DNA from: an uncultured Actinomycetes bacterium | GTDB taxonomy: Bacteria; Actinomycetota; Acidimicrobiia; IMCC26256; JACDBD01 | DNA: 64,000 nucleotides | Assembly (NCBI GenBank): GCA_963768605.1 | Contig: CAVYIP010000008.1 | Span: forward strand, 102,684-166,683 | Direction: 5' to 3' | Notes under the pieces: generated by a model | The model's input: only the letters and a program-made list of their open reading frames with translations | Databases searched by the model: none | What the model was told of the DNA's origin: nothing | Shown: one piece after another, positions 1-64,000 of the stretch | How the letters are laid out: each line of letters begins with the position of its first letter | Position numbering within the stretch: position 1 is the stretch's first letter | Translations under genes and position numbers: made by a program

Positions 1-545
1 TCCTCCTCGGAGAGTGGCTTGCGCCGGAACGCGTTCGGGTTCCGCGCCCCGTTGCGATAGTTCTTCGCCGCCACTCCGGCCAGGGTCGACGGTGAGATGC
101 CGTGATCGTGCATGTACTTGTTGATCTTCATCCCGAAGAACTTCGTGGTGACGAAGTGGCCGAGCTCGCCGTACCACGACGGGCAGGCGTACTGACGCGG
201 ATCGGCGCTGAAGGCGCCGGGCAGGTGCTTGTCCATGCCGACCGCGACGCCGAGGTCGTGCTCGCCGAGGCGGATCGTGTTCGCGGCGAGCGTCAATGCG
301 CTCGCTGCGGTCGCGCATCCGTTGTACACGTCGGTGAAGGGGATCCCGGTGAGCCCCATGAGCGCGACGACGGCATCGGGGTTGTCGACCTCGTAGCTGC
401 CCCCGAACGCGAACTGGATGTCGCGCCACTCGACGCCGGCGTCGGCCAGGGCCCGGCGGATCGCGACCGCGCCCATCTCGATGCCGGACACGCCGGCGAA
501 GCGGCCGAAGGGGTGCAGGCCGACGCCCACGATGGCCACGTCCAT
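1..545 (-). CDS. thiolase-like protein (SCP-x / lipid-transfer type); 3' end cut by window edge
   Basis: Minus-strand ATG at 545. Translation MDVAIVGVGLHPFGRFAGVSGIEMG...YNGCATAASAL is a thiolase N-terminal domain. Lies directly downstream of its usual DUF35 partner. Confidence 0.8.
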   Translation of the reverse strand, partial: MDVAIVGVGLHPFGRFAGVSGIEMGAVAIRRALADAGVEWRDIQFAFGGSYEVDNPDAVVALMGLTGIPFTDVYNGCATAASALTLAANTIRLGEHDLGVAVGMDKHLPGAFSADPRQYACPSWYGELGHFVTTKFFGMKINKYMHDHGISPSTLAGVAAKNYRNGARNPNAFRRKPLSEE

Positions 546-586
546 TGCAATGTCCTCCTTGTGGCTCTTCTCGTTGCGCCGCGTGC

Positions 587-1009
587 TCAGCCGGCCGGCC
601 GGAACGCGAACGTCATGACCTCGTTGCCCTCGTCGTCGGTGCGGAACGGCACCACCACGAGCTCCATCTCCATGCCCGCCGCCAGCTCGTCGGGATCGGC
701 CTCGGTGAGCCGCGTCTCCACCTTCACCTCACCGGGGAGCTCCACGTATCCGACGCCGTAGGCCTCGAACGCGTCGCCCGTCGGTCCCGCGTAGGGCGGG
801 GACGGCGGCGGGAAGTTCTGCGTCGTCCACGCCCAGAGCCGGCCGCGCCGCGCGAGCAGCTGCTCCTCCATGGCGGTGGCCGCGCAGCGCGGGCACGAGT
901 CCTGTGCCGGGAAGGTCACGATCCCGCACGCCGTGCACCGGCTCCCGATCAGCTGCGGCTCCTCGGCCGGCCACGTGAAGATGCCTTCCGCCACCGGCGT
1001 CCGCGCCAT
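587..1009 (-). CDS. DUF35 OB-fold/zinc-ribbon protein (thiolase partner)
   Basis: 140-aa uninterrupted ORF. Zn-ribbon CTACG...CPRCA followed by an OB-fold-like region. Adjacent to the SCP-x-type thiolase. Confidence 0.8.
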   Translation of the reverse strand: MARTPVAEGIFTWPAEEPQLIGSRCTACGIVTFPAQDSCPRCAATAMEEQLLARRGRLWAWTTQNFPPPSPPYAGPTGDAFEAYGVGYVELPGEVKVETRLTEADPDELAAGMEMELVVVPFRTDDEGNEVMTFAFRPAG

Positions 1010-1031
1010 CAGCTCCTCCGTTCGTGGGTCG

Positions 1032-2633
1032 TCACGACGGCACCGCTCGGGCCCGGAGCTCGTCCTTGACGACCTTCCCCGTGGCGTTCACGGGGAGGGC
1101 CTCGACGATCTCCACGAACCGCGGCACCTTGAAGTTGGCCATCTCGCCTCGTGCCCACTCCATGAGCTCGGCCGGCTCGAGCGGAGCGCCCGAGTCGACG
1201 ACGACGAACGCCATCCCCACCTCGCCGAGGCGCTCGTCGGGCACGCCGATCACGGCGGCCTGCGTCACCCGCGGGTGGCGGAGCAAGAGGTTCTCGATCT
1301 CTGCCGGGTACGCGTTGAACCCGCCGACGATGAACATGTCCTTGATGCGACCGACGATACGCAGGTACCCGTCGTCGTCGAACACGCCGAGGTCGCCGGT
1401 GTGGAGCCAGCCGTCGACGTCGATCGCGGCCGCGGTCGCCTCCGCATCGTCGAGGTACTTCCGCATCACGGTCTCGCCGCGTACGACGACCTCACCCGGC
1501 TCGCCCGGATCGGTGGTGCCACCGGCGTCGTCGACCGTTCGAACCTCGAAACCCGGCCACGGCGACGCCGACTGTGGTCGCGATGTGCTCGAAGTCGTCG
1601 TCGGGCTTGCTCCCGGTGACGGTGCCGGCCTCGGTGAGCCCGTACCCGGTGAGGATGCGCTCGAACGGGAGCTCTTCCCGGACGCGCCGGATGAGCTCGA
1701 CGGGGATGTCCGCCGCGCCGGTCACCGCGAGGCGCAGGCTCGAGATGTCCCGCCGGTCACGGTCGCCGTGTTCGAGCAACGACTGGTAGATGGTCGGCGG
1801 TCCCGGCAGCACCGAGATCCGTTCGCGCTCGACGAGCTCGAGCGCGACGCCCGGGTCGAACACGGCGAGCGGGACGATGGTGGCACCGCGCATGAGCGAG
1901 GCGAGGCAACCGGCCTTGTAGCCGAAGATGTGGAAGAACGGGTTCGCGATCAGGTAGCGGTCCCCCGTTCGCAGGTCGGCCCAGTCGCACCAGTCGAGGT
2001 AGGCGCGCAGGGTCTGGCCGTGCGTCATCACCACGCCCTTCGGCTCCCCCGTCGTCCCCGACGTGAACACGACGTCGCTCGGATCGTCGGGGCCGATCGA
2101 CTCGAGGCGCTCGTCGACGTCCCCGTCACGCACGGCACCACCGGCCGCGAGGAACTCGTCCCAACCCACCGACCGTCGCGCGGCACGCTTTGCCGACCGT
2201 GCCGCCCGACTGAGACGAGGACCGTGCGCTCGAGCGCGGGGAGCGGAACGCCGGCGGCGGCGAGCAGCGCCGGGTAGTCGGTGTCGAGGAAGCCGCGCAC
2301 CGTGAACAGGGCGCGGGCCCCGCTGCGGGCGAGGACGAAGGCCGCTTCGGGGCCGCGGAACCGGGTGTTGACGGGGACGAGCACCCCGCCCGCCGTCGTC
2401 ACGCCGAGCGCGGCGACGATCCACTCGAGTGAGTTCGGCGCCCAGACCGCGACCCGATCGCCTCGCCGGACTCCCGATGCGAGGAGCGCACGAGCCGCGT
2501 CGGTGACCATGGCCGAGAGCGCGGCGAAGTCGACGCGCCGGGTGCCGTCCACGACGGCCTCGGCGTCGCCGAAGCGCCGCGCCGCATCCCGCACCATCTC
2601 CGGAACCGACGGCCACGTGACCTCGCTGCGCAC
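1032..2633 (-). pseudogene. AMP-dependent acyl-CoA ligase (frame-disrupted)
   Basis: Three ORF fragments in different frames read as one ligase: N-term from GTG 2633 (VAVWAPNSLEWIV), core (TSGTTGEPKG, GYGLTE), C-term (HTGDLG...GKVVKDEL). Frame switches near ~2200 and ~1560. Confidence 0.8.
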
Positions 2634-2727
2634 CGCGGCTCTCCCCCCTCGCCTTCCGAAAACGGAGTTAGCATTTTTCGAGAGCGGGGTTATCATAGAC
2701 TGCGCTCGCCGCCGAGGGAACCCGCCG

Positions 2728-3746
2728 ATGCTGCTCGACCACGAGTTCCACCCCTTGGCCGTGGTGGACGTCGTCGACGAGACGGCCGACACCCGGTCGT
2801 TCGTCCTCGAGATCCCCCCGGAGCTCGAGTCGACGTTCGCCTACGCCGCCGGGCAGTACTGCACGTTCCGGGCCACCATCGACGGCGAGACGGTCTCTCG
2901 CTGCTACTCGATGTCGAGCTCGCCGGACGTGGGCGAGCGCTTCACCACGGCGGTCAAGCGCGTCCCCGGTGGGCGGATGTCGAACTGGATGAACGACACG
3001 CTCGAGCCGGGCGACACCATCGACGTGATGCGCCCGGCGGGGCTCTTCGTGCTCCGTGCGACCGACGCGCCGATCGTGGCGTTCGCCGGCGGCAGCGGCA
3101 TCACGCCGGTCATCTCGCTCGTCAAGAGCGCGCTCGCGACCACGGAACGGCCGATCGCTCTCGTCTACGCCAACCGCAGCGCGGACGCCGTCATCTTCTC
3201 CGAGGACCTCGAGCGCCTCCGCGCGGGGTCCGGTGGCCGGCTGACCGTCCATCACCACCACGATTCGGAACGCGGCTTCCTCGACGCCACCGACTGCGCC
3301 GCGCTCGTGGACGGCAGCACGCGACGCCGACTTCTACATCTGCGGACCGGGCCCCTATATGGACACCGTCGAAGCGGGGCTGTCGACGCTCGGTGTCGGC
3401 GCGGAGCGACGTTTCATCGAGCGCTTCGTCGTGCCTGCCGCAGAACCGGCGGCGGAGCAGGAGAGCGTCACCGAATCGCTCGTGATCCGGATCGATCGGC
3501 GCAAGCAGACGTTCCCGTACCAGGCCGGCGACACGATCCTCGAGGCCGCCCGGCGTGCCGGACTGAGCCCGCCGTTCTCGTGCGAGGCGGGTAGCTGCGC
3601 CACGTGCATGGCCCACCTCGACGAGGGATCCGTGACGATGCGCGTGAACAACGCGTTGGCGCGCGGACGAGGTCGACGAGGGCTGGGTCCTGACGTGCCA
3701 GTCGCTCCCCACGAGCCAGAAGGTCGTCGTCGACTACGACGCGTGA
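2728..3746 (+). pseudogene. FNR-type oxygenase reductase with C-terminal plant-type 2Fe-2S domain (KshB/PaaE architecture; frame-disrupted)
   Basis: ATG 2728. RCYSMSS FAD motif, GGSGITP NAD motif, then CEAGSCATC...LTCQS. Frame switches near ~3320 and ~3660; stop 3744-3746. Confidence 0.8.
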
Positions 3747-4891
3747 CCCGGCTGTCGACCGGGCCGGGCGACGAGGTCGTCGGTGTGCTCGTGCAGGCGC
3801 GGCGGCGGGCGGTACTCCGCCCCCTGGCCGTCGAACCGGATCGGGCTCGCGACCAGGTGCAGCGGTCCGTCTGTGGTCTCGACGGTGACGACCATCCCGC
3901 GCGAACGCACGAGCTCGCCGTCGAGCGCGTCGCCCAGGTCGGCGACGGCGCCGACGGCGATCCCGAGCGGGCGGAGGCGTTCGGTCCACTCCTCCGCCGA
4001 AGCCTCCTTCAGCCGCGCACCGAGCGCGTCCAGCAGCTCGGCGCGGTTCTCGAACCGCGCGTGCATGGTGGCGAAGCGCGGATCGTCCGCCCACTCGGGG
4101 CGACCGATCTCCACGGTCAGCCGGCGCCAGAACTCGTCGTGGGTCACGAACAGCGCGAGGTGGCCCGACGCCGTCTCGAACAGCTGCGCCGGCACGTAGA
4201 AGTTGTGAGCACCGAGCGGCTGACGAGCGGGGACCTCTCCGCCGTTGAGATACGCCGCCGCCTTGTAATTGAGCTGCGAGAGCATCACATCGAAGAGCGA
4301 GACGTCGACCTGCCCGCCCTTGCCTTCGTGCACCTTCGCGACGAGGGCCAGCGCCGCCATGATCGCCGACGAGTTGTCGACGGCGGAGTACCCGGGGAGC
4401 GTCGGGGGCCCGTCGGGCTCACCGGTCAAGCTGGCGACGCCGACACTCGCCTGGATGACGTAGTCGAAGGCGGGCCACTCGGCCGCCGGGCCCTCGAGGC
4501 CGTACCCGGTGAGAGCGACGCACACGATCTTCGGGTTGAACCGGCGCAACGACTCGTAGTCGAGACCGAGCTTGCGGATCGTCGACGGACGCAGGTTGAC
4601 GAGCAGCGCGTCGGCCGTCTCCGCCAGCGCGCCCAGCTCGGCCTGGCCCTCCTGGGTCGTGAGATCGATGTGCACGCTGCGCTTGTTGCGGTTCAGGCTC
4701 GCGAAGTACACGTTGTGCTCGCCGACGTAGTCCGACCCGACCTGCCGCGACAGGTCGCCGTCGATCGGCTCGATCTTGACCACGTCGGCGCCGAGGTCGG
4801 CCAGGAGCATGCCGGCGAAGGGCCCCGCCAGGATGTGTCCGACCTCGAGGATCCGGATGCCGGCGAGCGGGCCCGGCGACGCGTCCGACAC
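3734..4891 (-). CDS. family III CoA-transferase (CaiB/BaiF type)
   Basis: GTG 4891, 385 aa uninterrupted. IRILEVGHILAGPFAG N-terminus and overall CaiB-like sequence. Immediately downstream of the LLM gene stop. Confidence 0.85.
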   Translation of the reverse strand: MSDASPGPLAGIRILEVGHILAGPFAGMLLADLGADVVKIEPIDGDLSRQVGSDYVGEHNVYFASLNRNKRSVHIDLTTQEGQAELGALAETADALLVNLRPSTIRKLGLDYESLRRFNPKIVCVALTGYGLEGPAAEWPAFDYVIQASVGVASLTGEPDGPPTLPGYSAVDNSSAIMAALALVAKVHEGKGGQVDVSLFDVMLSQLNYKAAAYLNGGEVPARQPLGAHNFYVPAQLFETASGHLALFVTHDEFWRRLTVEIGRPEWADDPRFATMHARFENRAELLDALGARLKEASAEEWTERLRPLGIAVGAVADLGDALDGELVRSRGMVVTVETTDGPLHLVASPIRFDGQGAEYRPPPRLHEHTDDLVARPGRQPGHAS

Positions 4892-4899
4892 GGGCGCGC

Positions 4900-5857
4900 T
4901 CAGAGCTCGGGGCAGAGCGACGCGAGGAAGCTCGAGACCCGCTCGCGTGACTCGATGCGCGCGGCCCGGTCCTCGCCGAGCGGGAGCACGCGCACCGCGA
5001 GGTCGGTGACGCCCGCGTCGCGGAAGCTGCGCAAGCGGTCGACGACCGCGGTTTCGTCGCCGGCGGCGAGCACGTCGCCGACGTCGGTGGCGTCGCCGTG
5101 CTCGAGCAGCCGCTGGTAGTTCGGCGAGTACTCGGCGTGCCCGAGCACCTGGTTGGCCCACGCTGCGCGCGTCGTCGACCTCGTCGTCGGGGCACAGCGC
5201 CACCGGGACACCCGCCACGATGCGCGGGCTCGGGCGCCCGACCTCGGCCGCGGCCTTCGTGATGCGGGGCACGCACGTGCTCGCCGATCGCCCGCTCGTC
5301 CGCCATCCAGAGGATGGTCCCCGACGCGTGCTCGCCGGCGATGCGGAGCATCACCGGCGCGAGAGCCGCCAGGAGCACCGGCGTCGGCGATGTCGGTGAC
5401 GTCGAGTGGGTTGTGCACGCGGTAGCTGTCGTTCTCGACGTCGACCGGGCCGGGGCCGGCGAACGCGGCGTTGAGCACCTCGAGGTAGTCCCGCACCTGG
5501 CGGGCGGGCTTGTCGTAGGACAGCCCGAGCATGTCGTCGACGATCCAGTGGTGCGAAGGCCCGAGCCCGAGCGTGAACCGCCCTTCGCACACCGCCTGGT
5601 TCGACGAGCGCCTGCTGCGCCATCGCCACCGGGTGGCGGGTCTGGATCGGCAGCACCGCCGTCCCGAGCTCGACGCGGTCGGTCGCCCGGCCCATGAGCG
5701 CGATCGCGGTCAGCGCGTCGAAGTCGTCCGGGATCTGGGGAACCCAGATCGAGCGTGAAGCCGGCGCGCTCGGCGGCCTCGGCGTCGGCGACGAGCTCGC
5801 GCCACCTTCTGGCGCGTACCGCCCCTTCTCGGGGCCGATCATCAGCCCGATCCGCAT
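4900..5857 (-). pseudogene. luciferase-like (LLM) flavin/F420-dependent oxidoreductase (heavily frame-disrupted)
   Basis: Starts MRIGLMIGPEK at 5857. Conserved LLM segments are recoverable only by switching between all three frames (at least 5 switches). C-term reads ...DLAVRVLPLGEDRAARIE. Confidence 0.7.
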
Positions 5858-5880
5858 GCACGCCCCCTGCGCGGAGTGGC

Positions 5881-5918
5881 GATTGCCGAATGGCAATGAC
5901 GTTCTCGTTTTTCGAGAA
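5881..5918. promoter_or_regulatory. two perfect palindromes in the divergent LLM/SDR spacer (operator-like)
   Basis: ATTGCC-gaat-GGCAAT (5881-5896) and GTTCTCG-ttttt-CGAGAAC (5900-5918), inside a 128-bp low-GC divergent intergenic region. Confidence 0.5.
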
Positions 5919-5985
5919 CAGTCTTGCACCGGATCTCGACCATGGTCAATACTCACGGGAAGCGCACGTTCCGAAGGGGGAGCTC

Positions 5986-6733
5986 ATGGGTCGGGTGGCC
6001 GTCGTCACCGGCGCCGCATCCGGGATGGGGCTCGCGGTGAGCCGGCACCTCGCCGACCGCGGCCACCGGGTGGGGCTGCTCGACCTCGACGGCGACGCCG
6101 CGCGAGCGCGCCGCCGAGGACCTACGGGCGGGCGACGCGCGCGCGCTCGGCCTGCGAGGTCGACGTCACCGACCGTGCGGCGGTCGACGAAGCGCTGCGC
6201 AAGGTCCGCACCGAGCTCGGGCCCGTCGAGATCATGGTCACGAGCGCGGGCTCGACGAGTTCTGCCGCGTTCACCGACATCACCCCCGAGGCGTGGGCGC
6301 GGATCCTCGCGGTCAACCTCACGGGCACGTTCCACTGCCTGCAGGCGGCGGTCCCCGACATGCTGGCTGCGGGGTGGGGCCGCATCGTGACCATCTCGTC
6401 GTCGAGCGCGCAGTCCGGCGCGGCCAACATGGCGCACTACGTCGCGTCGAAGGGCGGCGTCATCGGCCTCACCAAGGCCCTGGCGGTCGAGCTCGCGCCC
6501 GCACGGCATCACCGTGAACACGATCCCTCCCGCGATTCATCGACACGCCGATGGCGCGCCGCGCCGAGAAGGCGGGCAACGTCCCGAGCATCGACACCAT
6601 CGCCGGCGCCACGCCCGTGCGGCGAGCCGGCACGCCCGAAGACATCGCCGCCACCTGCGCGTTCCTCTGCTCCGACGACGCCGGGTACATCACCGGGCAG
6701 CAGATCGGCGTCAACGGCGGGTGGTACCTGTGA
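5986..6733 (+). pseudogene. short-chain dehydrogenase/reductase (frame-disrupted)
   Basis: ATG 5986 preceded by GAAGGGGGA. TGAASGMG, YVASK, C-term [12 protein letters not shown]. Frame switches near ~6110, ~6505 and ~6540. Confidence 0.8.
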
Positions 6734-7355
6734 CCGCGGCCGCGGGGCCTCGCCTCGCTCCCCTGCCCGTCGAGCGCTGGGACGACGACGCCCGGGCGGC
6801 GTTGCAGGCCGGGTTCGGGAAGCAGGCGACCGACCGGTTCCTCTCGCCGGGGCCGGACGCGATCCCGGTGCCCAACGCGCTCACCACGCTCATGCACCAC
6901 CCCGGGCTCGCCGGGCCGTTCCTCGCGTTCAACAGCGTGCTCCTGTTCACGCCGGCGCTCGAACCGCGGCTGCGCGAGCTGATGGTGCTCCGGGTCGCGT
7001 GGCGGACGCGCTCGACCTACGAGTGGGTGCAGCACGTGCGCCTGGCGCAAGCGGTGCGGCGTCACGCACGAGGAGATCGAGGCCATCGGGCTCGGCGCCG
7101 CCGACGACGCGCCGTGGACGCCGCTCGAAGCCGACCTCCTCGCCGCGACCGACGAGCTGATCGACGGCTATCGCATCGACGACGCGACGTGGGCCCGCTT
7201 GGCCGAGCACCTCGACGAGCGCCAGCTCGTGGAGGTCGTGTTCGTCGTCGGCACGTACACGTGCCTGGCCATGGCCTTCAACAGCTTCGGGCTGCGAGCT
7301 CGACCCCGAGCTGCGAACGCTCGCGGCTCCGCCTCTCCCCGACTCGGAGGAGTAG
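6730..7355 (+). pseudogene. carboxymuconolactone decarboxylase (AhpD-like) family protein (frame-disrupted)
   Basis: GTG 6730 overlaps the SDR stop (GTGA). LMVLRVAWRTRSTYEWVQH-type CMD helices. Frame switches near ~7050 and ~7300; stop 7353-7355. Confidence 0.65.
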
Positions 7356-7359
7356 AGAG

Positions 7360-8648
7360 ATGGCTCGCATCGAGAAGCCGCCGGAAGGCAGCTGGACCGC
7401 GCACTACCCGGAGCTCGGCACCGGGCCGGTGTCGTACGAGGACTCGATCTCGCCCGAGTTCTACGAGCTCGAGCGCGAGGCGATCTTCAAGCGCACGTGG
7501 CTGAACGTCGGGCGGGTCGAGCAGCTGCCCCGCAAGGGGAGCTACTTCACCAAGGAGCTCGCGGTCGCGAACACGTCGATCGTCGTCGTGCGCGGCATGG
7601 ACGGCGAGGTGCGCGCGTTCCACAACATCTGCCGCCACCGCGGCAACAAGCTGGTGTGGACCGACTTCCCGCGCGAGGAGACGAGCGGCAGCTGCCGCCA
7701 GTTCGTGTGCAAGTACCACGGCTGGAGGTACGAGCTCGACGGCGCCTGCACGTTCGTGCAGCAGGAGGGCGAGTTCTTCGACCTCGACAAGGCCGACTAC
7801 GGGCTCGTGCCGGTGCACTGCGACGTGTGGTCGGGCTTCATCTTCGTGAACCTCGACCGACGAGCCGCGCCAGTCGCTGCGCGAGTTCCTCGGCCCGATG
7901 ATCGACCGCGATCGAGGGCTACCCGTTCGACGCAGATGACGGAGCGCTTCTCGTACCGCGCCGACGTCGGCAGCAACTGGAAGCTGTTCATCGACGCCTT
8001 CCAGGAGTTCTACCACGCACCCGTGCTGCACGCGAAGCAGTCGCCCGGTCGCGGCGCGTCCCGAAGTGCAGGCCGCCGGCTTCGAGGCGCTGCACTACCA
8101 GATCGACGGCCCGCACCGGCATGGTGACGACGTACCGGCGGGCGAAGGGTGGCGGATGCCGCCCGAGATGCTGAAGCCGATGGAGACGGTGACGCGCAGC
8201 GGCCTGTTCGGTCCGTGGGACGCGCCCGACCTCGGCCCGGACCCGTTGCCCGCGGGCGTCAACCCGGCCGACCGGAAGCACGTGGGGCCTCGACTCGTTC
8301 CAGTTCTGCCCGAACTTCGTGATCCTGATCTGGGAGCGAGGCTGGTACCTCACGTACCACTACTGGCCGACGTCGCACAACACGCACGTCTTCGAAGGGA
8401 ACCTCTACTTCGTCCCGCCGAAGAACGCGCGTGAGCGCCTCGCGCAGGAGATGGCCGCGGTCACGTTCAAGGAGTACGCGCTGCAGGACGGCAACACGCT
8501 CGAGGCGACGCAGACCATGCTCGAGTCACGCGTCGTGACCGCGTTCCCGCTGAACGACCAGGAGATCCTCTGCCGGCACCTGCACAAGGTGGCCGCCGAC
8601 TGGGTCGACGACTACACGCGCGAACGGGTGGAGGTGGGAGCCCGATGA
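7360..8648 (+). pseudogene. Rieske non-heme iron oxygenase alpha subunit (frame-disrupted)
   Basis: ATG 7360. Rieske CRHRG...CKYHGW and iron motif NWKLFIDAFQEFYHAPVLH. About four frame switches (~7860, ~7915, ~8050, ~8285). Confidence 0.8.
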
Positions 8649-8982
8649 GCGAAGCCCTGCTGCCCGGCGAGTTCTCCGAGCTGGAGCCGTTCGCCGCGAC
8701 GTGGTGCCTGCCGACCGAGCGGGAGCGGTTCGCGCAACGGATGACGAGCTCGATGGAGGAGATGCAGGCGTTCTACGACGCCTTCTTCCCGCGGGCCGAG
8801 GAAGCGATCGCAGTACTGCGACAAGTTCCCGCTCGACGACATGCCCGACGACGCGCGAGCGCTTGCTGCAGCTGCTGTACTCGCTCGTCATGGTGTCGTT
8901 CCCGGTCGAGGTCTGGCGCCAGCCGCACGTCCCCGACAGCGGCGCCGCCTACCTCGACCTCCTGATCGAACCGATCCCGTGA
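8645..8982 (+). pseudogene. small hypothetical protein coupled to the Rieske oxygenase (frame-disrupted)
   Basis: ATG 8645 overlaps the Rieske stop (ATGA). About 112 aa when read through one switch near ~8810. No family recognised. Confidence 0.45.
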
Positions 8983-10213
8983 GCGGACATCACCGTCCTG
9001 CGGGCGGACCGGTGGGTCGACGTCGACGCCGGGCTCGTCCGGTCGCCGGCGACCGTCGTCGTGGAGGGCGATCGCATCGCAGCCGTCGGCGCCGACGACC
9101 TGCCCGCCGGCGCGACGGAGATCGACCTCGGCGACGTCACGCTGCTCCCCGGCCTGATGGACATGGAGATCAACATGCTCCTGGGCGGGCCCCACGGCGG
9201 GAACCGGCGCAGCGACGTCCAGGACGACCCGGCGTTCCGCACCTTGCGCGGAACCGTGAACTGCCGCACGACGCTGCTCGCCGGGTTTCACGACCGTCCG
9301 CAACCTCGGCCTCTTCGTGAAGACCGGCGGCTATCTGCTCGACGTCGCGCTCGCGCGGGCGATCGACAACGGCTGGATCGACGGCCCGCGCATCGTGCCG
9401 GCCGGGCACGCCATCACGCCGACCGGTGGGCACCTCGATCCGACGATGTTCGAGCGGTTCGGGCCCGACATCATGCCGCTCAGCGTCGAGGAGGGCATCG
9501 CCAACGGCGTGCCCGAGGTGCGCAAGGCCGTCCGCTACCAGATCAAGTACGGCGCCCGCCTCATCAAGATCTCCGCATCGGGCGGCGTGATGTCGCACAG
9601 CGGCCTCGCCGGCGCGCAGCAGTACTCGGACGAGGAGCTGCGCGGCGATCGTCGACGAAGCGCACCGCGCCGGCATCAAGGTCGCGGCGCACGCGCACGG
9701 CGACGCCGGCATCAGGGCGTGCATCCGCGCCGGAGTCGACTGCATCGAGCACGGCTCGCTCGCGGAGCGACGAGACGATCCAGATGATGGTCGAGAACGG
9801 CACCTTCCTCGTGCCGACCAGCTACCTCTCCGAGGGTCTCGACATGTCGAGGGCGGCGCCCGAGCTCCAGGCCAAGGCGGCCGAGGTGTTCCCGCGGGCA
9901 CGGGCGATGCTCGGCAAGGCGATCGCGAGCGGCGTGAAGATCGCGTGCGGCACCGACGCGCCCGCGATCCCGCACGGCGAGAACGCCAAGGAGCTCTGGG
10001 CGATGGTCGACCGCGGCATGACGCCGATGCAGGCGCTGCAGGCGGCCACCGTGATGAGCGCCGAGCTCATCGGCGTCGACGACCGCGGGCCGGCTGGAGC
10101 CCGGGCTCCTCGCCGACATCGTCGCGGTACCGGGCGACCCGTCGGAGGACATCACGACGACGCAGGACGTGCGCTTCGTGATGAAGGGCGGGCGCGTCTA
10201 CAAGGGCGCCTGA
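8979..10213 (+). pseudogene. metal-dependent amidohydrolase (imidazolonepropionase/prolidase-like family; frame-disrupted)
   Basis: GTG 8979 overlaps the previous stop (GTGA). LLPGLMDMEIN, AAHAHG, CIEHG, CGTDAP motifs. About five frame switches (~8985, ~9290, ~9650, ~9765, ~10090). Confidence 0.75.
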
Positions 10214-10602
10214 GCGGTACCCGACAGCGCCCGCATGCTGTCGACCAGCTCTTCGAGCGGCGTGCCGGTCGGATAGACGGCGGCCGCGCCGGCAGCCTCG
10301 AGGCGGGGGACGTCCCGCTTCGGGATCGTGCCGCCCACCACGAGCAGCACGTCGTCCGCCCCCGCGCTGCGCAACGCCTCCGCCGTCTTCCTCGTGAGCG
10401 CGACGTGCGCGCCGCTGAGGACGCTGAGGCCGACGATGCGCACGTCTTCCTGCATCGCGACGGCCGCGATCGCCTCGGGCCGCTGACGGATGCCCGTATA
10501 GATGACCTCGAACCCGGCGTCGCGCAGGGTCCGCGCCACGAGCTTCGCTCCCCGGTCGTGCCCGTCGAGCCCGGGCTTGGCGACGAGCACCCGGACCGGC
10601 AT
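10198..10602 (-). CDS. acyl-CoA mutase B12-binding subunit
   Basis: ATG 10602 overlaps the large-subunit stop (TGATG). 134 aa; cobalamin-binding DxHxxG context ([12 protein letters not shown]). Confidence 0.9.
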
Positions 10603-12185
10603 CAGAAGACCGCCGGCTGCCGGAACTCGCCCCACCGGTCCTTGAGCACGGCCACCATCTCCCCCACCGTGCAGTACGCCTTGGCGCAGTCCACGAGCAG
10701 GGGCATGAGGTTCTCGCTCCCGTCGGCGGCGGCGTCGAGTGCGGCGAGCGTGTCGCGCACGTCGGCCGCCGATCGTGAGCGCTTCACGTCCGCGAGCCGT
10801 TCGAGCTGGCGGATGCGGCCCTTCTCGTCCATCTCGTAGCCCTCGACCTCGGGCGGTTCCTCTTCGGTCTCGAACCGGTTCACGCCGACGACCGTCCGGT
10901 CTCCCGACGCGATCGCCGCCTGGACCCGGAAGGCCTCCTCCGAGATCAGCCGCTGCAGGTAGCCCTCTTCGACCGCCTTCACCATTCCGCCGCGGCGTTC
11001 GAGGTCGTCCATGATCTCGACGACCCGGGCCTCCATCTCGTCGGTCAGCGCCTCGACGTAGTACGAGCCGCCGAGCGGATCCGCGACGCGTGTCACGCCG
11101 GTCTCGTGCGCCAGCACCTGTTGCGTCCGCAGCGCCAGCGTCGCCGAGTCCTCGCTCGGGAGCGCGAACGGCTCGTCCCACGCGGCCGTGAACATCGACT
11201 GGACTCCCCCGAGCACGGAGGCCAAGGCCTCGTAGGCGACACGAACGACGTTGTTGTGCGCCTGCGGCGCGTAGAGCGACGCGCCGCCGGCGACGCAACC
11301 CACGCGGAACATGCACGAGCGATCGTCCTTGGCGCCGTACCGCTCCCGCACGATACGGGCCCAGCGTCGGCGCCCGGCGCGGTACTTCGCGACCTCCTCG
11401 AAGAAGTCGCCGTGGGTGTAGAAGAAGAACGACACCTGCGGCGCGAACTCGTCGATGGTCATCCGGCCGCGCGCCATCACCTCGTCGCAGTACGTCACCC
11501 CGTCCGCGAGGGTGAACGCCATCTCCTGTGCCGCGTTGGCGCCGGCGTCACGGAAGTGCGCGCCCGCCACGGAGATGGCGTTGAAGCGCGGCACTTCCTG
11601 CGCGCAGAACTCGATCGTGTCCGCGATCAGCCGCAGCGACGGGCGGGGCGGCCAGATCCACGTGCCGCGGCTCACGTACTCCTTGAGGATGTCGTTCTGG
11701 ATCGTGCCGCGCAGCTTCGACCGGTCGACGCCCTGCTTCTCCCCGACCGCCACGTAGAACGCCAGCAGGATCGCCGCCGTGCCGTTGATCGTGAAGCTGG
11801 TGCTGATCGCGTCGAGCGGGATGCGGTCGAACAGGATCTCGGCGTCGGCGAGGGTGTCGAGCGCGACGCCGACCCGGCCGACCTCCTCCTCGACGTCGGG
11901 GTGGTCGGAGTCGTACCCGCACTGGGTCGGGAGGTCGAGCGCGACCGAGAGGCCGGTGCCTCCCTGGGCGAGGAGGTAGCGGTAGCGCTCGTTCGACTCC
12001 TCGGGTGTGCCGAAGCCCGAGTACTGGCGGATCGTCCACAGACGGCCCCGGTACCCGTCGGGGAAGTTGCCGCGCGTGAAGGGGAACACACCCGGCGGCG
12101 GGATCGACTCGGGCGGCGGGAGGTCGGCCGGCCCGTAGCTCGGGGCGAGAGGGATCCCGGCCTCGCTGTGCACGCCGTCGTCCAC
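10602..12185 (-). CDS. methylmalonyl-CoA-type acyl-CoA mutase large (substrate-binding) subunit
   Basis: GTG 12185, 527 aa uninterrupted. [35 protein letters not shown]. The rest of the 895-aa ORF upstream is antisense to the crotonase gene. Confidence 0.9.
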
Positions 12186-12242
12186 GAGCCGGAGCGTAGC
12201 GGAAATTGGATATGCAGAAAATGGGGAACGTGACGCAGGATC

Positions 12243-13041
12243 ATGAGAGCGGTATTCTCCCTTCGTGTTCGGCAGGCCTCGGACGTGCGACTCGAGATCG
12301 ATGCCGGCGTTGCGGTGGTGACCATCGACCGGCCCGAGGCCCGCAACGCCATCGGCTTCGCGACCATCGACGCGCTCGGCGCCGCGGTCGACGAGGTGGC
12401 CGACTCGGGCGCGGCAGTGCTGGTGCTGCGGGGCAGCGGCGATCGCGCGTTCGTCTCGGGCGGCGACATCAAGGAGCTGGGCTCGATCCGCACGCACGAT
12501 GCGGCCGTCGCCATGGCGAGCCGGGTCCGGAGGCTGCTCGACCGCGTCGCCGCCTTCCCCGTCCCGGTGATCGCGGCGCTCAACGGGCACGCGCTCGGCG
12601 GCGGAGCGGAGGTCGCCGTCGCGGCGGACATCCGCATCGCGGCCGACGACGTCAAGATCGGCTTCAACCAGGTGGCGCTCGGGATCATGCCGGCGTGGGG
12701 CGGCGCGGAGCGGCTCGCCCAGTTGGTGGGTCGCAGTCGCGCGCTCCTGGCCATCGCGACCGGCGATGTCTACGACGCGCCGACCGCGCAGCGATTCGGC
12801 CTCGTCGACGTCGTCGTCCCGCGCGTCGATGTTCGACGACGAATGGCGGGCGCTCGCACGCCGGCTGGCGGCATCGGCTCCGGGCACGACGCGCGCCGTG
12901 AAGGCCGTCGTCGGCGCGGCAGTCCCGTCTTTCCACCCCGAGCTCGAGGCCGATGCCACCGACGCGTTCGCGCGGTTGTGGACGGGAGACGCGCACTGGG
13001 CCGCGGTCGAAGCGTTGAGCGCGAAGCGGAGAACGGGATGA
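12243..13041 (+). pseudogene. enoyl-CoA hydratase/isomerase (frame-disrupted)
   Basis: VVTIDRPEARNA and LNGHALGGGAEVAVAAD. Start is ATG 12243 or GTG 12285. One frame switch near ~12825; C-terminal part lies in the 12766-13041 frame. Confidence 0.8.
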
Positions 13042-13092
13042 CGCGCGTTGTGAAGTCCGTTCTCGTGTTCGCGCGCTGGTACCCTCGTTCGA

Positions 13093-13788
13093 GTGAAGCA
13101 GGATTCTGATTTGGCCACCGTTGACGACGACACCGCAGCAGCACAGCCGGCCTGGCGGCAGCGTGCCGTCTCGCGCAGCCTGAACGCGGCGCGTTCACGT
13201 GCCGAGCAGCGCGTCCAGCGGTACCTGGATGCGGCCTTCGCGCTGATCGACGAGAAGGGCACCACCGACTTCACGATCCAAGAGGTCATCGACCGCTCGA
13301 AGCAGTCGCTGCGTGGCTTCTACCAGTACTTCGACGGCAAGGACGAGCTCCTCCTCGCGCTGTTCGAGGAGACCGTCCGCGAGTCGGTCGACGACTTGCA
13401 AAGCGTGAGCGAAGCCGAATCGGAACCGCTCGCACGGTTGCGCGCCTTCACCATCCGCCTGCACGAGTGGTGCGATCCGACCGAGGCCCCACGCAAGCGC
13501 GGTTCACACAACCGCCGTCCGATCTCGGAGTTCTCGGTGCAGCTGGCTGTCACGCATCCCGACCAGGTGACCGCGGCGATGGCCCCGGTCTCGACGATGT
13601 TGCTCGACCTGATCGACGCAGCCGTCGCGGCGGGGTCGATCAAGTCGTCCGACACGCGCCGCAGCGCGTCACTCATCCAGCAGACCGTGATGTACAGCTG
13701 GTTCGGCAACCGCATCGTGCAGAACTCACGGATGCGCGTCACCGCCGAGGACACCTGGGAGTTCTGCCTCCGAGGCCTTCAGGGCTGA
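13093..13788 (+). CDS. TetR-family transcriptional regulator
   Basis: 231-aa uninterrupted ORF. N-terminal HTH FTIQEVIDRSKQSLRGFYQYFDGKDELL. Confidence 0.85.
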   Translation: MKQDSDLATVDDDTAAAQPAWRQRAVSRSLNAARSRAEQRVQRYLDAAFALIDEKGTTDFTIQEVIDRSKQSLRGFYQYFDGKDELLLALFEETVRESVDDLQSVSEAESEPLARLRAFTIRLHEWCDPTEAPRKRGSHNRRPISEFSVQLAVTHPDQVTAAMAPVSTMLLDLIDAAVAAGSIKSSDTRRSASLIQQTVMYSWFGNRIVQNSRMRVTAEDTWEFCLRGLQG

Positions 13789-13798
13789 AGCAGCCGCG

Positions 13799-15009
13799 TC
13801 AGACGCGGTCGAGATCCAGCATGCGGATGGCGTTGCCGCGCAGGACCTTGTATCGCTGCTCGTCCGTCAGCGCGGCGGTCATGCGCTCGGCCTCTTCACG
13901 CGCGAACGGCCACGTCGTGTCGGTGTGCGGGTAGTCCGTCTCGAAGCAGATGTTGTCCTCGCCGACCTCGGCGATGGATGCCACCCCGTGGGCGTCGTTC
14001 GTGAAGCACCCGAAGATCCGGCCCTCGGTAATAGGACGACGGACGCTCGGGGATCGTGTCCTTCGCGCCCGTCCAGTTCGAGTGGAGCTCCCAGACGTTG
14101 TCGGCGCGCTCGAGCGCGTACGGGATCCAGCCGATCTGCCCCTCGGAGTACGCCAGCTTGAGCTCGGGGAACCGGACGAGCACGCCCGAGAACAGGAAGT
14201 CGGCCAGCGACGCCATGGAGTTGTTGAACGACAGCATGATGTCGGTCGAGGGCGGGGCGTCCGGGGAGGCCGCCGGCATCTTGGACGAGGAACCGATGTG
14301 CATGCAGAGCGTCGTGCGCGTGTCCTCGCACACCGCGAACAGCGGGTCCCAGTAACCGGTGTGGATGCTGGGCAGGCCGAGGTGCGGCGGGATCTCGCTG
14401 AAGCACACGGCACGCGCACCGCGATCGGCGTTGCGTTGTACCTCGGCCGCCGCCAGCTCGACGTCCCACATCGGAACGAGGCACAGCGGGATGAGGTGGC
14501 CGTCAGAGTCGCCGCACCAATCCTCGATCATCCAGTCGTTGTAGGCGCGCACGCACTCGAGGCCGAGGTCGAGGTCATTGCCTTCCATGAACGTCTGGCC
14601 GCAGAACCGCGGGAACGTCGGGAACGCGAGTGAACCGTCGACGCCGGTGAGCGCGAGATCCTCGACGCGCGCCTTCGGCTCGTAGCATCCGGGACGCATC
14701 TCGTCGTAGGTGAGCGCGGCGATCGCAAGCTTCGTGCGGTCGAAGCGACGGACGTCGCCGTCGGGCGTGGCGTCGAGCGGGAGGGCGACGTGCCGCTTGT
14801 GGACGTAGATCAGGCGGTCCTCGTAGAGCCAGTAGTCGCCCCACGTGCCGTCGTCCGTCATCTCCTGCTTGTACGAAGCACCGCCGGTGAGCGCGAAGTC
14901 GCCCCATCGCGCCGCGCTCGACCCGTGGTCCGTGTTCGCGCATCCGTGCGGGAAGCCGCTCCTGCCACAGGTGCGGAGGTTCGACGACGTGGTCGTCGAC
15001 GCTGATCAT
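13799..15009 (-). pseudogene. PF04909-type amidohydrolase (ACMSD-like; frame-disrupted)
   Basis: ATG 15009 (MISVDDHVVEPPHLW). Central 321-aa fragment. C-term CFETDYPHTDTTWP. Frame switches near ~14900 and ~14040. Confidence 0.75.
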
Positions 15010-15037
15010 GCCCGGGAACTGCGTCACGCTTCGCCTT

Positions 15038-15466
15038 TCAGTCCGAGTCGGCGAGCGGATCGTGCTGCTCGCCGGAGTCGAAGCCGCCGTGCTTGCGCAT
15101 GAACGTGGTCGAGCGGCGCCGGATACGCCATCCATCGGCCGTGCGCACGTACTCGTCGTTGTACCAACCCAGGCGCATGGCGTGCGTCTGCTGGTCGATG
15201 AACACGAAGTGCTGCTCGCCCGTGGCGGAGTCGCCGTCGACGTCGACGACCGGCATGTTGCCGATGAACTGCCCGCGGGGTGCGGCGGCGAGCAGGGCCG
15301 GGAAGCGCTCGAGGGTGTACGGCGTGCCGAAGGCGGTGTACACGGCGTCGGGTGTGAACACGTCGAGCCACCGGTCTTCGACGAACTGGCTCGTGTACGC
15401 CATGTACCGGGCGCAGAGCTGGTGCAGCAGCACGAGGTCGGCGACGTGTCGGCTCTCGTCGGCCAT
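15038..15466 (-). CDS. SnoaL/NTF2-like protein
   Basis: 142-aa uninterrupted ORF. Size and sequence are typical of NTF2-fold proteins in actinobacterial catabolic clusters. Confidence 0.7.
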   Translation of the reverse strand: MADESRHVADLVLLHQLCARYMAYTSQFVEDRWLDVFTPDAVYTAFGTPYTLERFPALLAAAPRGQFIGNMPVVDVDGDSATGEQHFVFIDQQTHAMRLGWYNDEYVRTADGWRIRRRSTTFMRKHGGFDSGEQHDPLADSD

Positions 15467-15565
15467 CCTCTCCCCCGCGGAAGTGGCACACTCGGTAAAC
15501 GAGAATTAGATTATCACCACGGACCTCGCCGCCAAGCGGGTAGGCGCAGCAGGGGGAACGTCTCG

Positions 15566-17586
15566 ATGACCGAGGACGTGCGGACGGAACGCAGCTTCTG
15601 CCGGATCTGCACTGCCGTCTGCGGGATCCTCGTCGACGTCGAGGGTGACGAGGTCGTACGGGTGCGCGGCGACAAGGAGCATCCGTTCTCGCACGGCTAC
15701 ACCTGCCCGAAGGGGCGCGCGCTCCCGCAGATGCACCACCACCCGGAGCGCTTGGAGCGACCGCAGATCAGGATCGACGACCGGCTGCAGCCGACCACGT
15801 GGGACGCGTGCCTGGACGACCTCGGGTCGCGGCTGCGGGCGATCGTCGATCGTCACGGACCGGAAGCGATCGGTGTCTTCTTCGGCAGCGGCGTGGGCAT
15901 GGACGCAGCCGGCTACCGCATGGCCGAGAAGCTCTACGCCGCCATCGGCACGCCGGCGCGGTTCAGCCCGCTCACCATCGACGGCACGGCCAAGGTGCTC
16001 GTCTCTGATCTGGTGGGCGGCTTCCCGGGCCTCAACCCCCACATCGACTACGAGCACACGAAGTTGGTCGTGTACGTCGGCGTCAATCCGGTCGTGTCGC
16101 ACGGCCATACGTCCGCGCTCCCCGATCCGGTGACCGCGCTCCGCGATCTTCGGACGCGAGCGGACATCTGGGTCGTCGACCCGCGGCGCACGGAGACGGC
16201 ACGGTTGGCGACACAACACGTCGCGCCGCGACCGGGTACGGACTACGCGGTCTTCGCGTTCTTGGTGCGAGAGATCTTGCAGGAGGGCGCCGACCGCGAA
16301 GTGCTCGAGCACCGAACGGCCGGGGGCGACGCCTTGTCCGCGGCGGTCGCCCCGTTCACGCTCGCACACGCGGCGAGGGTCGCCGGCGTGTCCGAGGCCG
16401 TGCTGACGCAGCTCCTGGAAGCGGTGCGCCGGGCCGGGCGTGTCGCGGTCGTCACCGGAACCGGGCTCACGATGTCGGCCGGCGCCAACGTGACCCAGTG
16501 GCTCGCGTGGGTGCTGATGATCCTCACCGGTTCGATGAACCGCCCCGGCGGAGTCTGGTTCCACCCGGGGTTCTCCCATCAGTTCGAGACCTTCGAGCTT
16601 CCCGTGTCGCCTCCTGACGGCGGCTTGTTCGGGCCCGGTCCCCCCACCCGTCCCGAGTCGTCGTCCTTTCTCGGCGAGTGGCCGTGCGCCGTTCTCGCCG
16701 ACGAGATCCGTGCCGGCAACATCCGTGCGGTATTGAACCTCGGCGGGCATCTCGTCACCGCGTTCCCCGACGCGAACTCGTTGGTACCGGCCCTCCGATC
16801 ACTCGACGTGTTCGCCACGATCGAGATCATCGGGAACGACACGACGGCACTCTCGACCCATGTGCTCCCGACCAAGGATCAGCTGGAGCGCGCCGACGTG
16901 ACGCTCTGGGATTTCCTGCTCCCGCGCGTCGCCGCCCAGCACACACCGGCGTTGATCGATCCCGTCGGCGACCGGCGTTCGACGTGGTGGGTGCTCGCCG
17001 AGCTCGGGACGAAGGCTCGGCCACGAGCTGGCCGACACCAGCGGGGAGCAGGCCACCGACGACGCCAGGCTCGCCATGCTCAGCGCCGGCGCGCGCTCCA
17101 CCTTCGACGAGCTCGTCGCCGCTGGCTGGGTCGAGAAGGGCCACGAGCTCCCGGCGCGATGGGTGGACGAGCATGTCGACCGGCTCGGCGGCTGGCGGCT
17201 CGCGCCCCAGCGGCTCGTCGACCAGTTGGCGGCGCTCGACGACGAGTCCGCGCCGCTCGTGCTCGTGCCGCGACGACAGATGCGCCATCTGAACTCGCAA
17301 CTGGACTTCTTGGACGAGGTCTGCGAGATCATCGTCCACCCGGACGATGCAATCGCTGCCGGCGTCGTCGACGGTCAGCCGGTGATCGTTCGCAGCGCGC
17401 AGGGCGAGCTCGTCGGGCTCGCGAAGGTGGATCCGTCCACGCGTGCCGGCGCGGTGTCCGTCCCCCACGGTCACCAGCGCGCCAACGTCAACGCGCTCAC
17501 GTGCGAGAACGACATCGACCCGACGACCGGCATGGCGCACTATTCGGGCGTGCCGGTGAGCCTTCACCCGGCTCCGACGCGGCTAG
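15566..17586 (+). pseudogene. molybdopterin (MopB-family) oxidoreductase, cytoplasmic (frame-disrupted)
   Basis: ATG 15566. N-terminal 4Fe-4S motif CRICTAVCG...C, long MopB core, C-terminal barrel VIVRSAQGELVGLAKV. Frame switch ~17012, and probably one more just before TAG 17584-17586. The 3' end is uncertain. Confidence 0.75.
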
Positions 17587-17984
17587 GTCACGAACTCGGC
17601 CGCCCGATGGTGGAACCGCCACGCGCCGTCGTCGCGGTGGAGGGTGTCCCGGTATCGGCCCACGAGCTGGATCGCCCAGCCCGAGTCACCCTGCAAGACG
17701 AAGATCACGTCGCTGATCGCGTTGGCCTCGTCGTCGTTCCAGTCGGTGACCAAGGTGTTGACGACGAGGTGGCGCTGGGGCCGCACCGGCTTCCACTTGG
17801 AGTAGGCCTCGCGGAGGGCGTTGTGGCCTTCGTGCGTGCCCATGCCCGGGATGTCGCAGACGCCGTCGGGACAGAACGTGGCGACGACGTCGTCGGTCCG
17901 GCCGTCGTCCAGGGCCTGGGCGTACGCGGCCAGAGTGGCGCGGACGCCCTCGACGACCTCTGCGTACGTCGTCGTCGTGCTCAT
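17583..17984 (-). CDS. SnoaL-like (NTF2 fold) protein
   Basis: ATG 17984 directly after the Rieske stop. 133 aa, MSTTTTYAEVVEGVRATLAAYAQALDDG... Confidence 0.7.
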   Translation of the reverse strand: MSTTTTYAEVVEGVRATLAAYAQALDDGRTDDVVATFCPDGVCDIPGMGTHEGHNALREAYSKWKPVRPQRHLVVNTLVTDWNDDEANAISDVIFVLQGDSGWAIQLVGRYRDTLHRDDGAWRFHHRAAEFVT

Positions 17985-19300
17985 CAGAAGCCGATGTCGA
18001 GAATGGGCTTGTCGAACGGGTACACGTTGATCGACTGCACCGCCGGGAGCAGCTGCTCGTAGGGAAGGCCGGCGAGGAAGCCGTCGATCGTCCGCTCGAA
18101 GTTCGAGATGTGTCCCTCGAGGCCGCTGGACAGGCGCATGTACTCGAAGCCCTTCGCGTGCAGGCCCTGCTGCTGCCGCGGCAGGTTCGAGAAGTCCTGC
18201 GTGGGGATCGGCGGCCACCGCGGATCGTCGCACTCCCACACCTCGGGCGGCGTCGGCTTCACCGGTTCCTGGCCCTCGGGGAACCGCGTGAGCGACCAGA
18301 TCTCCATCAGCGTCTCCTCCGGGCCCAGCGGGCGGAAGCGGTAGGAGGAGGCGCTGCTGTACATCGGCAACACGAAGTAGTGCGGGAAGCACTGGTAGAA
18401 CTCCTGGTTGAGCCCTTGCGCGTCGAGCTCGTTCAGGTCGGGGGCGTCAGAGCCCCGGTCCCGGTGCCAGCTCGTCACCGCGTCGTTGAGCGTGCGGTTC
18501 CACGTGGCCATCGCCAGCGCCGGGTCGTCGGGCAGCTCGATGTCCCGCAGACCCTCGGCGATGCGCACGTCGTTCGCGTGCACCATCCCGGCCATGCCGT
18601 CACTCATCGTGCGCAGGTACTGGATGTCCGCGTCGATGAAGGCACGAGGATCGAACGACGCACCGTCGCGCAACCCGTACCTCGTGGGGATGATGAGCTC
18701 GGGATGTGTCTGCGGAACGTGGTACATCTCGACGAACGCCTCTTCGGCGAGCTTCCAGTTCACGGGAAGACGGCACGCGAACCACCGCTCGGTCCGCAAC
18801 GACTCCACCTTCCACGCGTCGAGCGTGCTCGCGGCGGGCTCGATGCACGGCCGCAACGGCGGCGCGTCGTCGTCGAGGTTGATCCACGCGCACCCGCCCC
18901 ACACCTCGGACCGCACCGGGACGAGGTTGATGTCGTCCGGCTGGAGGTTGTGCTCGGAGAACGTCTTTCGCCGCGGGACGGCTGCGTTCACGCCGTCGAG
19001 GCCGTAGCACCAGCCATGAAACGGGCAGGTGAACCCGTTCTCGCACGTCCCGCTTCCCTGGACGACCTTGACGCCACGGTGGCGGCAGGCGTTCTGGAAC
19101 GCCCGCACCCCCATGTCGTCGGTCCGCAGCACGATGATCGACTGATCGAGGAACTCGTACTCGACGAAGTCGTGCGGCGCCGGGATCTCCTCGAGCCGGC
19201 ACGCCATCTGCCAGACGCGCGGCCACAGCAGCTCGACTTCCATCTGGTAGAAGTCCGGATCGACGTAGCGCTCCTTGGGGACCCGGTCCGGGTACTCCAT
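17984..19300 (-). CDS. Rieske non-heme iron oxygenase alpha subunit
   Basis: ATG 19300 (MEYPDRV), 438 aa uninterrupted. CRHRG...CPFHGW and NWKLAEEAFVEMYHVPQTH. Confidence 0.9.
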   Translation of the reverse strand: MEYPDRVPKERYVDPDFYQMEVELLWPRVWQMACRLEEIPAPHDFVEYEFLDQSIIVLRTDDMGVRAFQNACRHRGVKVVQGSGTCENGFTCPFHGWCYGLDGVNAAVPRRKTFSEHNLQPDDINLVPVRSEVWGGCAWINLDDDAPPLRPCIEPAASTLDAWKVESLRTERWFACRLPVNWKLAEEAFVEMYHVPQTHPELIIPTRYGLRDGASFDPRAFIDADIQYLRTMSDGMAGMVHANDVRIAEGLRDIELPDDPALAMATWNRTLNDAVTSWHRDRGSDAPDLNELDAQGLNQEFYQCFPHYFVLPMYSSASSYRFRPLGPEETLMEIWSLTRFPEGQEPVKPTPPEVWECDDPRWPPIPTQDFSNLPRQQQGLHAKGFEYMRLSSGLEGHISNFERTIDGFLAGLPYEQLLPAVQSINVYPFDKPILDIGF

Positions 19301-19393
19301 CGCGTGAGGCACGGGAAGCGCCGACCTCTTCCGATCCGCGATCGCCACGCAGCGCCCCTTTCCCGCTCCGGAGTGCGCTGTCGGGACCGACCG

Positions 19394-19413
19394 TATACTA
19401 ACCGGTCGGTACA
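19394..19413. promoter_or_regulatory. operator-like site, copy a of the recurrent TGTACCGAYCRGT motif
   Basis: The reverse complement reads TGTACCGACCGGTTAGTATA. Lies in the divergent spacer between the Rieske and BVMO genes and abuts the BVMO ATG. Confidence 0.5.
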
Positions 19414-21084
19414 ATGAACCCCTCCGGACCCGCACCCGACGAGCGCGCGCGTCGCAACGCGGCCGAGGTCGACGTCCTGGTCGTCGGCGCCGGCATCACG
19501 GGCATCTACCAGCTGTACCGCGCACGTGAAGCAGGTTTCTCTGCGCTGCTGCTCGAGGCGGGTGGTGGCGTGGGCGGTACCTGGTACTGGAACCGCTACC
19601 CCCAGGCACGGTTCGACTCGGAGAGCTACACCTACGGCTACCTGTTCTCGAAAGAGCTGTTCGAAGAGTGGGAGTGGCAAGAGCACTTCGCGCAGCAACC
19701 GGAGACCGAGCGCTACCTCAACCACGTGGTCGACCGGTTCGACCTTCGGCGCCACATGCGATTCGGCGCCAAGGTCACCTCGGCCGCGTACGACGAGTCG
19801 TCGGGGAAGTGGACCGTCGTGGTCGGCGACGGCACCGCGTTCCGGGCGCAATTCTTCATCGCCGCGACCGGCGTCCTCTCGGTGCCGTACTTCCCGGACG
19901 TGCCGGGGCGCGACGACTTTCGGGGTGAGTCGTACCACACGGGGTTGTGGCCGGCGACGCCGGTCGATTTCGCGGACAAGCGCGTCGCAGTCATCGGTAC
20001 CGGATCGAGTGGCGTCCAGCTGATCCCGGCCATCGCCGGCGAGGTTGCCTCCCTGACGGTGTACCAACGCACCGCCAACTGGTGCACACCGCTCAACAAC
20101 GCTCCGATCACGCCGGACGAGCAGGCGAAGCTCAGGGCTGAATTCGAAGCGATGTGCGAGACGCTGAACACATCGCCGAGCGGGTTCCTCCACGCCGCGC
20201 ACGACCGCGCCACCTTCGACGACTCGAAAGAGGAGCGGTGGGCGTTCTTCGAGAAGCTGTGGAACAGCCCCGGCTTCACGAAGCTCACCGGCAACTACAC
20301 CGACCTGTTGTTCAACGAGGCCGCGAACGCAGAGTGGTGCGAGTTCATCGCCGAGAAGATCCGGAGCGTCGTCGAGGACCCCGAGACGGCGGAGAAGCTG
20401 ATCCCGAAGGACCAGCTCTTCGGCGAGAACCGGCCTCCGTACGTGACCGGCTACTACGAGGTGTTCAACGAGCCGAACGTCTCGCTCGTCGACCTCAAGC
20501 AGACGCCGATCGTGCGCATGACCGAGAGTGGGATCGAGACGGCCGACGGCGTGCGGGAGCTCGACATCGTGGTGTGGGCGACCGGTTTCGACTTCGGCAC
20601 CGGCGCGCTCATGCGCATGGGGATCCGCGGCCGCCACGATCGCGCGCTCGTGGACGACTGGGCCGATGGTCCGAGCACGTTCCTCGGCGTCCAGACCACC
20701 GGCTTCCCGAACTTCTTCTTCCCCGGAGGGCCGCACGCCGCGGCCGGCAACAACCCCCGGTACAACGGCGACCAGGTCGACTTCATCACGGACACACTCG
20801 AGTACGTGCGCGACCACGGCTTCGACACGATCGAAGTGGATCCCGCCGCCGAAGAGGCGTGGACCAACATGGTCGACGCCGGCGCGTCAAAGACCCTCTT
20901 CGGTGGGGAGAAGAGCTACTTCTTCGGAGCCAACATCCCCGGAAAGCCCCGCCGGTACCTCCTGAACTCGGGCGGCCGGCCGAAGCTCCACGCGATGATC
21001 GCCGACCTTCGCGAGAACGACTACAAGGCATTCAGGCTGTCGAATTCGTCCCACGCCACGCGCACCACGGCGCAGAGGAGCTGA
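19414..21084 (+). CDS. Baeyer-Villiger monooxygenase (flavin, type I)
   Basis: 556 aa uninterrupted. GAGITG and GTGSSG dinucleotide motifs plus the BVMO fingerprint FRGESYHTGLWP. Confidence 0.9.
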   Translation: MNPSGPAPDERARRNAAEVDVLVVGAGITGIYQLYRAREAGFSALLLEAGGGVGGTWYWNRYPQARFDSESYTYGYLFSKELFEEWEWQEHFAQQPETERYLNHVVDRFDLRRHMRFGAKVTSAAYDESSGKWTVVVGDGTAFRAQFFIAATGVLSVPYFPDVPGRDDFRGESYHTGLWPATPVDFADKRVAVIGTGSSGVQLIPAIAGEVASLTVYQRTANWCTPLNNAPITPDEQAKLRAEFEAMCETLNTSPSGFLHAAHDRATFDDSKEERWAFFEKLWNSPGFTKLTGNYTDLLFNEAANAEWCEFIAEKIRSVVEDPETAEKLIPKDQLFGENRPPYVTGYYEVFNEPNVSLVDLKQTPIVRMTESGIETADGVRELDIVVWATGFDFGTGALMRMGIRGRHDRALVDDWADGPSTFLGVQTTGFPNFFFPGGPHAAAGNNPRYNGDQVDFITDTLEYVRDHGFDTIEVDPAAEEAWTNMVDAGASKTLFGGEKSYFFGANIPGKPRRYLLNSGGRPKLHAMIADLRENDYKAFRLSNSSHATRTTAQRS

Positions 21085-21087
21085 GCG

Positions 21088-21603
21088 ATGGCGATCGATC
21101 GTCAGGAGTCCCCGTACCGACGGGGGAACCGCTATGACCGGCTGCCGATCCCGATGGTCACGGAGCACTGCATCGCCGTCGACGGAGGGGCCGTCCAGCT
21201 CGTTGTGGAGTCCCGGAGGTTGACGAACGAGATCATCGCGGCTGCCGTCCACGACGGCGTCGAACCGGAGATGGCCTTCGACGACTTCGGCGCCACGCTC
21301 CACGTCTGCGGTACGGCCGACGGTCTCGAGCACCTGCGCTTCGACTGCTTCGAGAACGAGCCGCACTACCACTACATCGAGCAGGCGAAAGCCGCGAACA
21401 CCGTGGTCCGCATCGACGAGCTGGCCGTCGGCGATCCCGTCGAGTTCTCGCTCGCCTGCGTCGAGCACCACCTCCCCGACATGCTCCGTCACTGCGGTGT
21501 CGCCGACCTGGCTGACGAGGTCGCCGGCCGGCCCGACCAGGTCAGCGCGGCGATCGCCGAGGTCCGCGAGCTCATGAGGAAGGCCCGCGACCCGGTCGCG
21601 TAG
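21088..21603 (+). CDS. hypothetical protein
   Basis: 171-aa uninterrupted ORF tightly packed between the BVMO and LLM genes. No family recognised. Confidence 0.55.
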   Translation: MAIDRQESPYRRGNRYDRLPIPMVTEHCIAVDGGAVQLVVESRRLTNEIIAAAVHDGVEPEMAFDDFGATLHVCGTADGLEHLRFDCFENEPHYHYIEQAKAANTVVRIDELAVGDPVEFSLACVEHHLPDMLRHCGVADLADEVAGRPDQVSAAIAEVRELMRKARDPVA

Positions 21604-21612
21604 ATTGCGACG

Positions 21613-22440
21613 ATGCGATTCGGCCTCGATGTAGCGCAGCAGCGGATGCCGTGGGACGAGGTGGTCAGCCGCGTCCAGTTCGCCGAGGAGCTCGGCTTCG
21701 ACGGCGCCTGGGGCTTCGACCACTTCCAGCCCATGTACGGCGAAGGACCGGGCGAGACGTTCGACGGCATGACGACGCTCGCCGCGCTCACGGGCGTGAC
21801 GTCGCGCATCCGGCTCGGGCTGCTCGTGGCCGGGGTGACCTACCGGCACCCTTCGGTGTTCGCCGCCCAGGCCCTCACCATCGACCACGCCTCGCACGGC
21901 CGGCTCGAGCTCTCGCTCGGCGCGGCGTGGTACGACAAGGAGCACATCGAGCTCGATATCCCGTTCCCGCCGACGCCGGCGCGCTTCGACTTGCTCGAGG
22001 ACGCGCTCGAGATCGTGAACCGGCTGTTCACCGGCGACGTCGTGTCGTACGACGGGCGCGTCGTGTCGCTGCGCGACGCGCAGCTCCGTCCGTTGCCGGT
22101 GCAGCAGCCGCACCCGCCGATCTGGATCGGCGGCAGCGGTCCGCGGCGAACGCTCCCCCTCGTCGCTCGCTACGCCGACGTGTGGCACACGTGGGGGACG
22201 CCCAATTCGTTGCGCGGGACGAACGAACGGCTCGACGAGCTCGCGACCGAAGCCGGACGCGATCCCTCGTCGATCATGCGGGCAGGCTCGCTGTCGCTCG
22301 ACGACCTCGACACCGCGCGCAAGCACGCGGCGAAGTGGCGGGACGCGGGCTACGGCTATCTCGTCTGCGGCTGGCCCGAACGCGGCCGGGCCCAGGTCGA
22401 AGGGTTCGCCCGCGACGTCCTGCCCGAGTTCGCCGACTGA
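21613..22440 (+). CDS. LLM-class F420/flavin-dependent oxidoreductase
   Basis: 275 aa uninterrupted. MRFGLDV...GFDGAWGFDHF, RLELSLGAAW, PPIWIGGSGPRRTL are typical of the LLM family. Confidence 0.85.
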   Translation: MRFGLDVAQQRMPWDEVVSRVQFAEELGFDGAWGFDHFQPMYGEGPGETFDGMTTLAALTGVTSRIRLGLLVAGVTYRHPSVFAAQALTIDHASHGRLELSLGAAWYDKEHIELDIPFPPTPARFDLLEDALEIVNRLFTGDVVSYDGRVVSLRDAQLRPLPVQQPHPPIWIGGSGPRRTLPLVARYADVWHTWGTPNSLRGTNERLDELATEAGRDPSSIMRAGSLSLDDLDTARKHAAKWRDAGYGYLVCGWPERGRAQVEGFARDVLPEFAD

Positions 22441-22449
22441 ACCACCGGC

Positions 22450-23508
22450 TCAGACGGTCGCGACCGGCGTCGCCGGGGAGCTCACCGCTCCGGGAAGCCG
22501 CAGCGGGGGCGCAGTGAGCAGGAATCGACTCCGGTTGTGCTCGCGCAGCCAGGTCGCGAGCTCGTGGAGATACCACAGCTCTCCGAGGGGGACGCCGAGC
22601 CGGAAGAGGCAGAGGTGGTGGATCGGGAGGAACGAGTGCCGGCTCTCGTCGCGATCCCGACCGAGCAGCCCTTCGACCGCGTAGTTGTCCGCCACCAGCG
22701 CCGAGATCTGCGACTCGGTGATCCACTCCAGCAATGACTCGTCCCGCGCGTCGAGATAGGTGCACATCGTGTGGATCTGCACGGGATCCGGGTCGCGGTT
22801 CCATTCGAGGACCTTCGTGGCGAAGCCGGTGTGCAACAGGAGCATGTCGCCCGGCTCCACGACGACGCCGTCCGCCGCCATGATCTCCTCGAGTGTGTTC
22901 CGGTCGACTCCACGCCAGTCGTGGCCCAGGTGGTGGGCCAGGTCGACGAGGACACCGCGCCCCTGCACTCCCGCGAAGGCCATGTGCTCCATGCCGAGGT
23001 GGTGCGCGAAGGAGAGGTGCTTGCCGCCGTCCCCCGCCGCGTCGGGCTGCGGCCCGACCAGGTCGACGCCGGCGCGGTACCCGTTGTAATAGACGGGCTC
23101 CTCGTTCCCGTCGCCGTCGGCATCGAACTCGGCGCCGACGTGGGCGAGCGAGTCCCATTGCGTCGAGTACTGCAGCGCGAGGGTCACGACGTCGTCGGCC
23201 CACACGTCGACGTAACGGGGATCGCCGTAGTCCCCCATCTCACTCATGTGGACGTTGTAGAAGGTGCCGGGATTGCCCTGCATGTCCTCGGTGGGCGCGA
23301 GAACCGGCGGGTGGCGCCGCTGGTTCAGCGCGGTGCCACCCGGGTAGTCGAGCGGCAGGCTCAGGCAGAAGCTGATGCCGGCCTCGACCTCGCGCACGCC
23401 CTGGAGGACCTTCTCGGGCGTGAGCAGATTGATGCGGCCGAGCTCGTCGTCCTCGCCCCAATCGCCCCACGTCGAGCCGGGCGGGCGTTGCTTCCACCGC
23501 TTCGTCAC
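22450..23508 (-). CDS. cyclase-family protein (kynurenine formamidase-like fold)
   Basis: 352 aa uninterrupted. GRINLLTPEKV N-terminus and His-rich core resemble the putative cyclase family. Confidence 0.65.
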   Translation of the reverse strand: MTKRWKQRPPGSTWGDWGEDDELGRINLLTPEKVLQGVREVEAGISFCLSLPLDYPGGTALNQRRHPPVLAPTEDMQGNPGTFYNVHMSEMGDYGDPRYVDVWADDVVTLALQYSTQWDSLAHVGAEFDADGDGNEEPVYYNGYRAGVDLVGPQPDAAGDGGKHLSFAHHLGMEHMAFAGVQGRGVLVDLAHHLGHDWRGVDRNTLEEIMAADGVVVEPGDMLLLHTGFATKVLEWNRDPDPVQIHTMCTYLDARDESLLEWITESQISALVADNYAVEGLLGRDRDESRHSFLPIHHLCLFRLGVPLGELWYLHELATWLREHNRSRFLLTAPPLRLPGAVSSPATPVATV

Positions 23509-23566
23509 GACTCGACTCCTTCCGGTCGGGAGCGGCCCGATCCTAAGCCGCGGAACGTGCGTTGCC

Positions 23567-23586
23567 TGTACCGACCGGTTGGTTTA
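23567..23586. promoter_or_regulatory. operator-like site, copy b of the recurrent motif
   Basis: TGTACCGACCGGTTGGTTTA, 9 nt upstream of ATG 23595, in the divergent spacer with the cyclase-family gene. Confidence 0.5.
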
Positions 23587-23594
23587 GCGTGGAA

Positions 23595-24843
23595 ATGATG
23601 ACCCGGAAGGACTTCGTCGTCTCGGGCGACGGGCACCTCCTCGAGCCGACGGATCTCTTTCGCTCTCGCCTGCCGACGCACCTGCGGGATCGCGCGGTCT
23701 GGGAGGAGGACTTCGAGATCGAGCCGCTCGTCGAGGGCGGCGCCCGGATCTTCCGGCGCTTGCACACTCCGGGATACGAGGGCTGGACGATCTCCCGGTA
23801 TCGCCAGACGGGCGGCCGAATGCCGGAGGGTGACCCCGATCGGATCCTCGAGGACATGGACCTCGACGGCATCGACGTCCAGGTCATGCACCCGAACCTG
23901 TCGCTGTTCGGCCTCTACTCCGACGACCACGAGCTCTCGATGGCGCACGCCCGCGTGTACAACGACTACGTCGCCGAGCGGTTCTCGCCGTACTTCTCGC
24001 GGCTCGTGCCCACCGCTCCCGTGCCGATCACCGATGTCGACGACGCGGTCGCCGAGATCGAGCGCGTCGCCGCGGCCGGCTTCCGGGCGATCCTCCTGCC
24101 CGGCGACTCCGCCGAAGCCGTACTACTCGCGCGACTTCGACCCGATCTGGGCCGCAGCGCGGGCGAGCGGCGTGCACGTGTTCTTCCACACCCAGACCGG
24201 AGGCGTGAAGGTCGACGATCCCGCGTCGACGACGCTCAAGGTCGTCATGGAGTCCGCCGCGCAGGTCAACCAACCCATGACCGAGAAGTCGGCATCGAAG
24301 CGGATGATCACGCAGTCGATCTACGGCACGATCGTCCCCCAGCAGCTCATGTGCGAGCTGATCGGTGGCGGCGTTCCCGAGCGGTACCCCGACCTCCACT
24401 TCGCGCTCATCGAGTTCAACGCCCATTGGCTGGCGTCGCTGATGGGTGCGATGGACAAGTGCTGGGTGACGGGCATCGGCCAGGACGCCGACTGGTGGTT
24501 GGGCTACTGGGACGACGCCCGGCCCCCGACCGACCAGCCCAGCATGGCGCAGCTGTTCCGCCTGAACGAGAAGTGGCCGTACCCGCTGACGCCGAGCGAG
24601 TACGTCCGGCGCCAGTTCCACGTGCAGTTCCAGGACGATCCCGTGGCCGTCGCGTGCCGGCACCTCACCGGCGTGTCGACCATCGTGTGGGGCTCCGACT
24701 ACCCGCACGCGGAAGGGACGTTCCGCGGCAGCCGGGAGCTGATCGCGAAGCAGTTCGCCGGCGTCCCCGCCGACGAGCGGGCCGCGATGCTCGGCGGAAC
24801 CCTCGGCCGGCTGCTCGGGCTGGAAGTCCCGGTCCTCGCCTGA
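23595..24843 (+). pseudogene. PF04909-type amidohydrolase (frame-disrupted)
   Basis: ATG 23595 (MMTRKDFVVSGDGHLLEP). One frame switch near ~24105. C-terminal part has WGSDYPHAEGTF. Confidence 0.8.
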
Positions 24844-24855
24844 GCCCCGGACGAT

Positions 24856-25929
24856 CTAGGAGCGTTCCCCCAACGGCACGATGCCGCGCGGCCGCGTCAA
24901 CGGCAGGTCGTTGTACGTCGCGATCCCCGGCGCCGCGGCCACGACGGCCGGGATCGCGTGGATCGGCGGCATCGCCGTCATGATGTGCCCGAGCTCCATG
25001 AAGTCCGCCATCGTCTCGGCTTCGAAGTCGGGCGGCGGGAGGAAGCCGATCGTGGCCGTCACCGTCGGCCGCCCCTCGACCTGGATCACCCAGCCGTCCT
25101 GGTCGATCTTCCAGTCGGGGTCGAGCGACTGACCCTTGCGCCACCGGAAGTTCAGCTCGACGACCGTCCTGTCGCCGACCAGCCCCTTCCAACTCGCGGC
25201 GACGCCCGCGACGCATCCCGCCCCGATGGTCCACGACCCGAGGTCGAGGTCGGCGGTGGTCTGCGCGAACTCGGCCTCGCAGCGCACCTCGTCGAGCTCG
25301 ACGTCGAGCGCGTCGGCGACGAGCCGCACGGCCTCGCCGAAGATGGCCGTGCCGTGTGTCGTCATCGCGAGCAGGTCGGGGTGGTCGATCGGCTTGCCGA
25401 ACCCCACCGGGAGCTCGGTCGCGGGCGAGTCGTAGTACGTGGTGTCCGCCGCCTCGTTGACCGTGACCTTGTCGACCCGATCGCAGACCATCGTCGACAC
25501 GATGGCCAACAGCTCGGCGAAGCCGGGACTGACGCCCGATCCGAACATGGTGGCGCCGCCGCTCCGACACGCCTCGACGATCCGCTCGCGGTCGGGGCCG
25601 AGGTTGCGCCCGGTGATGAACGACGCCGTCGCCACGACGTTCACGCCGGCCGAGAGGATGCGCACCAACTCGTCGGAGTCCACCCACATCGGGTTGTACA
25701 CGACGCAGTCCGGTTGCAGCGCGAGCAGCGCGTCGACGTCATCCGTGGCGGCGACACCAAGCGGATCGATGCCACACAGCTCACCGACATCGCGGCCCAC
25801 CTTCTCGGTCGACCAGGCGTAGCACCCGACCAGCTCCAGCGCAGGGTTCGCTGCGATCGCCCGCACCGAGCTCTTCCCGACATTCCCCGTCGTCCACTGG
25901 ACGATCCGAATGCGATCTGTGTTCGCCAC
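24856..25929 (-). CDS. NAD(P)-binding dihydrodipicolinate-reductase-like protein
   Basis: 357 aa uninterrupted. N-terminal Rossmann motif IVQWTTGNVGK. Last gene of the crotonase-TetR operon. Confidence 0.65.
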   Translation of the reverse strand: MANTDRIRIVQWTTGNVGKSSVRAIAANPALELVGCYAWSTEKVGRDVGELCGIDPLGVAATDDVDALLALQPDCVVYNPMWVDSDELVRILSAGVNVVATASFITGRNLGPDRERIVEACRSGGATMFGSGVSPGFAELLAIVSTMVCDRVDKVTVNEAADTTYYDSPATELPVGFGKPIDHPDLLAMTTHGTAIFGEAVRLVADALDVELDEVRCEAEFAQTTADLDLGSWTIGAGCVAGVAASWKGLVGDRTVVELNFRWRKGQSLDPDWKIDQDGWVIQVEGRPTVTATIGFLPPPDFEAETMADFMELGHIMTAMPPIHAIPAVVAAAPGIATYNDLPLTRPRGIVPLGERS

Positions 25930-25932
25930 GCG

Positions 25933-26601
25933 TCAAGACTCCGAGCCGGCGATCCCGCGGATGAAGATGTCGGCGAACGGCTTCGCCACGTCGCGAGCCG
26001 ACAGGCGGCCACCCGCCTTCAGCCACAGGTACGTGTAGTTGTGCATGCCGAGCCACGCGAGGGCGGTGAGCCTCGCGTCGACGTCGCGGAACTCCCCGGA
26101 ATCAATGCCGGCCTGCACGATCCCTTCGACCCTTCGCTCGTACTCCCGCCGGCGCCCGCGGAACTTCTCGGCGCGCTCGGCCGTGAGCGCCGGGAACTCG
26201 TGGAGGAAGACCCAGACGTGATCGGGATAGCGGTGGATGACGTCGAGCAGCTCGTCGCCCAGCATGGCCAGCTGTGCAGACGGCGATCCGCCCGCCTGGG
26301 CGACGCGATCGGCGCCCAGCATCACCTCGTCCATCACACGATCGTGGATGGCGGCGAGGAGCTCCTCCTTCGACCCGATGTAGTGGTAGAACGCGCCCTT
26401 GCCGAGACCGTTGACCTCGCACAGCTCCGCGATGCCCGTGGCGTGGTAGCCGCGTCGCGCGAAAACCGGCGCGGAGGTGTCGACAATCACGTCGCGACGC
26501 GCCTGCCACTTTTCGCTGCGTCGGGGCTCGTTGCTCCCTCCGGTTCGTGGCATGGGCTCCGACGGTACTCGGGCGCGCACGCTCATCAGCGACCTTGCCA
26601 C
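25933..26601 (-). CDS. TetR-family transcriptional regulator
   Basis: 222-aa ORF; the true start may be an internal Met. HTH YHATGIAELCEVNGLGKGAFYHYIGSKEELL. Confidence 0.85.
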   Translation of the reverse strand: MARSLMSVRARVPSEPMPRTGGSNEPRRSEKWQARRDVIVDTSAPVFARRGYHATGIAELCEVNGLGKGAFYHYIGSKEELLAAIHDRVMDEVMLGADRVAQAGGSPSAQLAMLGDELLDVIHRYPDHVWVFLHEFPALTAERAEKFRGRRREYERRVEGIVQAGIDSGEFRDVDARLTALAWLGMHNYTYLWLKAGGRLSARDVAKPFADIFIRGIAGSES

Positions 26602-27368
26602 TGCGGCGCGCGCTTCTCGGCGAACGCGGAGAGCCCTTCGCTCGCATCCTCCGACGCGAGCAGCTCGTCCAACAGCTCCTTCGAGATTCGGCGCAGCGTG
26701 TCGTCCCGCTCGTGCGCCGCCAAGACGACACGCCGGCTGGCACGCACCGCGAGTGGAGCCGCCGAGGCGATCTGCCCCGCGAGGCGGAGTGCCTCGTCCA
26801 GCGCGGCGCCCGGCTCGACCAGCCGGCTCACGAGCCCGAGGTCGTACGCGCGGCGAGCATCGATCGGCTCACCGGTGAGGATGGCGTCCATTGCCGGACC
26901 CTGACCGATCGCGCGCGGGAGCCGGAACAGTCCCCCGGCGGCGGCGATCAGGTTGCGCCGAACCTCCGCGAGCCCGAACGCCGATCGGGACGTCGCCACG
27001 ACGACGTCCGCCGCGAGGACGATCTCCAAACCGCCCGCGGTCGCCAGGCCGTCGACGGCGACGAGGATCGGCTTGATGCGCTCGCGATACACGAACCCGG
27101 CGAACCCGCCCCGCTCGGTGTCGAGCGTCGCTGCGGAACCGGTCTCCCTGATGACCTTGAGGTCGGCGCCCGCGCAGAAGACCGGGTGCTCCTGATCCGC
27201 GGTGTCGGCGCACAGGACCCCGACCCGGACCTCGGGATCGTCCTCCAGCCGGTCCACGGCGGCCTCGAGGCCGAGCGCCACCTCGCGATTGACCGCGTTG
27301 CGAGCCTCGGGGCGGTTGAGGGTGATGACGCCGATCCGGTCGGAGGACGAGTAGAGCACGGCGGTCAA
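26586..27368 (-). CDS. enoyl-CoA hydratase/isomerase
   Basis: IGVITLNRPEARNA, VDGLATAGGLEIVLAADV. The ORF extends to 27425, but that extension covers the operator site, so a TTG/GTG start near 27368 is preferred. Start uncertain. Confidence 0.8.
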   Translation of the reverse strand: MTAVLYSSSDRIGVITLNRPEARNAVNREVALGLEAAVDRLEDDPEVRVGVLCADTADQEHPVFCAGADLKVIRETGSAATLDTERGGFAGFVYRERIKPILVAVDGLATAGGLEIVLAADVVVATSRSAFGLAEVRRNLIAAAGGLFRLPRAIGQGPAMDAILTGEPIDARRAYDLGLVSRLVEPGAALDEALRLAGQIASAAPLAVRASRRVVLAAHERDDTLRRISKELLDELLASEDASEGLSAFAEKRAPQWQGR

Positions 27369-27404
27369 AGACAAGGCTCCCGCGTCGAGGTGCTGGCCCA
27401 GAAG

Positions 27405-27424
27405 GATAATGACTGGTCGGTACA
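27405..27424. promoter_or_regulatory. operator-like site, copy c of the recurrent motif
   Basis: The reverse complement reads TGTACCGACCAGTCATTATC. Lies in the divergent spacer between the crotonase and SDR genes. Confidence 0.45.
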
Positions 27425-27453
27425 CCCGTCAGGGGTGTGAGGAAGGTCAGGGG

Positions 27454-28356
27454 ATGAACGAGCACAGCTTCGAGGGGCGCGTCGCCGTCGTCACCGGCGC
27501 GGGACGCGGAATCGGGCGAGCCGATGCACGCCTGCTCGCCGACCGGGGCGCGCGGGTCGTCGTCAACGACCTCGGTGGCTCGATGGAGGGAGTCGGTGCG
27601 GACGCCGAACCCGCGTCCACCGTCGCTGCCGAGATCGTCGCCGCCGGCGGAGTCGCGATCGCCGACAACAGCGACGTGGCCACGCCTGCCGGCGCACAGG
27701 CGCTCGTCGATTCGGCGGTCGCGCAGTTCGGGCGCCTCGACATCGTGATCAACAACGCCGGCATCGTCAGATGGGCGGGCTTTCCGGAAGCCGACGCGGA
27801 CAACCTCGCGAGCCACCTCGCCGTGCATGTCACCGGCTCGTTCAACACCACCCGCGCCGCATGGCCGCACATGGTCGAACAGGAGTACGGCCGAGTCGTC
27901 ATGACGACTTCCGCGGGGATGTTCGGACTGCCGAACAACGTCTCCTATGCCACCGCGAAGGGTGCCGTCATCGGCCTCACGCGCAGCCTCACCACCGCCG
28001 GCGCCGCTCACGGCATCAAGGTCAACCTCATCGCACCCGCGGCGATGACGCGTATGGCAGGCCAGGCTGCAGATGAGGCCGGCTCTCCGCAGATGTCGCC
28101 GGACCTCGTCGCGCCGATGGCCGCGTTCCTCGCCCACGAGGCCTGCCCGGTCAGCGGCGAGATCTACGCCGCCGGCGCCGGTCGCTTCGCGCGCATCTTC
28201 ATCGCCTCGACCCAGGGGTACGTCCACGCGGGATCGGAGCCGACGATCGAGAACGTCGCCGAGAACTGGGCGACGATCAACGACGAGACCGGGTACTACG
28301 TCCCTACCGATCTGCCCGACTGGTCGGCGGCCTTCATGGCACACCTGCGCCCCTAG
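27454..28356 (+). CDS. short-chain dehydrogenase/reductase
   Basis: ATG 27454 (MNEHSFEGRVAVVTGAGRGIG). YATAKGA active-site region. Uninterrupted. Confidence 0.85.
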   Translation: MNEHSFEGRVAVVTGAGRGIGRADARLLADRGARVVVNDLGGSMEGVGADAEPASTVAAEIVAAGGVAIADNSDVATPAGAQALVDSAVAQFGRLDIVINNAGIVRWAGFPEADADNLASHLAVHVTGSFNTTRAAWPHMVEQEYGRVVMTTSAGMFGLPNNVSYATAKGAVIGLTRSLTTAGAAHGIKVNLIAPAAMTRMAGQAADEAGSPQMSPDLVAPMAAFLAHEACPVSGEIYAAGAGRFARIFIASTQGYVHAGSEPTIENVAENWATINDETGYYVPTDLPDWSAAFMAHLRP

Positions 28357-28383
28357 GCACACCGGAACGCGGTCGAGAGCGGG

Positions 28384-31014
28384 CTACGACGTCTCCGCCT
28401 CCGCCGCGGCCGCTCCCCGCGCGCCGTCACCGCGTACGAGGGCGACTGCTTGGCGGTTGCTGAGCTCCGAGCCGGCGGCGAAGACGTCCGTGAAGTCATC
28501 GCCATCGATTTCCTGCTTCAGGCGCGCGACCAGCTCGGCCTCACGCGGCCGCGTCGAGGGCCATGCCCGGAGGCCTGCACGCCGCCGCAACCCATCGGTG
28601 GCACCGAGGGCCATCACAGCCCGCCGGGCATCACCTTCGGCGAGCGCCAGCTCGGCAGTGGCAACGAGAGAGAAGGTGATGACGAGGGAGCTCAGCTCCG
28701 TTTCCTCGCTCGCCTCCACCGACTCCATCAGCAGAGCCCGAGCCTCATCGAGATGGCCCGCGCTCACCGCGAGCAAGGCCAGTTGCGTTCGCGCCGTGGA
28801 CTCGAGCCAGCTGTTGTCGAACTGTCCGCCCAGCTGGTTGACCTCGGTGAGGTGTGTGCGCGCGGCGTCGTCTCGGCCGAGCGCCATCTCCGTCATTCCC
28901 ACCGTCAAAGCGGCAAACGCCATGAACGGCTCGTTCTGCCGGCGGAAGCCGTCGAGGGCGGTCGACGCGGCCTGCAGCGCTCCGTCGAGGTCACCCTCGA
29001 TCGGCAGGATCCACGAGAGCGCCAGGTGGGCTGCGCTCTCGAGATAGGGATCGTCGATGCGCCCCTGGAGTCGCTCGAGCCCCTCGACTGCGGCCAGCGC
29101 GCTCTCGTCGTCGCCCACTTCGACGGCCGTCACGGCCGACGTGAACAGCAACTCCGCCTGGGCGCGGTCGTCCAGTGCGTCCGCCCTGCGCTGCACCTCG
29201 TCGATCCAGGCTCGACCCTCGGGCATGCGCCCGCGCATCTGCCAGATACAGCCAGAGGATGCGGAACATGTGCGGGAGCGGCGTGATGTCGTTGGTCAGG
29301 AACCAACGGATGGCGATTCGAAGGTTCTCCTCCTCGGTTCGCAACTGCTCGGCCCACTCCGCCTGTCGCTCCGCGGGCCAGTCGGCGTTCTCGACGAGCG
29401 AACCGAAGTAGCTGCGCGTGCCGCTCCTCGACGCCGGCCCGGTCGGCGCCGGCAGCAAGCTGCTCGGCGGCCAACTCTCGCACGGCTTCCAGCATGTGGA
29501 ACCTTGGCCCGGCGTCGGTCGCGTCGACCTGCACGAGGCTGTGCCCGGCGAGTGCATCGAGCAGATCGAGTGCGGCGTCTTCGGTGAGATCGGAGACTTG
29601 CGCGGCCGCGTCGACCGTCCACCCGTCCGCGAAGACGGAGAGGGTGGCCAGCATGTGCCGCTCGGCGTCCTCGAGCAGCCCGACGCTCCATTCAACGGTC
29701 GCGCGCAGGGTGCGTTGACGCTCGGGAAGATCGACCGGGCCGGTACCCAAGGCGTCGAGGCGATCTTCGAGCCGAGCGAGCAAGCGCACTTGGTTCCAGC
29801 AATCGAGTACGGGCCGCGGCGAGCTCGATGGCGAGCGGTAGACCATCGAGGCGCCGACAAATCTCCACGACGGCCAACGCGTTGTCCTCGGTGAGAGCGA
29901 AGTCGTAGCGGACGGCCTGCGCGCGATCGACGAAGAGCCGTACGGCCGGCAGCGAGGCCAACTCTTCGACTGGCGGCCGCTCCGCGAACGCGGGCACTGT
30001 CAGCGGAGCGACCGGGTACTCCCGCTCGGCCCGGACCCGAAGCACGGTACGGCTCGTCGAGAGGATCTCGAGGCCGGGGCAGCGGGCCAGGAGCTGGTCG
30101 AGCTCGGGCGCGACGCCCACGACCTGTTCGAGGTTGTCCAGCACGAGCAACGTGGGTGTCTCCGCGAAGTGCTCGACCAGGACGTCCAGCGGTCCGCGAG
30201 CGCCCTCGACGGTCGCACCCACCACGTTCGCGATGCGAGGCAGCACCAGCTCGGGCTGAGCGATCGCGGCGAGCGGCACGAACACCGTCCCGTGCGGATA
30301 GCGATCATCGAGTTGTTCACCCACCGCGATCGCCAGCCGGGTCTTGCCGATGCCGCCGGGGCCCGTGAGGGTGACCAACCGGACTTCGGGTTTTTGGAGC
30401 AGCTCCGAGACCTCGGCGATGTCGTGCTCCCGCCCGATCAACGACGTCGACGTCACCGGCAGGGAGCGCTCGCTCCGCCCGTCGGTGTCGACCGCGGACG
30501 ATGCCGAAGGGTCGGCGAGACCACCGGAAGTCGTGAACCGTTCGCTGAGGAGCAGGGCGAGGTCGTCGCGGACAAGTCGCCCGAGCTCCCGTGGGCTACG
30601 AAACGAACGGTATGAGTCGGCGCCCTCCTTCTGGAGCTCGCCGATCATGGCCGTCAGCCGAGGTTCCTGCTCGGGTGCCGGTGTCTTGACGTACAGGAGC
30701 CGGGGGATCGAGTGGGACAGTCGGAACTCGTCCTCCAGACCCGAGATCTCCATGCCGGGCCCGATCCAGCCGTACCGCTGCCAATACAGACCGATGAAGA
30801 TGTCGGACTGCGCCAAGTACGCCCGGTACAGCTCGCGAGGTGGGTGCGGTCGAGCCCCCAGCTCGAACATGACGGGAGTGAGCCGGAGTGCCGAGATCGC
30901 ACGGGACACCGCGGCACGCTCATCGGCGAGCTCGGCCAGCGTGGAGCTCACGAAGACGCGGAGACGCTGATCCGGCGTCCGGATCGCTGCAGTGCCCTCC
31001 TGTTCTTCCGTCAT
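28384..31014 (-). pseudogene. STAND NTPase: DUF4062-like N-domain + NB-ARC ATPase + TPR-like repeats (frame-disrupted)
   Basis: ATG 31014. RVFVSSTLAELADERAAV...DIFIGLYWQRYGW, P-loop GPGGIGKT, LLVLDNLE, GLPLAIELAA, then helical repeats to 28384. Frame switches near ~29784, ~29415 and ~29235. Confidence 0.75.
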
Positions 31015-31173
31015 GCATCCGTCCTCGACAGGATCAGCCGTCGAAAGTCTGGACGGTCACCCCTTGGAGTGCCAACGCTCGGGATCCGCATCAATTCGGC
31101 GATCGCGGCTTGCTCGGTGGCTACGCAATCGCTTCGCGGAACGCGGCGTGCATGGGTGCCAAGGGATGCCTGG

Positions 31174-31992
31174 TCAGAGGAGGGCGGCGGCGAACTGGTC
31201 GTGGTGGTCGGTCCACCAGCGGCGTCGGCGGTCGTAACGCTCGCCGCCACCGGTCCGGTTCCACATCGCGATGGTGTTCGCGTCGCCTGCGTCGACGCTG
31301 CGTCGGACGGCTGCTTCGACGCGGTCGATGGCATCGTTCATGGCGGTGAGGAGCTCTGGCCGACTGTCCCGGTCCAGTCCGTAGGCGTCGGCAACGAGTC
31401 GTAGCCGTGCCGGTCGGTCGGCGGGCCGCCAGCCGAGCCGGGCCAGGTCGAAGTCGTCGTCGATCGGTACGCAGAGGCGGGCGAGCTGCGCGAGGTCGTA
31501 GACGGGGCGGCCAGGGGCCGCGAACTCGAAGTCGAGCAGCGCAACGGCGATGCCGTCACGGAAGACGATGTTCGAAGGCTCCGCGTCGTTGTGGCACACG
31601 AGCGTTCCGCCCGCAGGGTCAGCCAGAGCGTCGTTCCAGGTGAGACCCTGAGGGTCGAACCCTCGGGCGGCGTCGTGCAGCCCGCGCAGCAGCCTGGCGA
31701 TGGACACGAGCGCGGTGTCGGACTGGCTCCAGTCCGGATAGGGCGCCAGGGGGACCTCGCCGTCGATGAACACGAGGCGCTCGCGTCCGTCCTCGTCGAT
31801 GCCGACTGGTAACGAGGCGCCCTCGAATCCGGCGTGTCTCACCGCCCGTAGGAACGCGTGGATCGAACCCGAGTGCGGACTCGAGGGGCGAAGAACATGC
31901 GGACCGACGCGGACGACCTGGCCTGCGTTCGCGATCCCGCCATCGAGCTGCTGCTCAGGCACACCGCCACTTTGACAGACACGGATCGGCAT
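31174..31992 (-). CDS. APH-like phosphotransferase (aminoglycoside/choline kinase fold)
   Basis: 272 aa uninterrupted. Catalytic loop HNDAEPSNIVF and LDFEFA (DFG-like). Confidence 0.75.
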   Translation of the reverse strand: MPIRVCQSGGVPEQQLDGGIANAGQVVRVGPHVLRPSSPHSGSIHAFLRAVRHAGFEGASLPVGIDEDGRERLVFIDGEVPLAPYPDWSQSDTALVSIARLLRGLHDAARGFDPQGLTWNDALADPAGGTLVCHNDAEPSNIVFRDGIAVALLDFEFAAPGRPVYDLAQLARLCVPIDDDFDLARLGWRPADRPARLRLVADAYGLDRDSRPELLTAMNDAIDRVEAAVRRSVDAGDANTIAMWNRTGGGERYDRRRRWWTDHHDQFAAALL

Positions 31993-32285
31993 TCCTGAAG
32001 GGGTGGGGCCGTGTCAAGGTGTTGGTGCTGGTCGCGAGTTTGGGTGTGGTGGACGTGGGCGCGGGTGGCTCACGTGGCGCCGGATGGTTGGGTTGTCGTG
32101 TTCCGCACCACGGTTCGTCGATCTGAGGTGGGCAGGCTCGGCTGCCGGGCATTCCTTCGCTGACTTGTTGGCAGCATGGTGCGTTCCGGCCACGACCAGG
32201 CGGGCTCAAGCAGTTCGTCGACCGCGCCGCGACGTGCGGGGGTCATGCCGATTTCGAGCGCGCGTCGGGTCGTGTCCGAGCGTGG

Positions 32286-33293
32286 TCATGCGGCGTTGGC
32301 CAGGCAGCGGATCGTGCCGTCGCGTAGGCCGTAGTAGACGAGGGTGAGGACTTTGCGAGCGATCGCGACGGTCGCCTTGTTCTTGCCGCGCCGCTCGGCG
32401 ATCTTGCGGTAGTCGGCTGCGAGTTTGCCGCCGCCGTGATAGCGGACGGTGCCTTCGACGACAGCCCAACGCACGAGCCGCGATCCTTGCTTGGTGAGTT
32501 GCCCTCGGTGCACGGTGGTGTCGGACTCTTTGTGTTTGGGCGTGAGCCCGGCCCACGAACACAACGCGGCCGCCGATCGGAAGCGGGTGACGTCGCCGAT
32601 CTCGGCCACCAAGATCGCGGCCATGGTCGGGCCGATCCCGTTGATTGTTTGGATCGCCCGATAGCCGACATGGCCGCGCAGGCGGCTGCGGATCTGCGCC
32701 TCGAGCATCGTCACCTCACGGTCGTAGAGCTCGATCAGATGGCGGAGTGATTCCACTCGGATCGCGTATGCGTCACCGAGCTGCAAGTCGTCGAGTTGCG
32801 CGTTGCCGGCCTGACAGAACATGTCGGACACCGAAGGCAGCACACCCGCTTTGGCCATCACCGCATGCACTTGCGCCTTGAGCCCGGACCGCAACGCGAC
32901 CAGCTTCGCCCGATAGCGCACCAGCTCGCGGAGCTCACGCGTCGCCGGCGGCGCGATCCACGCCTCCGGCAACCGACCGAGCCGGAGCATGTCGATCAGA
33001 TCGATCGCGTCACGTTCGTCGTTCTTCACGCGGCGTGTGCCCCAGTTCAACCCCGACGGGTTCGCTAGATGCACAGTCGCGCCCTGCTCCCGCAGCCAAT
33101 CGACGATCCAATACCAGCCATAGGTCGCTTCGATCACGACCTCGGGGCTCGGACCCGCCTCCGCGACCACCGCCGCGATCGCCAAGGGATCATTAGGCAC
33201 GCGCACCGAGCTCAACTTCTCGCCCGCGCTGTTCTTCCGGACGATCACTGACCGTCGACGATGAAAGTCGATCCCGACATACTGTCGACCCAT
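32286..33293 (-). mobile_element. IS110-family transposase gene (element ends not delimited)
   Basis: ATG 33293 (MGRQYVGIDFH), 335 aa uninterrupted. DEDD-type N-domain and C-terminal IQTINGIGPTMAA...LTPKHKESDTTVHRGQLTKQGS are typical of IS110. Flanked by ~220- and ~290-bp non-coding stretches. Confidence 0.9.
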
Positions 33294-33512
33294 AGGGGCC
33301 TCCCTTCCTCCGAAGAGGAACACGTGTGTGAAGCACCGAGTCTGAACCGACTCGGACCTCACGGGGAGCGGAGGCCCCGCTCCTTCATCGCATCAGTTCT
33401 GAGCGACTGAAGAGAAGGCGTCGGAGGTCTCGGAACAACGGGAACACGGCGAGGGCGAAGTACACGGGCGGAGCGTGAGCCGGTAGCGGCCGCCCTCGAT
33501 CCGGTCTAAGAA

Positions 33513-34151
33513 GTGCGGATGGCCGAGGGCAACACTCCCCGTTCCATCAGTCCGGCCCGCATGACCGGGTTCAGCGACGGCGTGTTCTCCATCGCCGCGA
33601 CCCTGCTGGTACTGGAAATCGCGCTCGCGTCGGGCGACACCGCACTGAAACAAGTACTGAACACATGGCCTGCCTACCTCGGCTACCTGATCAGCTTCTT
33701 GACGATCGGTGCAGCGTGGCTCGGACATAGCGCGGTCACAGACCGACTGGACCGTGTGGACTCGGTGCTTCTGCGGATCAATCTGCTGTCGCTCCTCGTC
33801 ATCGCGTTCTTGCCCTTCCCGACGAAACTGATGGCCGACGCGATCCACCACTCCGACGAGGAGCGCGTGTTCGTCACCTTCTACGGCCTAACGCTGCTGA
33901 CGATCCGGCTGCTCGGCGCCGCCCTTGACGCGTACGCCCGGCGCGAGAACCTCTACACAACCGGCGCTGCCGACGACGACCTAATAGCCGATCGGCGAAC
34001 CCTGCTCCCCGTCCTGATTGCCTACGCAGTCGTCATCCTGGTCGGGCTTGCGCTCCCCACCGTCGCCATCGTCCTGTATCTCGCGGTCGCTGTGTTCCTC
34101 GTCGTGCCGTTCCACGAGATCCGCCGCATGTTCTCCCGTCAATCAAACTGA
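33513..34151 (+). CDS. TMEM175/DUF1211-family membrane protein (putative K+ channel)
   Basis: 212-aa ORF (GTG 33513 or ATG 33519). RMTGFSDGVFSIAATLLVLE signature and multiple TM helices. Confidence 0.8.
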   Translation: MRMAEGNTPRSISPARMTGFSDGVFSIAATLLVLEIALASGDTALKQVLNTWPAYLGYLISFLTIGAAWLGHSAVTDRLDRVDSVLLRINLLSLLVIAFLPFPTKLMADAIHHSDEERVFVTFYGLTLLTIRLLGAALDAYARRENLYTTGAADDDLIADRRTLLPVLIAYAVVILVGLALPTVAIVLYLAVAVFLVVPFHEIRRMFSRQSN

Positions 34152-34383
34152 CCCGCTACCAGAAACACCCCATCGCTGAAAGCTTCCATCCGCGACGGAC
34201 TGATCGACGATTGGGCATCGGCGCATATTGCCCGTTCTGGTGCGAGGTCGCTAACACTGATGAGCTGATGGCCTCGCATGGAGGCGTCCCGAAAATGTTC
34301 CTAGGAGCCGCCGAACAGATCGGCGGTCATGCGCCTGTCTCCCCGACCCCTGCCTGACTTCATATGACGTCGAACGATCTCGG

Positions 34384-35079
34384 CTACGTCACCGACTTCG
34401 CCGCGGTCTGGATCAGGCCGGCAACCTCGTCGGGGTGCGAAACCATCCCTACATGACCTGACACGAGCTCCGAGGTAGTGGCGCCCATGCGCTTGGCGAA
34501 GAGACGCTCGACGTCGGGCGGGATCACCTCGTCGTTCTGTGCGACCGCGTACCAGGTGGGAACGTCGTTCTTCCACGCAGGGGTCCCCATCACTTCCTCG
34601 AGGGCGGCCGCGGGGAGAGGCTGCTGCACGGCATACATGACGTTCGCTTCGATCGGATCGACATCCGCCGCAAAGTGCTGCACGAAGTCATCTTGGGGAA
34701 GCCAGGCGAAGCCCTGTTCATCGATGCGCAAATGCGCCAACGCCGGAGTCGGCTCACCTTGCGCGAGCAACGCGCCAATCGATTCGCCGGCATCGAGGCC
34801 GAAGCCCGAGATGTACACCAGTCCGACGACATTCGGGGCATCCGTACCAAGCGCAGTCATGATCTGACAGCCGTAGGAATGTCCGGCAATAAGGGTCGGG
34901 CCCGTCAACGGCGCCAGCACCTGCCGAAGCCGTGCGACATTGGCCTCGAGTGTCGTCAGTGGAAACTGCGGCGCCGTCACGTTGTACCCCGCCTTTTGCA
35001 GGAGCCTGATGACGCCGCTCCAACTGGAACCGTCCGCCCAGGCACCGTGCACCAAGACGATGTTCGGTTGCTCACTCAT
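34384..35079 (-). CDS. alpha/beta hydrolase
   Basis: 231 aa uninterrupted. IVLVHGAWADGSSW and nucleophile elbow GHSYG. Confidence 0.85.
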   Translation of the reverse strand: MSEQPNIVLVHGAWADGSSWSGVIRLLQKAGYNVTAPQFPLTTLEANVARLRQVLAPLTGPTLIAGHSYGCQIMTALGTDAPNVVGLVYISGFGLDAGESIGALLAQGEPTPALAHLRIDEQGFAWLPQDDFVQHFAADVDPIEANVMYAVQQPLPAAALEEVMGTPAWKNDVPTWYAVAQNDEVIPPDVERLFAKRMGATTSELVSGHVGMVSHPDEVAGLIQTAAKSVT

Positions 35080-35208
35080 ACGGTCATTCCTCCCCTGCTG
35101 AGACGGACACGCTCATGCCGGCCGACTGCCGGACCCGCACGACACAGATTGCCCGATCGCGCGGGTCCGCGCCGCCGGAGTGACCGCCGCCTCACTCGGG
35201 GTCGACCG

Positions 35209-36732
35209 TCAGGAGGTGCGGGCCCGCAACTCTCTCTTCAGGACCTTGCCCGAAGGGTTCCTCGGCAGCGCATCGACGAGCGCCACGTGCTTCGGGACCT
35301 TGTAGCGCGCGAGCTGCCGACGGCAGTGCTCGATGAGCTCTTCGGGCGTCGTCGTCTCCGAGCTCGAGACGACGTAGGCGATCGGGACCTCTCCCCATCG
35401 ATCGTCGGGACGCCCGACGACGGCCGCTTCGACAACCGACTCGTGCTCGTAGAGCACGCGCTCGACCTCGGAGCCGGCGATGTTCTCACCACCGGACACG
35501 ATCATGTCCTTGAGTCGATCGACGATGTAGAGGTATCCGTCCTCGTCCTGGACGCCGATGTCTCCGGTGTGGAACCAGCCACCGGCGAACGCCGCACTCG
35601 TTGCGTCGGGGTCCCGCCAGTAGCCCTTGAACACCTTCGGGCCGCGAAGGACCACTTCTCCACGCTCTCCCGGCGACACCGGGGCGCCGTGCTCGTCCCA
35701 GATGTCGAGCTCGAGATACTGACAGGGCCGACCGACGCTGCCGAGCTTGGTCACGATGCTGTCCCGGTCGAGGAACGTGTCGCCCGAGACGGTCTCGGTG
35801 AGGCCGTACGCGTCGGCGAACCACGCCGACGGGAACGTCCGTTGGATCCGCTCGATCAGCGGGATCGGCATCTTCTCGCCGCCGTTGATCACCAGGCGCA
35901 CCGACGACAGATCGCGCTGCTCGATGTCGGGCAGCGCCATGATCGCGTTCACCATCGCCGGTGCGAGCCACACGGTCGTGACACGCGATCGCTCGATCTC
36001 GTCGACGACGTCGGACGCCTCGAACACGCGATGGACGATGATCGTGGCGCCCACGGCGATCAGCGAGGTCGTCGTGAGGTCGAGCGCACCCACGTGGTAG
36101 AGCGGGCCGCAGGCCAGGCCGAGGTCGGCAGCGGTGAACCCGAACTCGGCGATGTGCGCGTAGTTCTTCCACGCCAGGTTGGCGTGGGTGATCATGACCC
36201 CCTTCGGGCGCCCGGTAGTCCCGGATGTGTACATCAGGCGGTGGATGTCATCACCCTGGACGTGCGCACGGACCGATCGAGCGGACCCGGCACCCAGATC
36301 GGCGAACCGCTCCCACCCTGCGACCTCCTTGGTCGAGATGCACACGCGGAGGAGGTCGTCCTTCAACTCGTTCGTCGCGTCGTTCGCGAGCTCGATGAGC
36401 TGGTCGTCGCAGACGAGCGCGCGAGCTCCGGAGTGCTCGAGGATGAACCGCAGCTCCGGCGCGGCGAGCCGCCAGTTGATCGGCATCGCGATGGCACCCA
36501 GGTAGTTGGCGGCGAAGATCGTCTCCAGGAACTCGATGCAGTTGTACGAGAGCAACGCCACGACGTCGCCGGTGGCGACACCGTGTTCGTGCAGCCCGGC
36601 TGCCAGCGCGGCCGAGCGCGCGGCCATCTCGCCGTAGGTGACGGTCGCGTCGCCCTGGATCGCGAGCGGCTTGTTCGGCGTGCGGCTCGCGTGGTGCTCG
36701 AGCACTCCGACCCAACTCATGTCCGGATGCAT
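35209..36732 (-). CDS. long-chain acyl-CoA ligase (AMP-dependent)
   Basis: ATG 36732 (MHPDMSW), 507 aa uninterrupted. YTSGTTGRPKG, GLTE, HTGDIG, GKVLKRELR. The 833-aa ORF is read-through into the SDR genes. Confidence 0.9.
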   Translation of the reverse strand: MHPDMSWVGVLEHHASRTPNKPLAIQGDATVTYGEMAARSAALAAGLHEHGVATGDVVALLSYNCIEFLETIFAANYLGAIAMPINWRLAAPELRFILEHSGARALVCDDQLIELANDATNELKDDLLRVCISTKEVAGWERFADLGAGSARSVRAHVQGDDIHRLMYTSGTTGRPKGVMITHANLAWKNYAHIAEFGFTAADLGLACGPLYHVGALDLTTTSLIAVGATIIVHRVFEASDVVDEIERSRVTTVWLAPAMVNAIMALPDIEQRDLSSVRLVINGGEKMPIPLIERIQRTFPSAWFADAYGLTETVSGDTFLDRDSIVTKLGSVGRPCQYLELDIWDEHGAPVSPGERGEVVLRGPKVFKGYWRDPDATSAAFAGGWFHTGDIGVQDEDGYLYIVDRLKDMIVSGGENIAGSEVERVLYEHESVVEAAVVGRPDDRWGEVPIAYVVSSSETTTPEELIEHCRRQLARYKVPKHVALVDALPRNPSGKVLKRELRARTS

Positions 36733-36758
36733 CGGCGGCGCGTCCTCCACAGAATCCC

Positions 36759-37505
36759 CTACGGCGCCGCGTAGCCGCCGTCGACCACGATCGCCGACCC
36801 TGTCGTCCAGCGGGAAGCGTCGCTCGCGAGATACGAGTAGGCCCCTACCAGGTCGGCTGCACTTCCCAGGCCGAGCGGATGCTTGGCCGCGATCGCGTCG
36901 ACGGCCTCCGGCGGGAGGTCCGCGTGGATCCCCGAACGAAACGTCCCGGGGCACACGCAGTTGACACGTATCCCGTCCCGCGCGTACTCGACTGCCGCCA
37001 CCTTCGCGAGTTGGATCACGGCAGCCTTCGTCGCGCAGTACGGAGCGGCGTGCGACCACGCGGTGAGACCGGAAACCGACGCCGTGAGGACGATCGACCC
37101 GGACTTCTGTGCGCGCATGACCGGCACCGCGGCGCGGATGCCGTTGACGGCACCGAGGACGTTGACCCGGAACGCGCGCTCCCATTCCTCGGTCGCCAGG
37201 TTGTGGATGCGACCATTCGCAGAGAGCACCCCGGCGTTGCTGATCAGCACGTCGAGCCGGCCGAAGCGGTCCACCGCGAGGCCGATGACTGCTTCGACGT
37301 CCGCGACCTCGCCCACGTCCGCCCGCAACGTCTCGACCGCGCCACGACGCTGCGGTAAGCCGTTCACCGTGGCTTCGAGCGAGGGTGCACTGACGTCGCT
37401 CAGTACGACGTCCGTATCGGGCTCGCCCGCGAACCGGCTGGACAGCTCGGCGCCGAGGGTTCCGCCCGCGCCGGTGATCGCGACGACGCGTCGCCCTTCG
37501 CTCAT
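36759..37505 (-). CDS. short-chain dehydrogenase/reductase
   Basis: ATG 37505, 248 aa uninterrupted. TGAGGTLG, YCATKAA. Confidence 0.85.
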   Translation of the reverse strand: MSEGRRVVAITGAGGTLGAELSSRFAGEPDTDVVLSDVSAPSLEATVNGLPQRRGAVETLRADVGEVADVEAVIGLAVDRFGRLDVLISNAGVLSANGRIHNLATEEWERAFRVNVLGAVNGIRAAVPVMRAQKSGSIVLTASVSGLTAWSHAAPYCATKAAVIQLAKVAAVEYARDGIRVNCVCPGTFRSGIHADLPPEAVDAIAAKHPLGLGSAADLVGAYSYLASDASRWTTGSAIVVDGGYAAP

Positions 37506-38281
37506 ACGAGCAGGTACCCGCCGTCGACGTTGAGCACGGTGCCAGTGACGAACGCCGACGCGTCGGAGGCCAGGAACTGATACGCGCCGGGCAGGTCGGT
37601 GGACGCTCCCCAGCGTCGTTGCGCCGTGTGCCCGAGCACGCCGGGCCCGAGCTCGGGGTTGTTCTTCCACCGGTCGGCCAACGGCGAGTCGAACCAACCT
37701 GGAGCGACAACGTTCACGGTGATGGCCGAGGGCGCGAGATCGAGCGCGAGACCCTTCGCCATGCCGACGAGGCCGGCCTTCGACGCGCTGTACGCAGCGA
37801 GCCCTTCGCGCGGCCGCTCCCCCAGGACCGAGCCGGTGAAGATCAGGCGCCCGCCCTCGCGCATCACCCGGGCGGCGGCGCGGGCCCCGAGGAACGCCCC
37901 CGTGAGGTTCACCTCGAGAACCTCCCGCCAGACCGACGGATCGGTCCCGCGCGGTCCGGCCAGGACGGGCGAGATCCCCGCGTTGCAGATCCAAACGTCG
38001 ACGCCGCCCCATTCGGCGACGGTGGCATCGGCGACCGCCTCGTTGAACTCCCCGTCGGTCACGTCGCCGCTGAGCACGAGGGATGGTCCGGGAAGCTCTG
38101 CGGCGACCGTCTTCAGGTCGGTCTCCGTCCGTGCCACCAGCGCCACCCGCGCGCCGCCCTGCGAGAAGGCATGCGCGAGCACCCGACCGAGTCCCCGGCT
38201 GGCGCCGGTGATCACCACACGCTTCGCGGTCACGTCCGCAACACCAGCGAAGGACGCGGGGATGTCGATCTGGTCGGGCAT
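37502..38281 (-). CDS. short-chain dehydrogenase/reductase
   Basis: ATG 38281, 259 aa uninterrupted. TGASRGLG, YSASKAG. 4-nt overlap with the next SDR. Confidence 0.85.
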   Translation of the reverse strand: MPDQIDIPASFAGVADVTAKRVVITGASRGLGRVLAHAFSQGGARVALVARTETDLKTVAAELPGPSLVLSGDVTDGEFNEAVADATVAEWGGVDVWICNAGISPVLAGPRGTDPSVWREVLEVNLTGAFLGARAAARVMREGGRLIFTGSVLGERPREGLAAYSASKAGLVGMAKGLALDLAPSAITVNVVAPGWFDSPLADRWKNNPELGPGVLGHTAQRRWGASTDLPGAYQFLASDASAFVTGTVLNVDGGYLLV

Positions 38282-38308
38282 CGCCGTTCCCCTTGTGCCG
38301 ATGCGGTT

Positions 38309-38328
38309 TGTACCGATCAGTACAATAC
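38309..38328. promoter_or_regulatory. operator-like site, copy d of the recurrent motif, overlapping a TACAAT box
   Basis: TGTACCGATCAGTACAATAC in the 54-bp divergent spacer. TACAAT (38321-38326) lies 9 nt upstream of ATG 38336. Confidence 0.5.
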
Positions 38329-38335
38329 ACACTTC

Positions 38336-40302
38336 ATGTTCTCGGACGCCGACCTCGTCGAGATGCATCGGCGGATGCTCCTGATTCGCGGGTTCGAGGA
38401 ACGCGTCGCCGCGCTCTACCGCGACGGCGAAGTACCGGGGTTCGTGCACCTGTCGATCGGGCAGGAGGCGTCGGCTGTTGGCGCGTGTTGGCCACTCGGC
38501 CCCGCGGACGTGATCACGTCCACCCATCGCGGCCATGGCCACTGCCTCGCGAAGGGTCTGGACGCGCTCGGGATGTTCGCCGAGCTGATGGGCAAGGACG
38601 CGGGCACGAATCGCGGGCGCGGGGGCTCGATGCACATCGCCGATCCGACGATCGGCATCTTCGGCGCCAACGGGATCGTGGCCGCCGGCCTGCCGATCGC
38701 GGCGGGTGCCGCGACGGCGGCGCAGCTCCGAGCCGACGGCAGCGTGGCGGTCGCGTTCTTCGGCGACGGCGCGGTCGCCCACGGCACCTTGCACGAAGCG
38801 ATCAACCTCGCCGCCGTCTGGCGGTTGCCGGTGATCTTCTTCTGCGAGAACAACGGCTACGCCGAGTTCTCGCCCGCATCGGACCCAGCACGCGGCGCCG
38901 CTCGAGCGGCGCGCCGCCGGCTACGGCGTCGACTACGTCGCCGTGGACGGGAACGACGTCGTGGCGACCGCAGCCGCGATGACTTCAGCAATCGAGGCGA
39001 CTCGCACCGGACAGCGGTCCCGTCGTCGTCGAGGCCGCCACCTATCGCTGGCACGGTCACTACGAGGGCGACCCGGAGCGTTACCGATCGCCCGACGAAG
39101 TTCTGGAGTGGGAAGCCCGCGATCCGCTGCTCGTCAGCGCGCGCGGGCTCCGATCAGCGGGCATTTCCGCCGATGCGATCCGCTCGATGGAGTCGTCGGT
39201 CGCGCACGAGCTCGACGATGCCGTCGAGGAAGCTCGGCGCTTGACGACTCCGGCGGTCGCCACGCTGACCGACTTCGTCGCCCGGCCGAGACCCGAACGC
39301 GCCGAGCCGCCGGCGCCGGCCGCCGATGCCCCGGTGTTCCGCACCATGGATGCGATCCGAGCCGCGCTCGAAGCGGAGCTCGCCGGCGACGAGCGCGTCT
39401 TCATCGCGGGGATCGACGTCGCGGCCGGAGGCAACGTGTTCGGCCTGACGCGCGGCCTGCACGACCGCTTCGGCGATCGCGTCCGCGACACCCCCATCTC
39501 CGAGAGCGCGATCATCGGCCTCGGCGTCGGCGCCGCGATGGCCGGGATGCGCCCCGTGGTCGAGCTGATGTACCTCGACTTCGTCGGCGTCTGCCTCGAC
39601 CAGCTGCTCAACCAGGCCGCGAAGCTGCCGTTCATGACCGGCGGCACCGCGCAGATGGCCCTCACGGTGCGGACCCAGTTCGGCGCGGGGCGCTCCTCGG
39701 GAAGCCAGCACTCGCAGAGCCTCGAGGCGCTGCTCGCGCACATCCCCGGCCTGAGCGTCGTCATGCCGTCGACACCGGCCGACACGTACGGGTTGCTGCG
39801 TGCCGCGATCCAGGACCCGAACCCGGTCGTCTTCATCGAGAACCGGTTGCTCTACGGCATGAAAGGACCTCAGCCGCCGGCCGACCACGTCGTCCCGATC
39901 GGGGCGCCGGCCGTCGTGCACCCCGGAAACGACCTCACCGTCGTGTCGGTCTCACGGATGGTGCACGAGGCGGTCGCCGCGGCCGAGCGCCTCGCCGGCG
40001 AAGGCATCTCCGTCGAGGTGATCGACCTGCGAACCGTCGCACCGCTCGACATGACGCCGATCCTCGACTCCGTGCACAAGACCAACCGGCTCGTGATCGC
40101 GCACGAGGCCGTCGTCCCGTTCGGCATCGGCGCCGAGATCGCGGCCACCGTCGCCCGCGAGGCCTTCTGGGACCTCGACGCGCCGATCCAACGGATCGGC
40201 GCCGCACCGACTCCCCCGCCGTACGCACCCGACCTCGAAGGCGCGTGGCTGCCCGACCGCGACGACATCGCCGACACGATCCGCCGCCTCGCCGCCGTCT
40301 GA
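38336..40302 (+). pseudogene. fused 2-oxoacid/acetoin dehydrogenase E1 alpha-beta (ThDP-dependent; frame-disrupted)
   Basis: ATG 38336. Alpha part (GFVHLSIGQEA, FGDGA, YRWHGH) runs without a stop into the beta part (VFIAGIDVA...TPISESAIIG...). Frame switches near ~38880 and ~39010. Confidence 0.8.
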
Positions 40303-40304
40303 GC

Positions 40305-41452
40305 TCAGCAGCCCAACGCGCGCGCGATCACCAGGTGCTGGATCTCGTTCGTGCCTTCGCCGATCTCGAGGACCTTCGCATCGCAGTAGAAGCGCGCCAC
40401 CGGCGACTCGAGCATGTAGCCGAGGCCGCCGTGGATCTGCACGGCTTCGGATGCCGCCCACGTCGCGACGCGACTGGCCTTGAGCTTCGCCATCGCCGCC
40501 TCCTTGAGGAAGGGCTGGCCCGTGTCCCGTAGGTGCGCGGCGCGATAGGTGAGCCACCGCGCCGCCTCCAGCTCGGTGGCGATGTCGGCGACCTTGAACT
40601 GGATCGCCTGGAACTTCGAGATGGGTTGGCCGAACTGCTCGCGCTGTCGGGCGTAGTCGGTCGCCATGTCCAGCACGGCCTGCGTCAGGCTGAGCGACAA
40701 GGCGGCGATCGAGATGCGGCCCACCTCGAGCGTGCGCAGGAACTGGTTGAGTCCCAGGTCGCGGTCACCGATGAGGTGATCGTCGGCGACCCAGACGTCG
40801 TCGAAGAACAGCTCGCGGGTGTCGAGGCCCCGCCAGCCGATGCCGTGCATCTTCGGGCCCATCGTGAAGCCGGGCGTGTCCTTCTCTACAACGAAGGTCG
40901 CGAAGTTCGACGCCTCCCCCTCGGCCGACTCGGTGCGCGCGAGCAGCGTCACGCCGAAGGACATGTCCGTGCCGGCGTTGGAGATGAACGTCTTCCGACC
41001 GTTGATCACCCAACCGCCATCGCGGGGTACCGCGAGCGTGCGGATGCCGCGCGCGTCGGAACCCGCATCGGGCTCGGTCAATCCGAACGCGCCGAGGGCG
41101 CGTCCCTCGGCCAGCGGCCTCAGCCACCGCTCCCGCTGCGCGTCGTTGCCGAACAGGTACAGCGGCAACGAACCGATGGTCACGTGCGCCTGCCACGCCG
41201 ACGCGACCGACTGGTCGGCCAGGCCGATCTGCTCCATCGCCGCCACGAAGCCGACCGTCGACATGCCGATGCCACCCCACTTCTCGGGGATCAGCATGCC
41301 GAGCAGGCCCAAGGCGCCCATCTCGCGCAGCAGGTCGGTCGGGCACCGCTCCTCTTCCCACGCCGCGGGGCGCGCCCGGCGATCTCCTTCTGCGCGAAGT
41401 CGCGACAGAGGCCCACCAGATCGCGTTCCGACTCGGTGAGCGAGAAGTCCAC
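40305..41452 (-). pseudogene. acyl-CoA dehydrogenase (frame-disrupted near 5' end)
   Basis: GTG 41452 (VDFSLTESERDL). 338-aa main fragment with GLTEPDAGSD and EGTNEIQ. One switch near ~41365 in a C-run. Confidence 0.85.
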
Positions 41453-41487
41453 GGGCGGATCCTATTGGACCGCTCGGTACAGGCCTC

Positions 41488-42411
41488 TCAGCAGATCTTC
41501 GAGAGCGTCGCGTACGGGTCGACGGCGGGACCGCCCCCGGGGTGGATCTCGAAATGCAAGTGCGGCCCGGTCGCGTCGCCGGTCGCGCCCAGCTTGCCGA
41601 TGACCTCGCCCGGGCTCACGTGGCGCGGCGGGCCCACGTACGCGGACAAGTGGAAGTAGACGTACTTGTTCCCATCGTCGCCGGCGATGTACGCACCCAT
41701 CCCGCCGGCGCCGCCGTTGCCGTAGGTGACGTTGCCGCTCACCACCGCGAGCTCGGGGATGCCCATCGGCGCGTGCATGTCGATGCCCTCGTGGGTGCGC
41801 CCTCCGGGGCGGGGCCGGCCGAAGTCGTCGGTGAACGCGGCGCCGGGCACCGGGCACGCCATCCCGTCGATGATCTCCACCGGACCTCCCGCAGCGGCCG
41901 CGGCGAAGCTGGCGTCCATCCCGTTGAGCTGGTCGAGCGCGCCCTGCTGCTCTTTCTGCCGGTCGGCGAGCTGGTCGCGCTGGGCGGTGAGCTGGGCGTT
42001 CACCGCGCCGATCTCGTCGGCCAAGTGATCGTCGGCCTCGTTGGCCCGGTCGAGCAGTGCGGTCGAACGCGCGCCCTCGGTCGGGTTCTTCGCCTCGAAC
42101 AGCACCCCGAGGTCGGCGCCCGCGTTCTTGTATGCGACCGCTGCCCGCCGCTGCGCGATCGGTGCGCAGCTGGGCCCGACGCGCCTCCCCCTCCTGGATT
42201 TTCTGGTCGAGGGCGGCGATCTGGTCGTCGATCAGGTGGTAGCGAGTTTCGATGTCCGCGTACTGGGCCGCGGCGGCGGCATTGGCATCCCGCTGGGGGT
42301 TGGGGGCGGGCTGACCGGCCGCCGGGCGCGCCAGGAGCGCGATCCCGGCGGCCGCCACCGCGCAGATCGCGACGAGAACGCGCCAAACCGGCGCAAGTTG
42401 GCCCACTCGCA
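41488..42411 (-). pseudogene. secreted M23-family metallopeptidase with coiled-coil N-region (frame-disrupted)
   Basis: N-terminal TM/signal segment WRVLVAICAVAAAGIALL, coiled-coil, then HEGIDMHAP...GPHLHFEI. One switch near ~42150. Start approximate. Confidence 0.75.
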
Positions 42412-42588
42412 CGAGCGGGGACGCTAGCGAGCGCAGCTGTCCGCATGCAACGCAGAGGCGACAAGATGCGCGCCCGGGGTCTGCCGGAGCCCTTCGGATC
42501 CGGATACGAGACCCGGGACCGGGTCGGCGGTCGGGCCGGGCCTGACCGTCGCTGGGCTGTTCGACCGGCGCCTCGGGGACGCCCCGGG

Positions 42589-44163
42589 CTACGGCGCGAC
42601 CTTGAAGGCGCCGCGCATGAACGGGTGGATGCGGCAGAAGTAGGTATACGTGCCCGGCTTCAAGTCCGCCGGCGTGTCCCACGTGACGCGGCCCGCGGTC
42701 GGCGGCCCGGCCGCGCCGAGCTGCCCGGAGTCGAACTGCACACTCGAGTCTGCAAGCGGATACGCCACGCCCGTCTCCTTGTTGCACGGGGCGCGACATG
42801 CAGTGATCGAGTGCCAGATGCCGTTGGCATCCTTCGCGGCGTCGTTGTTCGTGAACGTGATCGACTGCCCGGCGTTGACCTTGGGGATCTGGTGCTTGCC
42901 CGTCGCGTCACCGACCGCGTAGAGAAAGTTGTCGATGCCGACCGAGGACGCATCTGTCGGCGCAAAGCGGCTCGCGTTGGGCAGCGTGGTCTTCTGCCCT
43001 CCGTGGTGGTTGTTCTCGGGCAAGTGCCCGTGGGTGAGCTCGCCCTTGGTGTCCACCTTGGTGGTGAACGGATCGCGTCCGCCCGTGCCGTCCGTGGCCC
43101 ACACGATCATGATGCCCATCGACTCGTACCAGGACGCGCGCTTGGAGTCGTAGGTCGTGTTGATCCGCAGCATGTCGCCCGCGTGCACCTGCACTCTCCA
43201 GTTGGGCGGCGTCGCCGTCATCGACACGTCCCAGCTGACCGCGCCGGCGGGCTCGAAGTAGTCGGCCACCGATCGGAAGAGGTGCGCGGTGTCCGGCTTG
43301 CCCGCTACGACGCTCGACCCCGGCGTACCGGTCGCGCCCGGACGATCCACGTACAGATCGTCGTGGAGGCCGCCGGGGTGCAGGTGGCCGGCGGTACCGA
43401 GCAGCACGCTGTCGCGGTCGACGCGCACCACGTTCTTCTGCCGGCCGCCGCCATAGGGATCGTTCGCCTGGTCGGGGTAGGTGAACGTGCCGTTCGTGCC
43501 CGAGCCCTTGATCACGTCGAACACCGGATAGATGCTGCCGCTCTGGACATCCATCCAGATCGGCCGCGCCGGCGTGATCTGCTGCGCGGCCGGCGACGAC
43601 GACGGGACGAAGTCGAGGTCGTAGGTGATCCACACCTGATACGGCCCCGGTGTGAGGTCGTGGATCATGTAGTTGATCCGCCAGTTGTCGGACGCCCGGT
43701 ACGGGTACCCGTAGCCGGTCGGCAACTTCATGATCGTCTTCTCTTCGCCGGCGGCGAAGAAGTTCGGCACTCCCCGAGAACGGTCGCGTTCGGCGGACTC
43801 GTTGAGCCACACGCCGTGGTGAAGGTGGATCACATCGACCGGCGGGACCTTGCCGTCCTTGGTGCGTAGGTTGGGATGGATCCCGACGATGTAGCCGTCC
43901 TCGGCCGGCTTCGGCACCTCACCTTCGCTGAAGGTGATGTTGTTCTGGCCCGGCTGAATCTGGACCGGCCCGTACTTGAAGTGCAGGTGCTGCACTCCGG
44001 GCTGATCCGGGGCCCACGGCGACGCCTTCCGCCTCGCGGGCCTGACAGGTTTGGCGCCGGCGGAGCTCGTGATCACCGTGGCGAGGGCGACCGTCAGCGC
44101 GGCGACAATCAGAGCCGCGACCACCCTTGGCCGAACTCGAACCCCGCTCGCCTGACCGGGCAC
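42589..44163 (-). CDS. secreted copper protein: PHM/DBH-like monooxygenase-type domain fused to a C-terminal cupredoxin
   Basis: 524 aa uninterrupted. Signal/TM segment VVAALIVAALTVALATV. His/Met motif order HLHHG, MIHD, GHLHPGG, ESMGIM. C-terminal type-1 Cu ligands IWH...YFCRIHPFM. Confidence 0.6.
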   Translation of the reverse strand: MPGQASGVRVRPRVVAALIVAALTVALATVITSSAGAKPVRPARRKASPWAPDQPGVQHLHFKYGPVQIQPGQNNITFSEGEVPKPAEDGYIVGIHPNLRTKDGKVPPVDVIHLHHGVWLNESAERDRSRGVPNFFAAGEEKTIMKLPTGYGYPYRASDNWRINYMIHDLTPGPYQVWITYDLDFVPSSSPAAQQITPARPIWMDVQSGSIYPVFDVIKGSGTNGTFTYPDQANDPYGGGRQKNVVRVDRDSVLLGTAGHLHPGGLHDDLYVDRPGATGTPGSSVVAGKPDTAHLFRSVADYFEPAGAVSWDVSMTATPPNWRVQVHAGDMLRINTTYDSKRASWYESMGIMIVWATDGTGGRDPFTTKVDTKGELTHGHLPENNHHGGQKTTLPNASRFAPTDASSVGIDNFLYAVGDATGKHQIPKVNAGQSITFTNNDAAKDANGIWHSITACRAPCNKETGVAYPLADSSVQFDSGQLGAAGPPTAGRVTWDTPADLKPGTYTYFCRIHPFMRGAFKVAP

Positions 44164-44233
44164 GGGACGAACCTAACGTCCTTGCGCACGGCGTGTAAAA
44201 GCCGAGGCTGTGCGGCACATCCATCGTCTGCGG

Positions 44234-45079
44234 TCAGATCGGCTCGTCCAGGAAGGCTCCGACGTCGGCGGCGAACTCGGCGGAGTGCTGGAAGAGGAAG
44301 CCATGCGCCGAGTCCGGATAGATCTTGAGGCGCGCGTCGGGTAGCAGCCCGGCGAGCAGATACGAGTAGCGGGGCAAGATCATCGGATCGCTGTCGCCGT
44401 TCGCCACGAACACCGGCATGTCGATGGCGCTCACCCGCTGCAGGCGGCTGTGGTCCGGAATTCCCCAATCGCATACGGCGTCGTACTGCGCTTCTCTGGT
44501 TTGCCAGGTGGTCGGCTGGTCGGGGTCGCTCCTTGGGCCGAAGATGCGCTGGAGAGCCTGCTGGCCGGCGCTTCGGCTCGACGCCGACTCGGCGAAGAAC
44601 ACGCGGAGGTACCCGTCGGGGTCTGGTTCGGGTTTGCCGACGGCGTCGATCACCTCCGGCGCCCAGCCGTGCATGCCGGCTGCTCCCTGCGGAGCGGACG
44701 ACGCCAGGATGACCTTGCGCAGCAGTGCGGGTCGGGTCAGCGCGATCTCTTGTGCGACAAAGCTTCCGATCGAGAAGCCGAGCAAGTCGATCTGTTCGAG
44801 CTCCAGCGCGGTCACGAACTCGATCGAGTCGATCGCCATCTGATCGATGCGGTGTGGCGTGGTCCCGGAACTTCCGCCCACGCCGACGTTGTCGAACACG
44901 ACGACGCGGCGGGACGACGAGAGGGCGTCGATCAGCGGTGGATCCCAGTTGTCAAGGTTTCCGCGGAAGTGCTGGAGCACCACGAGAGGTGTCCCGCCAC
45001 CTCCCGTGTCGCGGTAGGCGTAGTCGACACCGTTCGCCGCCCTCAGCTGTTTCTTCGGAAGCTCGGCGTATCCGCTCAT
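44234..45079 (-). CDS. alpha/beta hydrolase
   Basis: 281 aa uninterrupted. LVVLQHFRGNLDNW and nucleophile elbow GFSIGS. Confidence 0.85.
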   Translation of the reverse strand: MSGYAELPKKQLRAANGVDYAYRDTGGGGTPLVVLQHFRGNLDNWDPPLIDALSSSRRVVVFDNVGVGGSSGTTPHRIDQMAIDSIEFVTALELEQIDLLGFSIGSFVAQEIALTRPALLRKVILASSAPQGAAGMHGWAPEVIDAVGKPEPDPDGYLRVFFAESASSRSAGQQALQRIFGPRSDPDQPTTWQTREAQYDAVCDWGIPDHSRLQRVSAIDMPVFVANGDSDPMILPRYSYLLAGLLPDARLKIYPDSAHGFLFQHSAEFAADVGAFLDEPI

Positions 45080-45107
45080 TCATCGTCGCTCCGGGCAGTC
45101 TCTTTCG

Positions 45108-45836
45108 TCAGGAGATGAACTGCTGCCCGCCGTCGATGTCGTACGTCGCGCCGGTGAGCGCCGTGTTGGTCATGATGTGGACGGCGAGCGCGGCGACGTC
45201 GGCGGGCCCGACGACGCGGCCGATCGGGAGCGTCGCCCGCAGCTCGTTCCGGCGCTCGTCGAGTTGATCTCCGAGCAGCGACGCCGACAACGGGGTGTCG
45301 ACGAAGCCGGCGTGCGATGAGGTTGACGCGAACCGGCGCGATCTCGAGCGCGAGGGCTCGCCGACGAACGGAGGCAGCGCGGCGGTGGCCGGAAGCGGCG
45401 ATCCCGAGACGCGTGATCGATGCGCCGGCCGCCGGTGCCGCCCATGAACAGCAGCGTGCCTCCGGGCCTCATCTTGCCGACCGCGTTGCGCGCGACCTCG
45501 AGCGCCAGCGCCACGTGGCCGCTGAGCACCTCGCGCACGTCGGCCGCGTCCATCTCGAGCAGCGGCGCGTAGCGCGGGCCGGGGCCGGTGACCATCACAT
45601 GGTCGATCGGATCCGGCAGATCCTCGGAAGAACGCCTCCAGGGAGGCCGTGTCGTTGGCGTCGAAGGCGGCGGTGCTCCGGGCGCCGACTTCCTGCGCCG
45701 CTTGCTCGAGGCGATCGGGATTGCGGGCGGCGAGGACGACCTCGGCACCCTCGGCCCGGGCGCGTCGAGCAGTCTCGAGCCCGATCCCTGCGCTGCCGCC
45801 GATCACGACGACGGTCTGTCCGTCCAGTTCCCTCAC
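45108..45836 (-). pseudogene. short-chain dehydrogenase/reductase (frame-disrupted)
   Basis: VVVIGGSAGIG N-term and TGATYDIDGGQQ C-term share one frame; the middle lies in two other frames (at least 3 switches). Confidence 0.7.
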
Positions 45837-45845
45837 GTCGTCGCC

Positions 45846-47226
45846 TCAGCCCGACATGTTCGCCATCTGCGCGTCCATCGGGCCGACCGGCGGCGGCATG
45901 TCCGCGATCTTCATCCGGAGTGCCTTCACGACTGTGTCGTAGATCCCCGACCAGCTCGGGAAGGGCTGGATCGTGTCGCCGAGCACCTCGACCGGGACAT
46001 GGGCGCGGATGGCGAGCGTCGCCTGCTGCAGCCACTCACCGGCTTCGGGCCCGAGCGCGTAGGCGCCGGTCAGGCGCTCGCCGTCGCTGAGGAGCGTCAT
46101 GAACCCGTTGGACTCGGCGTACGCGTGTGTGTACGTCGCCGCCTTCGGCACGTCTGACACGGGACAGGTGGCGCTGTACTCGCCTTCGAGCGCTCCCACC
46201 GCCGCCGCCTGAGGATCGGTGTAGGTGACGCGCGGAACGGCTTCGTAGTTCGCCGGGACGCCCGTCGCCGGCGATGTTCTCGGCGACGACGTCTCCCTCG
46301 TATTCGCCGACATGCGTCAGCGGCCAGATGCCGGTGACGTCGCCGATCGCCCAGAGGCGCTCGCCGACACGCAGGTGGTCGTCGACCGGGATCCCGTGGG
46401 GGTTGGCCTCGACGCCCACCGTCTCGAGCCCGATCCCCTCGACACGTGGTCGACGGCCGGTTGCGACGAGCAGCCGGTCGCCCCGGACCTCCGTTCCGCC
46501 GTCGAACTCCAGGACGTACTCGTCACCCTCTCGCCGGGCGGCGGTGGCGTGCATCCCGAGCGTCAGCTCGATGCCGCCGCGCCGTAGGGCCTCGCCGAGC
46601 GCCTCGCCCAGCGGCGCCGCCTCGCGGGGAAGCACGCGGTCGCCACCCTCGACGACCACGGCCTCGCCGCCGAGACGGCGCACGACCTGCGCCATCTCGA
46701 CTCCGACCGGCCCGCCGCCCAGGATCAGGAGGCGGCGCGGGACCGCCTTCATGCCCGTCGCCTCACGGTTGGTCCACACGCCGTCGAGCTCGCGCAGCCC
46801 CGGAACCGGCGGCACGATCGGATCAGCACCGGCCGCGATGACGACGTGGTCGGCCGTGTGGCGCTCGCCGTCGACCTCGACCGCCCCCGTGCCGGCAAGT
46901 CGGCCGGTACCGCGCAGGAGGGCGATGCCCCGGTCCGCCAGCCAGTGCTCCTGGCCGGCGTCGGAGTAGTTCGACACCATGAAGTCCCGCCACGCCAGCG
47001 CGTCCTGCACGTCGACCTGCGCGCTCGCACCCGCGTCGCGCGCGCCCTGCACCGCCTCGCCCGGGCGCAGCAGCGACTTCGACGGAATGCAAGCCCAGTA
47101 GGAGCACTCGCCGCCGACCAGCTCTCGCTCGACAACGGCGACGCGCAGCCCGCGCGCCGCCAGCGCCGCCGCGCAGTGCTCGCCGGGGGCCCCGCCGCCG
47201 AGAACGATCGCGTCGTAGTCGCTCAC
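45846..47226 (-). pseudogene. FAD-dependent pyridine nucleotide-disulfide oxidoreductase (dihydrolipoyl dehydrogenase/mycothione reductase-like; frame-disrupted)
   Basis: GTG 47226 overlaps the upstream stop. YDAIVLGGGAPG, redox disulfide GGECSYWACIPSK. One switch near ~46265. Confidence 0.8.
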
Positions 47227-47822
47227 GTGGGCAGTTCCGCGCCCGACTGCTCCGCCACCATGTACGCGGCGTACCAGTCGGGCCAGTTCTCGTCTCTCTG
47301 TCCGGTTCGCTTCTCGTGCTCGCCGTGGGCGGACTCCGCCCGCCGCATCGCGTTCGCCAGGTCGCTGATGGAACCGAACGAAGTCGCGGCGGCGTCGACG
47401 CGCCCGGGAAGGCGGGTCGTGATCTCCTGCATCAACCACTCGTTGCCGTCGGGGTCCTTGAACGTGGCACGCGAGAAGTAGCTGCGACGCTCGGGATCCG
47501 CGCCACTCTCCGGACCGTCCGGGCCGAGATGGAAGACGTCGCTCACGTCGGCGCCGGCGGCGACCAGCGCGTCCCGGGCGGCCACGATGTCGGAGACGAC
47601 CAGGTACCCCTTGGCCGAACCGGGCGCGGCCGACGTGAGCGGCGCGCCAAATTGCACCGAGGACTCGGAGCCGTGCGGGGTGAACTGGACGATGCCCGAC
47701 CCGGGCGGCGTGACGTCCTGTCGCCACCCGAGACTTTTGTAGAACGCCGTCGCGCGGTCGACATCCGACACGGGGATGACCATGACCTCGAGCTTCTGGT
47801 CCAAGTCCGCGACGCTGCTCAT
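47223..47822 (-). CDS. VOC/glyoxalase-family protein
   Basis: ATG 47822, 199 aa uninterrupted. MVIPVSDVDRATAFYKSLGW, FKDPDGNEW. Confidence 0.8.
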   Translation of the reverse strand: MSSVADLDQKLEVMVIPVSDVDRATAFYKSLGWRQDVTPPGSGIVQFTPHGSESSVQFGAPLTSAAPGSAKGYLVVSDIVAARDALVAAGADVSDVFHLGPDGPESGADPERRSYFSRATFKDPDGNEWLMQEITTRLPGRVDAAATSFGSISDLANAMRRAESAHGEHEKRTGQRDENWPDWYAAYMVAEQSGAELPT

Positions 47823-47977
47823 GTCCTGCCTCCTCGGCCGTGTCGGCACGGCTCGGTGAATCCTCCCACGAGCGCGGCCGGGACGGCCTCCTCGCCGCGG
47901 TGCGCGTGTACGACGACGTCGAGCCACCCGGCGAAAACCTCTGAGGCTCGGTTGCGCGACGCCCGACGGAACCCGTG

Positions 47978-48802
47978 TCAGTGGGGGTCGCTCGTGCGGC
48001 CGAGGGTCTCCACGGGGGTCGCGCCGGGGCGGGTCCACTGCGCCGTGGGCCGGCCGGTCGGGCCCCAGGTGGCGACGCCGTCGGCGTCCGTGCGCCAGTA
48101 CCAGCAGATCGGCGCACCATGCCCACCGGCCGGCGAACCGGCATCAGGGGCCTCGGGCCAGCCCTCGGGGTTGTCCTCCCACGCCTCGCGGCGGCCGTAG
48201 GGCGTCATGTCGAGCAGGCCGAGGGACGCGCCGAGCGGCTCGTCGCCACGGCCGGTCGCGGAGTAGGTGAGGAACACGCGGTCGCCGTCGCGCAGGTAAC
48301 AGACGATGTGCCCCATTTGTTCGCCGATCGGCGGCTCCAGGCCCCGCACCGAGTACCAGGGCTGGGTGTACCCCATGAACTCGACGAAGGGAGCCACCTC
48401 GTCCCACGGGCCCGAGGTCAGGATGGCGAACGAGACGCCGCGGGCGTTGAGGTAGACGGCGTCCTCGGCGTGCTTCATGTGCCAGACGTTGAAGGTGCAG
48501 CCCTCGCACTGCCCCTGGAACGGCGCGCCGTCGTACCACATCTGCTGGTAGACCATGAGCTCGTCGCGACCCTGGAACAGGTCGAGGAACGGGACCGGAC
48601 CGTCAGCGCCGGTGACCTCGACCGCGCCGTCGAACTCGACCATCGGCAGCCGCCGCCGGGCCGCGGCGATCGCGTCGCCCTCATGGGTGTGCGCCTTCTC
48701 GCGGACCAGCAGCTCCTCGCGCGCCGCCTGCCAGGTGGCCAGGTCGACGACGGGCGGCTTGCCGGGGAGGTTGCTGCTCGCGTTGCCGGGCGTGGTCGCC
48801 AT
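47978..48802 (-). CDS. DUF899 thioredoxin-like family protein
   Basis: 274 aa uninterrupted. LLVREKAHTHEGDAIAAARRRLPMV...LFQGRDELMVYQ is typical of DUF899. Confidence 0.75.
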   Translation of the reverse strand: MATTPGNASSNLPGKPPVVDLATWQAAREELLVREKAHTHEGDAIAAARRRLPMVEFDGAVEVTGADGPVPFLDLFQGRDELMVYQQMWYDGAPFQGQCEGCTFNVWHMKHAEDAVYLNARGVSFAILTSGPWDEVAPFVEFMGYTQPWYSVRGLEPPIGEQMGHIVCYLRDGDRVFLTYSATGRGDEPLGASLGLLDMTPYGRREAWEDNPEGWPEAPDAGSPAGGHGAPICWYWRTDADGVATWGPTGRPTAQWTRPGATPVETLGRTSDPH

Positions 48803-48910
48803 GGTGTCCTCCGCGGTCTCGTCTCGTGTGCTCGCGGGCTCCCTGGGGAGCCTGTCAGCTGAGACGATTCAAGGTGCCGAGACTCATCGGCGACAAGCCC
48901 GGGCACAGGA

Positions 48911-48937
48911 AGGCCCCGGACTGCTTGTCCGGGGCCT
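48911..48937 (-). terminator. 10-bp-stem hairpin just downstream of the orphan tRNA 3' fragment
   Basis: aggccccgga-ctgcttg-tccggggcct. Positioned as the original tRNA trailer terminator. Confidence 0.5.
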
Positions 48938-48938
48938 C

Positions 48939-48998
48939 TGACCTGCGCTTCGTTGGTGGCGGGGGAAGGATTTGAACCTTCGACCTTCGGGTTATGAG
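48939..48998. repeat. 60-bp direct repeat (attL-like): orphan 3' 45 nt of tRNA-fMet plus 15-nt trailer
   Basis: Identical base-for-base to 61757-61816. Contains the CCA end to the anticodon loop but no 5' half. Confidence 0.9.
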
Positions 48999-49117
48999 AT
49001 CGCGCAGCGAGTGAACGAGAGTTGGCGCAAGTTCGCGTTAGTGCTGCTCGGGGTCACACTTGGTATAGCCGGAAGGCACGATTTGGACGCAAGTTGCGCT
49101 CCGTTTCCCAGAGTTGG

Positions 49118-49139
49118 GCTGACATCGCGCTGACATCGG
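49118..49139. repeat. tandem 11-bp repeat GCTGACATCG[C/G] x2 (candidate recombinase arm-type sites)
   Basis: gctgacatcgc gctgacatcgg, 120 bp inside the left repeat. A third copy lies at 61707-61717 in the same orientation. Confidence 0.45.
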
Positions 49140-49211
49140 ATATCCCGCGAATCGATCAGCGGAGAGGTTGTCCGGGACCCTTCCGTCAGCCGATTCACAC
49201 GGCCAGAGCGG

Positions 49212-49598
49212 TTAGCTGACCGGACCGAGACGGGCCTCTCGCCGCGCCCAGCGCTCGTGCCTGTGCTCTGCGAGCGGCGAAGGATTATCGCCGGTCCAGG
49301 CTGATAGAGGCACCGAGACCGCGAGGAAGCTGTCACGGAATCGGCCGTACCCGCTGGCGACGTCGACTGGCCCGCGGAGTCCCTCGCGAGCTTCGTCAGG
49401 CACGCAACAGAATGCCTTGTCGAGGTAGCGCTCGTACTCGAGGTCGAGTTCGGATCCGGTCTGTCCGAGATCGGCGATCTTGCACTTGAGGGCTTGAACT
49501 TCGTCCGCGAGTTCGTCCATAGCCTCGAGAACTTGGGTCGGGATGATCTTGTCAAGGTCGAGCCACGCCGGGATTTCAGGCGCGCTTGTGCTGGCCAT
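49212..49598 (-). CDS. hypothetical protein (island)
   Basis: ATG 49598 preceded by GGGAAGGAA. 128 aa, MASTSAPEIPAWLDLDKIIPTQVLEAMDELADEVQALK... No family recognised. Confidence 0.5.
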   Translation of the reverse strand: MASTSAPEIPAWLDLDKIIPTQVLEAMDELADEVQALKCKIADLGQTGSELDLEYERYLDKAFCCVPDEAREGLRGPVDVASGYGRFRDSFLAVSVPLSAWTGDNPSPLAEHRHERWARREARLGPVS

Positions 49599-49916
49599 GG
49601 AGGTTCCTTCCCTAGGACGCCTTCCGGGTTCGGCAGGCTGCCGCCAATGCACGTGCTGGCACTCCGTGAATGAAACGATCGCGCGCCGCACGGCGCTCTC
49701 GGTGGATTTCGCGTCTTGGTGCAGCCCGCGAGGTTGCCCGCGAGTGACCGTGTTTGACCGTGCCGAGTGGTGCAGCCGTGGTGCAAGGCAACGGTCCGTT
49801 CCTCCGCGGAGGTTGTTGCCGAAGAGCCGCCACTTGATCCCGGACGAGGCTCTCGAGGTGCTGAGGAAGCTTCTCGAGGCCCTCCGCGAGGTGAGGGATC
49901 TACGGCGTCGGATTGG

Positions 49917-50183
49917 CTAGCCGGACACCCATTCTCGAACTACGGCCCATCGGTAGCGGCGATGACCGCCGACTGTGCGCACCGACGGCAATCCACTCTG
50001 GGTTGGCCAGCGCCAGACCGTCTTCGGCGTGACGTTCAATAGCCACGCGACTTCGCTAGAGGAGAGCAGCGCCTCAAGCGCGGACCCGTAGGGAACCGTC
50101 TCGTGCGGCGCCCTGTCGGAAGGGTGACGGGCCGCGGGCTCGGTCGCCCATTCCGATGACCGGCTTTCTGGACTGGCCCTCAT
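49917..50183 (-). CDS. xis: excisionase-family helix-turn-helix DNA-binding protein
   Basis: C-terminal LLSSSEVAWLLNVTPKTVWRWPTQSGLPSVRTVGGHRRYRWAVVREWV matches the excisionase/MerR-like HTH pattern. Start may be internal. Confidence 0.7.
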   Translation of the reverse strand: MRASPESRSSEWATEPAARHPSDRAPHETVPYGSALEALLSSSEVAWLLNVTPKTVWRWPTQSGLPSVRTVGGHRRYRWAVVREWVSG

Positions 50184-50292
50184 GTGTCAGACGTCACCCG
50201 ATGTCCGTGTCGCGCGTCATGGAGCACTGGGGCAGCAGACGCATGATCGGCAGGCCATCCGAGGGAACCGCCAACGGGGCCCTCGGAGAAAA

Positions 50293-50344
50293 GGGGAAGG
50301 CGGGAGCCCAACTCCGCAAGGACCGGGGGGCTCCCGCCTTCCCC
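50293..50344 (-). terminator. perfect 17-bp-stem hairpin followed by TTTTCTCC on the minus strand
   Basis: ggggaaggcgggagccc - 18-nt loop - gggctcccgccttcccc. Followed by a T-run on the minus strand. Lies between a small membrane-protein gene and xis. Confidence 0.6.
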
Positions 50345-50646
50345 GTCGGTCAGTCTCAGGCCCGCCACCACCGCCGCCAGCTACCGCAGAAAGTGTTATC
50401 GGCTTCGGACTGGCCAGGCAGTGGGCGGCGCACATCAATGACGGTGATCGGACGCGCACAGATGTGCCGATATGGCGCGCCTGGCGGCTCTCATCTGCCG
50501 ACGTTCTGTGCGCCGTTCGGTGCGCGGAGGCCAGGCGCAGATCGGCAGTTCTGGGTGCCTATGACGAGGCGGCACCCAGACCTAAAGCAGCGTCGCTTTA
50601 TCCACGAAGCGGAGCCGATCGCTCGCCCCACTGGCCACGGTCCGAT

Positions 50647-50968
50647 TCACCGTGCGAAGCGGATCTTCAACTGGAGGTTCGCCTCCGAAAGCTGCGAGCT
50701 GTTGTCGTTCACCGGGATCACGCAACGGGGATGGTCGGCGTCGCCGATGGCGTTCCCGACCGGCGTGTTCGAAGGCGTCGTCCGGGATCAACAAGCGAGC
50801 CACTGCCCCAGCGACCAGGCCGAGGACGAGGGGTAAAGCGCGGGTTCGCGGCCCAGAGGCGGGCGCGGTGGGCCGGGCGCTGCCCCTCCGAACGTGCGCC
50901 GGTCTGTGGCGATGTTGGGTGTTAGCGGCCCGCGGCGCGGTAAGCCTCCATGCCGTCGCGGGGGTCAA
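50647..50968 (-). pseudogene. small membrane-anchored hypothetical protein (probably frame-disrupted)
   Basis: TM segment ALPLVLGLVAGAVARLLIPDD. After one switch (~50760) it reads VGNAIGDADHPRCVIPVNDNSSQLSEANLQLKIRFAR-stop. Start uncertain. Confidence 0.3.
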
Positions 50969-51233
50969 TCCACCGTTCCGTCACCGTCTGGCGGGCCATG
51001 TCGGCCAGGTGGAAGATCGCCCTGTTCATCTCCGGCTTCGGAGGTGCATCGAACACCTGCGCCGACTCGGCCTCGGCAAGGACAGCGACCTCGTCGGGGT
51101 TCGTCCAGAAGAACCGGCAGTCGGTGACCCCCGGCGTCGCCCGCTGTTCGCGGCAAAAAACAAACGCTGCGTTGCCCAACTCCTCCCGGTCGGTGCCTTC
51201 GCGACGTTCCCATTTCGTGAGCATGATGGCCAT
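50922..51233 (-). CDS. hypothetical small protein (island)
   Basis: 103-aa uninterrupted ORF, MAIMLTKWERREGTDREELGNAAFVFCREQRATPGVTDCRFFW... No family recognised. Confidence 0.5.
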   Translation of the reverse strand: MAIMLTKWERREGTDREELGNAAFVFCREQRATPGVTDCRFFWTNPDEVAVLAEAESAQVFDAPPKPEMNRAIFHLADMARQTVTERWIDPRDGMEAYRAAGR

Positions 51234-51320
51234 GACATCTCCTAGGGGTTCTCGCTAACCGTTAGCGACTACGCCCTTGGGATATTCCTCCGCAACTCAA
51301 CAAGCAAGAGTGCGTGCCAG

Positions 51321-51749
51321 TCAATCCGAACTGATCAAGAGGGACAGGCTCGGTATGTCGAAGCCCTCGAGGACGACGCCGTCCGCGAGCCGGTACACGA
51401 CAACGCTGCTTCCCTGATGGCGAACGTCGCCAATGGTCATTTCGACCTCGAGATGTGCGACGACGAGGTCCTCGCCGACGGGCCAAATATCTACGGCACG
51501 CTTGTTGAAGGTCCCATCCGTGAGATCGTCGAGCATCCTGGGCCAGTCCTTCAGGACCTTGTCTTTGCCCTCGAAGTGCGTCACGAGTTCGGGATGCGGA
51601 GACTGGAAGTGCCAAACGATGTTGTCAGCAAGTGCATCGGGGTCTGAATCCAATGCCTTGCGGATGAGCTCAACGTTGCCTCGCTGTGTTGACGTCACCC
51701 GAACAGATTGCCTGTTCTGGCGCCCGGGGCGCGCACACAGAATCATCAC
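51321..51749 (-). CDS. NTF2/SnoaL-like protein
   Basis: GNVELIRKALDSDPDALADNIVWHF...VVVYRLADGVVLEGFD is typical of SnoaL-like proteins. True start is probably internal (~51700). Confidence 0.6.
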   Translation of the reverse strand: MMILCARPGRQNRQSVRVTSTQRGNVELIRKALDSDPDALADNIVWHFQSPHPELVTHFEGKDKVLKDWPRMLDDLTDGTFNKRAVDIWPVGEDLVVAHLEVEMTIGDVRHQGSSVVVYRLADGVVLEGFDIPSLSLLISSD

Positions 51750-51868
51750 GACCTCGCCCGACAGGTGTGGGACGTCGAGGGGGTGAACACCGACTCCTCG
51801 GCGTTTCGAAAATCCGAGGCCCGAATCGCTCTATCCCCCCGAGTCTCGCCGCTCTAGGTTCTGGCGCC

Positions 51869-52072
51869 ATGTGGACCGGTGTCGTCTGGCGTGAAGCCGG
51901 GAACTACGGGCCCGGAGGGATGTTCGAGCCGAGGCAGAACCTGGGAAGCCACACATTCCCCCACGACCCCGAAGTCGGCTTCGTTCTCGAAATCAACGAC
52001 GAGCAGTACCAAGTCACAGAGGTCTATCTCGGGTTCTGTCACGTCCGCCCGACGAGGATGAAGCCGTCGTGA
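51869..52072 (+). CDS. hypothetical small protein
   Basis: 67 aa from ATG 51869. Third-codon positions are mostly G/C, unlike the overlapping minus-strand ORF. No family recognised. Confidence 0.3.
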   Translation: MWTGVVWREAGNYGPGGMFEPRQNLGSHTFPHDPEVGFVLEINDEQYQVTEVYLGFCHVRPTRMKPS

Positions 52073-52320
52073 GCGTCACCCGGACCCGCTCGGTGCTCTA
52101 CTCCCTCGCCCGTCCGGCCGCACAGCTTAACCAGTCCTTTATCGGTTTGGTCACATTCCCGAACGTGCCCGAGGGTAGGCTAACGAGGCCGAGCGGGCTG
52201 GTGAGTTGACGCGTCGGAAGTTCGCGCACGCAACGGTCAAGGCCGGCCTTGCCGCGAGCGCAGCAGTCTGGGTTGCACCGGCGACTCGGAACCCCAGGGG
52301 GCGTCTTCGTGCGAACCGAA

Positions 52321-52369
52321 CACGGAAGGCGGGAGGCCCGTGCGCAATGACCTCCCGCCTTCCCGTGTC
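52321..52369 (-). terminator. long hairpin whose stem is related to the 50293 hairpin
   Basis: acacggaaggcgggagg - 14-nt loop - cctcccgccttcccgtgt (one bulge). Shares the core GGAAGGCGGGAG with the 50293-50344 stem. Lies ~115 nt downstream of the 52486 stop. Confidence 0.4.
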
Positions 52370-52485
52370 CGTGCGCTTCGAGGGCCCACTGCTGGGGGCG
52401 ATGCCCTCGAAGGTAGGGATCCTCGCAACCACAGCTTAAAAGGCAGTAAAGGCCCGTCCGATGTGGTGCAGATGTGTTTGTAGCT

Positions 52486-52961
52486 CAGCGCTTGAGCTGG
52501 CGCACGAGCCTGTGGTCTCGGTCCTTCTTCCACCGTCTGCCGTCGGCATCGGTGAAAAACAGCTCCACTGACATTGACTTCGATCCCTCGCGTGCTCTTG
52601 AGGTACGTCAACCCTCAGATAGCACGCAACTTCGCTGCGGGGCGGTAGTGACGCCGCCGCCGGCATCGTGTCGCCCAAGAGCTGACCAAACTCGTCGTAC
52701 ACCCTGACGAACAGCCCGTGGATTGTTTCGTCGCTGGCGTTATGGACTACCGGCCGCGTAACCACGGTGACCTTGCCTCACGATGGCGATATCTCCGTTC
52801 CGTTCGCCTCGACCCACGCCAGTCGGGCCTGCCGCATCTCCTGATCGGCCGCTTGGGCGCGCCGTTATGTTGATTTCCCACAGCAAGAGCGCAAACGTGA
52901 CGGCGAACGCCAGCACCGTTCCAATCGCTGCGACCCAGGCGGGGACAGTGCCCCAATCCAC
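52486..52961 (-). pseudogene. membrane-anchored hypothetical protein (frame-disrupted)
   Basis: MDWGTVPAWVAAIGTVLAFAVTFALLLWEIN, then segments in other frames: QAADQEMRQARLAWVEANG, VVTRPVVHNASDETIHGLFVRVYDEFG, SVELFFTDADGRRWKKDRDHRLVRQLKR-stop (52486-52488). Confidence 0.4.
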
Positions 52962-53017
52962 GGTCGAACGCTAGCCCTCGCCAACAGATCGAAGCTCGGC
53001 GAGCAGCTCCGCGGCGG

Positions 53018-53281
53018 TCAGCCCACACCGTTCGCCAAGCGCCGCTCTTGTCCACTGGTACCACCCCACACGCCGTGCGCCTTCTGGCCGAGTTCGAACG
53101 CAGCGTCCAAGCAGTCGCACCGGACCGGGCAGCGGCGGCAGTAGGACAGCGGCTCTTCCTGCGAGGCGCCCCGGTCGGGCAGGAACACCTCGGGATCGGC
53201 GCCGGCGCACGCAGCGCGCAGCCGCCAGCGTTGGTCGGCGAACGCGTATCCGGCTTCGAGCGCGAGCTCGATCAGCGACAC
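53018..53281 (-). CDS. whiB: WhiB-like (Wbl) Fe-S transcription factor
   Basis: 87 aa. AACAGADPEVFLP...YCRRCPVRCDCL...GVWGGTS is the Wbl four-Cys and GVWGG pattern. Confidence 0.8.
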   Translation of the reverse strand: MSLIELALEAGYAFADQRWRLRAACAGADPEVFLPDRGASQEEPLSYCRRCPVRCDCLDAAFELGQKAHGVWGGTSGQERRLANGVG

Positions 53282-54053
53282 ATGTGGGCGGTTCCGGCGT
53301 CGCTGCCGCGGCCATCAGCGGTGACCGTACCGACGCGTGCGCGAGCGCAGGCGGATGCTCCAAGCGGCATGCCGGATGCCGACTCCCCGACGCTCCATTA
53401 GGGTCCGGCCGGTCCGCCGGGTGCACCACGAGGTTGTCCGCGAGGCGGACGCGGACAGGGCGCGGGCGGGCGCGCTCGGCGGACCCAAACCAGACCTCAC
53501 GCCACTTGCTTCGGGCTGCGTCGGCCCGCGCTAGACGCGGGAGGCGAGAGAACCGGTCGTGTTTGTGGTCTCCCGCCTCCCAGTTCTCCCGTCGCGGAGT
53601 CCCATTCCCAGCTTGGGGGGCGGAGAGGACTCCCTCGGGAGTTATCCACATTGTCCGCGCAGAAACACCCCCAGTGGTCAAGCGCCCACCGTCCGACGCA
53701 TGAGAGATGTGAGCGGGTCCTAGGGCTGCGGGTGAGCGTGGCCCCGCTCGCGGGGTCCCCAGCCAGCCGAGATTGCGATCGTGCTAGGTCGGGTTCTCTA
53801 CGAGGAGGGCTCCCACTTCTCCTGCAGGATGTACAAAGCCTCCACCGGGGAGAGTCCCGACCGCGACGACCGCCGACGCGGGGCGCGGCCCCGCGACTCG
53901 ATCAACATTCCGTCCCGTTTTGCAGGTGCCGGTACGCGACGACAGTTTCGACGCCGGCGGCTCGAGCGAGCGACTCGGCGGCGGCCAGCCCGCGTTTGAC
54001 GTATGCAACCCGTAGTCTTGCGGAGCGAGACGTCGTCCCAAGAGGGCGCCGCG

Positions 54054-54832
54054 ATGAATATGGCCGATGCGCGGATCGCGGTCGATGAGGCAACCAAGCG
54101 CTTCGCGGCGCTTGTGCGCTCTTCGCCAAATCCCCGATGCGCATCCGCCACTCCGACTGGACGATCGCCGACGTGGCGGCGCACGTTCTGAGCTTCGCGG
54201 AAGCCTACGAGGGATACCTACAAGACGATGCGGATCCCGTCGTTCGCGTGCACGATCTAAACCTCGACAACGCGCGCAACCTCGCTCGCTTGGACGAGCG
54301 CGACATTGGCATCCTCACCGACCGGCTGGCCCGTGCCAGCGCCGCTTTCCTGGCGGCAAGCGACGGCCTCGACGCGACTCATCCGATGCGGTGGCACGAC
54401 GTGTCCGCCACCGTCGGCACCGTCTACGGGATCTACCTGGGTGAGCTGCTGATCCACGGCGACGACGTGGCTCGAACGCTGCGGCGGCCCTGGCCCATCA
54501 CCCGAACACAGGGCGCGATCGTCCTCGAGGCCATCGCCGAGGCGGCCCCCTGGTTCGTCGACGCTCGCGGCGCGGTTCGCGACGCCGAATTCGAGGTCAA
54601 CGCTCGCAAAGGTCCCACATTCAGCTTCCGCTTTGCCTCCACTTCCCTGACCGTCGAAGCCGGTCGGGCGACCCGCCCCGACTGCCGCATCTGGGGCGAC
54701 GCCGTCGCGCTCGTGCTGGTGCTGTACAAGCGGCGCTCACAATGGACCCAGATCGCTCGGGGTCGCTTGATTGCCGGCGGGCGACGACCATGGCTTGCCC
54801 TATCGTTCGTCGACCGGTTCGGCGGCTACTGA
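54054..54832 (+). pseudogene. DinB-fold, mycothiol-dependent maleylpyruvate isomerase family protein (TIGR03083-like; frame-disrupted)
   Basis: ATG 54054 (MNMADARIAVDEATKRFAALV). Switch near ~54130 into the 231-aa frame (WTIADVAAHVL...), with an SCP2-like C-terminal part. Confidence 0.65.
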
Positions 54833-55353
54833 CGCGGCGAGCGCGGCGGCACCCATACGTGCCGTTCGGTGCGCGCCAACTCCGGCCGCTAGCGGCGTTC
54901 TGGGCGTGGTTCTGTGCTCGTGAAGGGACGGATCAAGAGAGCCGAGCGCGCAGCTTCCGCCAGCGCCACGGGAGATCCAAGGCCTCGAAGATCAAGATGA
55001 TCGACAACCAGAACAGCACTCGGGGCAGCGGGTGTTGGAGGAAACTCATGAGCTTGCCCATGCTCCTCTACATTTCGTTCGCTAGCTCCGCAATCATGGA
55101 AGCCCAAGCCAACCGCCCTCCGCAACACGGCGGGAGATGAGGATGCCTCAGGGCAGGCTGAGCACGGTCACAGCGAGGCATCCGCCGAATTGACCATCGC
55201 ACGCGTACGCGTCGAGCGGGCTCCACCCGCGCTTCGCGGTAAGACGTTCGACGTTCGTGTGATGGCGCGTCTCCAATCGGTACCGCGTAAGGGAACCGGT
55301 CCGGAGTTCGCAGCGCATGGCCCGATCGAAAAGCGCTACGTCGAAGCAAGCCC

Positions 55354-55584
55354 TCAGCCGTGTTCGACGCGCTCAAGATCAAGGTCATGGAAGGTCGGCG
55401 GCCCGTCAGCGCGCTCCATCATCCGTTCGTGGGAGAAGGCCTGCGTCTCGGGCAGCTCGTCGTTCTTCTTCGCGCCTTTGTAGGACGGGAACTCGGCGAT
55501 CAGGACGTACTGCCACGCGTGATCGCGGTCCTGGCAGACCATGACCCGTCGTGTCACGGCCTGCCCTCCGTCTTCGCACACCAT
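55354..55584 (-). CDS. hypothetical small protein (possibly longer, starting at ATG 55649 with one frame switch)
   Basis: 76-aa ORF, VMVCQDRDHAWQYVLIAEFPSYKGAKKNDELPETQAFSHERMMERADGPPTFHDLDLERVEHG. No family recognised. Confidence 0.4.
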   Translation of the reverse strand: MVCEDGGQAVTRRVMVCQDRDHAWQYVLIAEFPSYKGAKKNDELPETQAFSHERMMERADGPPTFHDLDLERVEHG

Positions 55585-55657
55585 TGGTTAGCCGCGGGGA
55601 GGCTCCCGAGCGATGTGGGCGACGTGAACCCCTTCAGCCATCGTTCGGCGCGAGCGG

Positions 55658-56741
55658 CTATGCGGTAAGGCGCCGGAAGGGCCGCTTGGAGGGAGGGTCC
55701 ACAAGACCTCGTTGGCTTGGGCCTCGCTCACGGCGCGTGCGGCCAGGTTCACCACCGGCCCGAAGCAGTCGCCGCCTTGGACAAAAACATCGCCGAAGGC
55801 GAGCCCGGCCCGAATCGGCGGGAGAACGGGATGAGCCCGGAACGGTCGGCAAGCTCAAGGGCGATTCCGCAGGCCGCGTCGATGCTTGCAGCCACGAACA
55901 TGATTTCGTCGCCGATGAGCTTGACGACCCGCCCGCCCGCGGCGACGACCACATCAGAGGCTGTCGTCTCGAACTCACCGAGGGCAGCACCGAGGCCAGC
56001 GATATCGACCTGTTCGGAGAGCGCCGTCGAGCCGACGAGGTCGACGGAGCCGACGACGAGACACTGCGTCTCGTAGCCGAACTTGACGTCGGGCGAAGTA
56101 CGGGACGCTGCCACCAGGTGCATCCGCAGGAGCTGGTCCATGGCCGACACCAGGAAAGGCATGTATGAAGCCGACTCCAAGTTGGCGCGGACCAGGGCGA
56201 GACCGTCCTCGGATCGGAAGCCATGGCTTCCGGGCCCACGTTGGTGACAAAGGCCGAGACGATCGTGTCGGCCACTTTGGCCATCGCCGTGCCCACGACC
56301 CTGGTGAGCTGGAACGCGGTGTCCTCGCCGAAGAGTGAGACCGCGGCGCCGAAGCCCTGAAAGACAGCGGTGTCAGCCTCGGTGGCGATCGGGAGATCGG
56401 GCCCGGGATCAGCGAAGCCAGCCGTAGCCACAGCCGCCGGACCGTCTCTTCTTGCAGGCCGGCTCGTTCGGCAAGTTCGCGCCTCGTCAGATCTCCGCCA
56501 CCAGGCCGCAGGGCGAGGCGGGCGGCAAGCGCGCCATAATCAGGCAGTTCCGCCCGCAAGTCGTCCAGCGCCCGCCGTGCTGGACCAGGAGCTCAAGCGC
56601 AGCAAGGCGTTCCGTAGCGCCAGGAGCACCGGGGTCGTAGACGCCCGCCTCATGCAGATCCTCCGGAGTGATCTGCCCTGCACTGTCGCTAGGCACGGCA
56701 TCAACGTAGCTGCGGCGCGGAGCACGGCAGAGGCCGGCCAC
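55658..56741 (-). pseudogene. class III adenylate/guanylate cyclase with helical/HTH-like N-terminal region (frame-disrupted)
   Basis: Catalytic-domain pieces VVGSVDLVGSTALSE, GGRVVKLIGDEIMFV, GLAFGDVFVQGGDCFGPVVNLAARA spread over three frames. N-region reads GVYDPGAPGATERLAALELL...LTRRELAERAGL. Ends approximate. Confidence 0.6.
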
Positions 56742-57093
56742 GACAGCGGTGCCGATATGGCGCGCACGGTGACGCCCATCGGGTGACGTTCGGTAGGCGC
56801 GTTGGGTGCGCTCGGGTGATGGCGAACGAAATCGCAGGCAATACGACGTCTGTCAGAGGCTGCCGCCGAACCCGCCGCGGCGCAAGAGGTGCTGAGGGCG
56901 CTGCGCTAACTCCGGTCGTCATCCAAGGCACGGATCACAGGTCTGTGACGCCGCTCGGCGGCAATCGTCAGCTTGGCGCGACGAGCCACGAACAAACTCG
57001 CTCTGATGCGGTAATACGCACCGCCAGTGAAATGTGCGGACCGCGGTCGTGCCCGGCCGCCCGCCGGGCTCGATTCGTGTGTGCGCTCGGCTC

Positions 57094-57732
57094 TTACGCC
57101 AGGCGGCGGTAGATCAGCTGCGTCGTCGCACTCGGGTCGTCGGCGTACACGCCAGCGACTCCCTTGTCGACGAACTTCACCCAATCCTCGTCGGACCCCA
57201 GCGCTTGTTCGGACGCCTCGAGCGCTTGTGCGTTCTCGTGACCGGTGATCCATCCGACGCTGCCGTAGGTGCCGCTCACGTTGGCGAGGAACAACGTCGG
57301 GGAGCCGATGAGCTTCGCAGCCTTCTTCGCCAGCTCGACGCCGAGCTCCATGCCGCGACCGAGGTTGCCGTTCGCGTAGACCGTCTGGACCGCCGTCACG
57401 TACTCGATCTGCCGGGTGGGGTCTGGTTCGCCGTGGACCACCTGTGCAAGAAGGTCGTCCGCACCACCGACCGTGTACTTACTGCCCTTGTCGACAGCGG
57501 TCGCGAACGTGTCGTCGGCGTTCAACTTGTCGCCGGCTGCCTCGAGGGTGGCGAGATCCGGTACGAAGGTGCTCCAAGCAATTGCACCGACCTCCGGCGA
57601 GTAAACCTGCATGAACAGACTCACCTGCAGACCGGTGATGTTGTTGACGCTCTTGGTCTGGTCGAGCGCCCATTCCATGGATGAGCGCGTGTTGCCGGGT
57701 CCCAAACGGAGCCGGCGGCTGAACAGGTACAT
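57094..57732 (-). CDS. hypothetical protein (island)
   Basis: ATG 57732 (MYLFSRRLRLGPGNTRSSMEWALD), 212 aa uninterrupted. Two similar halves suggest a duplicated alpha+beta module. No family recognised. Confidence 0.55.
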   Translation of the reverse strand: MYLFSRRLRLGPGNTRSSMEWALDQTKSVNNITGLQVSLFMQVYSPEVGAIAWSTFVPDLATLEAAGDKLNADDTFATAVDKGSKYTVGGADDLLAQVVHGEPDPTRQIEYVTAVQTVYANGNLGRGMELGVELAKKAAKLIGSPTLFLANVSGTYGSVGWITGHENAQALEASEQALGSDEDWVKFVDKGVAGVYADDPSATTQLIYRRLA

Positions 57733-57849
57733 GACCGCCCCAATCTGCCCCGGACTCACCGAGTCCGAACGAGGCCTCCGCCCGGGGAAGTGAACAAGAA
57801 AGGCCCCGCTCAGTGAGGCTGCCAGCACGACGGCGCGAGCGCAAGGGAC

Positions 57850-58281
57850 CTACAGCCCTTCCGTAGTCGAGCCGGGGACGCTGCACATCGACCGCAGGTG
57901 AGTGCCCGATGAGGCGTTTCCCCTTCGCCTAGCGGTAGCCACCGCGATGTGCACAGTCGACTGCCGATGATCGCGCCCGAACGGCACGTACGTGTCCACG
58001 CCGATCTTCGGTTCGCGAAGACGGAGGAAGCGCACCGCGAGTCCTTTGGGGCAGCCGTCGCAGATCCGAGCGCGTCTCGGGCTTCGAGCGCAAGGCCCCG
58101 AACCCCCGTCCTTGCTGGCGCAACCGGCGCGAAGAAGAACAAAGCCGCCGTAGCTGGGACGTATTGGGGCTGTTCGCGAACGTCGGCCAGCCGTCGTTAG
58201 TAGACCCACCGAACCGCACATAACCGGCGTTCTGGGCGTCGAGCGCCACGAGCGCATATGTGCCGTTCGGTGCTCCTCATC
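57850..58281 (-). pseudogene. Cys-rich hypothetical protein (frame-disrupted)
   Basis: ATG 58281 after AGGAG. Segments ALVALDAQNAGYVRFGGSTNDGWPTF and GCASKDGGSGPCARSPRRARICDGCPKG (C-x10-C-x9-C-x2-C) lie in different frames. Confidence 0.3.
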
Positions 58282-58418
58282 TGCTCCTGGAGATGGATGT
58301 TCGGTGTGCACGTTATGGCGCGTTCGAAAGGCGTTCTCGAACGCCGCTCTGGTCTGCGGTTGCCGCGGGCACGACCGGCTCGTTGCCGGCCGCGCTTCGC
58401 GACAGCCGCGCGGGTGCG

Positions 58419-58962
58419 CTAGTAGCCAGGGGAACCGCTCGAGCCACCGCTACCGCCAGAGGTCGACGGCGTGCTGGTGATCTCGTTCCCTGTGGGTGAG
58501 AGCACGTACCAGAGGCCGCCGAAGGCATTGACGCCCTGGCCGTTGGTGTTCCCGGCCTTCTTGTCGCCCGAGTACGTGTAGAGCGGGTGGCCGTTGTAGA
58601 TGACCTGCGGCTTCCCGTCGGACCGCGTCGCGGTGCTGGCGAGGGAGGCTTTCGCGCCCTTCCCGATCTTCGGTGTGGCGCTCGTGAGCGGCGGCCACGC
58701 GGCTGCGCAGGCGTCGGCGCACGCGCTGGTCGTCCCTGAGTCCGCCTGGAACAGGTACAGAGTGCGGCCCTTCGAGTTGACGAGGATCTTCCCGAGGTTG
58801 GTCTTCGCGGACGCGAACCGTCGCTGGCTTTGCCTTCGTGGCTTCTTGTTTCGCCGCCGACACGCTCGCGGAGCTCACGCCGCCATAGCCGGCGACAGCC
58901 AGCGCGGCGAGCGGCACGATTGCCGCCCGGGCAAAGAAGGTGGTGCATCTGCTGCGAGTCAT
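58419..58962 (-). pseudogene. secreted lipoprotein of the COG4315 (Lipoprotein_15 repeat) type (frame-disrupted)
   Basis: Signal peptide MTRSRCTTFFARAAIVPLAALAVAG. After a switch near ~58815 it reads KTNLGKILVNSKGRTLYLFQADSG...DGKPQVIYNGHPLYTYSGDKKAGNTNGQG. Confidence 0.7.
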
Positions 58963-59111
58963 CCTCGCTCCTTTTCGTTTGGGGGACGGAATGGATATCC
59001 AGGTCCTACATGGCTGCGTTCTGAACATCAGATCGAGCTGTGGTCGCAGGTGCTTCGACCTGCGACCACAGCGCCTCTTCGAGCCGAGCACAGGTGCGTG
59101 CGGGGTTCTTC

Positions 59112-59668
59112 TCAGGGGCTGAAGTGCACCGCTCCGGTTGCGCAGCCGACGCCCTGCACCCAGACGTTTTGGACGCCCGTAAGAGTGCTATCGATGTCGT
59201 GCGCCGAGACGATCATGTTGGCTTGGAACGACTCGTCGGTTCCGTCGCCGGCTCGGTAGAAGTCGGCGTGCAGCACGACGGTGTCGTCGCTGGTGCTCAC
59301 GGTGCTTGGCGACCGCCTCGGTCGCCACGCACTTGAACGTCTGTGCTCGGCAGGAGAATGTCGCTGTCCCAGCGGACGCCCTCTCCCGTCTGACATCCGG
59401 CGAGCAAGCGCGTGGGCGGCCACCCACCGGTGAGGTGCAGCTGAAGCTGCCTCCGGAGTGGGCGGGATGGGTGGTGGAGGAGTTGAAGGCGCCGCCGCCG
59501 GTCAGGGTGACCGCGCCGGAGGTTCGTTGAGCCCGGTGATGTCGCGTGCGTTGAAACGCGAAGCTCGTGTTGGGACCGGCCGCACCAGCCGCGGACGCCC
59601 CGAGCACCACGATCGGGACCGCGGCGGCGAACACGGCGAACGCACCCAACCGTTTCAGCGAATCTCAT
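59112..59668 (-). pseudogene. secreted hypothetical protein (frame-disrupted)
   Basis: ATG 59668. Signal-like LGAFAVFAAAVPIVVLGASAAGAAG. C-terminal frame reads TVVLHADFYRAGDGTDESFQANMIVSAHDIDSTLTGVQNVW. At least 3 switches. Confidence 0.45.
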
Positions 59669-59807
59669 GGAGATCCCTCGTCGAGTACACGGAATGCGAA
59701 TCATGACAACGCTCCTTCTCTTTGATGGCTTTCTGAGCCCGAGACGACCTGGGCGGACCTTTTCGTATGGCGGTGTATCGTTACACTGCCATGCTAAACT
59801 AGCGAGA

Positions 59808-59833
59808 TAGATTACGCAAGGGGCTGTAATCTA
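59808..59833. promoter_or_regulatory. perfect inverted repeat TAGATTAC-N10-GTAATCTA upstream of the island TetR gene
   Basis: 8-bp arms (9 with the flanking A/T), 24 nt upstream of GTG 59857. A second imperfect IR, ggcggtgta-tcgt-tacactgcc, lies at 59771-59792. Confidence 0.55.
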
Positions 59834-59856
59834 TTTGTCCGGTCGAGGAGGCCGCC

Positions 59857-60495
59857 GTGGCGACCAAGGATCGAGCCGCTGGGGACACCGACGGCGCGTC
59901 CCGAGGCCCGGGTCGACCCCGCGACGCCCGCCACGACCAAGCCATCCTCGACGCGACGCTGGGGATCCTGCTGGAACAGGGCTACCGGGGCGTCACCATC
60001 GAGGGTGTCGCAACCCGCGCCGGGGTCGGCCGGCCCACCATCTACCGCCGATGGCCTTCGAAGCCCGCAGTCGTCGTCGCGGCGCTCGTCCAGTCGGACC
60101 GGCTGGCCCTCCCAGCGCCGGACACGGGTTCGTTGCGAAACGACTTGATCGCCGTGCAACGCCATCAGGTCGAGCGGATGAACTCGCCCGACGCTCGCCG
60201 GGTCACGGCCGGGCTGATCGCGGATCTGGCCGACGACCCGGAGCTTGCCGACACCTATGTCAGCCAATTCCTGGCGCCGCGCCGGGCAACGGTATGGGAA
60301 GTCCTCTCACGCGGTGTCGACCGAGGAGAGCTCGACGCCGACGTCGATTTCGCCTTCATTTACGACCTGCTGGTCGGGCCGCTCTTCATGCGAGCCGTCG
60401 TATGGGGACAGCCGCTAGCGCCCGACGCCGCCGAAAAAACCGCAGACGTGATCCTGGCCGCATTCGCCCCAACCCCCAGGCGCTCACCCACCTGA
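59857..60495 (+). CDS. TetR-family transcriptional regulator (island)
   Basis: GTG start, 212 aa uninterrupted. HTH YRGVTIEGVATRAGVGRPTIYRRWPSK. Confidence 0.85.
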   Translation: MATKDRAAGDTDGASRGPGRPRDARHDQAILDATLGILLEQGYRGVTIEGVATRAGVGRPTIYRRWPSKPAVVVAALVQSDRLALPAPDTGSLRNDLIAVQRHQVERMNSPDARRVTAGLIADLADDPELADTYVSQFLAPRRATVWEVLSRGVDRGELDADVDFAFIYDLLVGPLFMRAVVWGQPLAPDAAEKTADVILAAFAPTPRRSPT

Positions 60496-60743
60496 CCGCC
60501 AACCGCAAGGCTTAGGGGCGGCCCGGGAGCCGGTGGACGAATCGCCGAGGCGACGGTTACGGCCGTGGTTCCCCGTCGCTTCAGTGCTGGTCGCGACGCC
60601 CACGGTGTGCCCCTCATCCGCACACAACGACACCTCCCGGTCACCACCTCGCAGCGCCATAACCGGCGATATGCACGGCGTGCGGTGTCGGGATGTCGTC
60701 GTACTTGACTGGCCCAGCTTGGGCCGCCGGGTTGTCGCTGCAC

Positions 60744-61326
60744 CTAGAGCTTGGACGGGAAGGTGAGGGTGCCGACCGCCTTGCTGGCGAACTTGGTGTG
60801 GGCGGTGCCGGTTGCGGGGTCGACCTTGACCGTGGTCGTCGTCGCGGTGGCGGTGAGGACGCCGGTGACGCCGGCGAAGTGTCCGGTGCCGCCGGTGAAG
60901 GTGTAGGTCGCGGGGTACCGGTTGGCGTGCGTGATGGCATCAGATGGTGATGGGTCCGGTATGAATCCCTCGGCGACGGTGCCGGTGAGATTGTCGCCGT
61001 GGGAGTCCGTGTAGGTGAAGGTCCAGACTGAGGTGGGCGCCGTCGAGGCTGGGTTGGCTGAGCGTGTAGGTGCCGTGACCGAGGTGTTTGGCGGTCCAGG
61101 TCCAGCATCCCATCCGCACCGGGACGTCGGGCGGAGCCGGACACTTGGTACCGCGAGGGTTATTCAGCAGGTTGTTTTGCGCGTCCTCGTATTCGTCCCC
61201 GGACAGGTGGATGACGGTGCGGTAGGTGTGTGGCCGCGAAGGCGCGTGCGGTGGGGCGGCGGCGGACGCGGGCCCGCCGATCGCGGCGAAGCTGCTCAGC
61301 GCGAGGAAGATCGTGAGTCTTCGCAT
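60744..61326 (-). pseudogene. secreted beta-rich hypothetical protein (frame-disrupted)
   Basis: ATG 61326. Signal peptide MRRLTIFLALSSFAAIGGPASAAA. After a switch near ~61010 it reads WTFTYTDSHGDNLTGTVAEGF...YTFTGGTGHFAGVTGVLTA...LTFPSKL-stop. Confidence 0.55.
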
Positions 61327-61706
61327 ATGAAACTCCGGGCCTCGGCGGTCATCCGTCCGGCGCGACAGAGCCACTCATAAAGCGCCGCTGTCAAGGGCAC
61401 GCCGATGTGCCGATCAGTGCGCGCCAACTCTCGCCGCCAACGTCGTTCTGGCGCGACATTCTGTGCGCCACTTGGTCGATGAGTTAGCCGAAAGGCTAGC
61501 CCACACATCGAACACTTGTTCGTATTCGTCACGTCACACATCAACGAAGCTGGGGGCAGTACGAGGCGCGGTTGCGCGCAATGCCTCCGCAGATCGCGTG
61601 GTCAGCGCTCGATCCCGGGGGCGAGAAGCTCGACGAGCCGACTCGTCGACAACTCCTGCCTACCGACGGGGTGTGTCCATCTCAGCGACCCCGGTGGTGA
61701 CAATCC

Positions 61707-61717
61707 GCTGACATCGG
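61707..61717. repeat. third copy of GCTGACATCGG, 40 bp inside the right repeat
   Basis: Same 11-mer and orientation as the tandem pair at 49118-49139. Confidence 0.4.
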
Positions 61718-61756
61718 CGACCGCACAACGGGCCGGCCCTCGGAGGCCGGCCCGTG

Positions 61757-61848
<92 letters not shown>

Positions 61849-61928
61849 CATCAAAGTTACCAGAGGGCTCCTGACCTGCGGCTCGGCGGCGAGCGCGGGT
61901 GCGTGTCCGCTTTGGGATGATGGGGCCC

Positions 61929-62462
61929 ATGGACCTCATCGACCGCTACGAGGAAGCTGCCGGCGGGTTCACCCACCGACTCGACGCAGTCGCCGACGAC
62001 CAGTGGTCGAACCCGACGCCGTGCACGGACTGGGACGTGCGCCAGCTCGTCGACCACGTGATCGCCATCCAGCGGCAGATCCCGGACAGCCTCGACGTCC
62101 CCGTCGACGACGACGGCGTCGACCCCCGATCGACGTGGAAGGCCGTGCGCGACGCCGCGCTCACCGCGCTGCGCCAGCCCGGCGTCATGGAACGGACGAT
62201 CACAGGCATCCGCGGCGAGATGCCCGTCGAGATGGCGTTGCTCCCCCGCTTGTCGGATCTCACCGTGCACACCTGGGACCTCGCCCGCGCTACGGGCGGT
62301 GACGAGCGCCTCAGCGCGGAGATCGCCGGGATCGTGCTCGAGCGGCTGAGGCCGAACGACGAGGCGCTCCGACAGTCGGGGAGCTTCGGCCCGAAGGTCG
62401 ACCCGCCTCCGGGCGCCGACGCGCAGGTCGAGCTCCTCTGCTTCCTCGGCCGGCGGCCCTGA
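61929..62462 (+). CDS. DinB-fold TIGR03086-like protein
   Basis: ATG 61929 (MDLIDRYEEAAGGFTHRLDAVADDQWSNPTPCTDWDVRQLVDH); the ORF opens at 61899. Uninterrupted. Confidence 0.7.
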   Translation: MDLIDRYEEAAGGFTHRLDAVADDQWSNPTPCTDWDVRQLVDHVIAIQRQIPDSLDVPVDDDGVDPRSTWKAVRDAALTALRQPGVMERTITGIRGEMPVEMALLPRLSDLTVHTWDLARATGGDERLSAEIAGIVLERLRPNDEALRQSGSFGPKVDPPPGADAQVELLCFLGRRP

Positions 62463-62463
62463 C

Positions 62464-63837
62464 GTGGCCGACGTCGCCGCGCTCCTCGGCGAGGCGGTGT
62501 CGCCCGAGCACGTCCTAGCCGGCGACGAGATCAGCGACGACTACGCGCACGACGAAGCCCTCACCGCAACGCCCGAGATGCCGGCGTTCGTGGTCCGCCC
62601 CGGGAGCACGGCCGAGGTGTCGGACCTGCTGCGGATCGCGAACGAGCACAACATCCCGGTCACCGCACGCGGCAGCGGCACCGGCCTGTCGGGCGCGGCC
62701 GTCCCGCGCGCCGGCGGCATGGTCGTGTCGTTCGAGCGCATGAACGAGATCGTCGAGATCGACACGAGCAACCACGTCGCGGTCGTGCAACCCGGTGTCA
62801 CCCTCGACCAGCTCGACGAGGCAACGGCGGCGCACCGGCTCGTCTATCCGGTCTATCCGGGTGAGTACAGCTCGAGCCTCGGTGGCAACGTCGCCACGAA
62901 CGCGGGCGGCATGCGCGCCGTCAAGTACGGCGTGACGCGCCACCAGGTGCTCGGCCTCGAGGCGGTGCTCGCCAACGGCGACGTGATCCGCACCGGCGGC
63001 CGGTTCGTGAAGGCGACGACGGGCTACGACCTCACCCAGCTGATCATCGGGTCCGAAGGCACGCTCGCGCTCGTCACCGAGGCGATCCTCAAGCTCTACC
63101 CGCGTCCCGAGCACCAGGCGACCGTCCTCGCGCCGTTCCCGGTGCTCGAGGACGTGACGCGAGCGGTTCCCGCCATCGTCGCCAGCGGCATCGGGCCCCT
63201 GATCCTCGAGTACATCGACACGCTGACGATGGCCGCGATCACCGCGCACGTCGGCCTCGACCTCGGCGTCCCGCCCGAGATCAAGGACCGCGCGCTCGCC
63301 TACCTCGTCGTGATGATGGAGAACACGCACGCCGACCGGCTCGACGAGGACGTCCAGGCCCTCGGCGAGCAGCTCGCCGAGCTCGGCGCGCTCGACGTGT
63401 ACGTGCTGCCGCCGCAGGCCGCGACGCAGCTCATCGACGCCCGCGAGAAGGCGTTCTGGGTCGCCAAGGCCAACAACGCCGACGACATCGTCGACGTCGT
63501 CGTCCCGCGCTCGGCCGTCCCCGAGTTCATGGCCAAGGTCGCCGAGCTCGGGCAGACCTACCAGTCGCTGATCGCCGGGTGCGGTCACGCCGGAGACGGC
63601 AACGTCCACCTCTCGGTGTTCCAACCCGACGCCGAGCAGCGCTACAAGGTGCTGCGCGGCCTGTTCGAGGCGGGCATGGCGCTCGGCGGCGCCATCTCCG
63701 GCGAGCACGGTGTGGGCAAGGAGAAGAAGCGGTACTACCTCGAGCTCGAGGACCCGACCAAGGTCGAGCTCATGCGCCGCATCAAGACCGCGTTCGACCC
63801 GAACGGCATTCTCAACCCGGGCACTCTCTTCGACTGA
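62464..63837 (+). CDS. FAD-linked oxidase (GlcD/D-lactate dehydrogenase-like)
   Basis: GTG 62464, 457 aa uninterrupted. [29 protein letters not shown]. Confidence 0.85.
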
Positions 63838-63853
63838 GCCGCGGAGGCACACC

Positions 63854-64000
63854 ATGAACGGAGCGCAGGCGCTGATCCGGACGCTCGTCGACGGCGGCGT
63901 CGACGTGTGCTTCACGAACCCGGGCACGTCCGAGATGCACTTCGTCGCCGCGCTCGACTCGGTACCCGAGATGCGCGGCAACGCTCGGCCTGTTCGAAGG
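63854..64000 (+). CDS. thiamine-diphosphate enzyme (acetolactate synthase-like), N-terminus only; runs off window
   Basis: ATG 63854, [34 protein letters not shown]. An apparent frame switch near ~63972 precedes ...TLGLFEG. Confidence 0.7.

Follow-up and report, generated by a model that had tools for sequence, protein, structure and literature searches.

The gene cluster described here lies in a 64-kb window, by which we mean the whole stretch of DNA that was analysed, from an uncultured soil Acidimicrobiia host. A Rieske oxygenase alpha subunit gene (17984..19348, minus strand; Pfam and PDB matches) is divergent from an operon encoding a BVMO, a DUF7700 protein and a luciferase-like monooxygenase (19414..22440, plus strand; Pfam), and the best PDB match of the BVMO is OTEMO (E=1e-144). 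These are followed by a cyclase-family gene (PF04199; 22450..23508, minus strand; Pfam and PDB 5ibz), an Amidohydrolase_2 gene with an apparent frameshift at 24101 (23595..24843, plus strand), an operon of ECH (crotonase), TetR and DapB-like (DAP_DH_C) genes (24856..27368, minus strand; Pfam) and an SDR gene (27454..28356, plus strand; Pfam and NCBIfam). The second part of the cluster consists of an SDR-SDR-acyl-CoA synthetase operon (35209..38281, minus strand; Pfam and NCBIfam), the 2-oxoacid dehydrogenase E1 alpha and beta coding region (38336..40302, plus strand; apparent frameshifts at 38884 and 39013) and an acyl-CoA dehydrogenase gene (40305..41452, minus strand; apparent frameshift near 41365). 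The E1 alpha and beta parts are probably fused, and the Streptomyces homologue is annotated as one fused protein of 664 aa. The two halves of the cluster, at 19-28 kb and 35-41 kb, are separated by the segment 28387-35204, which contains an IS110 transposase gene and is ∼6 kb larger than in the closest relative, where under 1 kb separates the two halves. With its oxygenases, CoA ligase and beta-oxidation-type enzymes, the cluster looks catabolic; no steroid-pathway genes were identified in it.

A 13-nt core, TGTACCGAYCRGT, has four exact copies in the window, at 19401-19413 (minus strand), 23567-23579 (plus), 27412-27424 (minus) and 38309-38321 (plus), and 100 dinucleotide-preserving shuffles gave no match. 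A sequence-only reading of this DNA had reported these four sites, and their positions, strands and full 20-mers are as it quoted them. The complete site can be described as the palindrome TTGTACCG-N2-CGGTACAA, or as a 20-bp variant whose centre is ACC|GGT. When the window was scanned with a PWM built from other genomes, five sites scored above 22 bits, while the rest of the window never exceeded 8 bits. The fifth site, absent from the earlier list, has one mismatch and is located at 41462-41481 on the minus strand. We refer to the five sites as putative operators a to e. Operators a-c show a 20-bp symmetry about ACC|GGT, and operators d and e a 16-18 bp symmetry about GA|YC.

Operator a, TGTACCGACCGGTTAGTATA (19394..19413, minus strand; 30.5 bits), lies in the spacer between the Rieske gene and the BVMO operon, its predicted targets, and abuts the BVMO ATG at 19414 with a distance of 0 nt; the palindrome about ACC|GGT that had been noted for this site is borne out at 7/10 + 7/10 positions. 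Operator b, TGTACCGACCGGTTGGTTTA (23567..23586, plus strand; 27.6 bits), is placed between its predicted targets, the cyclase and amidohydrolase genes, 8-11 nt from the amidohydrolase ATG at 23595/23598. Operator c, TGTACCGACCAGTCATTATC (27405..27424, minus strand; 22.3 bits), is found between the ECH-TetR-DapB-like operon and the SDR gene, 29 nt from the SDR ATG at 27454, and would serve both; it is the predicted autoregulatory site of the TetR. Operator d, TTGTACCGATCAGTACAA, is an 18-bp palindrome (38308..38325; 32.2 bits on one strand and 21.6 on the other) in the spacer between the SDR pair and E1, 7 nt from the E1 ATG at 38336, with the SDR-SDR-acyl-CoA synthetase operon and E1 as predicted targets. 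Operator e, TGTACCGAGCGGTCCAATAG (41462..41481, minus strand; 22.1 bits), is located 9 nt upstream of the GTG (41452) of its predicted target, the acyl-CoA dehydrogenase gene, and the orthologous sites in related loci read TGTACCGATCGGTCCAATAG. The four sites reported earlier thus lie, as had been claimed, in divergent spacers (gene assignments by Pfam) and within about 30 nt of a start codon (0-29 nt). Their description as low-GC spacers is only mildly true, GC being 54-66% in the spacers, 40-55% in the 20-mers and 68.5% in the window as a whole.

The sequence-only reading had named two outcomes that would refute its proposal, a similar frequency of the core inside coding regions and a lack of conservation upstream of orthologous operons; both were checked on 80 loci related to this cluster, taken from other Acidimicrobiia genomes (1.43 Mb), and neither was seen. 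The exact core is found 203 times in this set, in 79 of the 80 loci, where ∼0.1 copies are expected from base composition. Of these cores, 195/203 fall between the coding segments supported by homology, in gaps that account for 18.6% of the cluster span; a further 7/203 sit where an over-extended alignment has its outermost 5' end, and only 1/203 falls in the ∼460 kb of flanking DNA. Counting a site at ≤1 mismatch, we found it in 22/22 spacers between Rieske and BVMO genes, in 58/59 between cyclase and amidohydrolase genes, and in 45/50 between SDR and E1 genes (50/50 at ≤2 mismatches). Site e is present at ≤1 mismatch in 24/49 loci, and in loci without it the acyl-CoA dehydrogenase gene is inside the operon of promoter b. 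Conservation of the sites persists across at least four gene arrangements. Upstream of the TetR gene or the ECH-TetR unit, a site (≤1 mismatch) occurs in 37/79 loci and is degenerate or absent in the others. In roughly half of the 79, chiefly those with the AMP-ligase/TetR arrangement, the 300 nt upstream of the TetR gene contain no good site, so that autoregulation would not be universal.

Where spacers b and d are aligned, conservation in non-coding columns is limited to the motif and the TTGnnT/TAnnnT hexamers, and the motif is placed between or over the promoter hexamers. Operator b fills the gap between a conserved -35 (TTGCCT) and -10 (TAGCGT), and operator d overlaps a TACAAT -10, a box that the sequence-only reading had also seen in this site. 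A strict E. coli-type sigma-70 scan of the site regions returned no promoter; our description of the promoter geometry rests on reading the conserved TAnnnT/TTGnnT hexamers. The overlap of the sites with promoter hexamers, and their AT content above that of the genome, could also fit a motif other than a protein operator: a promoter element read by an alternative sigma factor, or a short repeat of the dispersed kind (REP/MITE remnant). We consider this very improbable. Relative to the genes the motif, a palindrome, is found in both orientations, and the distance of 7-12 nt from TGTACC to the TAnnnT hexamer is a misfit for a -35/-10 pair. Its conservation ends at 16-20 bp, the motif is nearly confined to the cluster, and no Rfam family matches it.

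The protein that we propose to bind the five operators is the TetR-family repressor (TetR_N + TetR_C_24) encoded within the cluster itself at 25933..26553 on the minus strand (Pfam). The sequence-only reading had placed this gene at 25933-26601; the gene stands but its start does not, as translation most likely begins at 26553, with an ATG preceded by a GGAG Shine-Dalgarno sequence. The protein matches PF00440 (E=8.6e-12) and PF17932 (TetR_C_24, E=2.3e-31), and its AlphaFold model has nine helices (pLDDT 79), with the N-terminal helix-turn-helix and all-helical C-terminal ligand/dimerisation domain of the family. By phmmer its PDB sequence matches are 3dcf (E=2e-24), 3vpr (PfmR, 3e-23) and 5k7f (AibR, 1e-17), followed by weaker ones to KstR2 (2e-12), FadR (1e-7) and KstR (1e-5). 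Foldseek likewise ranks 3dcf, 3vpr and 5k7h/5k7z at the top, with TM values of 0.70-0.75. The TetR is very conserved, with 73-92% identity across families.

The closest characterised relative, by both sequence and fold, is PfmR (TTHB023, PDB 3VPR) of Thermus thermophilus HB8. Its native operators, TTTACCGACCGGTTGG, CCTACCGACCGGTCGG and CTTACCGACCGGTTGG, are bound with a KD of 0.3-1 nM (PMC7022988). Compared with sites a and b they are identical at 14-15/16 positions, operator b differing from TTTACCGACCGGTTGG at a single position (15/16), and the outer bases are TGTAC here and T/C-T/C-TAC for PfmR. The PfmR sites also overlap core promoter elements, two of them at the promoter of PfmR itself. 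Agari and colleagues are said to have described, in 2012, that PfmR binds as two dimers. The PfmR regulon contains an acyl-CoA ligase, SDRs and acyl-CoA dehydrogenases, but the PfmR operon lacks the Rieske, BVMO, cyclase, amidohydrolase and E1 genes that the regulon here has. We rejected the possibility that the TetR is a PfmR orthologue: since the identity is only 29% (over 182 aa), and the target genes differ, we regard it as a member of the same family.

Two further systems share this type of operator. AibR of Myxococcus xanthus (PDB 5K7F/5K7H/5K7Z) is less similar to the TetR (26-28% identity), yet its operator, ACCTACCG-N2-CGGTAGGT, has the same architecture as the palindrome found here, and its Lys47 and Tyr51, in helix alpha3, contact G12, G13 and T14 (PMC5389471), thereby reading the CGGT of the half-site. 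AibR controls a biosynthetic operon. The Lys and Tyr align with K52 and Y56 of the TetR, which are invariant in 24 homologues. For PaaR (BCAL0210), the TetR-type repressor of phenylacetate catabolism in Burkholderia cenocepacia, the likeness is at the operator level. Its operator, ACCGACCGGTCGGT, is situated between the -35 and the -10, and its published description is that of a dual overlapping inverted repeat of the QacR type (PMC2770484); it shares the ACCGACCGGT core, and the 16-bp and 20-bp symmetry registers that are both present here recall that dual repeat. In binding of the QacR type, a single extended site of 20-28 bp takes up two dimers. As in our cluster, PaaR has one operator before each of several separate catabolic operons, although it regulates paa genes, which the cluster here does not contain. 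The core common to this group, TACCG-N2-CGGTA, is present here as TGTACCGAYCRGTACA. Judged from these comparisons of sequence, fold and operators, the TetR is a member of the PfmR/AibR/PaaR group that recognises TACCG-N2-CGGTA palindromes.

The motif also follows the regulator outside the Acidimicrobiia, as homologues of the TetR on plasmids of Streptomyces, Rhodococcus and Burkholderia (33-39% identity) are accompanied by the same motif amid different neighbouring genes. On the Streptomyces plasmid (TetR 39% identical; L081) sites occur in four intergenic regions, including the region upstream of the TetR gene itself, and on three Rhodococcus plasmids (L083, L084, L088) and the Burkholderia plasmid (L086) they adjoin the TetR gene while the enzymes differ. 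When the Acidimicrobiia PWM was applied to 22.5 kb of pTT27, the PfmR -153 site was the only match of at least 5 bits. More distant homologues from Pseudonocardia and Deinococcus gave no match at the ≥4-bit cut-off, and for the distant homologue of Streptomyces N50 the best match, 7.5 bits, was not near the TetR gene.

These findings agree with the earlier proposal that a single repressor, the clustered TetR, acts on the sites, and we consider it very likely that the five sites are its operators. The presence of a site before the TetR gene or the ECH-TetR unit in 37/79 loci favours this assignment too. It could be argued that another regulator reads the motif, either the second TetR_N protein of the window (13093-13788) or an unlinked global factor, and that the clustered TetR has another target; such a reading would fit the observation that in roughly half of the loci the clustered TetR has no good site immediately before it. 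The second TetR, however, adjoins the cluster in only 3-5/80 loci and has no site nearby, and the motif both agrees with the operators that have been measured for homologues of the clustered TetR and is found alongside these homologues in other phyla, where the contexts are unrelated. We therefore think it highly unlikely that a different regulator is responsible. With the clustered TetR as the probable common binder, the separate operons of the cluster would be joined in a single regulon, solid but of a conventional kind.

How the TetR could act is suggested by the placement of its predicted operators. It would bind each of them either within the -35/-10 spacer or across the -10 hexamer together with the transcription start, and each operator would serve one or two divergent promoters. 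From these positions, we infer that the bound TetR blocks RNA polymerase at each of the nine transcription units, its own included. Binding to the five sites and repression are both deduced from the sequences. Repression could then be relieved by a pathway intermediate, for which an acyl-CoA thioester made by the acyl-CoA synthetase of the cluster is the best candidate; we put this forward tentatively, at a little below even chances, on the grounds that relatives bind acyl-CoA ligands (AibR isovaleryl-CoA, FadR stearoyl-CoA) and that the regulon includes an acyl-CoA synthetase. The direction of the ligand effect is not transferable by homology, because AibR, which is among the nearest relatives that have been characterised, binds its operator only with its ligand isovaleryl-CoA (PMC5389471). 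By analogy, the clustered TetR could need a ligand as co-repressor, or could activate, so that the logic of the switch would be reversed. We regard this as unlikely. The cluster looks catabolic, and in clusters of this kind derepression by the substrate is the usual logic; moreover, the operators overlap -10/-35 elements, a position typical of a repressor, and both PfmR and Burkholderia PaaR, which use the same type of operator, are repressors.

We would like to add a comparison with KstR and KstR2. Checked against the published motifs of KstR, TnnAACnnGTTnnA, and KstR2, AnCAAGnnCTTGnT (PMC1995591, PMC3068626), the motif here matches neither, as the sequence-only reading had stated, and we rejected identity with these two systems. 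They share the concept with the cluster, as in mycobacteria, too, a very conserved TetR controls many catabolic operons through one palindromic motif. KstR2, which senses a CoA thioester, is a moderately close structural relative of the TetR, with a sequence similarity weaker than that of PfmR. As a separate observation on annotation, some homologues of the TetR are labelled 'cholesterol catabolism regulator' by JGI.

The pattern TGTACCGAYCRGT has four matches in the 64-kb window, at 19401-19413 (-), 23567-23579 (+), 27412-27424 (-) and 38309-38321 (+), and was matched in 0 of 100 dinucleotide-preserving shuffles of the window. The four 20-mers in which the sequence-only reading had noticed this core are exact to the letter. 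When mismatches were permitted, one further convincing site was found on the minus strand at 41462-41481 (TGTACCGAGCGGTCCAATAG). A position weight matrix (PWM), derived from the sites of other genomes and then applied to the window, scored these five putative operators (sites a to e) at 22-32 bits and never exceeded 8 bits in the rest of the window.

Pfam and NCBIfam scans place each of these sites at a gene boundary. Site a (19394-19413) lies between the gene of the Rieske oxygenase alpha subunit (17984-19348, -) and a unit of BVMO, DUF7700 and luciferase-like monooxygenase genes (19414-22440, +), and site b (23567-23586) between a cyclase-family gene (22450-23508, -) and amidohydrolase_2 (23595-24843, +). 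Site c (27405-27424) separates the DapB-like, TetR and crotonase genes (24856-27368, -) from an SDR gene (27454-28356, +). Beyond a stretch of unrelated genes (28.4-35.1 kb) that stands between the two halves of the cluster, site d (38308-38325) is located between an acyl-CoA synthetase, SDR and SDR unit (35209-38281, -) and E1 alpha/beta (38336-40302, +), and site e follows the acyl-CoA dehydrogenase gene (40305-41452, -) in map order, that is, at the 5' end of that gene. As a result, the 5' end of each transcription unit of the cluster bears a site. The suspicion that E1 is an alpha-beta fusion is probably correct, since its homologue on a plasmid of Streptomyces sp. NBC_00080 (L081 9797-11791) is annotated as one protein of 664 aa, 'E1 component subunit alpha/beta'; frame errors break the copy in the window. 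The cluster has no E2 or E3 gene.

Conservation was examined in 80 loci, one genome per species, collected with the TetR protein as query. All are metagenome-assembled genomes; their labels are Acidimicrobiia, Acidimicrobiales, Microthrixaceae or 'Actinomycetes', a few of the labels being evidently wrong, and their TetR proteins are 73-90% identical to that of the window. Mapped on these loci, the window proteins identified the genes of the cluster with 65-98% identity, and at least four gene arrangements were seen around TetR. Whatever the arrangement, the sites keep their partners: Rieske<>BVMO, cyclase<>amidohydrolase, SDR<>E1, 5' of TetR or crotonase-TetR, and 5' of the acyl-CoA dehydrogenase. 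These loci total 1.43 Mb and contain 203 copies of the exact 13-nt core, spread over 79 of the 80 loci, where base composition would predict ~0.1 copies. With coding segments defined by homology (tblastn alignments), 195 of the 203 cores fall in the gaps between them (18.6% of the cluster span); seven lie at the extreme 5' edge of alignments from over-long queries, and one was found outside the clusters (~460 kb). A classification by stop-to-stop open reading frames and high GC3 had placed half of the sites in 'coding' DNA and was rejected as an artefact of long open frames (68.5% GC) and over-extended N-termini. Sites with at most one mismatch are present in 22/22 Rieske<>BVMO, 58/59 cyclase<>amidohydrolase and 45/50 SDR<>E1 spacers, and the best match in random 150-nt windows of the same loci typically has 4-5 mismatches. 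When the spacers of sites b and d were aligned (60 and 51 distinct sequences, respectively), the motif and its adjoining hexamers were the sole conserved non-coding columns. Given this placement outside coding DNA and the conservation in each spacer, the core is neither equally frequent in coding DNA nor unconserved 5' of orthologous operons, which were the two outcomes that the sequence-only reading had set against its proposal of a shared operator. Our literature search found no paper on the motif or the cluster in Acidimicrobiia.

The ideal site is a palindrome composed of TTGTACCGA and TCGGTACAA, and in one related locus (L018) the central 16 bp form a perfect palindrome. Sites d and e have a symmetry register of 16-18 bp, and for sites a, b and c a 20-bp palindrome about ACC/GGT is the better description. 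The half-site TGTACCGACC is invariant and the opposite half-site (TAnAC-YAACC) is degenerate, and each type of site retains its own flavour from species to species. Conserved TAnnnT hexamers are found directly 3' of the core. At site b, where the hexamer context is TGTACCGACCGGTTGGtnTAnnnT, a conserved TTGcnT ends in the first T of the core, so that the operator fills the 17-nt spacer between the -35 and -10 elements. At site d, TACAAT lies within the right half-site, and at site e, TAGGAT is located 6 nt before the GTG. Because the hexamers are so close to the starts, several genes of the cluster appear to be leaderless or almost so. Neither of the two regions scanned with a strict sigma-70 consensus yielded a promoter, and the promoter hexamers are therefore our reading of the conserved TAnnnT and TTGnnT columns.

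The proposed binder of the five sites is the TetR-family regulator encoded within the cluster (25933-26553, -). It consists of TetR_N and TetR_C_24 domains (Pfam) and is conserved over its full length, with, on average, ~83% identity to the residue of the window TetR in each of its two domains. The best matches among solved structures were 3DCF (an uncharacterised protein of Thermobifida fusca), 3VPR and 5K7F by sequence, and 3DCF, 3VPR and 5K7H/5K7Z by fold (model pLDDT 79), followed by KstR2, DarR and FadR. The protein in 3VPR is PfmR of T. thermophilus, a repressor of acyl-CoA metabolism operons (PMC7022988), and 5K7H/5K7Z are AibR of Myxococcus xanthus with isovaleryl-CoA and with operator DNA (PMC5389471). 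The native sites of PfmR, TTTACCGACCGGTTGG, CCTACCGACCGGTCGG and CTTACCGACCGGTTGG, are bound with a KD of 0.3-1 nM, and selection yielded CTGACCGATCGGTCAG as the optimum (PMC7022988). A single base separates site b of the window, TGTACCGACCGGTTGG, from the first of these native sites. When the Acidimicrobiia PWM was applied to 22.5 kb of plasmid pTT27, the sole hit of at least 5 bits was that first PfmR site, at its published place 5' of TTHB023. The AibR operator is ACCTACCG-N2-CGGTAGGT, and in the complex Lys47 and Tyr51 contact G12, G13 and T14 (PMC5389471); these two residues align with K52 and Y56 of the window TetR, which are invariant in 24 homologues. In Burkholderia, the PaaR operator ACCGACCGGTCGGT lies between the -35 and -10 elements of three separate paa operons (PMC2770484). 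The cluster is a predicted TetR repressor/operator regulon of the PfmR/AibR/PaaR kind, with its own TetR as the predicted binder. The regulator is not an orthologue of PfmR, since the two share 29% identity and the gene sets differ, nor is it KstR or KstR2, since the motifs differ and the similarity is weaker. Some homologues of 85-88% identity carry the JGI label 'TetR/AcrR family transcriptional regulator, cholesterol catabolism regulator', a name backed neither by the predicted operator nor by similarity to KstR/KstR2. A second TetR_N protein (13093-13788, +) is encoded divergently from a long methylmalonyl-CoA-mutase-like gene (10602-13289, -). It was rejected as the binder: it is beside the cluster in just 3-5 of the 80 loci, and the vicinity of its gene holds no site of the PfmR type.

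Comparison with homologues of lower identity shows that the motif goes with the regulator and not with the enzymes. The Streptomyces plasmid carries a TetR of 39% identity in a related cluster (BVMO, cyclase-family gene, fused E1 alpha/beta, ACAD, ECH, CoA ligase, SDR and a P450 system), with sites 5' of the cyclase gene (AATGTACCGATCGGTCAACA), BVMO and TetR and also in the ECH/ligase spacer. A megablast of 9.5 kb against plasmids matched solely a Streptomyces BVMO gene, at 75.5%, and an exact look-up of the BVMO sequence in the contig index returned no record. On three Rhodococcus plasmids, the TetR homologues (33-39% identical) have quite different enzymes as neighbours, and the promoter spacer of the TetR-containing operon holds two sites such as TTGTACCGATCGATCCAA. 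The homologue on a Burkholderia plasmid has ATTGTACCGGTCAGTCCGAA ~55 nt 5' of its gene. Near the TetR homologues of Pseudonocardia (32% identity) and Deinococcus (33%), the PWM gave no hit at the cut-off of at least 4 bits, and in Streptomyces sp. N50 (41% identity) the best hit, of 7.5 bits, was well away from the TetR gene.

Autoregulation is not universal among the loci, because a site with at most one mismatch stands 5' of TetR or crotonase-TetR in 37 of 79; the Acidimicrobiaceae arrangement has degenerate copies at best. The effector of TetR would be an acyl-CoA, judging from the ligands of its relatives and the CoA ligase in the regulon. Since AibR requires its ligand for DNA binding (PMC5389471), we infer from the catabolic character of the genes in which direction the ligand would act.

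None of the enzymes of the cluster reached an NCBIfam equivalog cut-off, and their relatives in the PDB are of a general nature, namely carnitine and aromatic Rieske oxygenases, OTEMO/PAMO/CHMO, and an uncharacterised cyclase-family protein. Among solved structures, the BVMO is closest to OTEMO, a BVMO of the camphor pathway, which acts on a CoA ester; PAMO and CHMO score nearly as high. Tentatively, and with rather more doubt than confidence, we propose that an uncharacterised catabolic pathway of the whole lineage has its master switch in TetR and the operators, as a KstR-like regulon. Hundreds of uncultured Acidimicrobiia from soil would share it, and Streptomyces plasmids would carry a modified version. 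The pathway would comprise the Rieske oxygenase, OTEMO-like BVMO, cyclase-family enzyme, amidohydrolase (the latter two possibly hydrolases), fused E1 alpha/beta, acyl-CoA ligase and beta-oxidation enzymes. On this proposal, the substrate would probably be alicyclic or of terpenoid type and sensed as a CoA thioester, and the 16-18 bp and 20 bp operator classes, of which each promoter keeps its own, would mirror differences in repressor stoichiometry by which single promoters are tuned.

An uncultured, abundant soil lineage gains a well-defined predicted regulon in which a single regulator would act through one motif, at five operators, on nine transcription units; it is conserved in at least 80 species-level genomes. 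The regulon is clean, and the near identity of its operator with the PfmR and AibR operators opens it to direct test with oligonucleotides and a synthetic gene. Searches with the motif can mark out the extent of the regulon in any genome of the Acidimicrobiia. The interest rests mainly in the conserved oxygenase/BVMO/E1-fusion gene cluster flagged here, whose pathway is uncharacterised. As Streptomyces sp. NBC_00080 is a cultured carrier of a related cluster, and related TetR/operator units are found on Rhodococcus plasmids, genetic work could reveal both pathway and effector.

The closest relative, L002 (94.9% identity over 11.4 kb), has the two halves of the cluster adjoining. In the window they are divided by 28387-35204, which is ~6 kb longer than the same position in L002 (876 bp) and encodes a TPR protein (28384-29238), a DUF4062 plus NB-ARC/AAA protein (29692-31014), an APH-family phosphotransferase (31174-31992), an IS110 transposase (32286-33362), a TMEM175-like channel (33513-34151) and an alpha/beta hydrolase (34384-35079). 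Within this stretch, the pair of STAND-type NTPases resembles a defence-type module. Single-base indels relative to L002 at 24101, 38884, 39013 and 41365 break the frames of three genes (amidohydrolase, E1, acyl-CoA dehydrogenase). Two of the indels, at 24101 and 38884, are in short C runs, and the 18.7-kb alignment of the window with L002 has more than 50 single-base indels; the frame breaks are most likely long-read assembly errors, not pseudogenes. Outside these genes, a molybdopterin oxidoreductase (15008-18062) appears split into two frames, with Molybdopterin and Fe4S4 domains at 15008-17716 and Molydop_binding at 17076-18062. This is probably another frame error, with indels relative to L002 at 17009-17582.

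Loci of the Acidimicrobiaceae type have a conserved leader of 70-100 nt between site b and the ATG of the amidohydrolase, for example on the minus strand of L027 (17697-17774), L032 (17593-17676) and L065 (17733-17810), and in ~8 other loci. It contains a hairpin, TCTTGCGT-CCCA-GCGCAGGA, immediately 5' of a GGAAGG Shine-Dalgarno sequence, and a second copy of GCGCAGG upstream could provide an alternative pairing. RNAalifold predicted 15 pairs with just one compensatory change, and the leader had no match in Rfam. The window lacks this leader, and its single Rfam match at the gathering threshold is a tRNA gene (61775-61848, -).

We would also like to point out two elements near TetR. In the 32-nt crotonase-TetR spacer of the window (26554-26585), AGTACCGTCGGAGCC lies just 5' of the TetR ATG and is like the operator minus one central base. 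It overlaps a GGAG ribosome-binding site, and loci without the crotonase gene also have it directly 5' of TetR. A weak second site is one possibility, as the PfmR promoter has two as well; the other is that it is just the ribosome-binding site. In an Acidimicrobiaceae genome (L051, 9618-9658), tandem operators TGTACCGACCAGTACGGTTT and TGTACCGACCAGTACAGTCT stand 21 bp apart 5' of the TetR gene.

Follow-up and report, generated by a model that had tools for sequence, protein, structure and literature searches.

Peptidylglycine alpha-hydroxylating monooxygenase (PHM), dopamine beta-monooxygenase (DBH) and tyramine beta-monooxygenase (TBM) are animal enzymes known as non-coupled binuclear copper monooxygenases (PF01082 plus PF03712). 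They consist of two tandem jelly-rolls bearing an HH...H motif (CuH) followed by an HxH...M motif (CuM), and the His2Met ligand set is the hallmark of the O2-activating CuM site in all three; DBH carries an N-terminal DOMON domain. Here we describe a predicted protein of an uncultured Actinomycetes bacterium in which these motifs occur in the same order and in the same profile register, and whose predicted extracytoplasmic location is common to the secretory animal enzymes. It differs from them in its bacterial host and in having a fused type-1 copper domain, whereas those enzymes rely on soluble ascorbate.

The nearest sequence family is SURNod19 (PF07712), the MtN19 or 'stress up-regulated Nod 19' proteins of plants and fungi. 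Nod19 proteins are secretory, as is predicted for the protein studied here, and have a length of about 400 aa (PMC3882225), compared with 524 aa in our case. The Nod19 mRNA is a target of miR398 and is repressed in copper deficiency together with Cu/Zn-SOD (PMC3882225); no biochemical function is known for these proteins (PMC3882225, PMC9632046).

The gene is located at positions 42589..44163 on the minus strand (as are all features given below) of the window, that is, the whole stretch of 64,000 nucleotides analyzed. It begins with GTG at 44163 and comprises 524 codons and a stop codon (42589-42591). The initial annotation had described an uninterrupted 524-aa ORF with a series of copper-ligand motifs, without giving the strand, and ORF listing and translation bear this out: GYIVGIHP...VIHLHHGVWL is found at residues 90-120, KLPTGYGYPY...RINYMIHDL at 146-170, LLGTAGHLHPGGL at 254-266, WYESMGIMIVW at 345-355, IWH at 449-451 and YFCRIHPFM at 508-516. 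The only cysteines of the protein are residues 456, 460 and 510. Spurious long ORFs occur frequently in DNA with 68-70% GC, and one of them, Arg-rich and 775 aa long, overlaps the gene on the plus strand; the 524-aa ORF is regarded as real because it has more than 3,600 full-length homologues and because, in a superfamily of approximately 1,700 clusters at 50% identity, 1,693 clusters match its N-terminal part. The start codon is slightly ambiguous, as a second in-frame GTG at 44124 is the start used by a 92%-identical relative (P0001). A promoter scan at the gene revealed no sites of the sigma-70 type, as would be anticipated for Actinomycetota with high GC; the sole terminator-like matches in a terminator scan lie inside the gene on the wrong strand.

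The N-terminus consists of RVRPR followed by VVAALIVAALTVALATVITSSAGA, a hydrophobic core, and SSAGA, and resembles an export signal or membrane anchor (residues 1-37; 44053..44163), in agreement with the signal or transmembrane segment noted initially. N-termini of signal or lipoprotein type are found throughout the family in alignments and regular expression searches, and a lipobox-like Cys is present in 89 of 195 members (~46%, regular expression count). The protein is thus probably exported, either secreted or membrane-tethered.

AlphaFold2 models were calculated for the whole protein (pLDDT 80, pTM 0.80) and for the N-terminal module alone (N-module, residues 50-395; pTM 0.83). In Foldseek searches the best PDB match of the full-length model was PHM (E 2.8e-7, probability 1.0, ~360 columns), with DBH (4zel) also among the top matches, and each of the top 17 PDB matches of the N-module model was a PHM or DBH structure (E from 4.3e-7, TM 0.42-0.51); generic double-jelly-roll capsids reached a TM of only ~0.2 against the same model. 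Taken together, PHM and DBH matches of both models had a probability of 1.0, E values of 3e-7 to 1e-5, target-normalised TM scores of 0.42-0.60 and an rmsd of 8-11 A. With a TM of ~0.5 and an rmsd of 8-9 A, the structural likeness of the models to these enzymes is moderate. Models, Foldseek matches, hhalign alignments and conservation all point to a first jelly-roll equivalent to the CuH domain of PHM (residues 56-210; 43534..43998) and a second one equivalent to the CuM domain (residues 211-365; 43069..43533), the latter with a variable loop at residues 272-294. An unrelated fold of the N-terminal part, named beforehand as evidence against a PHM-like enzyme, was therefore not seen in the predictions, PHM and DBH being the best matches of both models.

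The putative ligands of the CuH-like site in domain I are located in the segment HLHH (residues 113-116; 43816-43827) and at H168 (43660-43662), those of the CuM-like site in domain II in H260-L-H262 (43378-43386) and at M349 (43117-43119). Together with the four candidate type-1 copper ligands discussed below, the ten proposed residues (H115/H116/H168, H260/H262/M349, H451/C510/H513/M516) are invariant in an alignment of 40 homologues. In a set of 43 representatives that are divergent from one another, H116 and H168 are present in all 43, H115 and M349 in 41, and H260 and H262 in 40; the three domain II residues H260, H262 and M349 are kept in 60-61 of 63 sequences. Loss of these His and Met residues among homologues, which had likewise been stated in advance as an argument against the proposal, is not what the alignments show. 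H113, a conserved His that precedes the HH pair by two residues and is not a feature of PHM or DBH, gives way in 5 of the 43 divergent representatives to Met, which is likewise a copper ligand.

Because global hhalign mode yielded no useful alignment for the whole N-module or for domain II, local and per-domain modes were used. The domain I profile places H115/H116/H168 on PHM H107/H108/H172 (P = 4.8e-4), compared with P values of 0.93-0.95 for cross-domain control alignments. For domain II, H260/H262 fall on PHM H242/H244 (P ~0.01), and ESM (M349) falls on the PHM motif DEM (M314) in one of two near-equal paths, the other path being different. The order of CuH and CuM motifs suggested by the initial annotation is thus recovered in PHM register, for M349 on one path. 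The hhalign probability against PHM is only 12-14%, and this statistically weak sequence similarity could be taken to mean that the N-module is a jelly-roll without redox function, for example a glycosidase similar to PNGase F or a module that binds carbohydrates, with coincidental His and Met residues and the cupredoxin as a passenger. The PHM fold is indeed also found in non-copper proteins, and DUF2961 and an arabinofuranosidase are among the weaker fold matches of the N-module. All folds other than PHM and DBH rank below these two, however, six conserved and chemically fitting residues occupy profile-aligned PHM ligand positions, and neither a hydrolase nor a binding module would have reason to be obligatorily fused to a redox domain; we consider this explanation very improbable.

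Despite this likeness, the protein is set apart from the animal enzymes. Sequence identity to PHM and DBH is ~10-13%, neither was found in PDB sequence and profile searches with the window protein, and the check for Cu2_monooxygen (PF01082) and Cu2_monoox_C (PF03712) recommended in the initial annotation gave no match even at E <= 10 for the window protein and 82 other members. The disulfide framework of PHM was not found, as there is no Cys before residue 456; 35 of 63 family N-modules lack Cys altogether, in contrast to invariant Cys columns in the PHM-family alignment (A2). Furthermore, R240, N316 and Y318 of PHM, which we take from PHM-substrate crystal structures to be the residues binding the peptidyl-Gly carboxylate, are not conserved in the family, which has conserved small or hydrophobic residues at these positions (A/G258, I351 and V/I353). 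Another difference is the conserved His of a THG motif after domain II. The models and alignments thus support a protein that is PHM-like in predicted fold and site layout and stands outside the Pfam families of PHM and DBH.

The THG motif belongs to a linker (residues 366-420; 42904..43068) with the conserved segment LTHGHLPEN..HGG, whose pLDDT is lower than that of the rest of the model and drops below 50 once the cupredoxin is removed. In the alignments, 38 of 43 representatives and every tandem paralogue share H378 of the linker (43030-43032), which could serve as an extra ligand or as part of the electron path.

The C-terminal domain (residues 421-524; 42592..42903) matches amicyanin both by sequence (PDB profile search, E 6.9e-4; TIGR02657, E 1e-4) and by fold (Foldseek probability 1.0 for the C-terminus of the model). 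Its candidate type-1 copper ligands H451 (42811-42813) and C510-x2-H513-x2-M516 (42616-42636) form the ligand set His...Cys-x2-His-x2-Met of amicyanin with identical C-x2-H-x2-M spacing, and the ligand loop is nearly identical in both proteins (YFCRIHPFMRG versus YHCTPHPFMRG in amicyanin), so that the type-1 copper domain proposed initially is supported. The Copper-bind HMM search suggested alongside gave a match above the PF00127 cut-off for the relative P0303 (34 bits), whereas the window protein remains below the curated cut-offs for PF00127 (16.3 versus 21.2 bits), PF13473 (15.4 versus 27) and TIGR02657 (22.5 versus 110). In contrast to amicyanin, the domain contains an additional, invariant Cys pair (C456 and C460), which may form a disulfide. 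Judged by its sequence, it is a divergent cupredoxin and not an amicyanin equivalog.

The fusion itself is constant. Of 185 members whose N-module is complete, 157 have a downstream C..H..M motif, the remainder being truncated or frameshifted calls. Among all 270 retrieved members, 160 show the complete His...Cys-x2-His-x2-Met pattern and 163 a CxxHxxM motif near the C-terminus; most others are fragments. Across the retrieved sequences, the combination of N-module and cupredoxin is thus family-wide, and while amicyanin is a free carrier, the cupredoxin here is covalently fused to a predicted catalytic module. In public annotations, these proteins are called 'hypothetical protein' or 'plastocyanin', and the catalytic module is not annotated.

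The relationship to amicyanin, a dedicated respiratory electron carrier and the nearest relative of the cupredoxin, leads to an alternative explanation for the same architecture. Electrons might flow in the reverse direction, with the cupredoxin exchanging them with the respiratory chain in the way that amicyanin serves methylamine dehydrogenase, and the protein would then be an oxidase or dehydrogenase, or would reduce a small oxyanion like NirK, without inserting oxygen. One family variant (P0303/P0404) contains an inserted PQQ-type beta-propeller, as is typically found in periplasmic dehydrogenases, and copper nitrite reductases with a tethered cupredoxin (6hbe, 9cck) are among the fold matches; their extra type-1 domain is a built-in electron-transfer partner and provides a precedent for the tethering. 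However, copper nitrite reductases match the window protein, by sequence and by fold, via the cupredoxin domain alone (TM 0.15-0.19), and their core of cupredoxin trimers with T2 copper at the subunit interfaces is unrelated to a PHM-type double jelly-roll. The invariant His2Met site also differs from the T2 site of NirK, and a Cys-His bridge between type-1 and catalytic copper is absent because the type-1 ligands are located in a separate domain. Reversed electron flow is therefore in our opinion unlikely.

A monooxygenase reading of the architecture fits these observations better in our judgement. The analysis shows the predicted fold, ligands that are conserved and in register with those of PHM, and a fusion that does not vary; from these we infer that copper is bound, which way electrons flow, that an oxygenase reaction takes place and on what type of substrate, and we consider it probable that the protein is an exported three-copper oxygenase with electron flow from type-1 copper via CuH to CuM. 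Residues ~56-365 would form two jelly-rolls arranged as in PHM and DBH, each with one mononuclear copper: a CuH-like electron-transfer site in domain I (H115, H116, H168 and possibly H113) and a CuM-like site in domain II (H260, H262, M349) at which O2 would be bound and substrate oxidised. The type-1 copper of the C-terminal cupredoxin, coordinated by H451, C510, H513 and M516, would accept electrons one at a time from an external donor, probably a membrane-associated one, and relay each to the CuH-like site, replacing through its tether the ascorbate of the animal enzymes. O2 activated at the CuM-like site would then hydroxylate or otherwise oxidise a substrate that is presumably not a glycine-extended peptide. 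The term 'self-sufficient' used in the initial annotation is overstated, since a type-1 copper only relays electrons one by one and still requires an external reductant.

Genomic context was analyzed at 27 loci by ORF clustering (L001-L024 and the window) and gene tables (L023-L027). Across these loci no gene is conserved beside the family that could indicate an electron donor or a substrate. In the window, the neighbouring gene at 41488..42105 was correctly recognised initially as an M23 peptidase (Peptidase_M23, E 3.4e-18), but the hint at a cell-envelope or peptide substrate derived from it does not hold, because the gene is frameshifted in the window and adjoins the family gene in the closest relatives only; we thus rejected it as a functional clue. 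A tblastn search of PLSDB plasmids gave no match. Other family variants include fusions with RTX repeats, and at one locus (L025) five diverged paralogues form a tandem array in which all copies retain the proposed ligands.

These data also bear on the idea that the protein is not an enzyme and functions in copper sequestration, delivery or resistance, as proposed for CopI-type proteins. Its predicted extracytoplasmic location and many conserved His and Met residues would suit such a role, and cupredoxin-like copper-tolerance proteins exist (PMC13308877). Yet no copper-homeostasis genes (cop/cus/sco or other) were detected near any of the 27 loci, and the protein lacks low-complexity tracts rich in His and Met; the putative ligands instead occupy the very positions used for catalysis in PHM, within a large scaffold of 350 residues that is rigidly conserved and in which many Asp, Glu, Trp and Tyr residues are invariant, and five diverged tandem paralogues better suit substrate diversification than metal buffering. 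We regard a mere copper-handling function as improbable.

The link to SURNod19 emerges from relatives of the window protein, which itself showed no PF07712 match in the Pfam search. P0273 scores 25.7 bits against a gathering cut-off of 25 (E 6.3e-6) and, together with P0435, carries the PF07712 flag in the precomputed Pfam column; weak matches were obtained for P0247 (E 7.9e-4), P0275, P0303 and P0327. The matches are collinear and span the HLHH, GHxHxGG and ExM segments, which indicates a distant superfamily relationship and falls short of establishing the window protein as a SURNod19 member. We know of no cupredoxin in Nod19 proteins. In the exhaustive search of representatives, the best 150 of the 1,693 matches were all family members, so that distant Nod19 or PHM sequences were beyond its reach, and the same applies to a word-indexed search seeded with P0273. 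Our literature survey found no bacterial PHM-like enzyme, cupredoxin-fused monooxygenase or Nod19-PHM link, and no experimental work on any family member; with subscription journals mostly uncovered, this is weak evidence.

It is conceivable, although we put this forward only tentatively and with more doubt than confidence, that the family represents a hitherto overlooked class of three-copper monooxygenases that work outside bacterial cells and have diversified for environmental or cell-surface substrates, and that Nod19/MtN19, by homology, are copper monooxygenases as well. If so, its diversification, with tandem arrays and PQQ-propeller or RTX fusions, would be comparable to that of LPMOs on polysaccharides. 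The passage of electrons from CuH to CuM in PHM, DBH and TBM is still debated, and a type-1 copper that is covalently attached and can be told apart by spectroscopy would allow electron entry to be triggered and followed optically. The family might also be a new source of ascorbate-independent copper biocatalysts for O2 activation, and it would be evidence for an ancient architecture widespread in soil Actinomycetota and other bacteria. Finally, the sequence bridge to SURNod19 offers a testable biochemical hypothesis for plant and fungal stress and nodulation proteins: if Nod19/MtN19 are copper monooxygenases, this would explain their regulation by miR398 along with copper economy.

The open reading frame at 42589..44163 on the reverse strand comprises 524 codons from a GTG start, and re-translation confirmed all motifs quoted for it in the initial annotation together with their coordinates. 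With a G+C content of 65-72%, long meaningless reading frames are common in the window, and a 775-codon arginine-rich frame overlaps this one on the opposite strand. Despite the high-GC background the frame is a real gene, and a word-indexed search returned more than 3,600 homologues, nearly all of them 470-590 aa long, alignable end to end and without a precomputed Pfam domain; their public names are 'plastocyanin' (JGI) and 'hypothetical protein' (NCBI). The nearest relatives (88-92% identity) are found in MAGs of Acidimicrobiia/Actinomycetota, more distant copies in MAGs of Solirubrobacterales and Frankiaceae. When the N-terminal 346 residues served as the query of an exhaustive HMM search, 1,693 clusters (50% identity) matched at E <= 1e-3, 347 of them at E <= 1e-30. 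The N-terminus is lipobox-like in about half of the members and a plain signal or anchor in the others, which points to an extracytoplasmic family. The start codon of the gene is ambiguous: the longest frame, with a positively charged n-region (RVRPR), begins at GTG 44163, and in a 92%-identical homologue (P0001) the called start corresponds to an alternative GTG at 44124.

The protein had been proposed to join a module resembling peptidylglycine alpha-hydroxylating monooxygenase (PHM) and dopamine beta-monooxygenase (DBH) to a cupredoxin of its own, and structure prediction agrees with both parts. The AlphaFold2 model, computed from a 40-sequence alignment, is all-beta (mean pLDDT 80, pTM 0.80). 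In Foldseek searches of 350,542 PDB chains, the full model retrieved about two dozen PHM entries first (E from 2.8e-7, probability 1.0), with about 360 aligned columns and TM values of up to 0.60 normalised to PHM, and it also matched human DBH (4zel; E 2.5e-5); the C-terminal domain (residues 421-524) matched amicyanin (E 4.7e-4, probability 1.0). A separate model of residues 50-395 (pTM 0.83) gave the same outcome, its best 17 matches all being PHM or DBH (E from 4.3e-7, TM 0.42-0.51, rmsd 8-10 A), with generic double-jelly-roll capsid proteins (TM about 0.2) and DUF2961 (0.34) among the lower matches. The match of the predicted fold to PHM is moderate in TM and rmsd, yet specific, and the modest values plausibly stem from inter-domain hinge differences and insertions.

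The suggested check against the PHM and DBH families by HMM was negative, as searches of Pfam, NCBIfam and PDB sequences did not connect the N-terminal module (residues ~56-365) with either enzyme. For comparison by hhalign, the rat PHM core sequence was verified against PDB 1SDW, and its homologues were collected and aligned. The whole module aligned with PHM over 85 columns (P = 0.0024, probability 12%), and domain I (residues 56-210) with domain I of PHM over 118 columns (P = 4.8e-4), which places H115, H116 and H168 on H107, H108 and H172 of PHM; cross-domain negative controls (domain I with domain II and the reverse) gave P = 0.93-0.95. For domain II (residues 211-365) P was about 0.007-0.012, the common block being RVQVHAGDMLRINTTYDS in the target and PVDVTFGDILAARCVFTG in PHM. 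H260 and H262 fall on PHM H242 and H244 if a variable loop is kept in the alignment, and M349 falls on M314 in one of two near-equivalent paths, the one that agrees with the model, where this Met immediately precedes beta-strand 350-358. The sequence similarity is in the twilight zone, yet it is collinear, domain-specific and in the register predicted by the hypothesis.

The proposed ligands proved to be conserved among homologues. H113, H115, H116, H168, H260, H262, M349, H451, C510, H513 and M516 are invariant in the 40-sequence alignment, which includes sequences with as little as about 55% identity. In a set of 43 full-length representatives that diverge from one another, the six ligands of the N-terminal module are kept in 40-43: H116 and H168 in all 43, H115 and M349 in 41 each (the other two being gaps for M349), and H260 and H262 in 40 each. 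H113 (43825..43827) is found in 36 of the 43 and replaced by Met in five, an exchange typical of copper ligands, and H378 in the linker motif THG (43030..43032) is found in 38 and kept in all tandem paralogues. PHM has no counterpart of these two conserved histidines, which may be extra copper ligands extending the first site, or part of an electron path from the type-1 copper (T1) to the CuH-like site. We consider a role of the protein in copper buffering improbable, and the reading of the N-terminal module as a jelly-roll without redox function highly improbable.

R240, N316 and Y318 of PHM (numbering checked) flank the CuM ligands and are, as we take it from PHM-substrate structures, the residues that bind the glycine carboxylate of the substrate. 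The target family has A/G258, I351 and V/I353 at these positions instead, and peptidylglycine is therefore unlikely to be its substrate. The invariant cysteines of PHM have no counterpart either, because C456, C460 and C510 are the only cysteines of the target. The protein is PHM-like in its site layout and stands outside the PHM/DBH families.

A downstream C..H..M motif was present in 157 of 185 retrieved members whose N-terminal module is complete at its C-terminal end, the other 28 being contig-end truncations or out-of-frame gene calls, and the C-x2-H-P-x-M loop is nearly constant across the family. In a 1,211-aa variant (P0303/P0404; loci L026 8001..11636 and L027 2152..5787) a PQQ/BamB-type beta-propeller is inserted between N-terminal module and cupredoxin; its gene adjoins a phage-type integrase, a MobL-like gene and an RHS-repeat gene, suggesting a mobile or variable region. 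Two other members, P0432 (625 aa) and P0454 (586 aa), carry RTX/haemolysin-type calcium-binding repeats (PF00353), which suggests type-I-secreted versions in Gram-negative hosts. Five paralogues form a tandem array in one orientation (L025 2007..9900), and all five retain every ligand: the residues of HxHH, H, HxH and M are kept throughout, and so are those of THG. They measure 523, 515, 514, 525 and at least 494 aa, are roughly 50-57% identical to the homologue P0273, and have overlapping stop and start codons at three of four junctions; the contig has 60% GC and hence belongs to an organism other than that of the window.

The mechanism we propose builds on an exported protein whose double jelly-roll is of the PHM type, with six conserved residues in the CuH/CuM ligand register, and which has an obligatory amicyanin-like T1 domain. 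Each protein would bind three coppers. T1 would be reduced, one electron at a time, by an external donor; because many members are lipoproteins, this donor is plausibly a cytochrome associated with the membrane or a second cupredoxin. The electrons would pass on from T1 to the CuH-like site, and the His2Met site would activate O2 and oxidise the substrate bound there. The description of the enzyme as self-sufficient is too strong, since the fused T1 domain relays electrons but does not supply them. Electrons might also flow in reverse, the protein then acting as an oxidase or dehydrogenase, to which we assign a small chance. The PHM-like structure underlying the monooxygenase mechanism is a well supported hypothesis; what is said of enzymatic function and substrate is inferred.

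A hint at the substrate had been seen in the neighbouring M23 peptidase gene, and this was not sustained. The gene, downstream of the target, is real; compared with the intact gene of a related locus (L002), an insertion of 1 nt divides it, meaning that it is a pseudogene or was misassembled, and the adjacency is limited to the three closest relatives, in two of which an extra gene intervenes. In the window (~41488..42430, reverse strand) the frameshift lies near 42160, with signal peptide and coiled coil in one frame and the catalytic domain in the other (41488..42105), as judged by comparison with L002 (intact 338-codon frame) and L012. The intervening gene of these two loci (L002 2387..2998; L012 9491..10102) lies on the strand opposite to the target gene and is missing from this place in the window; its 203-aa product has an arginine-rich N-terminus and, after it, a transmembrane segment (MTRRRRTGRGRLRAPYVAGALLL...). 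In more distant members the gene is flanked by wholly different genes, and among the family loci compared there were no recurring copper-homeostasis, cytochrome or biosynthetic-cluster genes. The target gene looks like a stand-alone unit whose context offers no substrate clue. SDR-like and pyridine-nucleotide disulfide oxidoreductase-like genes at 45108..45836 and 45846..47100 (reverse strand) also seem to switch frame part-way, which suggests that the assembly is error-prone (long-read) or that the genome holds several pseudogenes; the frame of the target gene is intact.

In the literature, covered incompletely, we found neither the target family, nor a PHM-type enzyme from bacteria that is fused to a cupredoxin, in keeping with the initial annotation, nor a link between Nod19 and PHM. 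Fold, site chemistry and cupredoxin tethering are all precedented; their combination and the very large family are, as far as this literature goes, undescribed. The closest family by sequence appears to be SURNod19 (PF07712), a marginal Pfam hint in three of the 40 aligned members that became significant among divergent representatives. It matched P0273 with 25.7 bits (cut-off 25; E 6.3e-6; residues 224-319 on profile positions 276-368), P0247 with E 7.9e-4 (residues 230-266, including GHVHTGG, on 268-304) and P0327 with E 0.11 (residues 71-112, including HLHH, on 27-67), besides P0303 (E 0.016) and P0275 (E 0.012); PF07712 is also assigned, independently, to P0273 and P0435 in the precomputed Pfam annotation of the database. 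These matches are collinear and span the three motif-bearing segments. Nod19 may already carry a PHM-like tag in superfamily-level databases.

Nod19/MtN19 proteins are plant and fungal secretory proteins without an assigned function (PMC3882225, PMC9632046). In common bean, miR398 has been validated as targeting the Nod19 mRNA, whose level drops under copper deficiency alongside that of Cu/Zn superoxide dismutase (PMC3882225), a response to be expected of a dispensable copper protein, although that paper does not contain this reading. The structural hypothesis lends itself to direct tests and also reaches Nod19, an orphan family of plants.

What the first reader, a model, noticed from the sequence alone, without database searches (positions are those of the whole stretch)
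48999..50183. The tRNA-integrated island has an Xis-like gene and arm-type repeats but no recognisable integrase
tRNA-integrating elements normally carry a tyrosine or serine recombinase next to one att site. Here the 918 bp between the left repeat and the excisionase-like gene hold only a 128-aa unrelated ORF with its own Shine-Dalgarno. I read all six frames of 49.0-61.7 kb, allowing for frame switches, and found no R...HxxR...Y or serine-recombinase pattern. An 11-bp motif GCTGACATCG[C/G] is tandemly duplicated 120 bp inside the left end (49118-49139) and recurs 40 bp inside the right end (61707-61717) in the same orientation. This resembles arm-type recombinase or Xis binding sites. There are three options. 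The element could be a helper-dependent satellite using an integrase encoded elsewhere. One of the hypothetical proteins could be a non-canonical recombinase. Or the element could be a decayed remnant.
Basis: partly seen in the sequence, partly recalled or inferred. Interest (0 to 1): 0.65.

Follow-up and report, generated by a model that had tools for sequence, protein, structure and literature searches.

The report
Decayed integrase-less island at tRNA-Met
A 12.8-kb stretch of foreign DNA sits beside a methionine tRNA gene between two perfect 60-base repeats but no longer carries the enzyme that inserted it, which is a common fate of such islands.

Summary
A tRNA-Met gene (61772-61848, minus strand) and a perfect 60-bp copy of its 3' end (48939-48998) bracket a 12.8-kb, lower-GC island. 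I scanned every stop-to-stop segment of at least 40 aa in all six frames, one by one, against Pfam and (segments of at least 60 aa) PHROGs. No integrase, resolvase, transposase, relaxase or replication protein was found. An unfiltered HMM of 120 actinobacterial integrases also found nothing, although it recovered 48- to 118-aa integrase fragments in related contigs. The "Xis-like" gene matches BldC, a transcription regulator, better than it matches excisionases. The 128-aa ORF is a real gene (dN/dS 0.16-0.46), an all-helical orphan and not a plausible recombinase. The 11-mer occurs only at the two island ends, but two random 200-nt stretches share a 12-mer 3% of the time, and one relative has a single unit where the window has two. 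At least three island genes are pseudogenes. The left-end module recurs in seven related contigs from metagenomes and one MAG. Their tRNA fragments are intact, decayed or truncated, and none has an integrase in the sequence held. The best reading is a decayed integrative element that kept its att sites (CIME-like). Mobilisation in trans remains possible. This is ordinary biology and of low interest.

The parts
61772..61848 (-). Intact tRNA-Met (CAT). It has initiator-type features: a C1 x C72 mismatch and three G:C pairs in the anticodon stem.
   Evidence: ARAGORN; Rfam tRNA 65.6 bits. The initiator features were read from the sequence and are an inference.
61757..61816 (-). Right (tRNA-proximal) copy of the 60-bp att core
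48939..48998 (-). Left copy of the 60-bp att core: a displaced 3' fragment of the tRNA plus 15 nt
   Evidence: It is conserved but variously decayed in L026, L028, L029, L030 and L031.
48999..61756 (.). The island: 12,758 bp, lower GC, mosaic cargo, no recombinase
49118..49139 (+). Left-arm bipartite 22-nt element GCTGACATCGC|GCTGACATCGG, 119 nt from the core
   Evidence: Both units are present in L026, the second unit is altered in L028/L029, and L030 has a single unit.
61696..61717 (+). Right-arm bipartite element GGTGACAATCC|GCTGACATCGG, 39 nt from the core
   Evidence: It resembles GCTGACAATCT|GCTGACATCGA at the 3' end of the integrase gene in L024.
48912..48936 (.). Hairpin just outside the left core, probably the original tRNA terminator
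   Evidence: Read from the sequence. The stem is conserved in L026.
61730..61753 (.). Hairpin inside the island next to the tRNA, probably a terminator supplied by the element
   Evidence: Read from the sequence
49212..49598 (-). orf128: a conserved all-helical orphan protein sitting where an integrase gene would be expected
   Evidence: 20 homologs at E <= 0.001, of which 17 near full-length ones are 69-100% identical. dN/dS 0.16-0.46. No Pfam, NCBIfam or PHROG hit. AlphaFold2 model pLDDT 61, five helices, no PDB fold match. Only 11 representative clusters among 1.84 billion proteins.
49917..50183 (-).
   Evidence: HTH_17 E 1.1e-7. NCBIfam HTH_BldC E 1.7e-14 against 'excise' E 7.4e-6. PDB 6AMA/6AMK (BldC) E 2e-11. 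phrog_66 E 2.5e-6.
50922..51233 (-). Hypothetical 103-aa gene
   Evidence: Coding-type GC3 of 0.83. No family hit.
51321..51749 (-). Hypothetical 142-aa gene
52206..52439 (+). Truncated small gene with a Tat-type signal peptide. Its 5' region (52113-52280) is 93-95% identical to L001 and L006-L009.
53018..53281 (-). WhiB-family regulator
   Evidence: Pfam Whib E 1.4e-17
54137..54832 (+). Mycothiol maleylpyruvate isomerase / DinB-type protein
   Evidence: MDMPI_N E 2.7e-11; TIGR03083
55591..56372 (-). Class III adenylate/guanylate cyclase pseudogene, frameshifted near 55840
   Evidence: tblastn with the L001 cyclase splits into two frames; the two segments are shown
57094..57828 (-). Hypothetical 244-aa gene
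   Evidence: GC3 0.82. No hit in Pfam, NCBIfam or PDB sequences.
58422..58874 (-). Lipoprotein_15 (secreted repeat) pseudogene. The reading frame has no start codon and no signal peptide.
   Evidence: Pfam E 7.8e-33 for one member of A2. The segment was identified. No ORF is listed ending at 58419.
59857..60495 (+). TetR-family regulator
   Evidence: TetR_N E 8.8e-13 and TetR_C_11 E 1.2e-31
60940..61374 (-). Hypothetical 144-aa protein, probably secreted

Best explanation
The segment 48999-61756 is the remnant of a site-specific integrative element. A tyrosine-integrase-type recombination between the element's attP and the 3' end of the tRNA-Met gene inserted it. That event rebuilt the tRNA at the right junction and left the displaced 60-bp fragment at the left junction. 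The element has since lost its integrase and any replication or transfer genes. Its interior has been reshuffled into a mosaic of small regulator and cargo genes (BldC-like wHTH, WhiB, TetR, MDMPI) and pseudogenes. What remains of the recombination apparatus is DNA only: the two att cores and possibly paired 11-bp protein-binding sites in both arms. By structure it is a CIME-type element, with attL and attR kept and the integration and transfer genes gone. It cannot move by itself. Shown: the repeats, the absence of any recombinase, the pseudogenes, and the recurrence of the left-end module as a relic in relatives. Inferred: the original integrase-mediated insertion, the loss by deletion, and any function of the 11-mers.
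For: (1) The repeats have the geometry of tRNA-targeted integration, with a GC dip. (2) No recombinase was found. All 211 six-frame segments of at least 40 aa were scanned singly against Pfam, and the 150 of at least 60 aa also against PHROGs. They hit only Lipoprotein_15, TetR, WhiB, MDMPI and HTH_17/MerR, and all positive controls were recovered. An unfiltered 120-sequence integrase HMM gives a best E of 0.39 anywhere in the 64 kb. The same HMM detects the L006/L007 fragments at 1e-12 to 1e-14 and a 48-aa tail at 1e-8. (3) Decay is visible: a frameshifted cyclase, a Lipoprotein_15 gene without a start, and a truncated Tat-signal gene. (4) The left-end module (core fragment, arm, orf128, with or without the BldC-like gene) recurs at 91-95% identity in L026-L032. 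L002 shares only orf128, at 86%. The flanks differ in every case. The core fragment is intact-length in L026, carries indels in L028/L029, and is cut to about 17 nt in L030 and 31 nt in L031. No integrase is present in any of the sequence held. (5) Islands carrying homologs of the wHTH gene show the expected ancestry. L006/L007 lie next to tRNA-Pro and carry a 70-118-aa integrase fragment. One JGI contig carries a full 372-aa integrase about 5.6 kb from the homolog. (6) Elements that lost their integration genes but kept attL/attR are a described class, the CIMEs (PMC5704250).
Against: The left core is 60/60 identical to the tRNA. Neutral divergence from the nearest relatives is dS about 0.10, which predicts about 3 changes in a drifting fragment, so P(0) is about 0.05. 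The L026 fragment differs from the window's within the tRNA part only by two fully compensated T-stem pairs. A dead fragment should not do that. Both points suggest the att copies are renewed, by recombination or by gene conversion, so the element may not be completely inert. Only 64 kb of the genome was visible. The relatives are short metagenome contigs.
Confidence: 0.6

Rival explanations
1. The island is a still-mobile, helper-dependent element: a CIME or satellite used in trans. Its att cores and the paired GCTGACA(T/A)TCG sites in both arms remain functional. They would be recognised by a tyrosine integrase with an N-terminal arm-binding domain encoded by another element in the same genome. 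The island's BldC/Xis-type wHTH protein would act as the directionality or architectural factor.
For: The 60-bp repeat is perfect even though dS to relatives is about 0.10. L026 shows compensatory T-stem changes. Both arms carry a bipartite 22-nt element in the same orientation. L022, an Actinomycetota MAG, has the tandem motif 71 nt downstream of a tRNA-Met on the opposite strand, which is the geometry of the window's right arm. L024 has the same bipartite element at the 3' end of, and 560 bp upstream of, an integrase with Arm-DNA-bind_4 plus Phage_integrase domains. The orf128 and wHTH genes are under purifying selection and travel together with the arm.
Against: No helper integrase is present in the 64 kb. 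The motif sharing between the arms has P of only about 0.03. The tandem is a single unit in L030. Most of the 16 tandem-motif hits in GTDB genomes lie next to housekeeping genes, and 9 of 16 are perfect 11-bp duplications, as expected from slippage. In most relatives the core is decayed or truncated. Gene conversion could explain the perfect repeat. No excision junction was found: the metagenome scan for the left arm joined to the core gave 0 hits.
Confidence: 0.25
2. One of the island's hypothetical proteins is a non-canonical recombinase that carries out integration and excision. The candidates are orf128, which sits in the position of an integrase gene, and the 244-aa, 142-aa, 103-aa and 144-aa ORFs.
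For: orf128 lies between the wHTH gene and the att arm in the window, L026, L031 and L032. It is conserved and under selection. Five ORFs have no family assignment.
Against: The orf128 model is a small helical bundle with no match to any solved fold. The family has only 11 representative clusters among 1.84 billion proteins, and the confident matches (E <= 1e-4) are all proteins of 78-190 aa, none fused to a nuclease or recombinase domain. orf128 also occurs without any att site or wHTH gene in L002, and downstream of a cold-shock gene, with amtB and glnB further upstream, in L027/L028. No ORF matches any recombinase, transposase or nuclease profile. The 244-aa protein has no PDB sequence match.
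Confidence: 0.04
3. The segment is not an integration product. The 60-bp repeat arose by local duplication or by gene conversion of a tRNA fragment within a hypervariable chromosomal region, and the content accumulated by other routes.
For: The flanks outside the left core differ in every relative. The interior is a mosaic sharing short blocks with unrelated contigs. A dispersed repeat family specific to the island could mediate rearrangements.
Against: The repeat begins in the T arm of the tRNA, runs through its 3' end and continues 15 nt downstream. That is the signature of tRNA-targeted site-specific integration. The element supplies its own hairpin after the rebuilt tRNA. Related islands carry integrase fragments next to tRNA-Pro.
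Confidence: 0.08

Closest known systems
CIME (cis-mobilizable element) as defined for streptococcal ICE/IME derivatives (PMC5704250)
   Same: It is flanked by attL and attR derived from integration into the 3' end of a gene. [quoted passage not shown] In principle an incoming element with the same site specificity could mobilise it.
   Different: It comes from a high-GC actinobacterial (Gaiellaceae-like) MAG, not from Firmicutes. No partner ICE or IME is visible. Neither accretion nor mobilisation has been shown. The ancestry from a conjugative element is unknown.
Actinomycete integrative and conjugative elements of the pSAM2/SLP1 type (from my own knowledge)
   Same: Integration is into the 3' end of a tRNA gene with a core of about 60 bp. 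A small wHTH gene reads towards the att site, which is the position of xis-int-attP.
   Different: There is no int, no rep, no FtsK-like tra, and no Nudix or kor genes. The space between the wHTH gene and the att site is 918 bp and is occupied by an unrelated 128-aa gene.
BldC, the MerR-like winged-HTH regulator of Streptomyces (PDB 6AMA/6AMK; PMC5859096)
   Same: The island's wHTH aligns with BldC at about 50% identity across the whole DNA-binding domain. This includes the PKTV.RW helix and the GGHRRYR wing. It is the best NCBIfam model. BldC binds direct repeats head to tail and is structurally like Xis.
   Different: The score of 53 bits is below NCBIfam's 77-bit cut-off. The protein has a 35-aa N-terminal extension. 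The BldC consensus AATTXXXX(C) with a 9-bp period does not match the 11-bp GCTGACATCG units. Its function here is untested.
Arm-type sites of lambda/L5-type attP, bound by the N-terminal domain of tyrosine integrases (from my own knowledge)
   Same: These are short direct repeats in both arms, within about 140 bp of the core, in one orientation and paired at a spacing of one helical turn. A similar pair sits at an integrase gene with an Arm-DNA-bind_4 domain in L024.
   Different: No cognate integrase is present. There are only two independent occurrences (P about 0.03). Copy number is polymorphic among relatives. Binding has not been tested.

Membership tests
tRNA-integrated genomic island / integrative element | A direct repeat of the 3' end of a tRNA gene bounds the segment | tested here: met
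   60/60 identity, 48939-48998 against 61757-61816
tRNA-integrated genomic island / integrative element | Composition differs from the flanks | tested here: met
   GC 0.61-0.70 inside against 0.70-0.73 outside. GC3 is lower in the island ORFs.
tRNA-integrated genomic island / integrative element | Encodes a site-specific recombinase (tyrosine or serine) | tested here: not met
   Six-frame scans against Pfam and PHROGs and an unfiltered integrase HMM found nothing
tRNA-integrated genomic island / integrative element | Encodes a recombination directionality factor (Xis) | tested here: inconclusive
   A wHTH of the HTH_17 type is present. HTH_BldC scores 53 bits and 'excise' 26 bits, and both are below their curated cut-offs.
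CIME (cis-mobilizable element) | attL and attR are retained | tested here: met
CIME (cis-mobilizable element) | Integration and transfer genes are lost | tested here: met
CIME (cis-mobilizable element) | Derived from an ICE or IME by decay | tested here: inconclusive
   Pseudogenes are present. Relatives carry integrase fragments or a full integrase. No conjugation remnant was found.
CIME (cis-mobilizable element) | Mobilised through accretion with, or integrase supplied by, another element | not testable with these tools
   This needs the whole genome, read-level junction data or an experiment
AICE (pSAM2/SLP1-type) | int, xis, rep, FtsK-like tra, Nudix and kor modules | tested here: not met
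   None of these families appears among the Pfam hits of all six-frame segments
Prophage or phage satellite | Integrase plus replication, packaging or structural genes | tested here: not met
   PHROGs hits are WhiB, phrog_66 and families of unknown function only. There is no match to phage records apart from the tRNA.
BldC family of regulators | A stand-alone MerR-like wHTH with the recognition helix and wing conserved | tested here: inconclusive
   E 2e-11 to 6AMA/6AMK with the PKTV.RW and GGHRRYR motifs conserved. NF033787 scores 53.4 bits against a cut-off of 77.
attP arm-type sites | Repeated short sites in both arms beyond what chance would give | tested here: inconclusive
   3 exact copies against 0.18 expected, but P is about 0.03 for a shared 12-mer or longer between the arms. 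L030 has a single unit.
attP arm-type sites | Bound by the integrase N-terminal domain or by Xis | not testable with these tools
   This needs EMSA or footprinting

The most novel reading that the evidence does not exclude
A lineage of integrase-less islands in Gaiellaceae-like actinobacteria remains mobile. The conserved end module (att core, paired GCTGACA(T/A)TCG sites, orf128 and the BldC/Xis-type wHTH) would be a minimal cis-acting and accessory kit. It would let the island be excised and re-integrated at the initiator tRNA-Met gene by an arm-binding tyrosine integrase encoded elsewhere. That would explain the perfect repeat in the window and the compensated T-stem in L026.
Probability: 0.15. 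Interest if true: 0.45.

Novelty: new member of a known kind. Interest (0 to 1): 0.2.

Why it matters
This is an example, from a poorly studied actinobacterial lineage (Gaiellaceae-like), of how integrative elements decay into anchored islands that keep only their att DNA. It also shows that an HTH_17 'excisionase' call next to an att site can equally be a BldC-type regulator. If the trans-mobilisation reading were right, it would extend CIME-like hitch-hiking to this phylum and would tie a specific 11-bp site to a family of arm-binding integrases. As it stands, nothing here changes current understanding.

Tried and rejected
(1) I joined each whole frame into one 4,300-aa pseudo-protein for Pfam. 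This missed the MDMPI control and was abandoned. It was replaced by per-segment scans through alignment ids.

(2) Exact-sequence look-ups of window proteins and of P0001 found nothing on record, so the source contig could not be walked.

(3) I scanned for the tandem 11-mer in GTDB genomes and found 16 hits. Most lie next to housekeeping genes (TGT, FAA hydrolase, NUDIX, PPIase, MacB), and 9 of 16 are perfect 11-bp duplications. The motif is therefore not a general mobile-element signature. Only L022 and L024 look related.

(4) The tandem motif in IMG/VR gave 0 hits.

(5) The left arm joined to the core in the metagenome collection gave 0 hits. The 28-nt arm stretch gave 1 hit, L030.

(6) tblastn with the L024 integrase and the L007 integrase fragment against the window found nothing. 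Weak hits near 31.5 and 34.7 kb led only to an IS110 transposase and ordinary genes.

(7) The 80 viral loci with integrases 29-41% identical to the L024 family come from hosts of about 43% GC and lack the motif, so they are uninformative.

(8) A fold search with the orf128 model found no significant match, and the model is of modest confidence.

(9) Plasmid and phage databases match only the tRNA part.

(10) Rfam found only the tRNA, plus hairpins that score as spurious miRNA matches.

(11) A Pfam scan of the rest of the window through alignment A6 was not run. The tool lists only the 25 most-matched families, so a single integrase hit could be hidden. The local HMM search covered this instead.
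Full report
**The observation**

The window is about 70% G+C. Its only tRNA gene is a tRNA-Met(CAT) at 61772-61848 on the minus strand. The sequence has a C1 x C72 mismatch and three G:C pairs in the anticodon stem, so it looks like the initiator species. This is my reading and is an inference.

A perfect 60-bp direct repeat links 61757-61816 to 48939-48998. The right copy comprises the last 45 nt of the tRNA plus 15 nt downstream. There is no third copy in the window.

Between the repeats lie 12,758 bp with a GC content of 0.61-0.70. The flanks are at 0.70-0.73. The flanking genes are ordinary: DUF899 and a pyridine-nucleotide oxidoreductase on the left, an MDMPI-type protein and an FAD oxidase on the right. 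Each core copy is followed by a different hairpin. This fits an element that brought its own terminator for the rebuilt tRNA.

These are the 918-bp gap, the 128-aa ORF at 49212-49598, the HTH gene at 49917-50183, and the 11-mers at 49118, 49129 and 61707.

**Is there a recombinase?**

A first attempt joined whole frames into long pseudo-proteins. It missed a known control and was discarded.

I then cut all six frames of 48901-61800 at stop codons. Every one of the 211 segments of at least 40 aa was scanned on its own. Against Pfam, the only families found were Lipoprotein_15, TetR_N/TetR_C, WhiB, MDMPI_N/C and HTH_17/MerR, plus weak noise. No Phage_integrase, resolvase, large serine recombinase, rve/DDE, relaxase or Rep family appeared, and every positive control was recovered. 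Against PHROGs (the 150 segments of at least 60 aa), the hits were WhiB families, phrog_66 (excisionase and transcriptional regulator) and families of unknown function.

As an independent test I built an HMM from 120 integrases related to the one in L024. I ran it without filters on every segment of at least 25 aa across the whole 64 kb. The best E-value was 0.39. The same model scored the 118-aa integrase fragments of L006/L007 at 1e-12 to 1e-14 and a 48-aa C-terminal tail at 1e-8.

The island, and indeed the whole window, therefore holds no recognisable integrase or remnant of one. The only transposase in the window is an IS110-family gene at 32286-33362, outside the island.

**The 'Xis-like' gene**

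The 88-aa product hits HTH_17 at E 1.1e-7. Its best curated model is NCBIfam HTH_BldC at E 1.7e-14 and 53 bits. The excisionase domain model scores E 7.4e-6 and 26 bits. Both are below their curated cut-offs.

Its best matches among solved structures are 6AMA and 6AMK at E 2e-11. Identity is about 50% across the winged HTH, with the recognition helix and wing conserved. Those entries are BldC-DNA complexes. BldC is a Streptomyces developmental regulator that binds direct repeats head to tail and is structurally similar to Xis (PMC5859096).

The gene therefore cannot be taken as evidence of a recombination module. It may be a regulator, an architectural factor, or both.

Its homologs in other contigs sit in small-gene mosaics (L001). 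In L006/L007 they lie next to tRNA-Pro, beside a decayed integrase fragment. In one JGI contig the homolog lies about 5.6 kb from a full 372-aa integrase, and that contig has a separate 63-aa HTH_17 gene close to the integrase, separated from it by a cI-like HTH_31 gene.

**The 128-aa ORF**

It is a real gene. It has 20 homologs at E <= 0.001, of which 17 near full-length ones are 69-100% identical and mostly share the start MASTSA. dN/dS against six relatives is 0.16-0.46.

It has no hit in Pfam, NCBIfam or PHROGs. The AlphaFold2 model is a five-helix bundle of modest confidence (pLDDT 61) with no significant PDB match. A profile search of 1.84 billion representative proteins found only 11 clusters; the confident matches (E <= 1e-4) are all proteins of 78-190 aa, and none is fused to another domain.

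It also occurs away from any att site or wHTH gene. In L002 it stands alone. In L027/L028 it follows a cold-shock gene, with amtB and glnB further upstream.

Nothing suggests it is a recombinase.

**The 11-mer**

GCTGACATCGS has three perfect copies in 64 kb against 0.18 expected, and all three lie within 140 bp of the cores. Looked at more closely, both arms carry a bipartite 22-nt element in the same orientation. The left one is GCTGACATCGC|GCTGACATCGG and the right one is GGTGACAATCC|GCTGACATCGG.

The statistics are modest. Random pairs of 200-nt pieces of this window share a 12-mer or longer in 3% of trials. Relative L030 has one unit where the others have two, so the tandem may be a slippage polymorphism.

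A scan of 185,579 species genomes for the tandem found 16 loci. Most lie beside housekeeping genes, and 9 of the 16 are perfect 11-bp duplications. Two are suggestive. L022, an Actinomycetota MAG, has the tandem 71 nt downstream of a tRNA-Met, after a hairpin and on the opposite strand. That matches the geometry of the window's right arm. L024, an Acidimicrobiia MAG, has GCTGACAATCT|GCTGACATCGA inside the 3' end of a tyrosine integrase gene with an Arm-DNA-bind_4 domain. It has a second tandem 560 bp upstream of that gene.

The arm-site reading is therefore plausible but not established.

**Relatives of the left end**

Seven contigs share the left junction:

- L026 (a Gaiellaceae MAG) shares 48911-49936 at 93.5%.
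- L031 shares 48968-50523 at 94.1%.
- L032 shares 49040-50290 at 95.0%.
- L028 and L029 share 48933-49738 at 91.4%.
- L027 shares 49208-49738 at 92.1%.
- L030 shares 48981-49757 at 92.1% and 50097-50479 at 88.0%.

In every case the DNA outside the module is different. None has an integrase in the sequence held.

The state of the core fragment varies. It is perfect in the window and carries indels in L028/L029. It is cut to about 17 nt in L030 and to 31 nt in L031. In L026 the tRNA-derived part differs from the window only by two fully compensated T-stem base pairs, GAAGG/CCTTC against GCGGG/CCCGC.

The relic pattern argues for an old element without an integrase. The L026 pattern and the 60/60 identity in the window argue otherwise. 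About 3 changes would be expected at dS of about 0.10. Together they suggest the fragment is sometimes renewed from a functional tRNA, either by recombination through an integrase supplied in trans or by gene conversion.

**Island content**

The island carries regulators and small cargo: the BldC-like wHTH, WhiB, TetR and an MDMPI/DinB-type enzyme. It has five ORFs without any family assignment.

It also has at least three pseudogenes:

- a frameshifted class III cyclase;
- a Lipoprotein_15 gene whose frame has no start codon or signal peptide;
- a truncated Tat-signal gene.

No known plasmid or phage shares anything but the tRNA.

**Verdict**

The most likely reading is a decayed integrative element that has kept attL and attR but lost its integrase. 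Structurally this is a CIME as defined in PMC5704250. I put this at about 0.6.

The alternative, that it is still moved in trans by an arm-binding integrase encoded elsewhere, is at about 0.25 and cannot be tested within 64 kb. A hidden non-canonical recombinase is unlikely (about 0.04). An origin without integration is also unlikely (about 0.08).

This is a new member of a known kind and of low interest. The third of the three offered options is the best supported. The labels 'Xis-like' and 'arm-type' should be softened.

Noticed in passing
window 50458-50521, 54848-54915, 56743-56794, 58219-58282, 61396-61476: A dispersed repeat of about 65-80 nt has five copies, all on the + strand. In this 64-kb window it occurs only inside the island. 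Each copy holds 2-3 direct sub-motifs such as GTGCCGWTCGGTGCGC and CGTTCTGKGCG. Copies also occur in L001. The homology of L031 to the window ends exactly at the end of the first copy (50523). These could be operator sites (for example for the BldC-like protein, which in Streptomyces binds direct repeats), module boundaries, or a MITE-like element. They remain unexplained.
   Followed up: partly
window 52113-52280: A 170-nt stretch is 93-95% identical to L001 and L006-L009, which is higher than the surrounding genes. It covers the promoter and 5' end, including the Tat-type signal peptide (LTRRKFAH...), of a small secreted protein. The window's copy (52206-52439) is truncated after the signal peptide. 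In the other contigs the stretch lies about 300 nt downstream of the wHTH gene. In the window it lies 1.9 kb on the other side of that gene.
   Followed up: partly
window 50293-50344 and 52311-52376: Two related long hairpins share the stem GGAAGGCGGGAG, and one has a perfect 17-bp stem. Rfam scores them as spurious miRNA matches. A sequence of about 160 nt around the second hairpin recurs twice in each of L006-L008.
   Followed up: no
window 32286-33362 (-): An IS110-family transposase (DEDD_Tnp_IS110 plus Transposase_20) lies beside a low-GC patch at 33-35 kb. It is outside the island and apparently unrelated to it. A DUF4062 / STAND NTPase gene lies nearby at 29692-31014.
   Followed up: no
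L024 1179-2429 (-): The integrase gene of this Acidimicrobiia MAG has an in-frame TAG after ...LGHSSV. Homologs cover the read-through C-terminus, so this is a pseudogene, a sequencing error, or a recoded stop. The last codons of the read-through frame are themselves the bipartite 11-mer element.
   Followed up: partly
L010 2460-3424: In a Sphingomonas genome, a tRNA-Ser is followed 7 nt later by one GCTGACATCG unit. About 850 bp further on lies the tandem pair, overlapping the stop codon of a 229-aa secreted-protein ORF. All units are in the tRNA's orientation. This may be chance or a tiny relic.
   Followed up: no
L026 941-1000 compared with window 48939-48998: The pseudo-tRNA fragment in the Gaiellaceae MAG differs from the window's, within the tRNA part, only by two compensated T-stem pairs. 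This implies it was copied from a functional tRNA of that lineage and did not simply drift.
   Followed up: partly
window 55591-56372 (-); also L001 6692-7531 and the JGI contig of P0006: Class III adenylate/guanylate cyclase genes recur in these island-like mosaics. The gene is intact in L001 and in the P0006 contig and frameshifted in the window.
   Followed up: no
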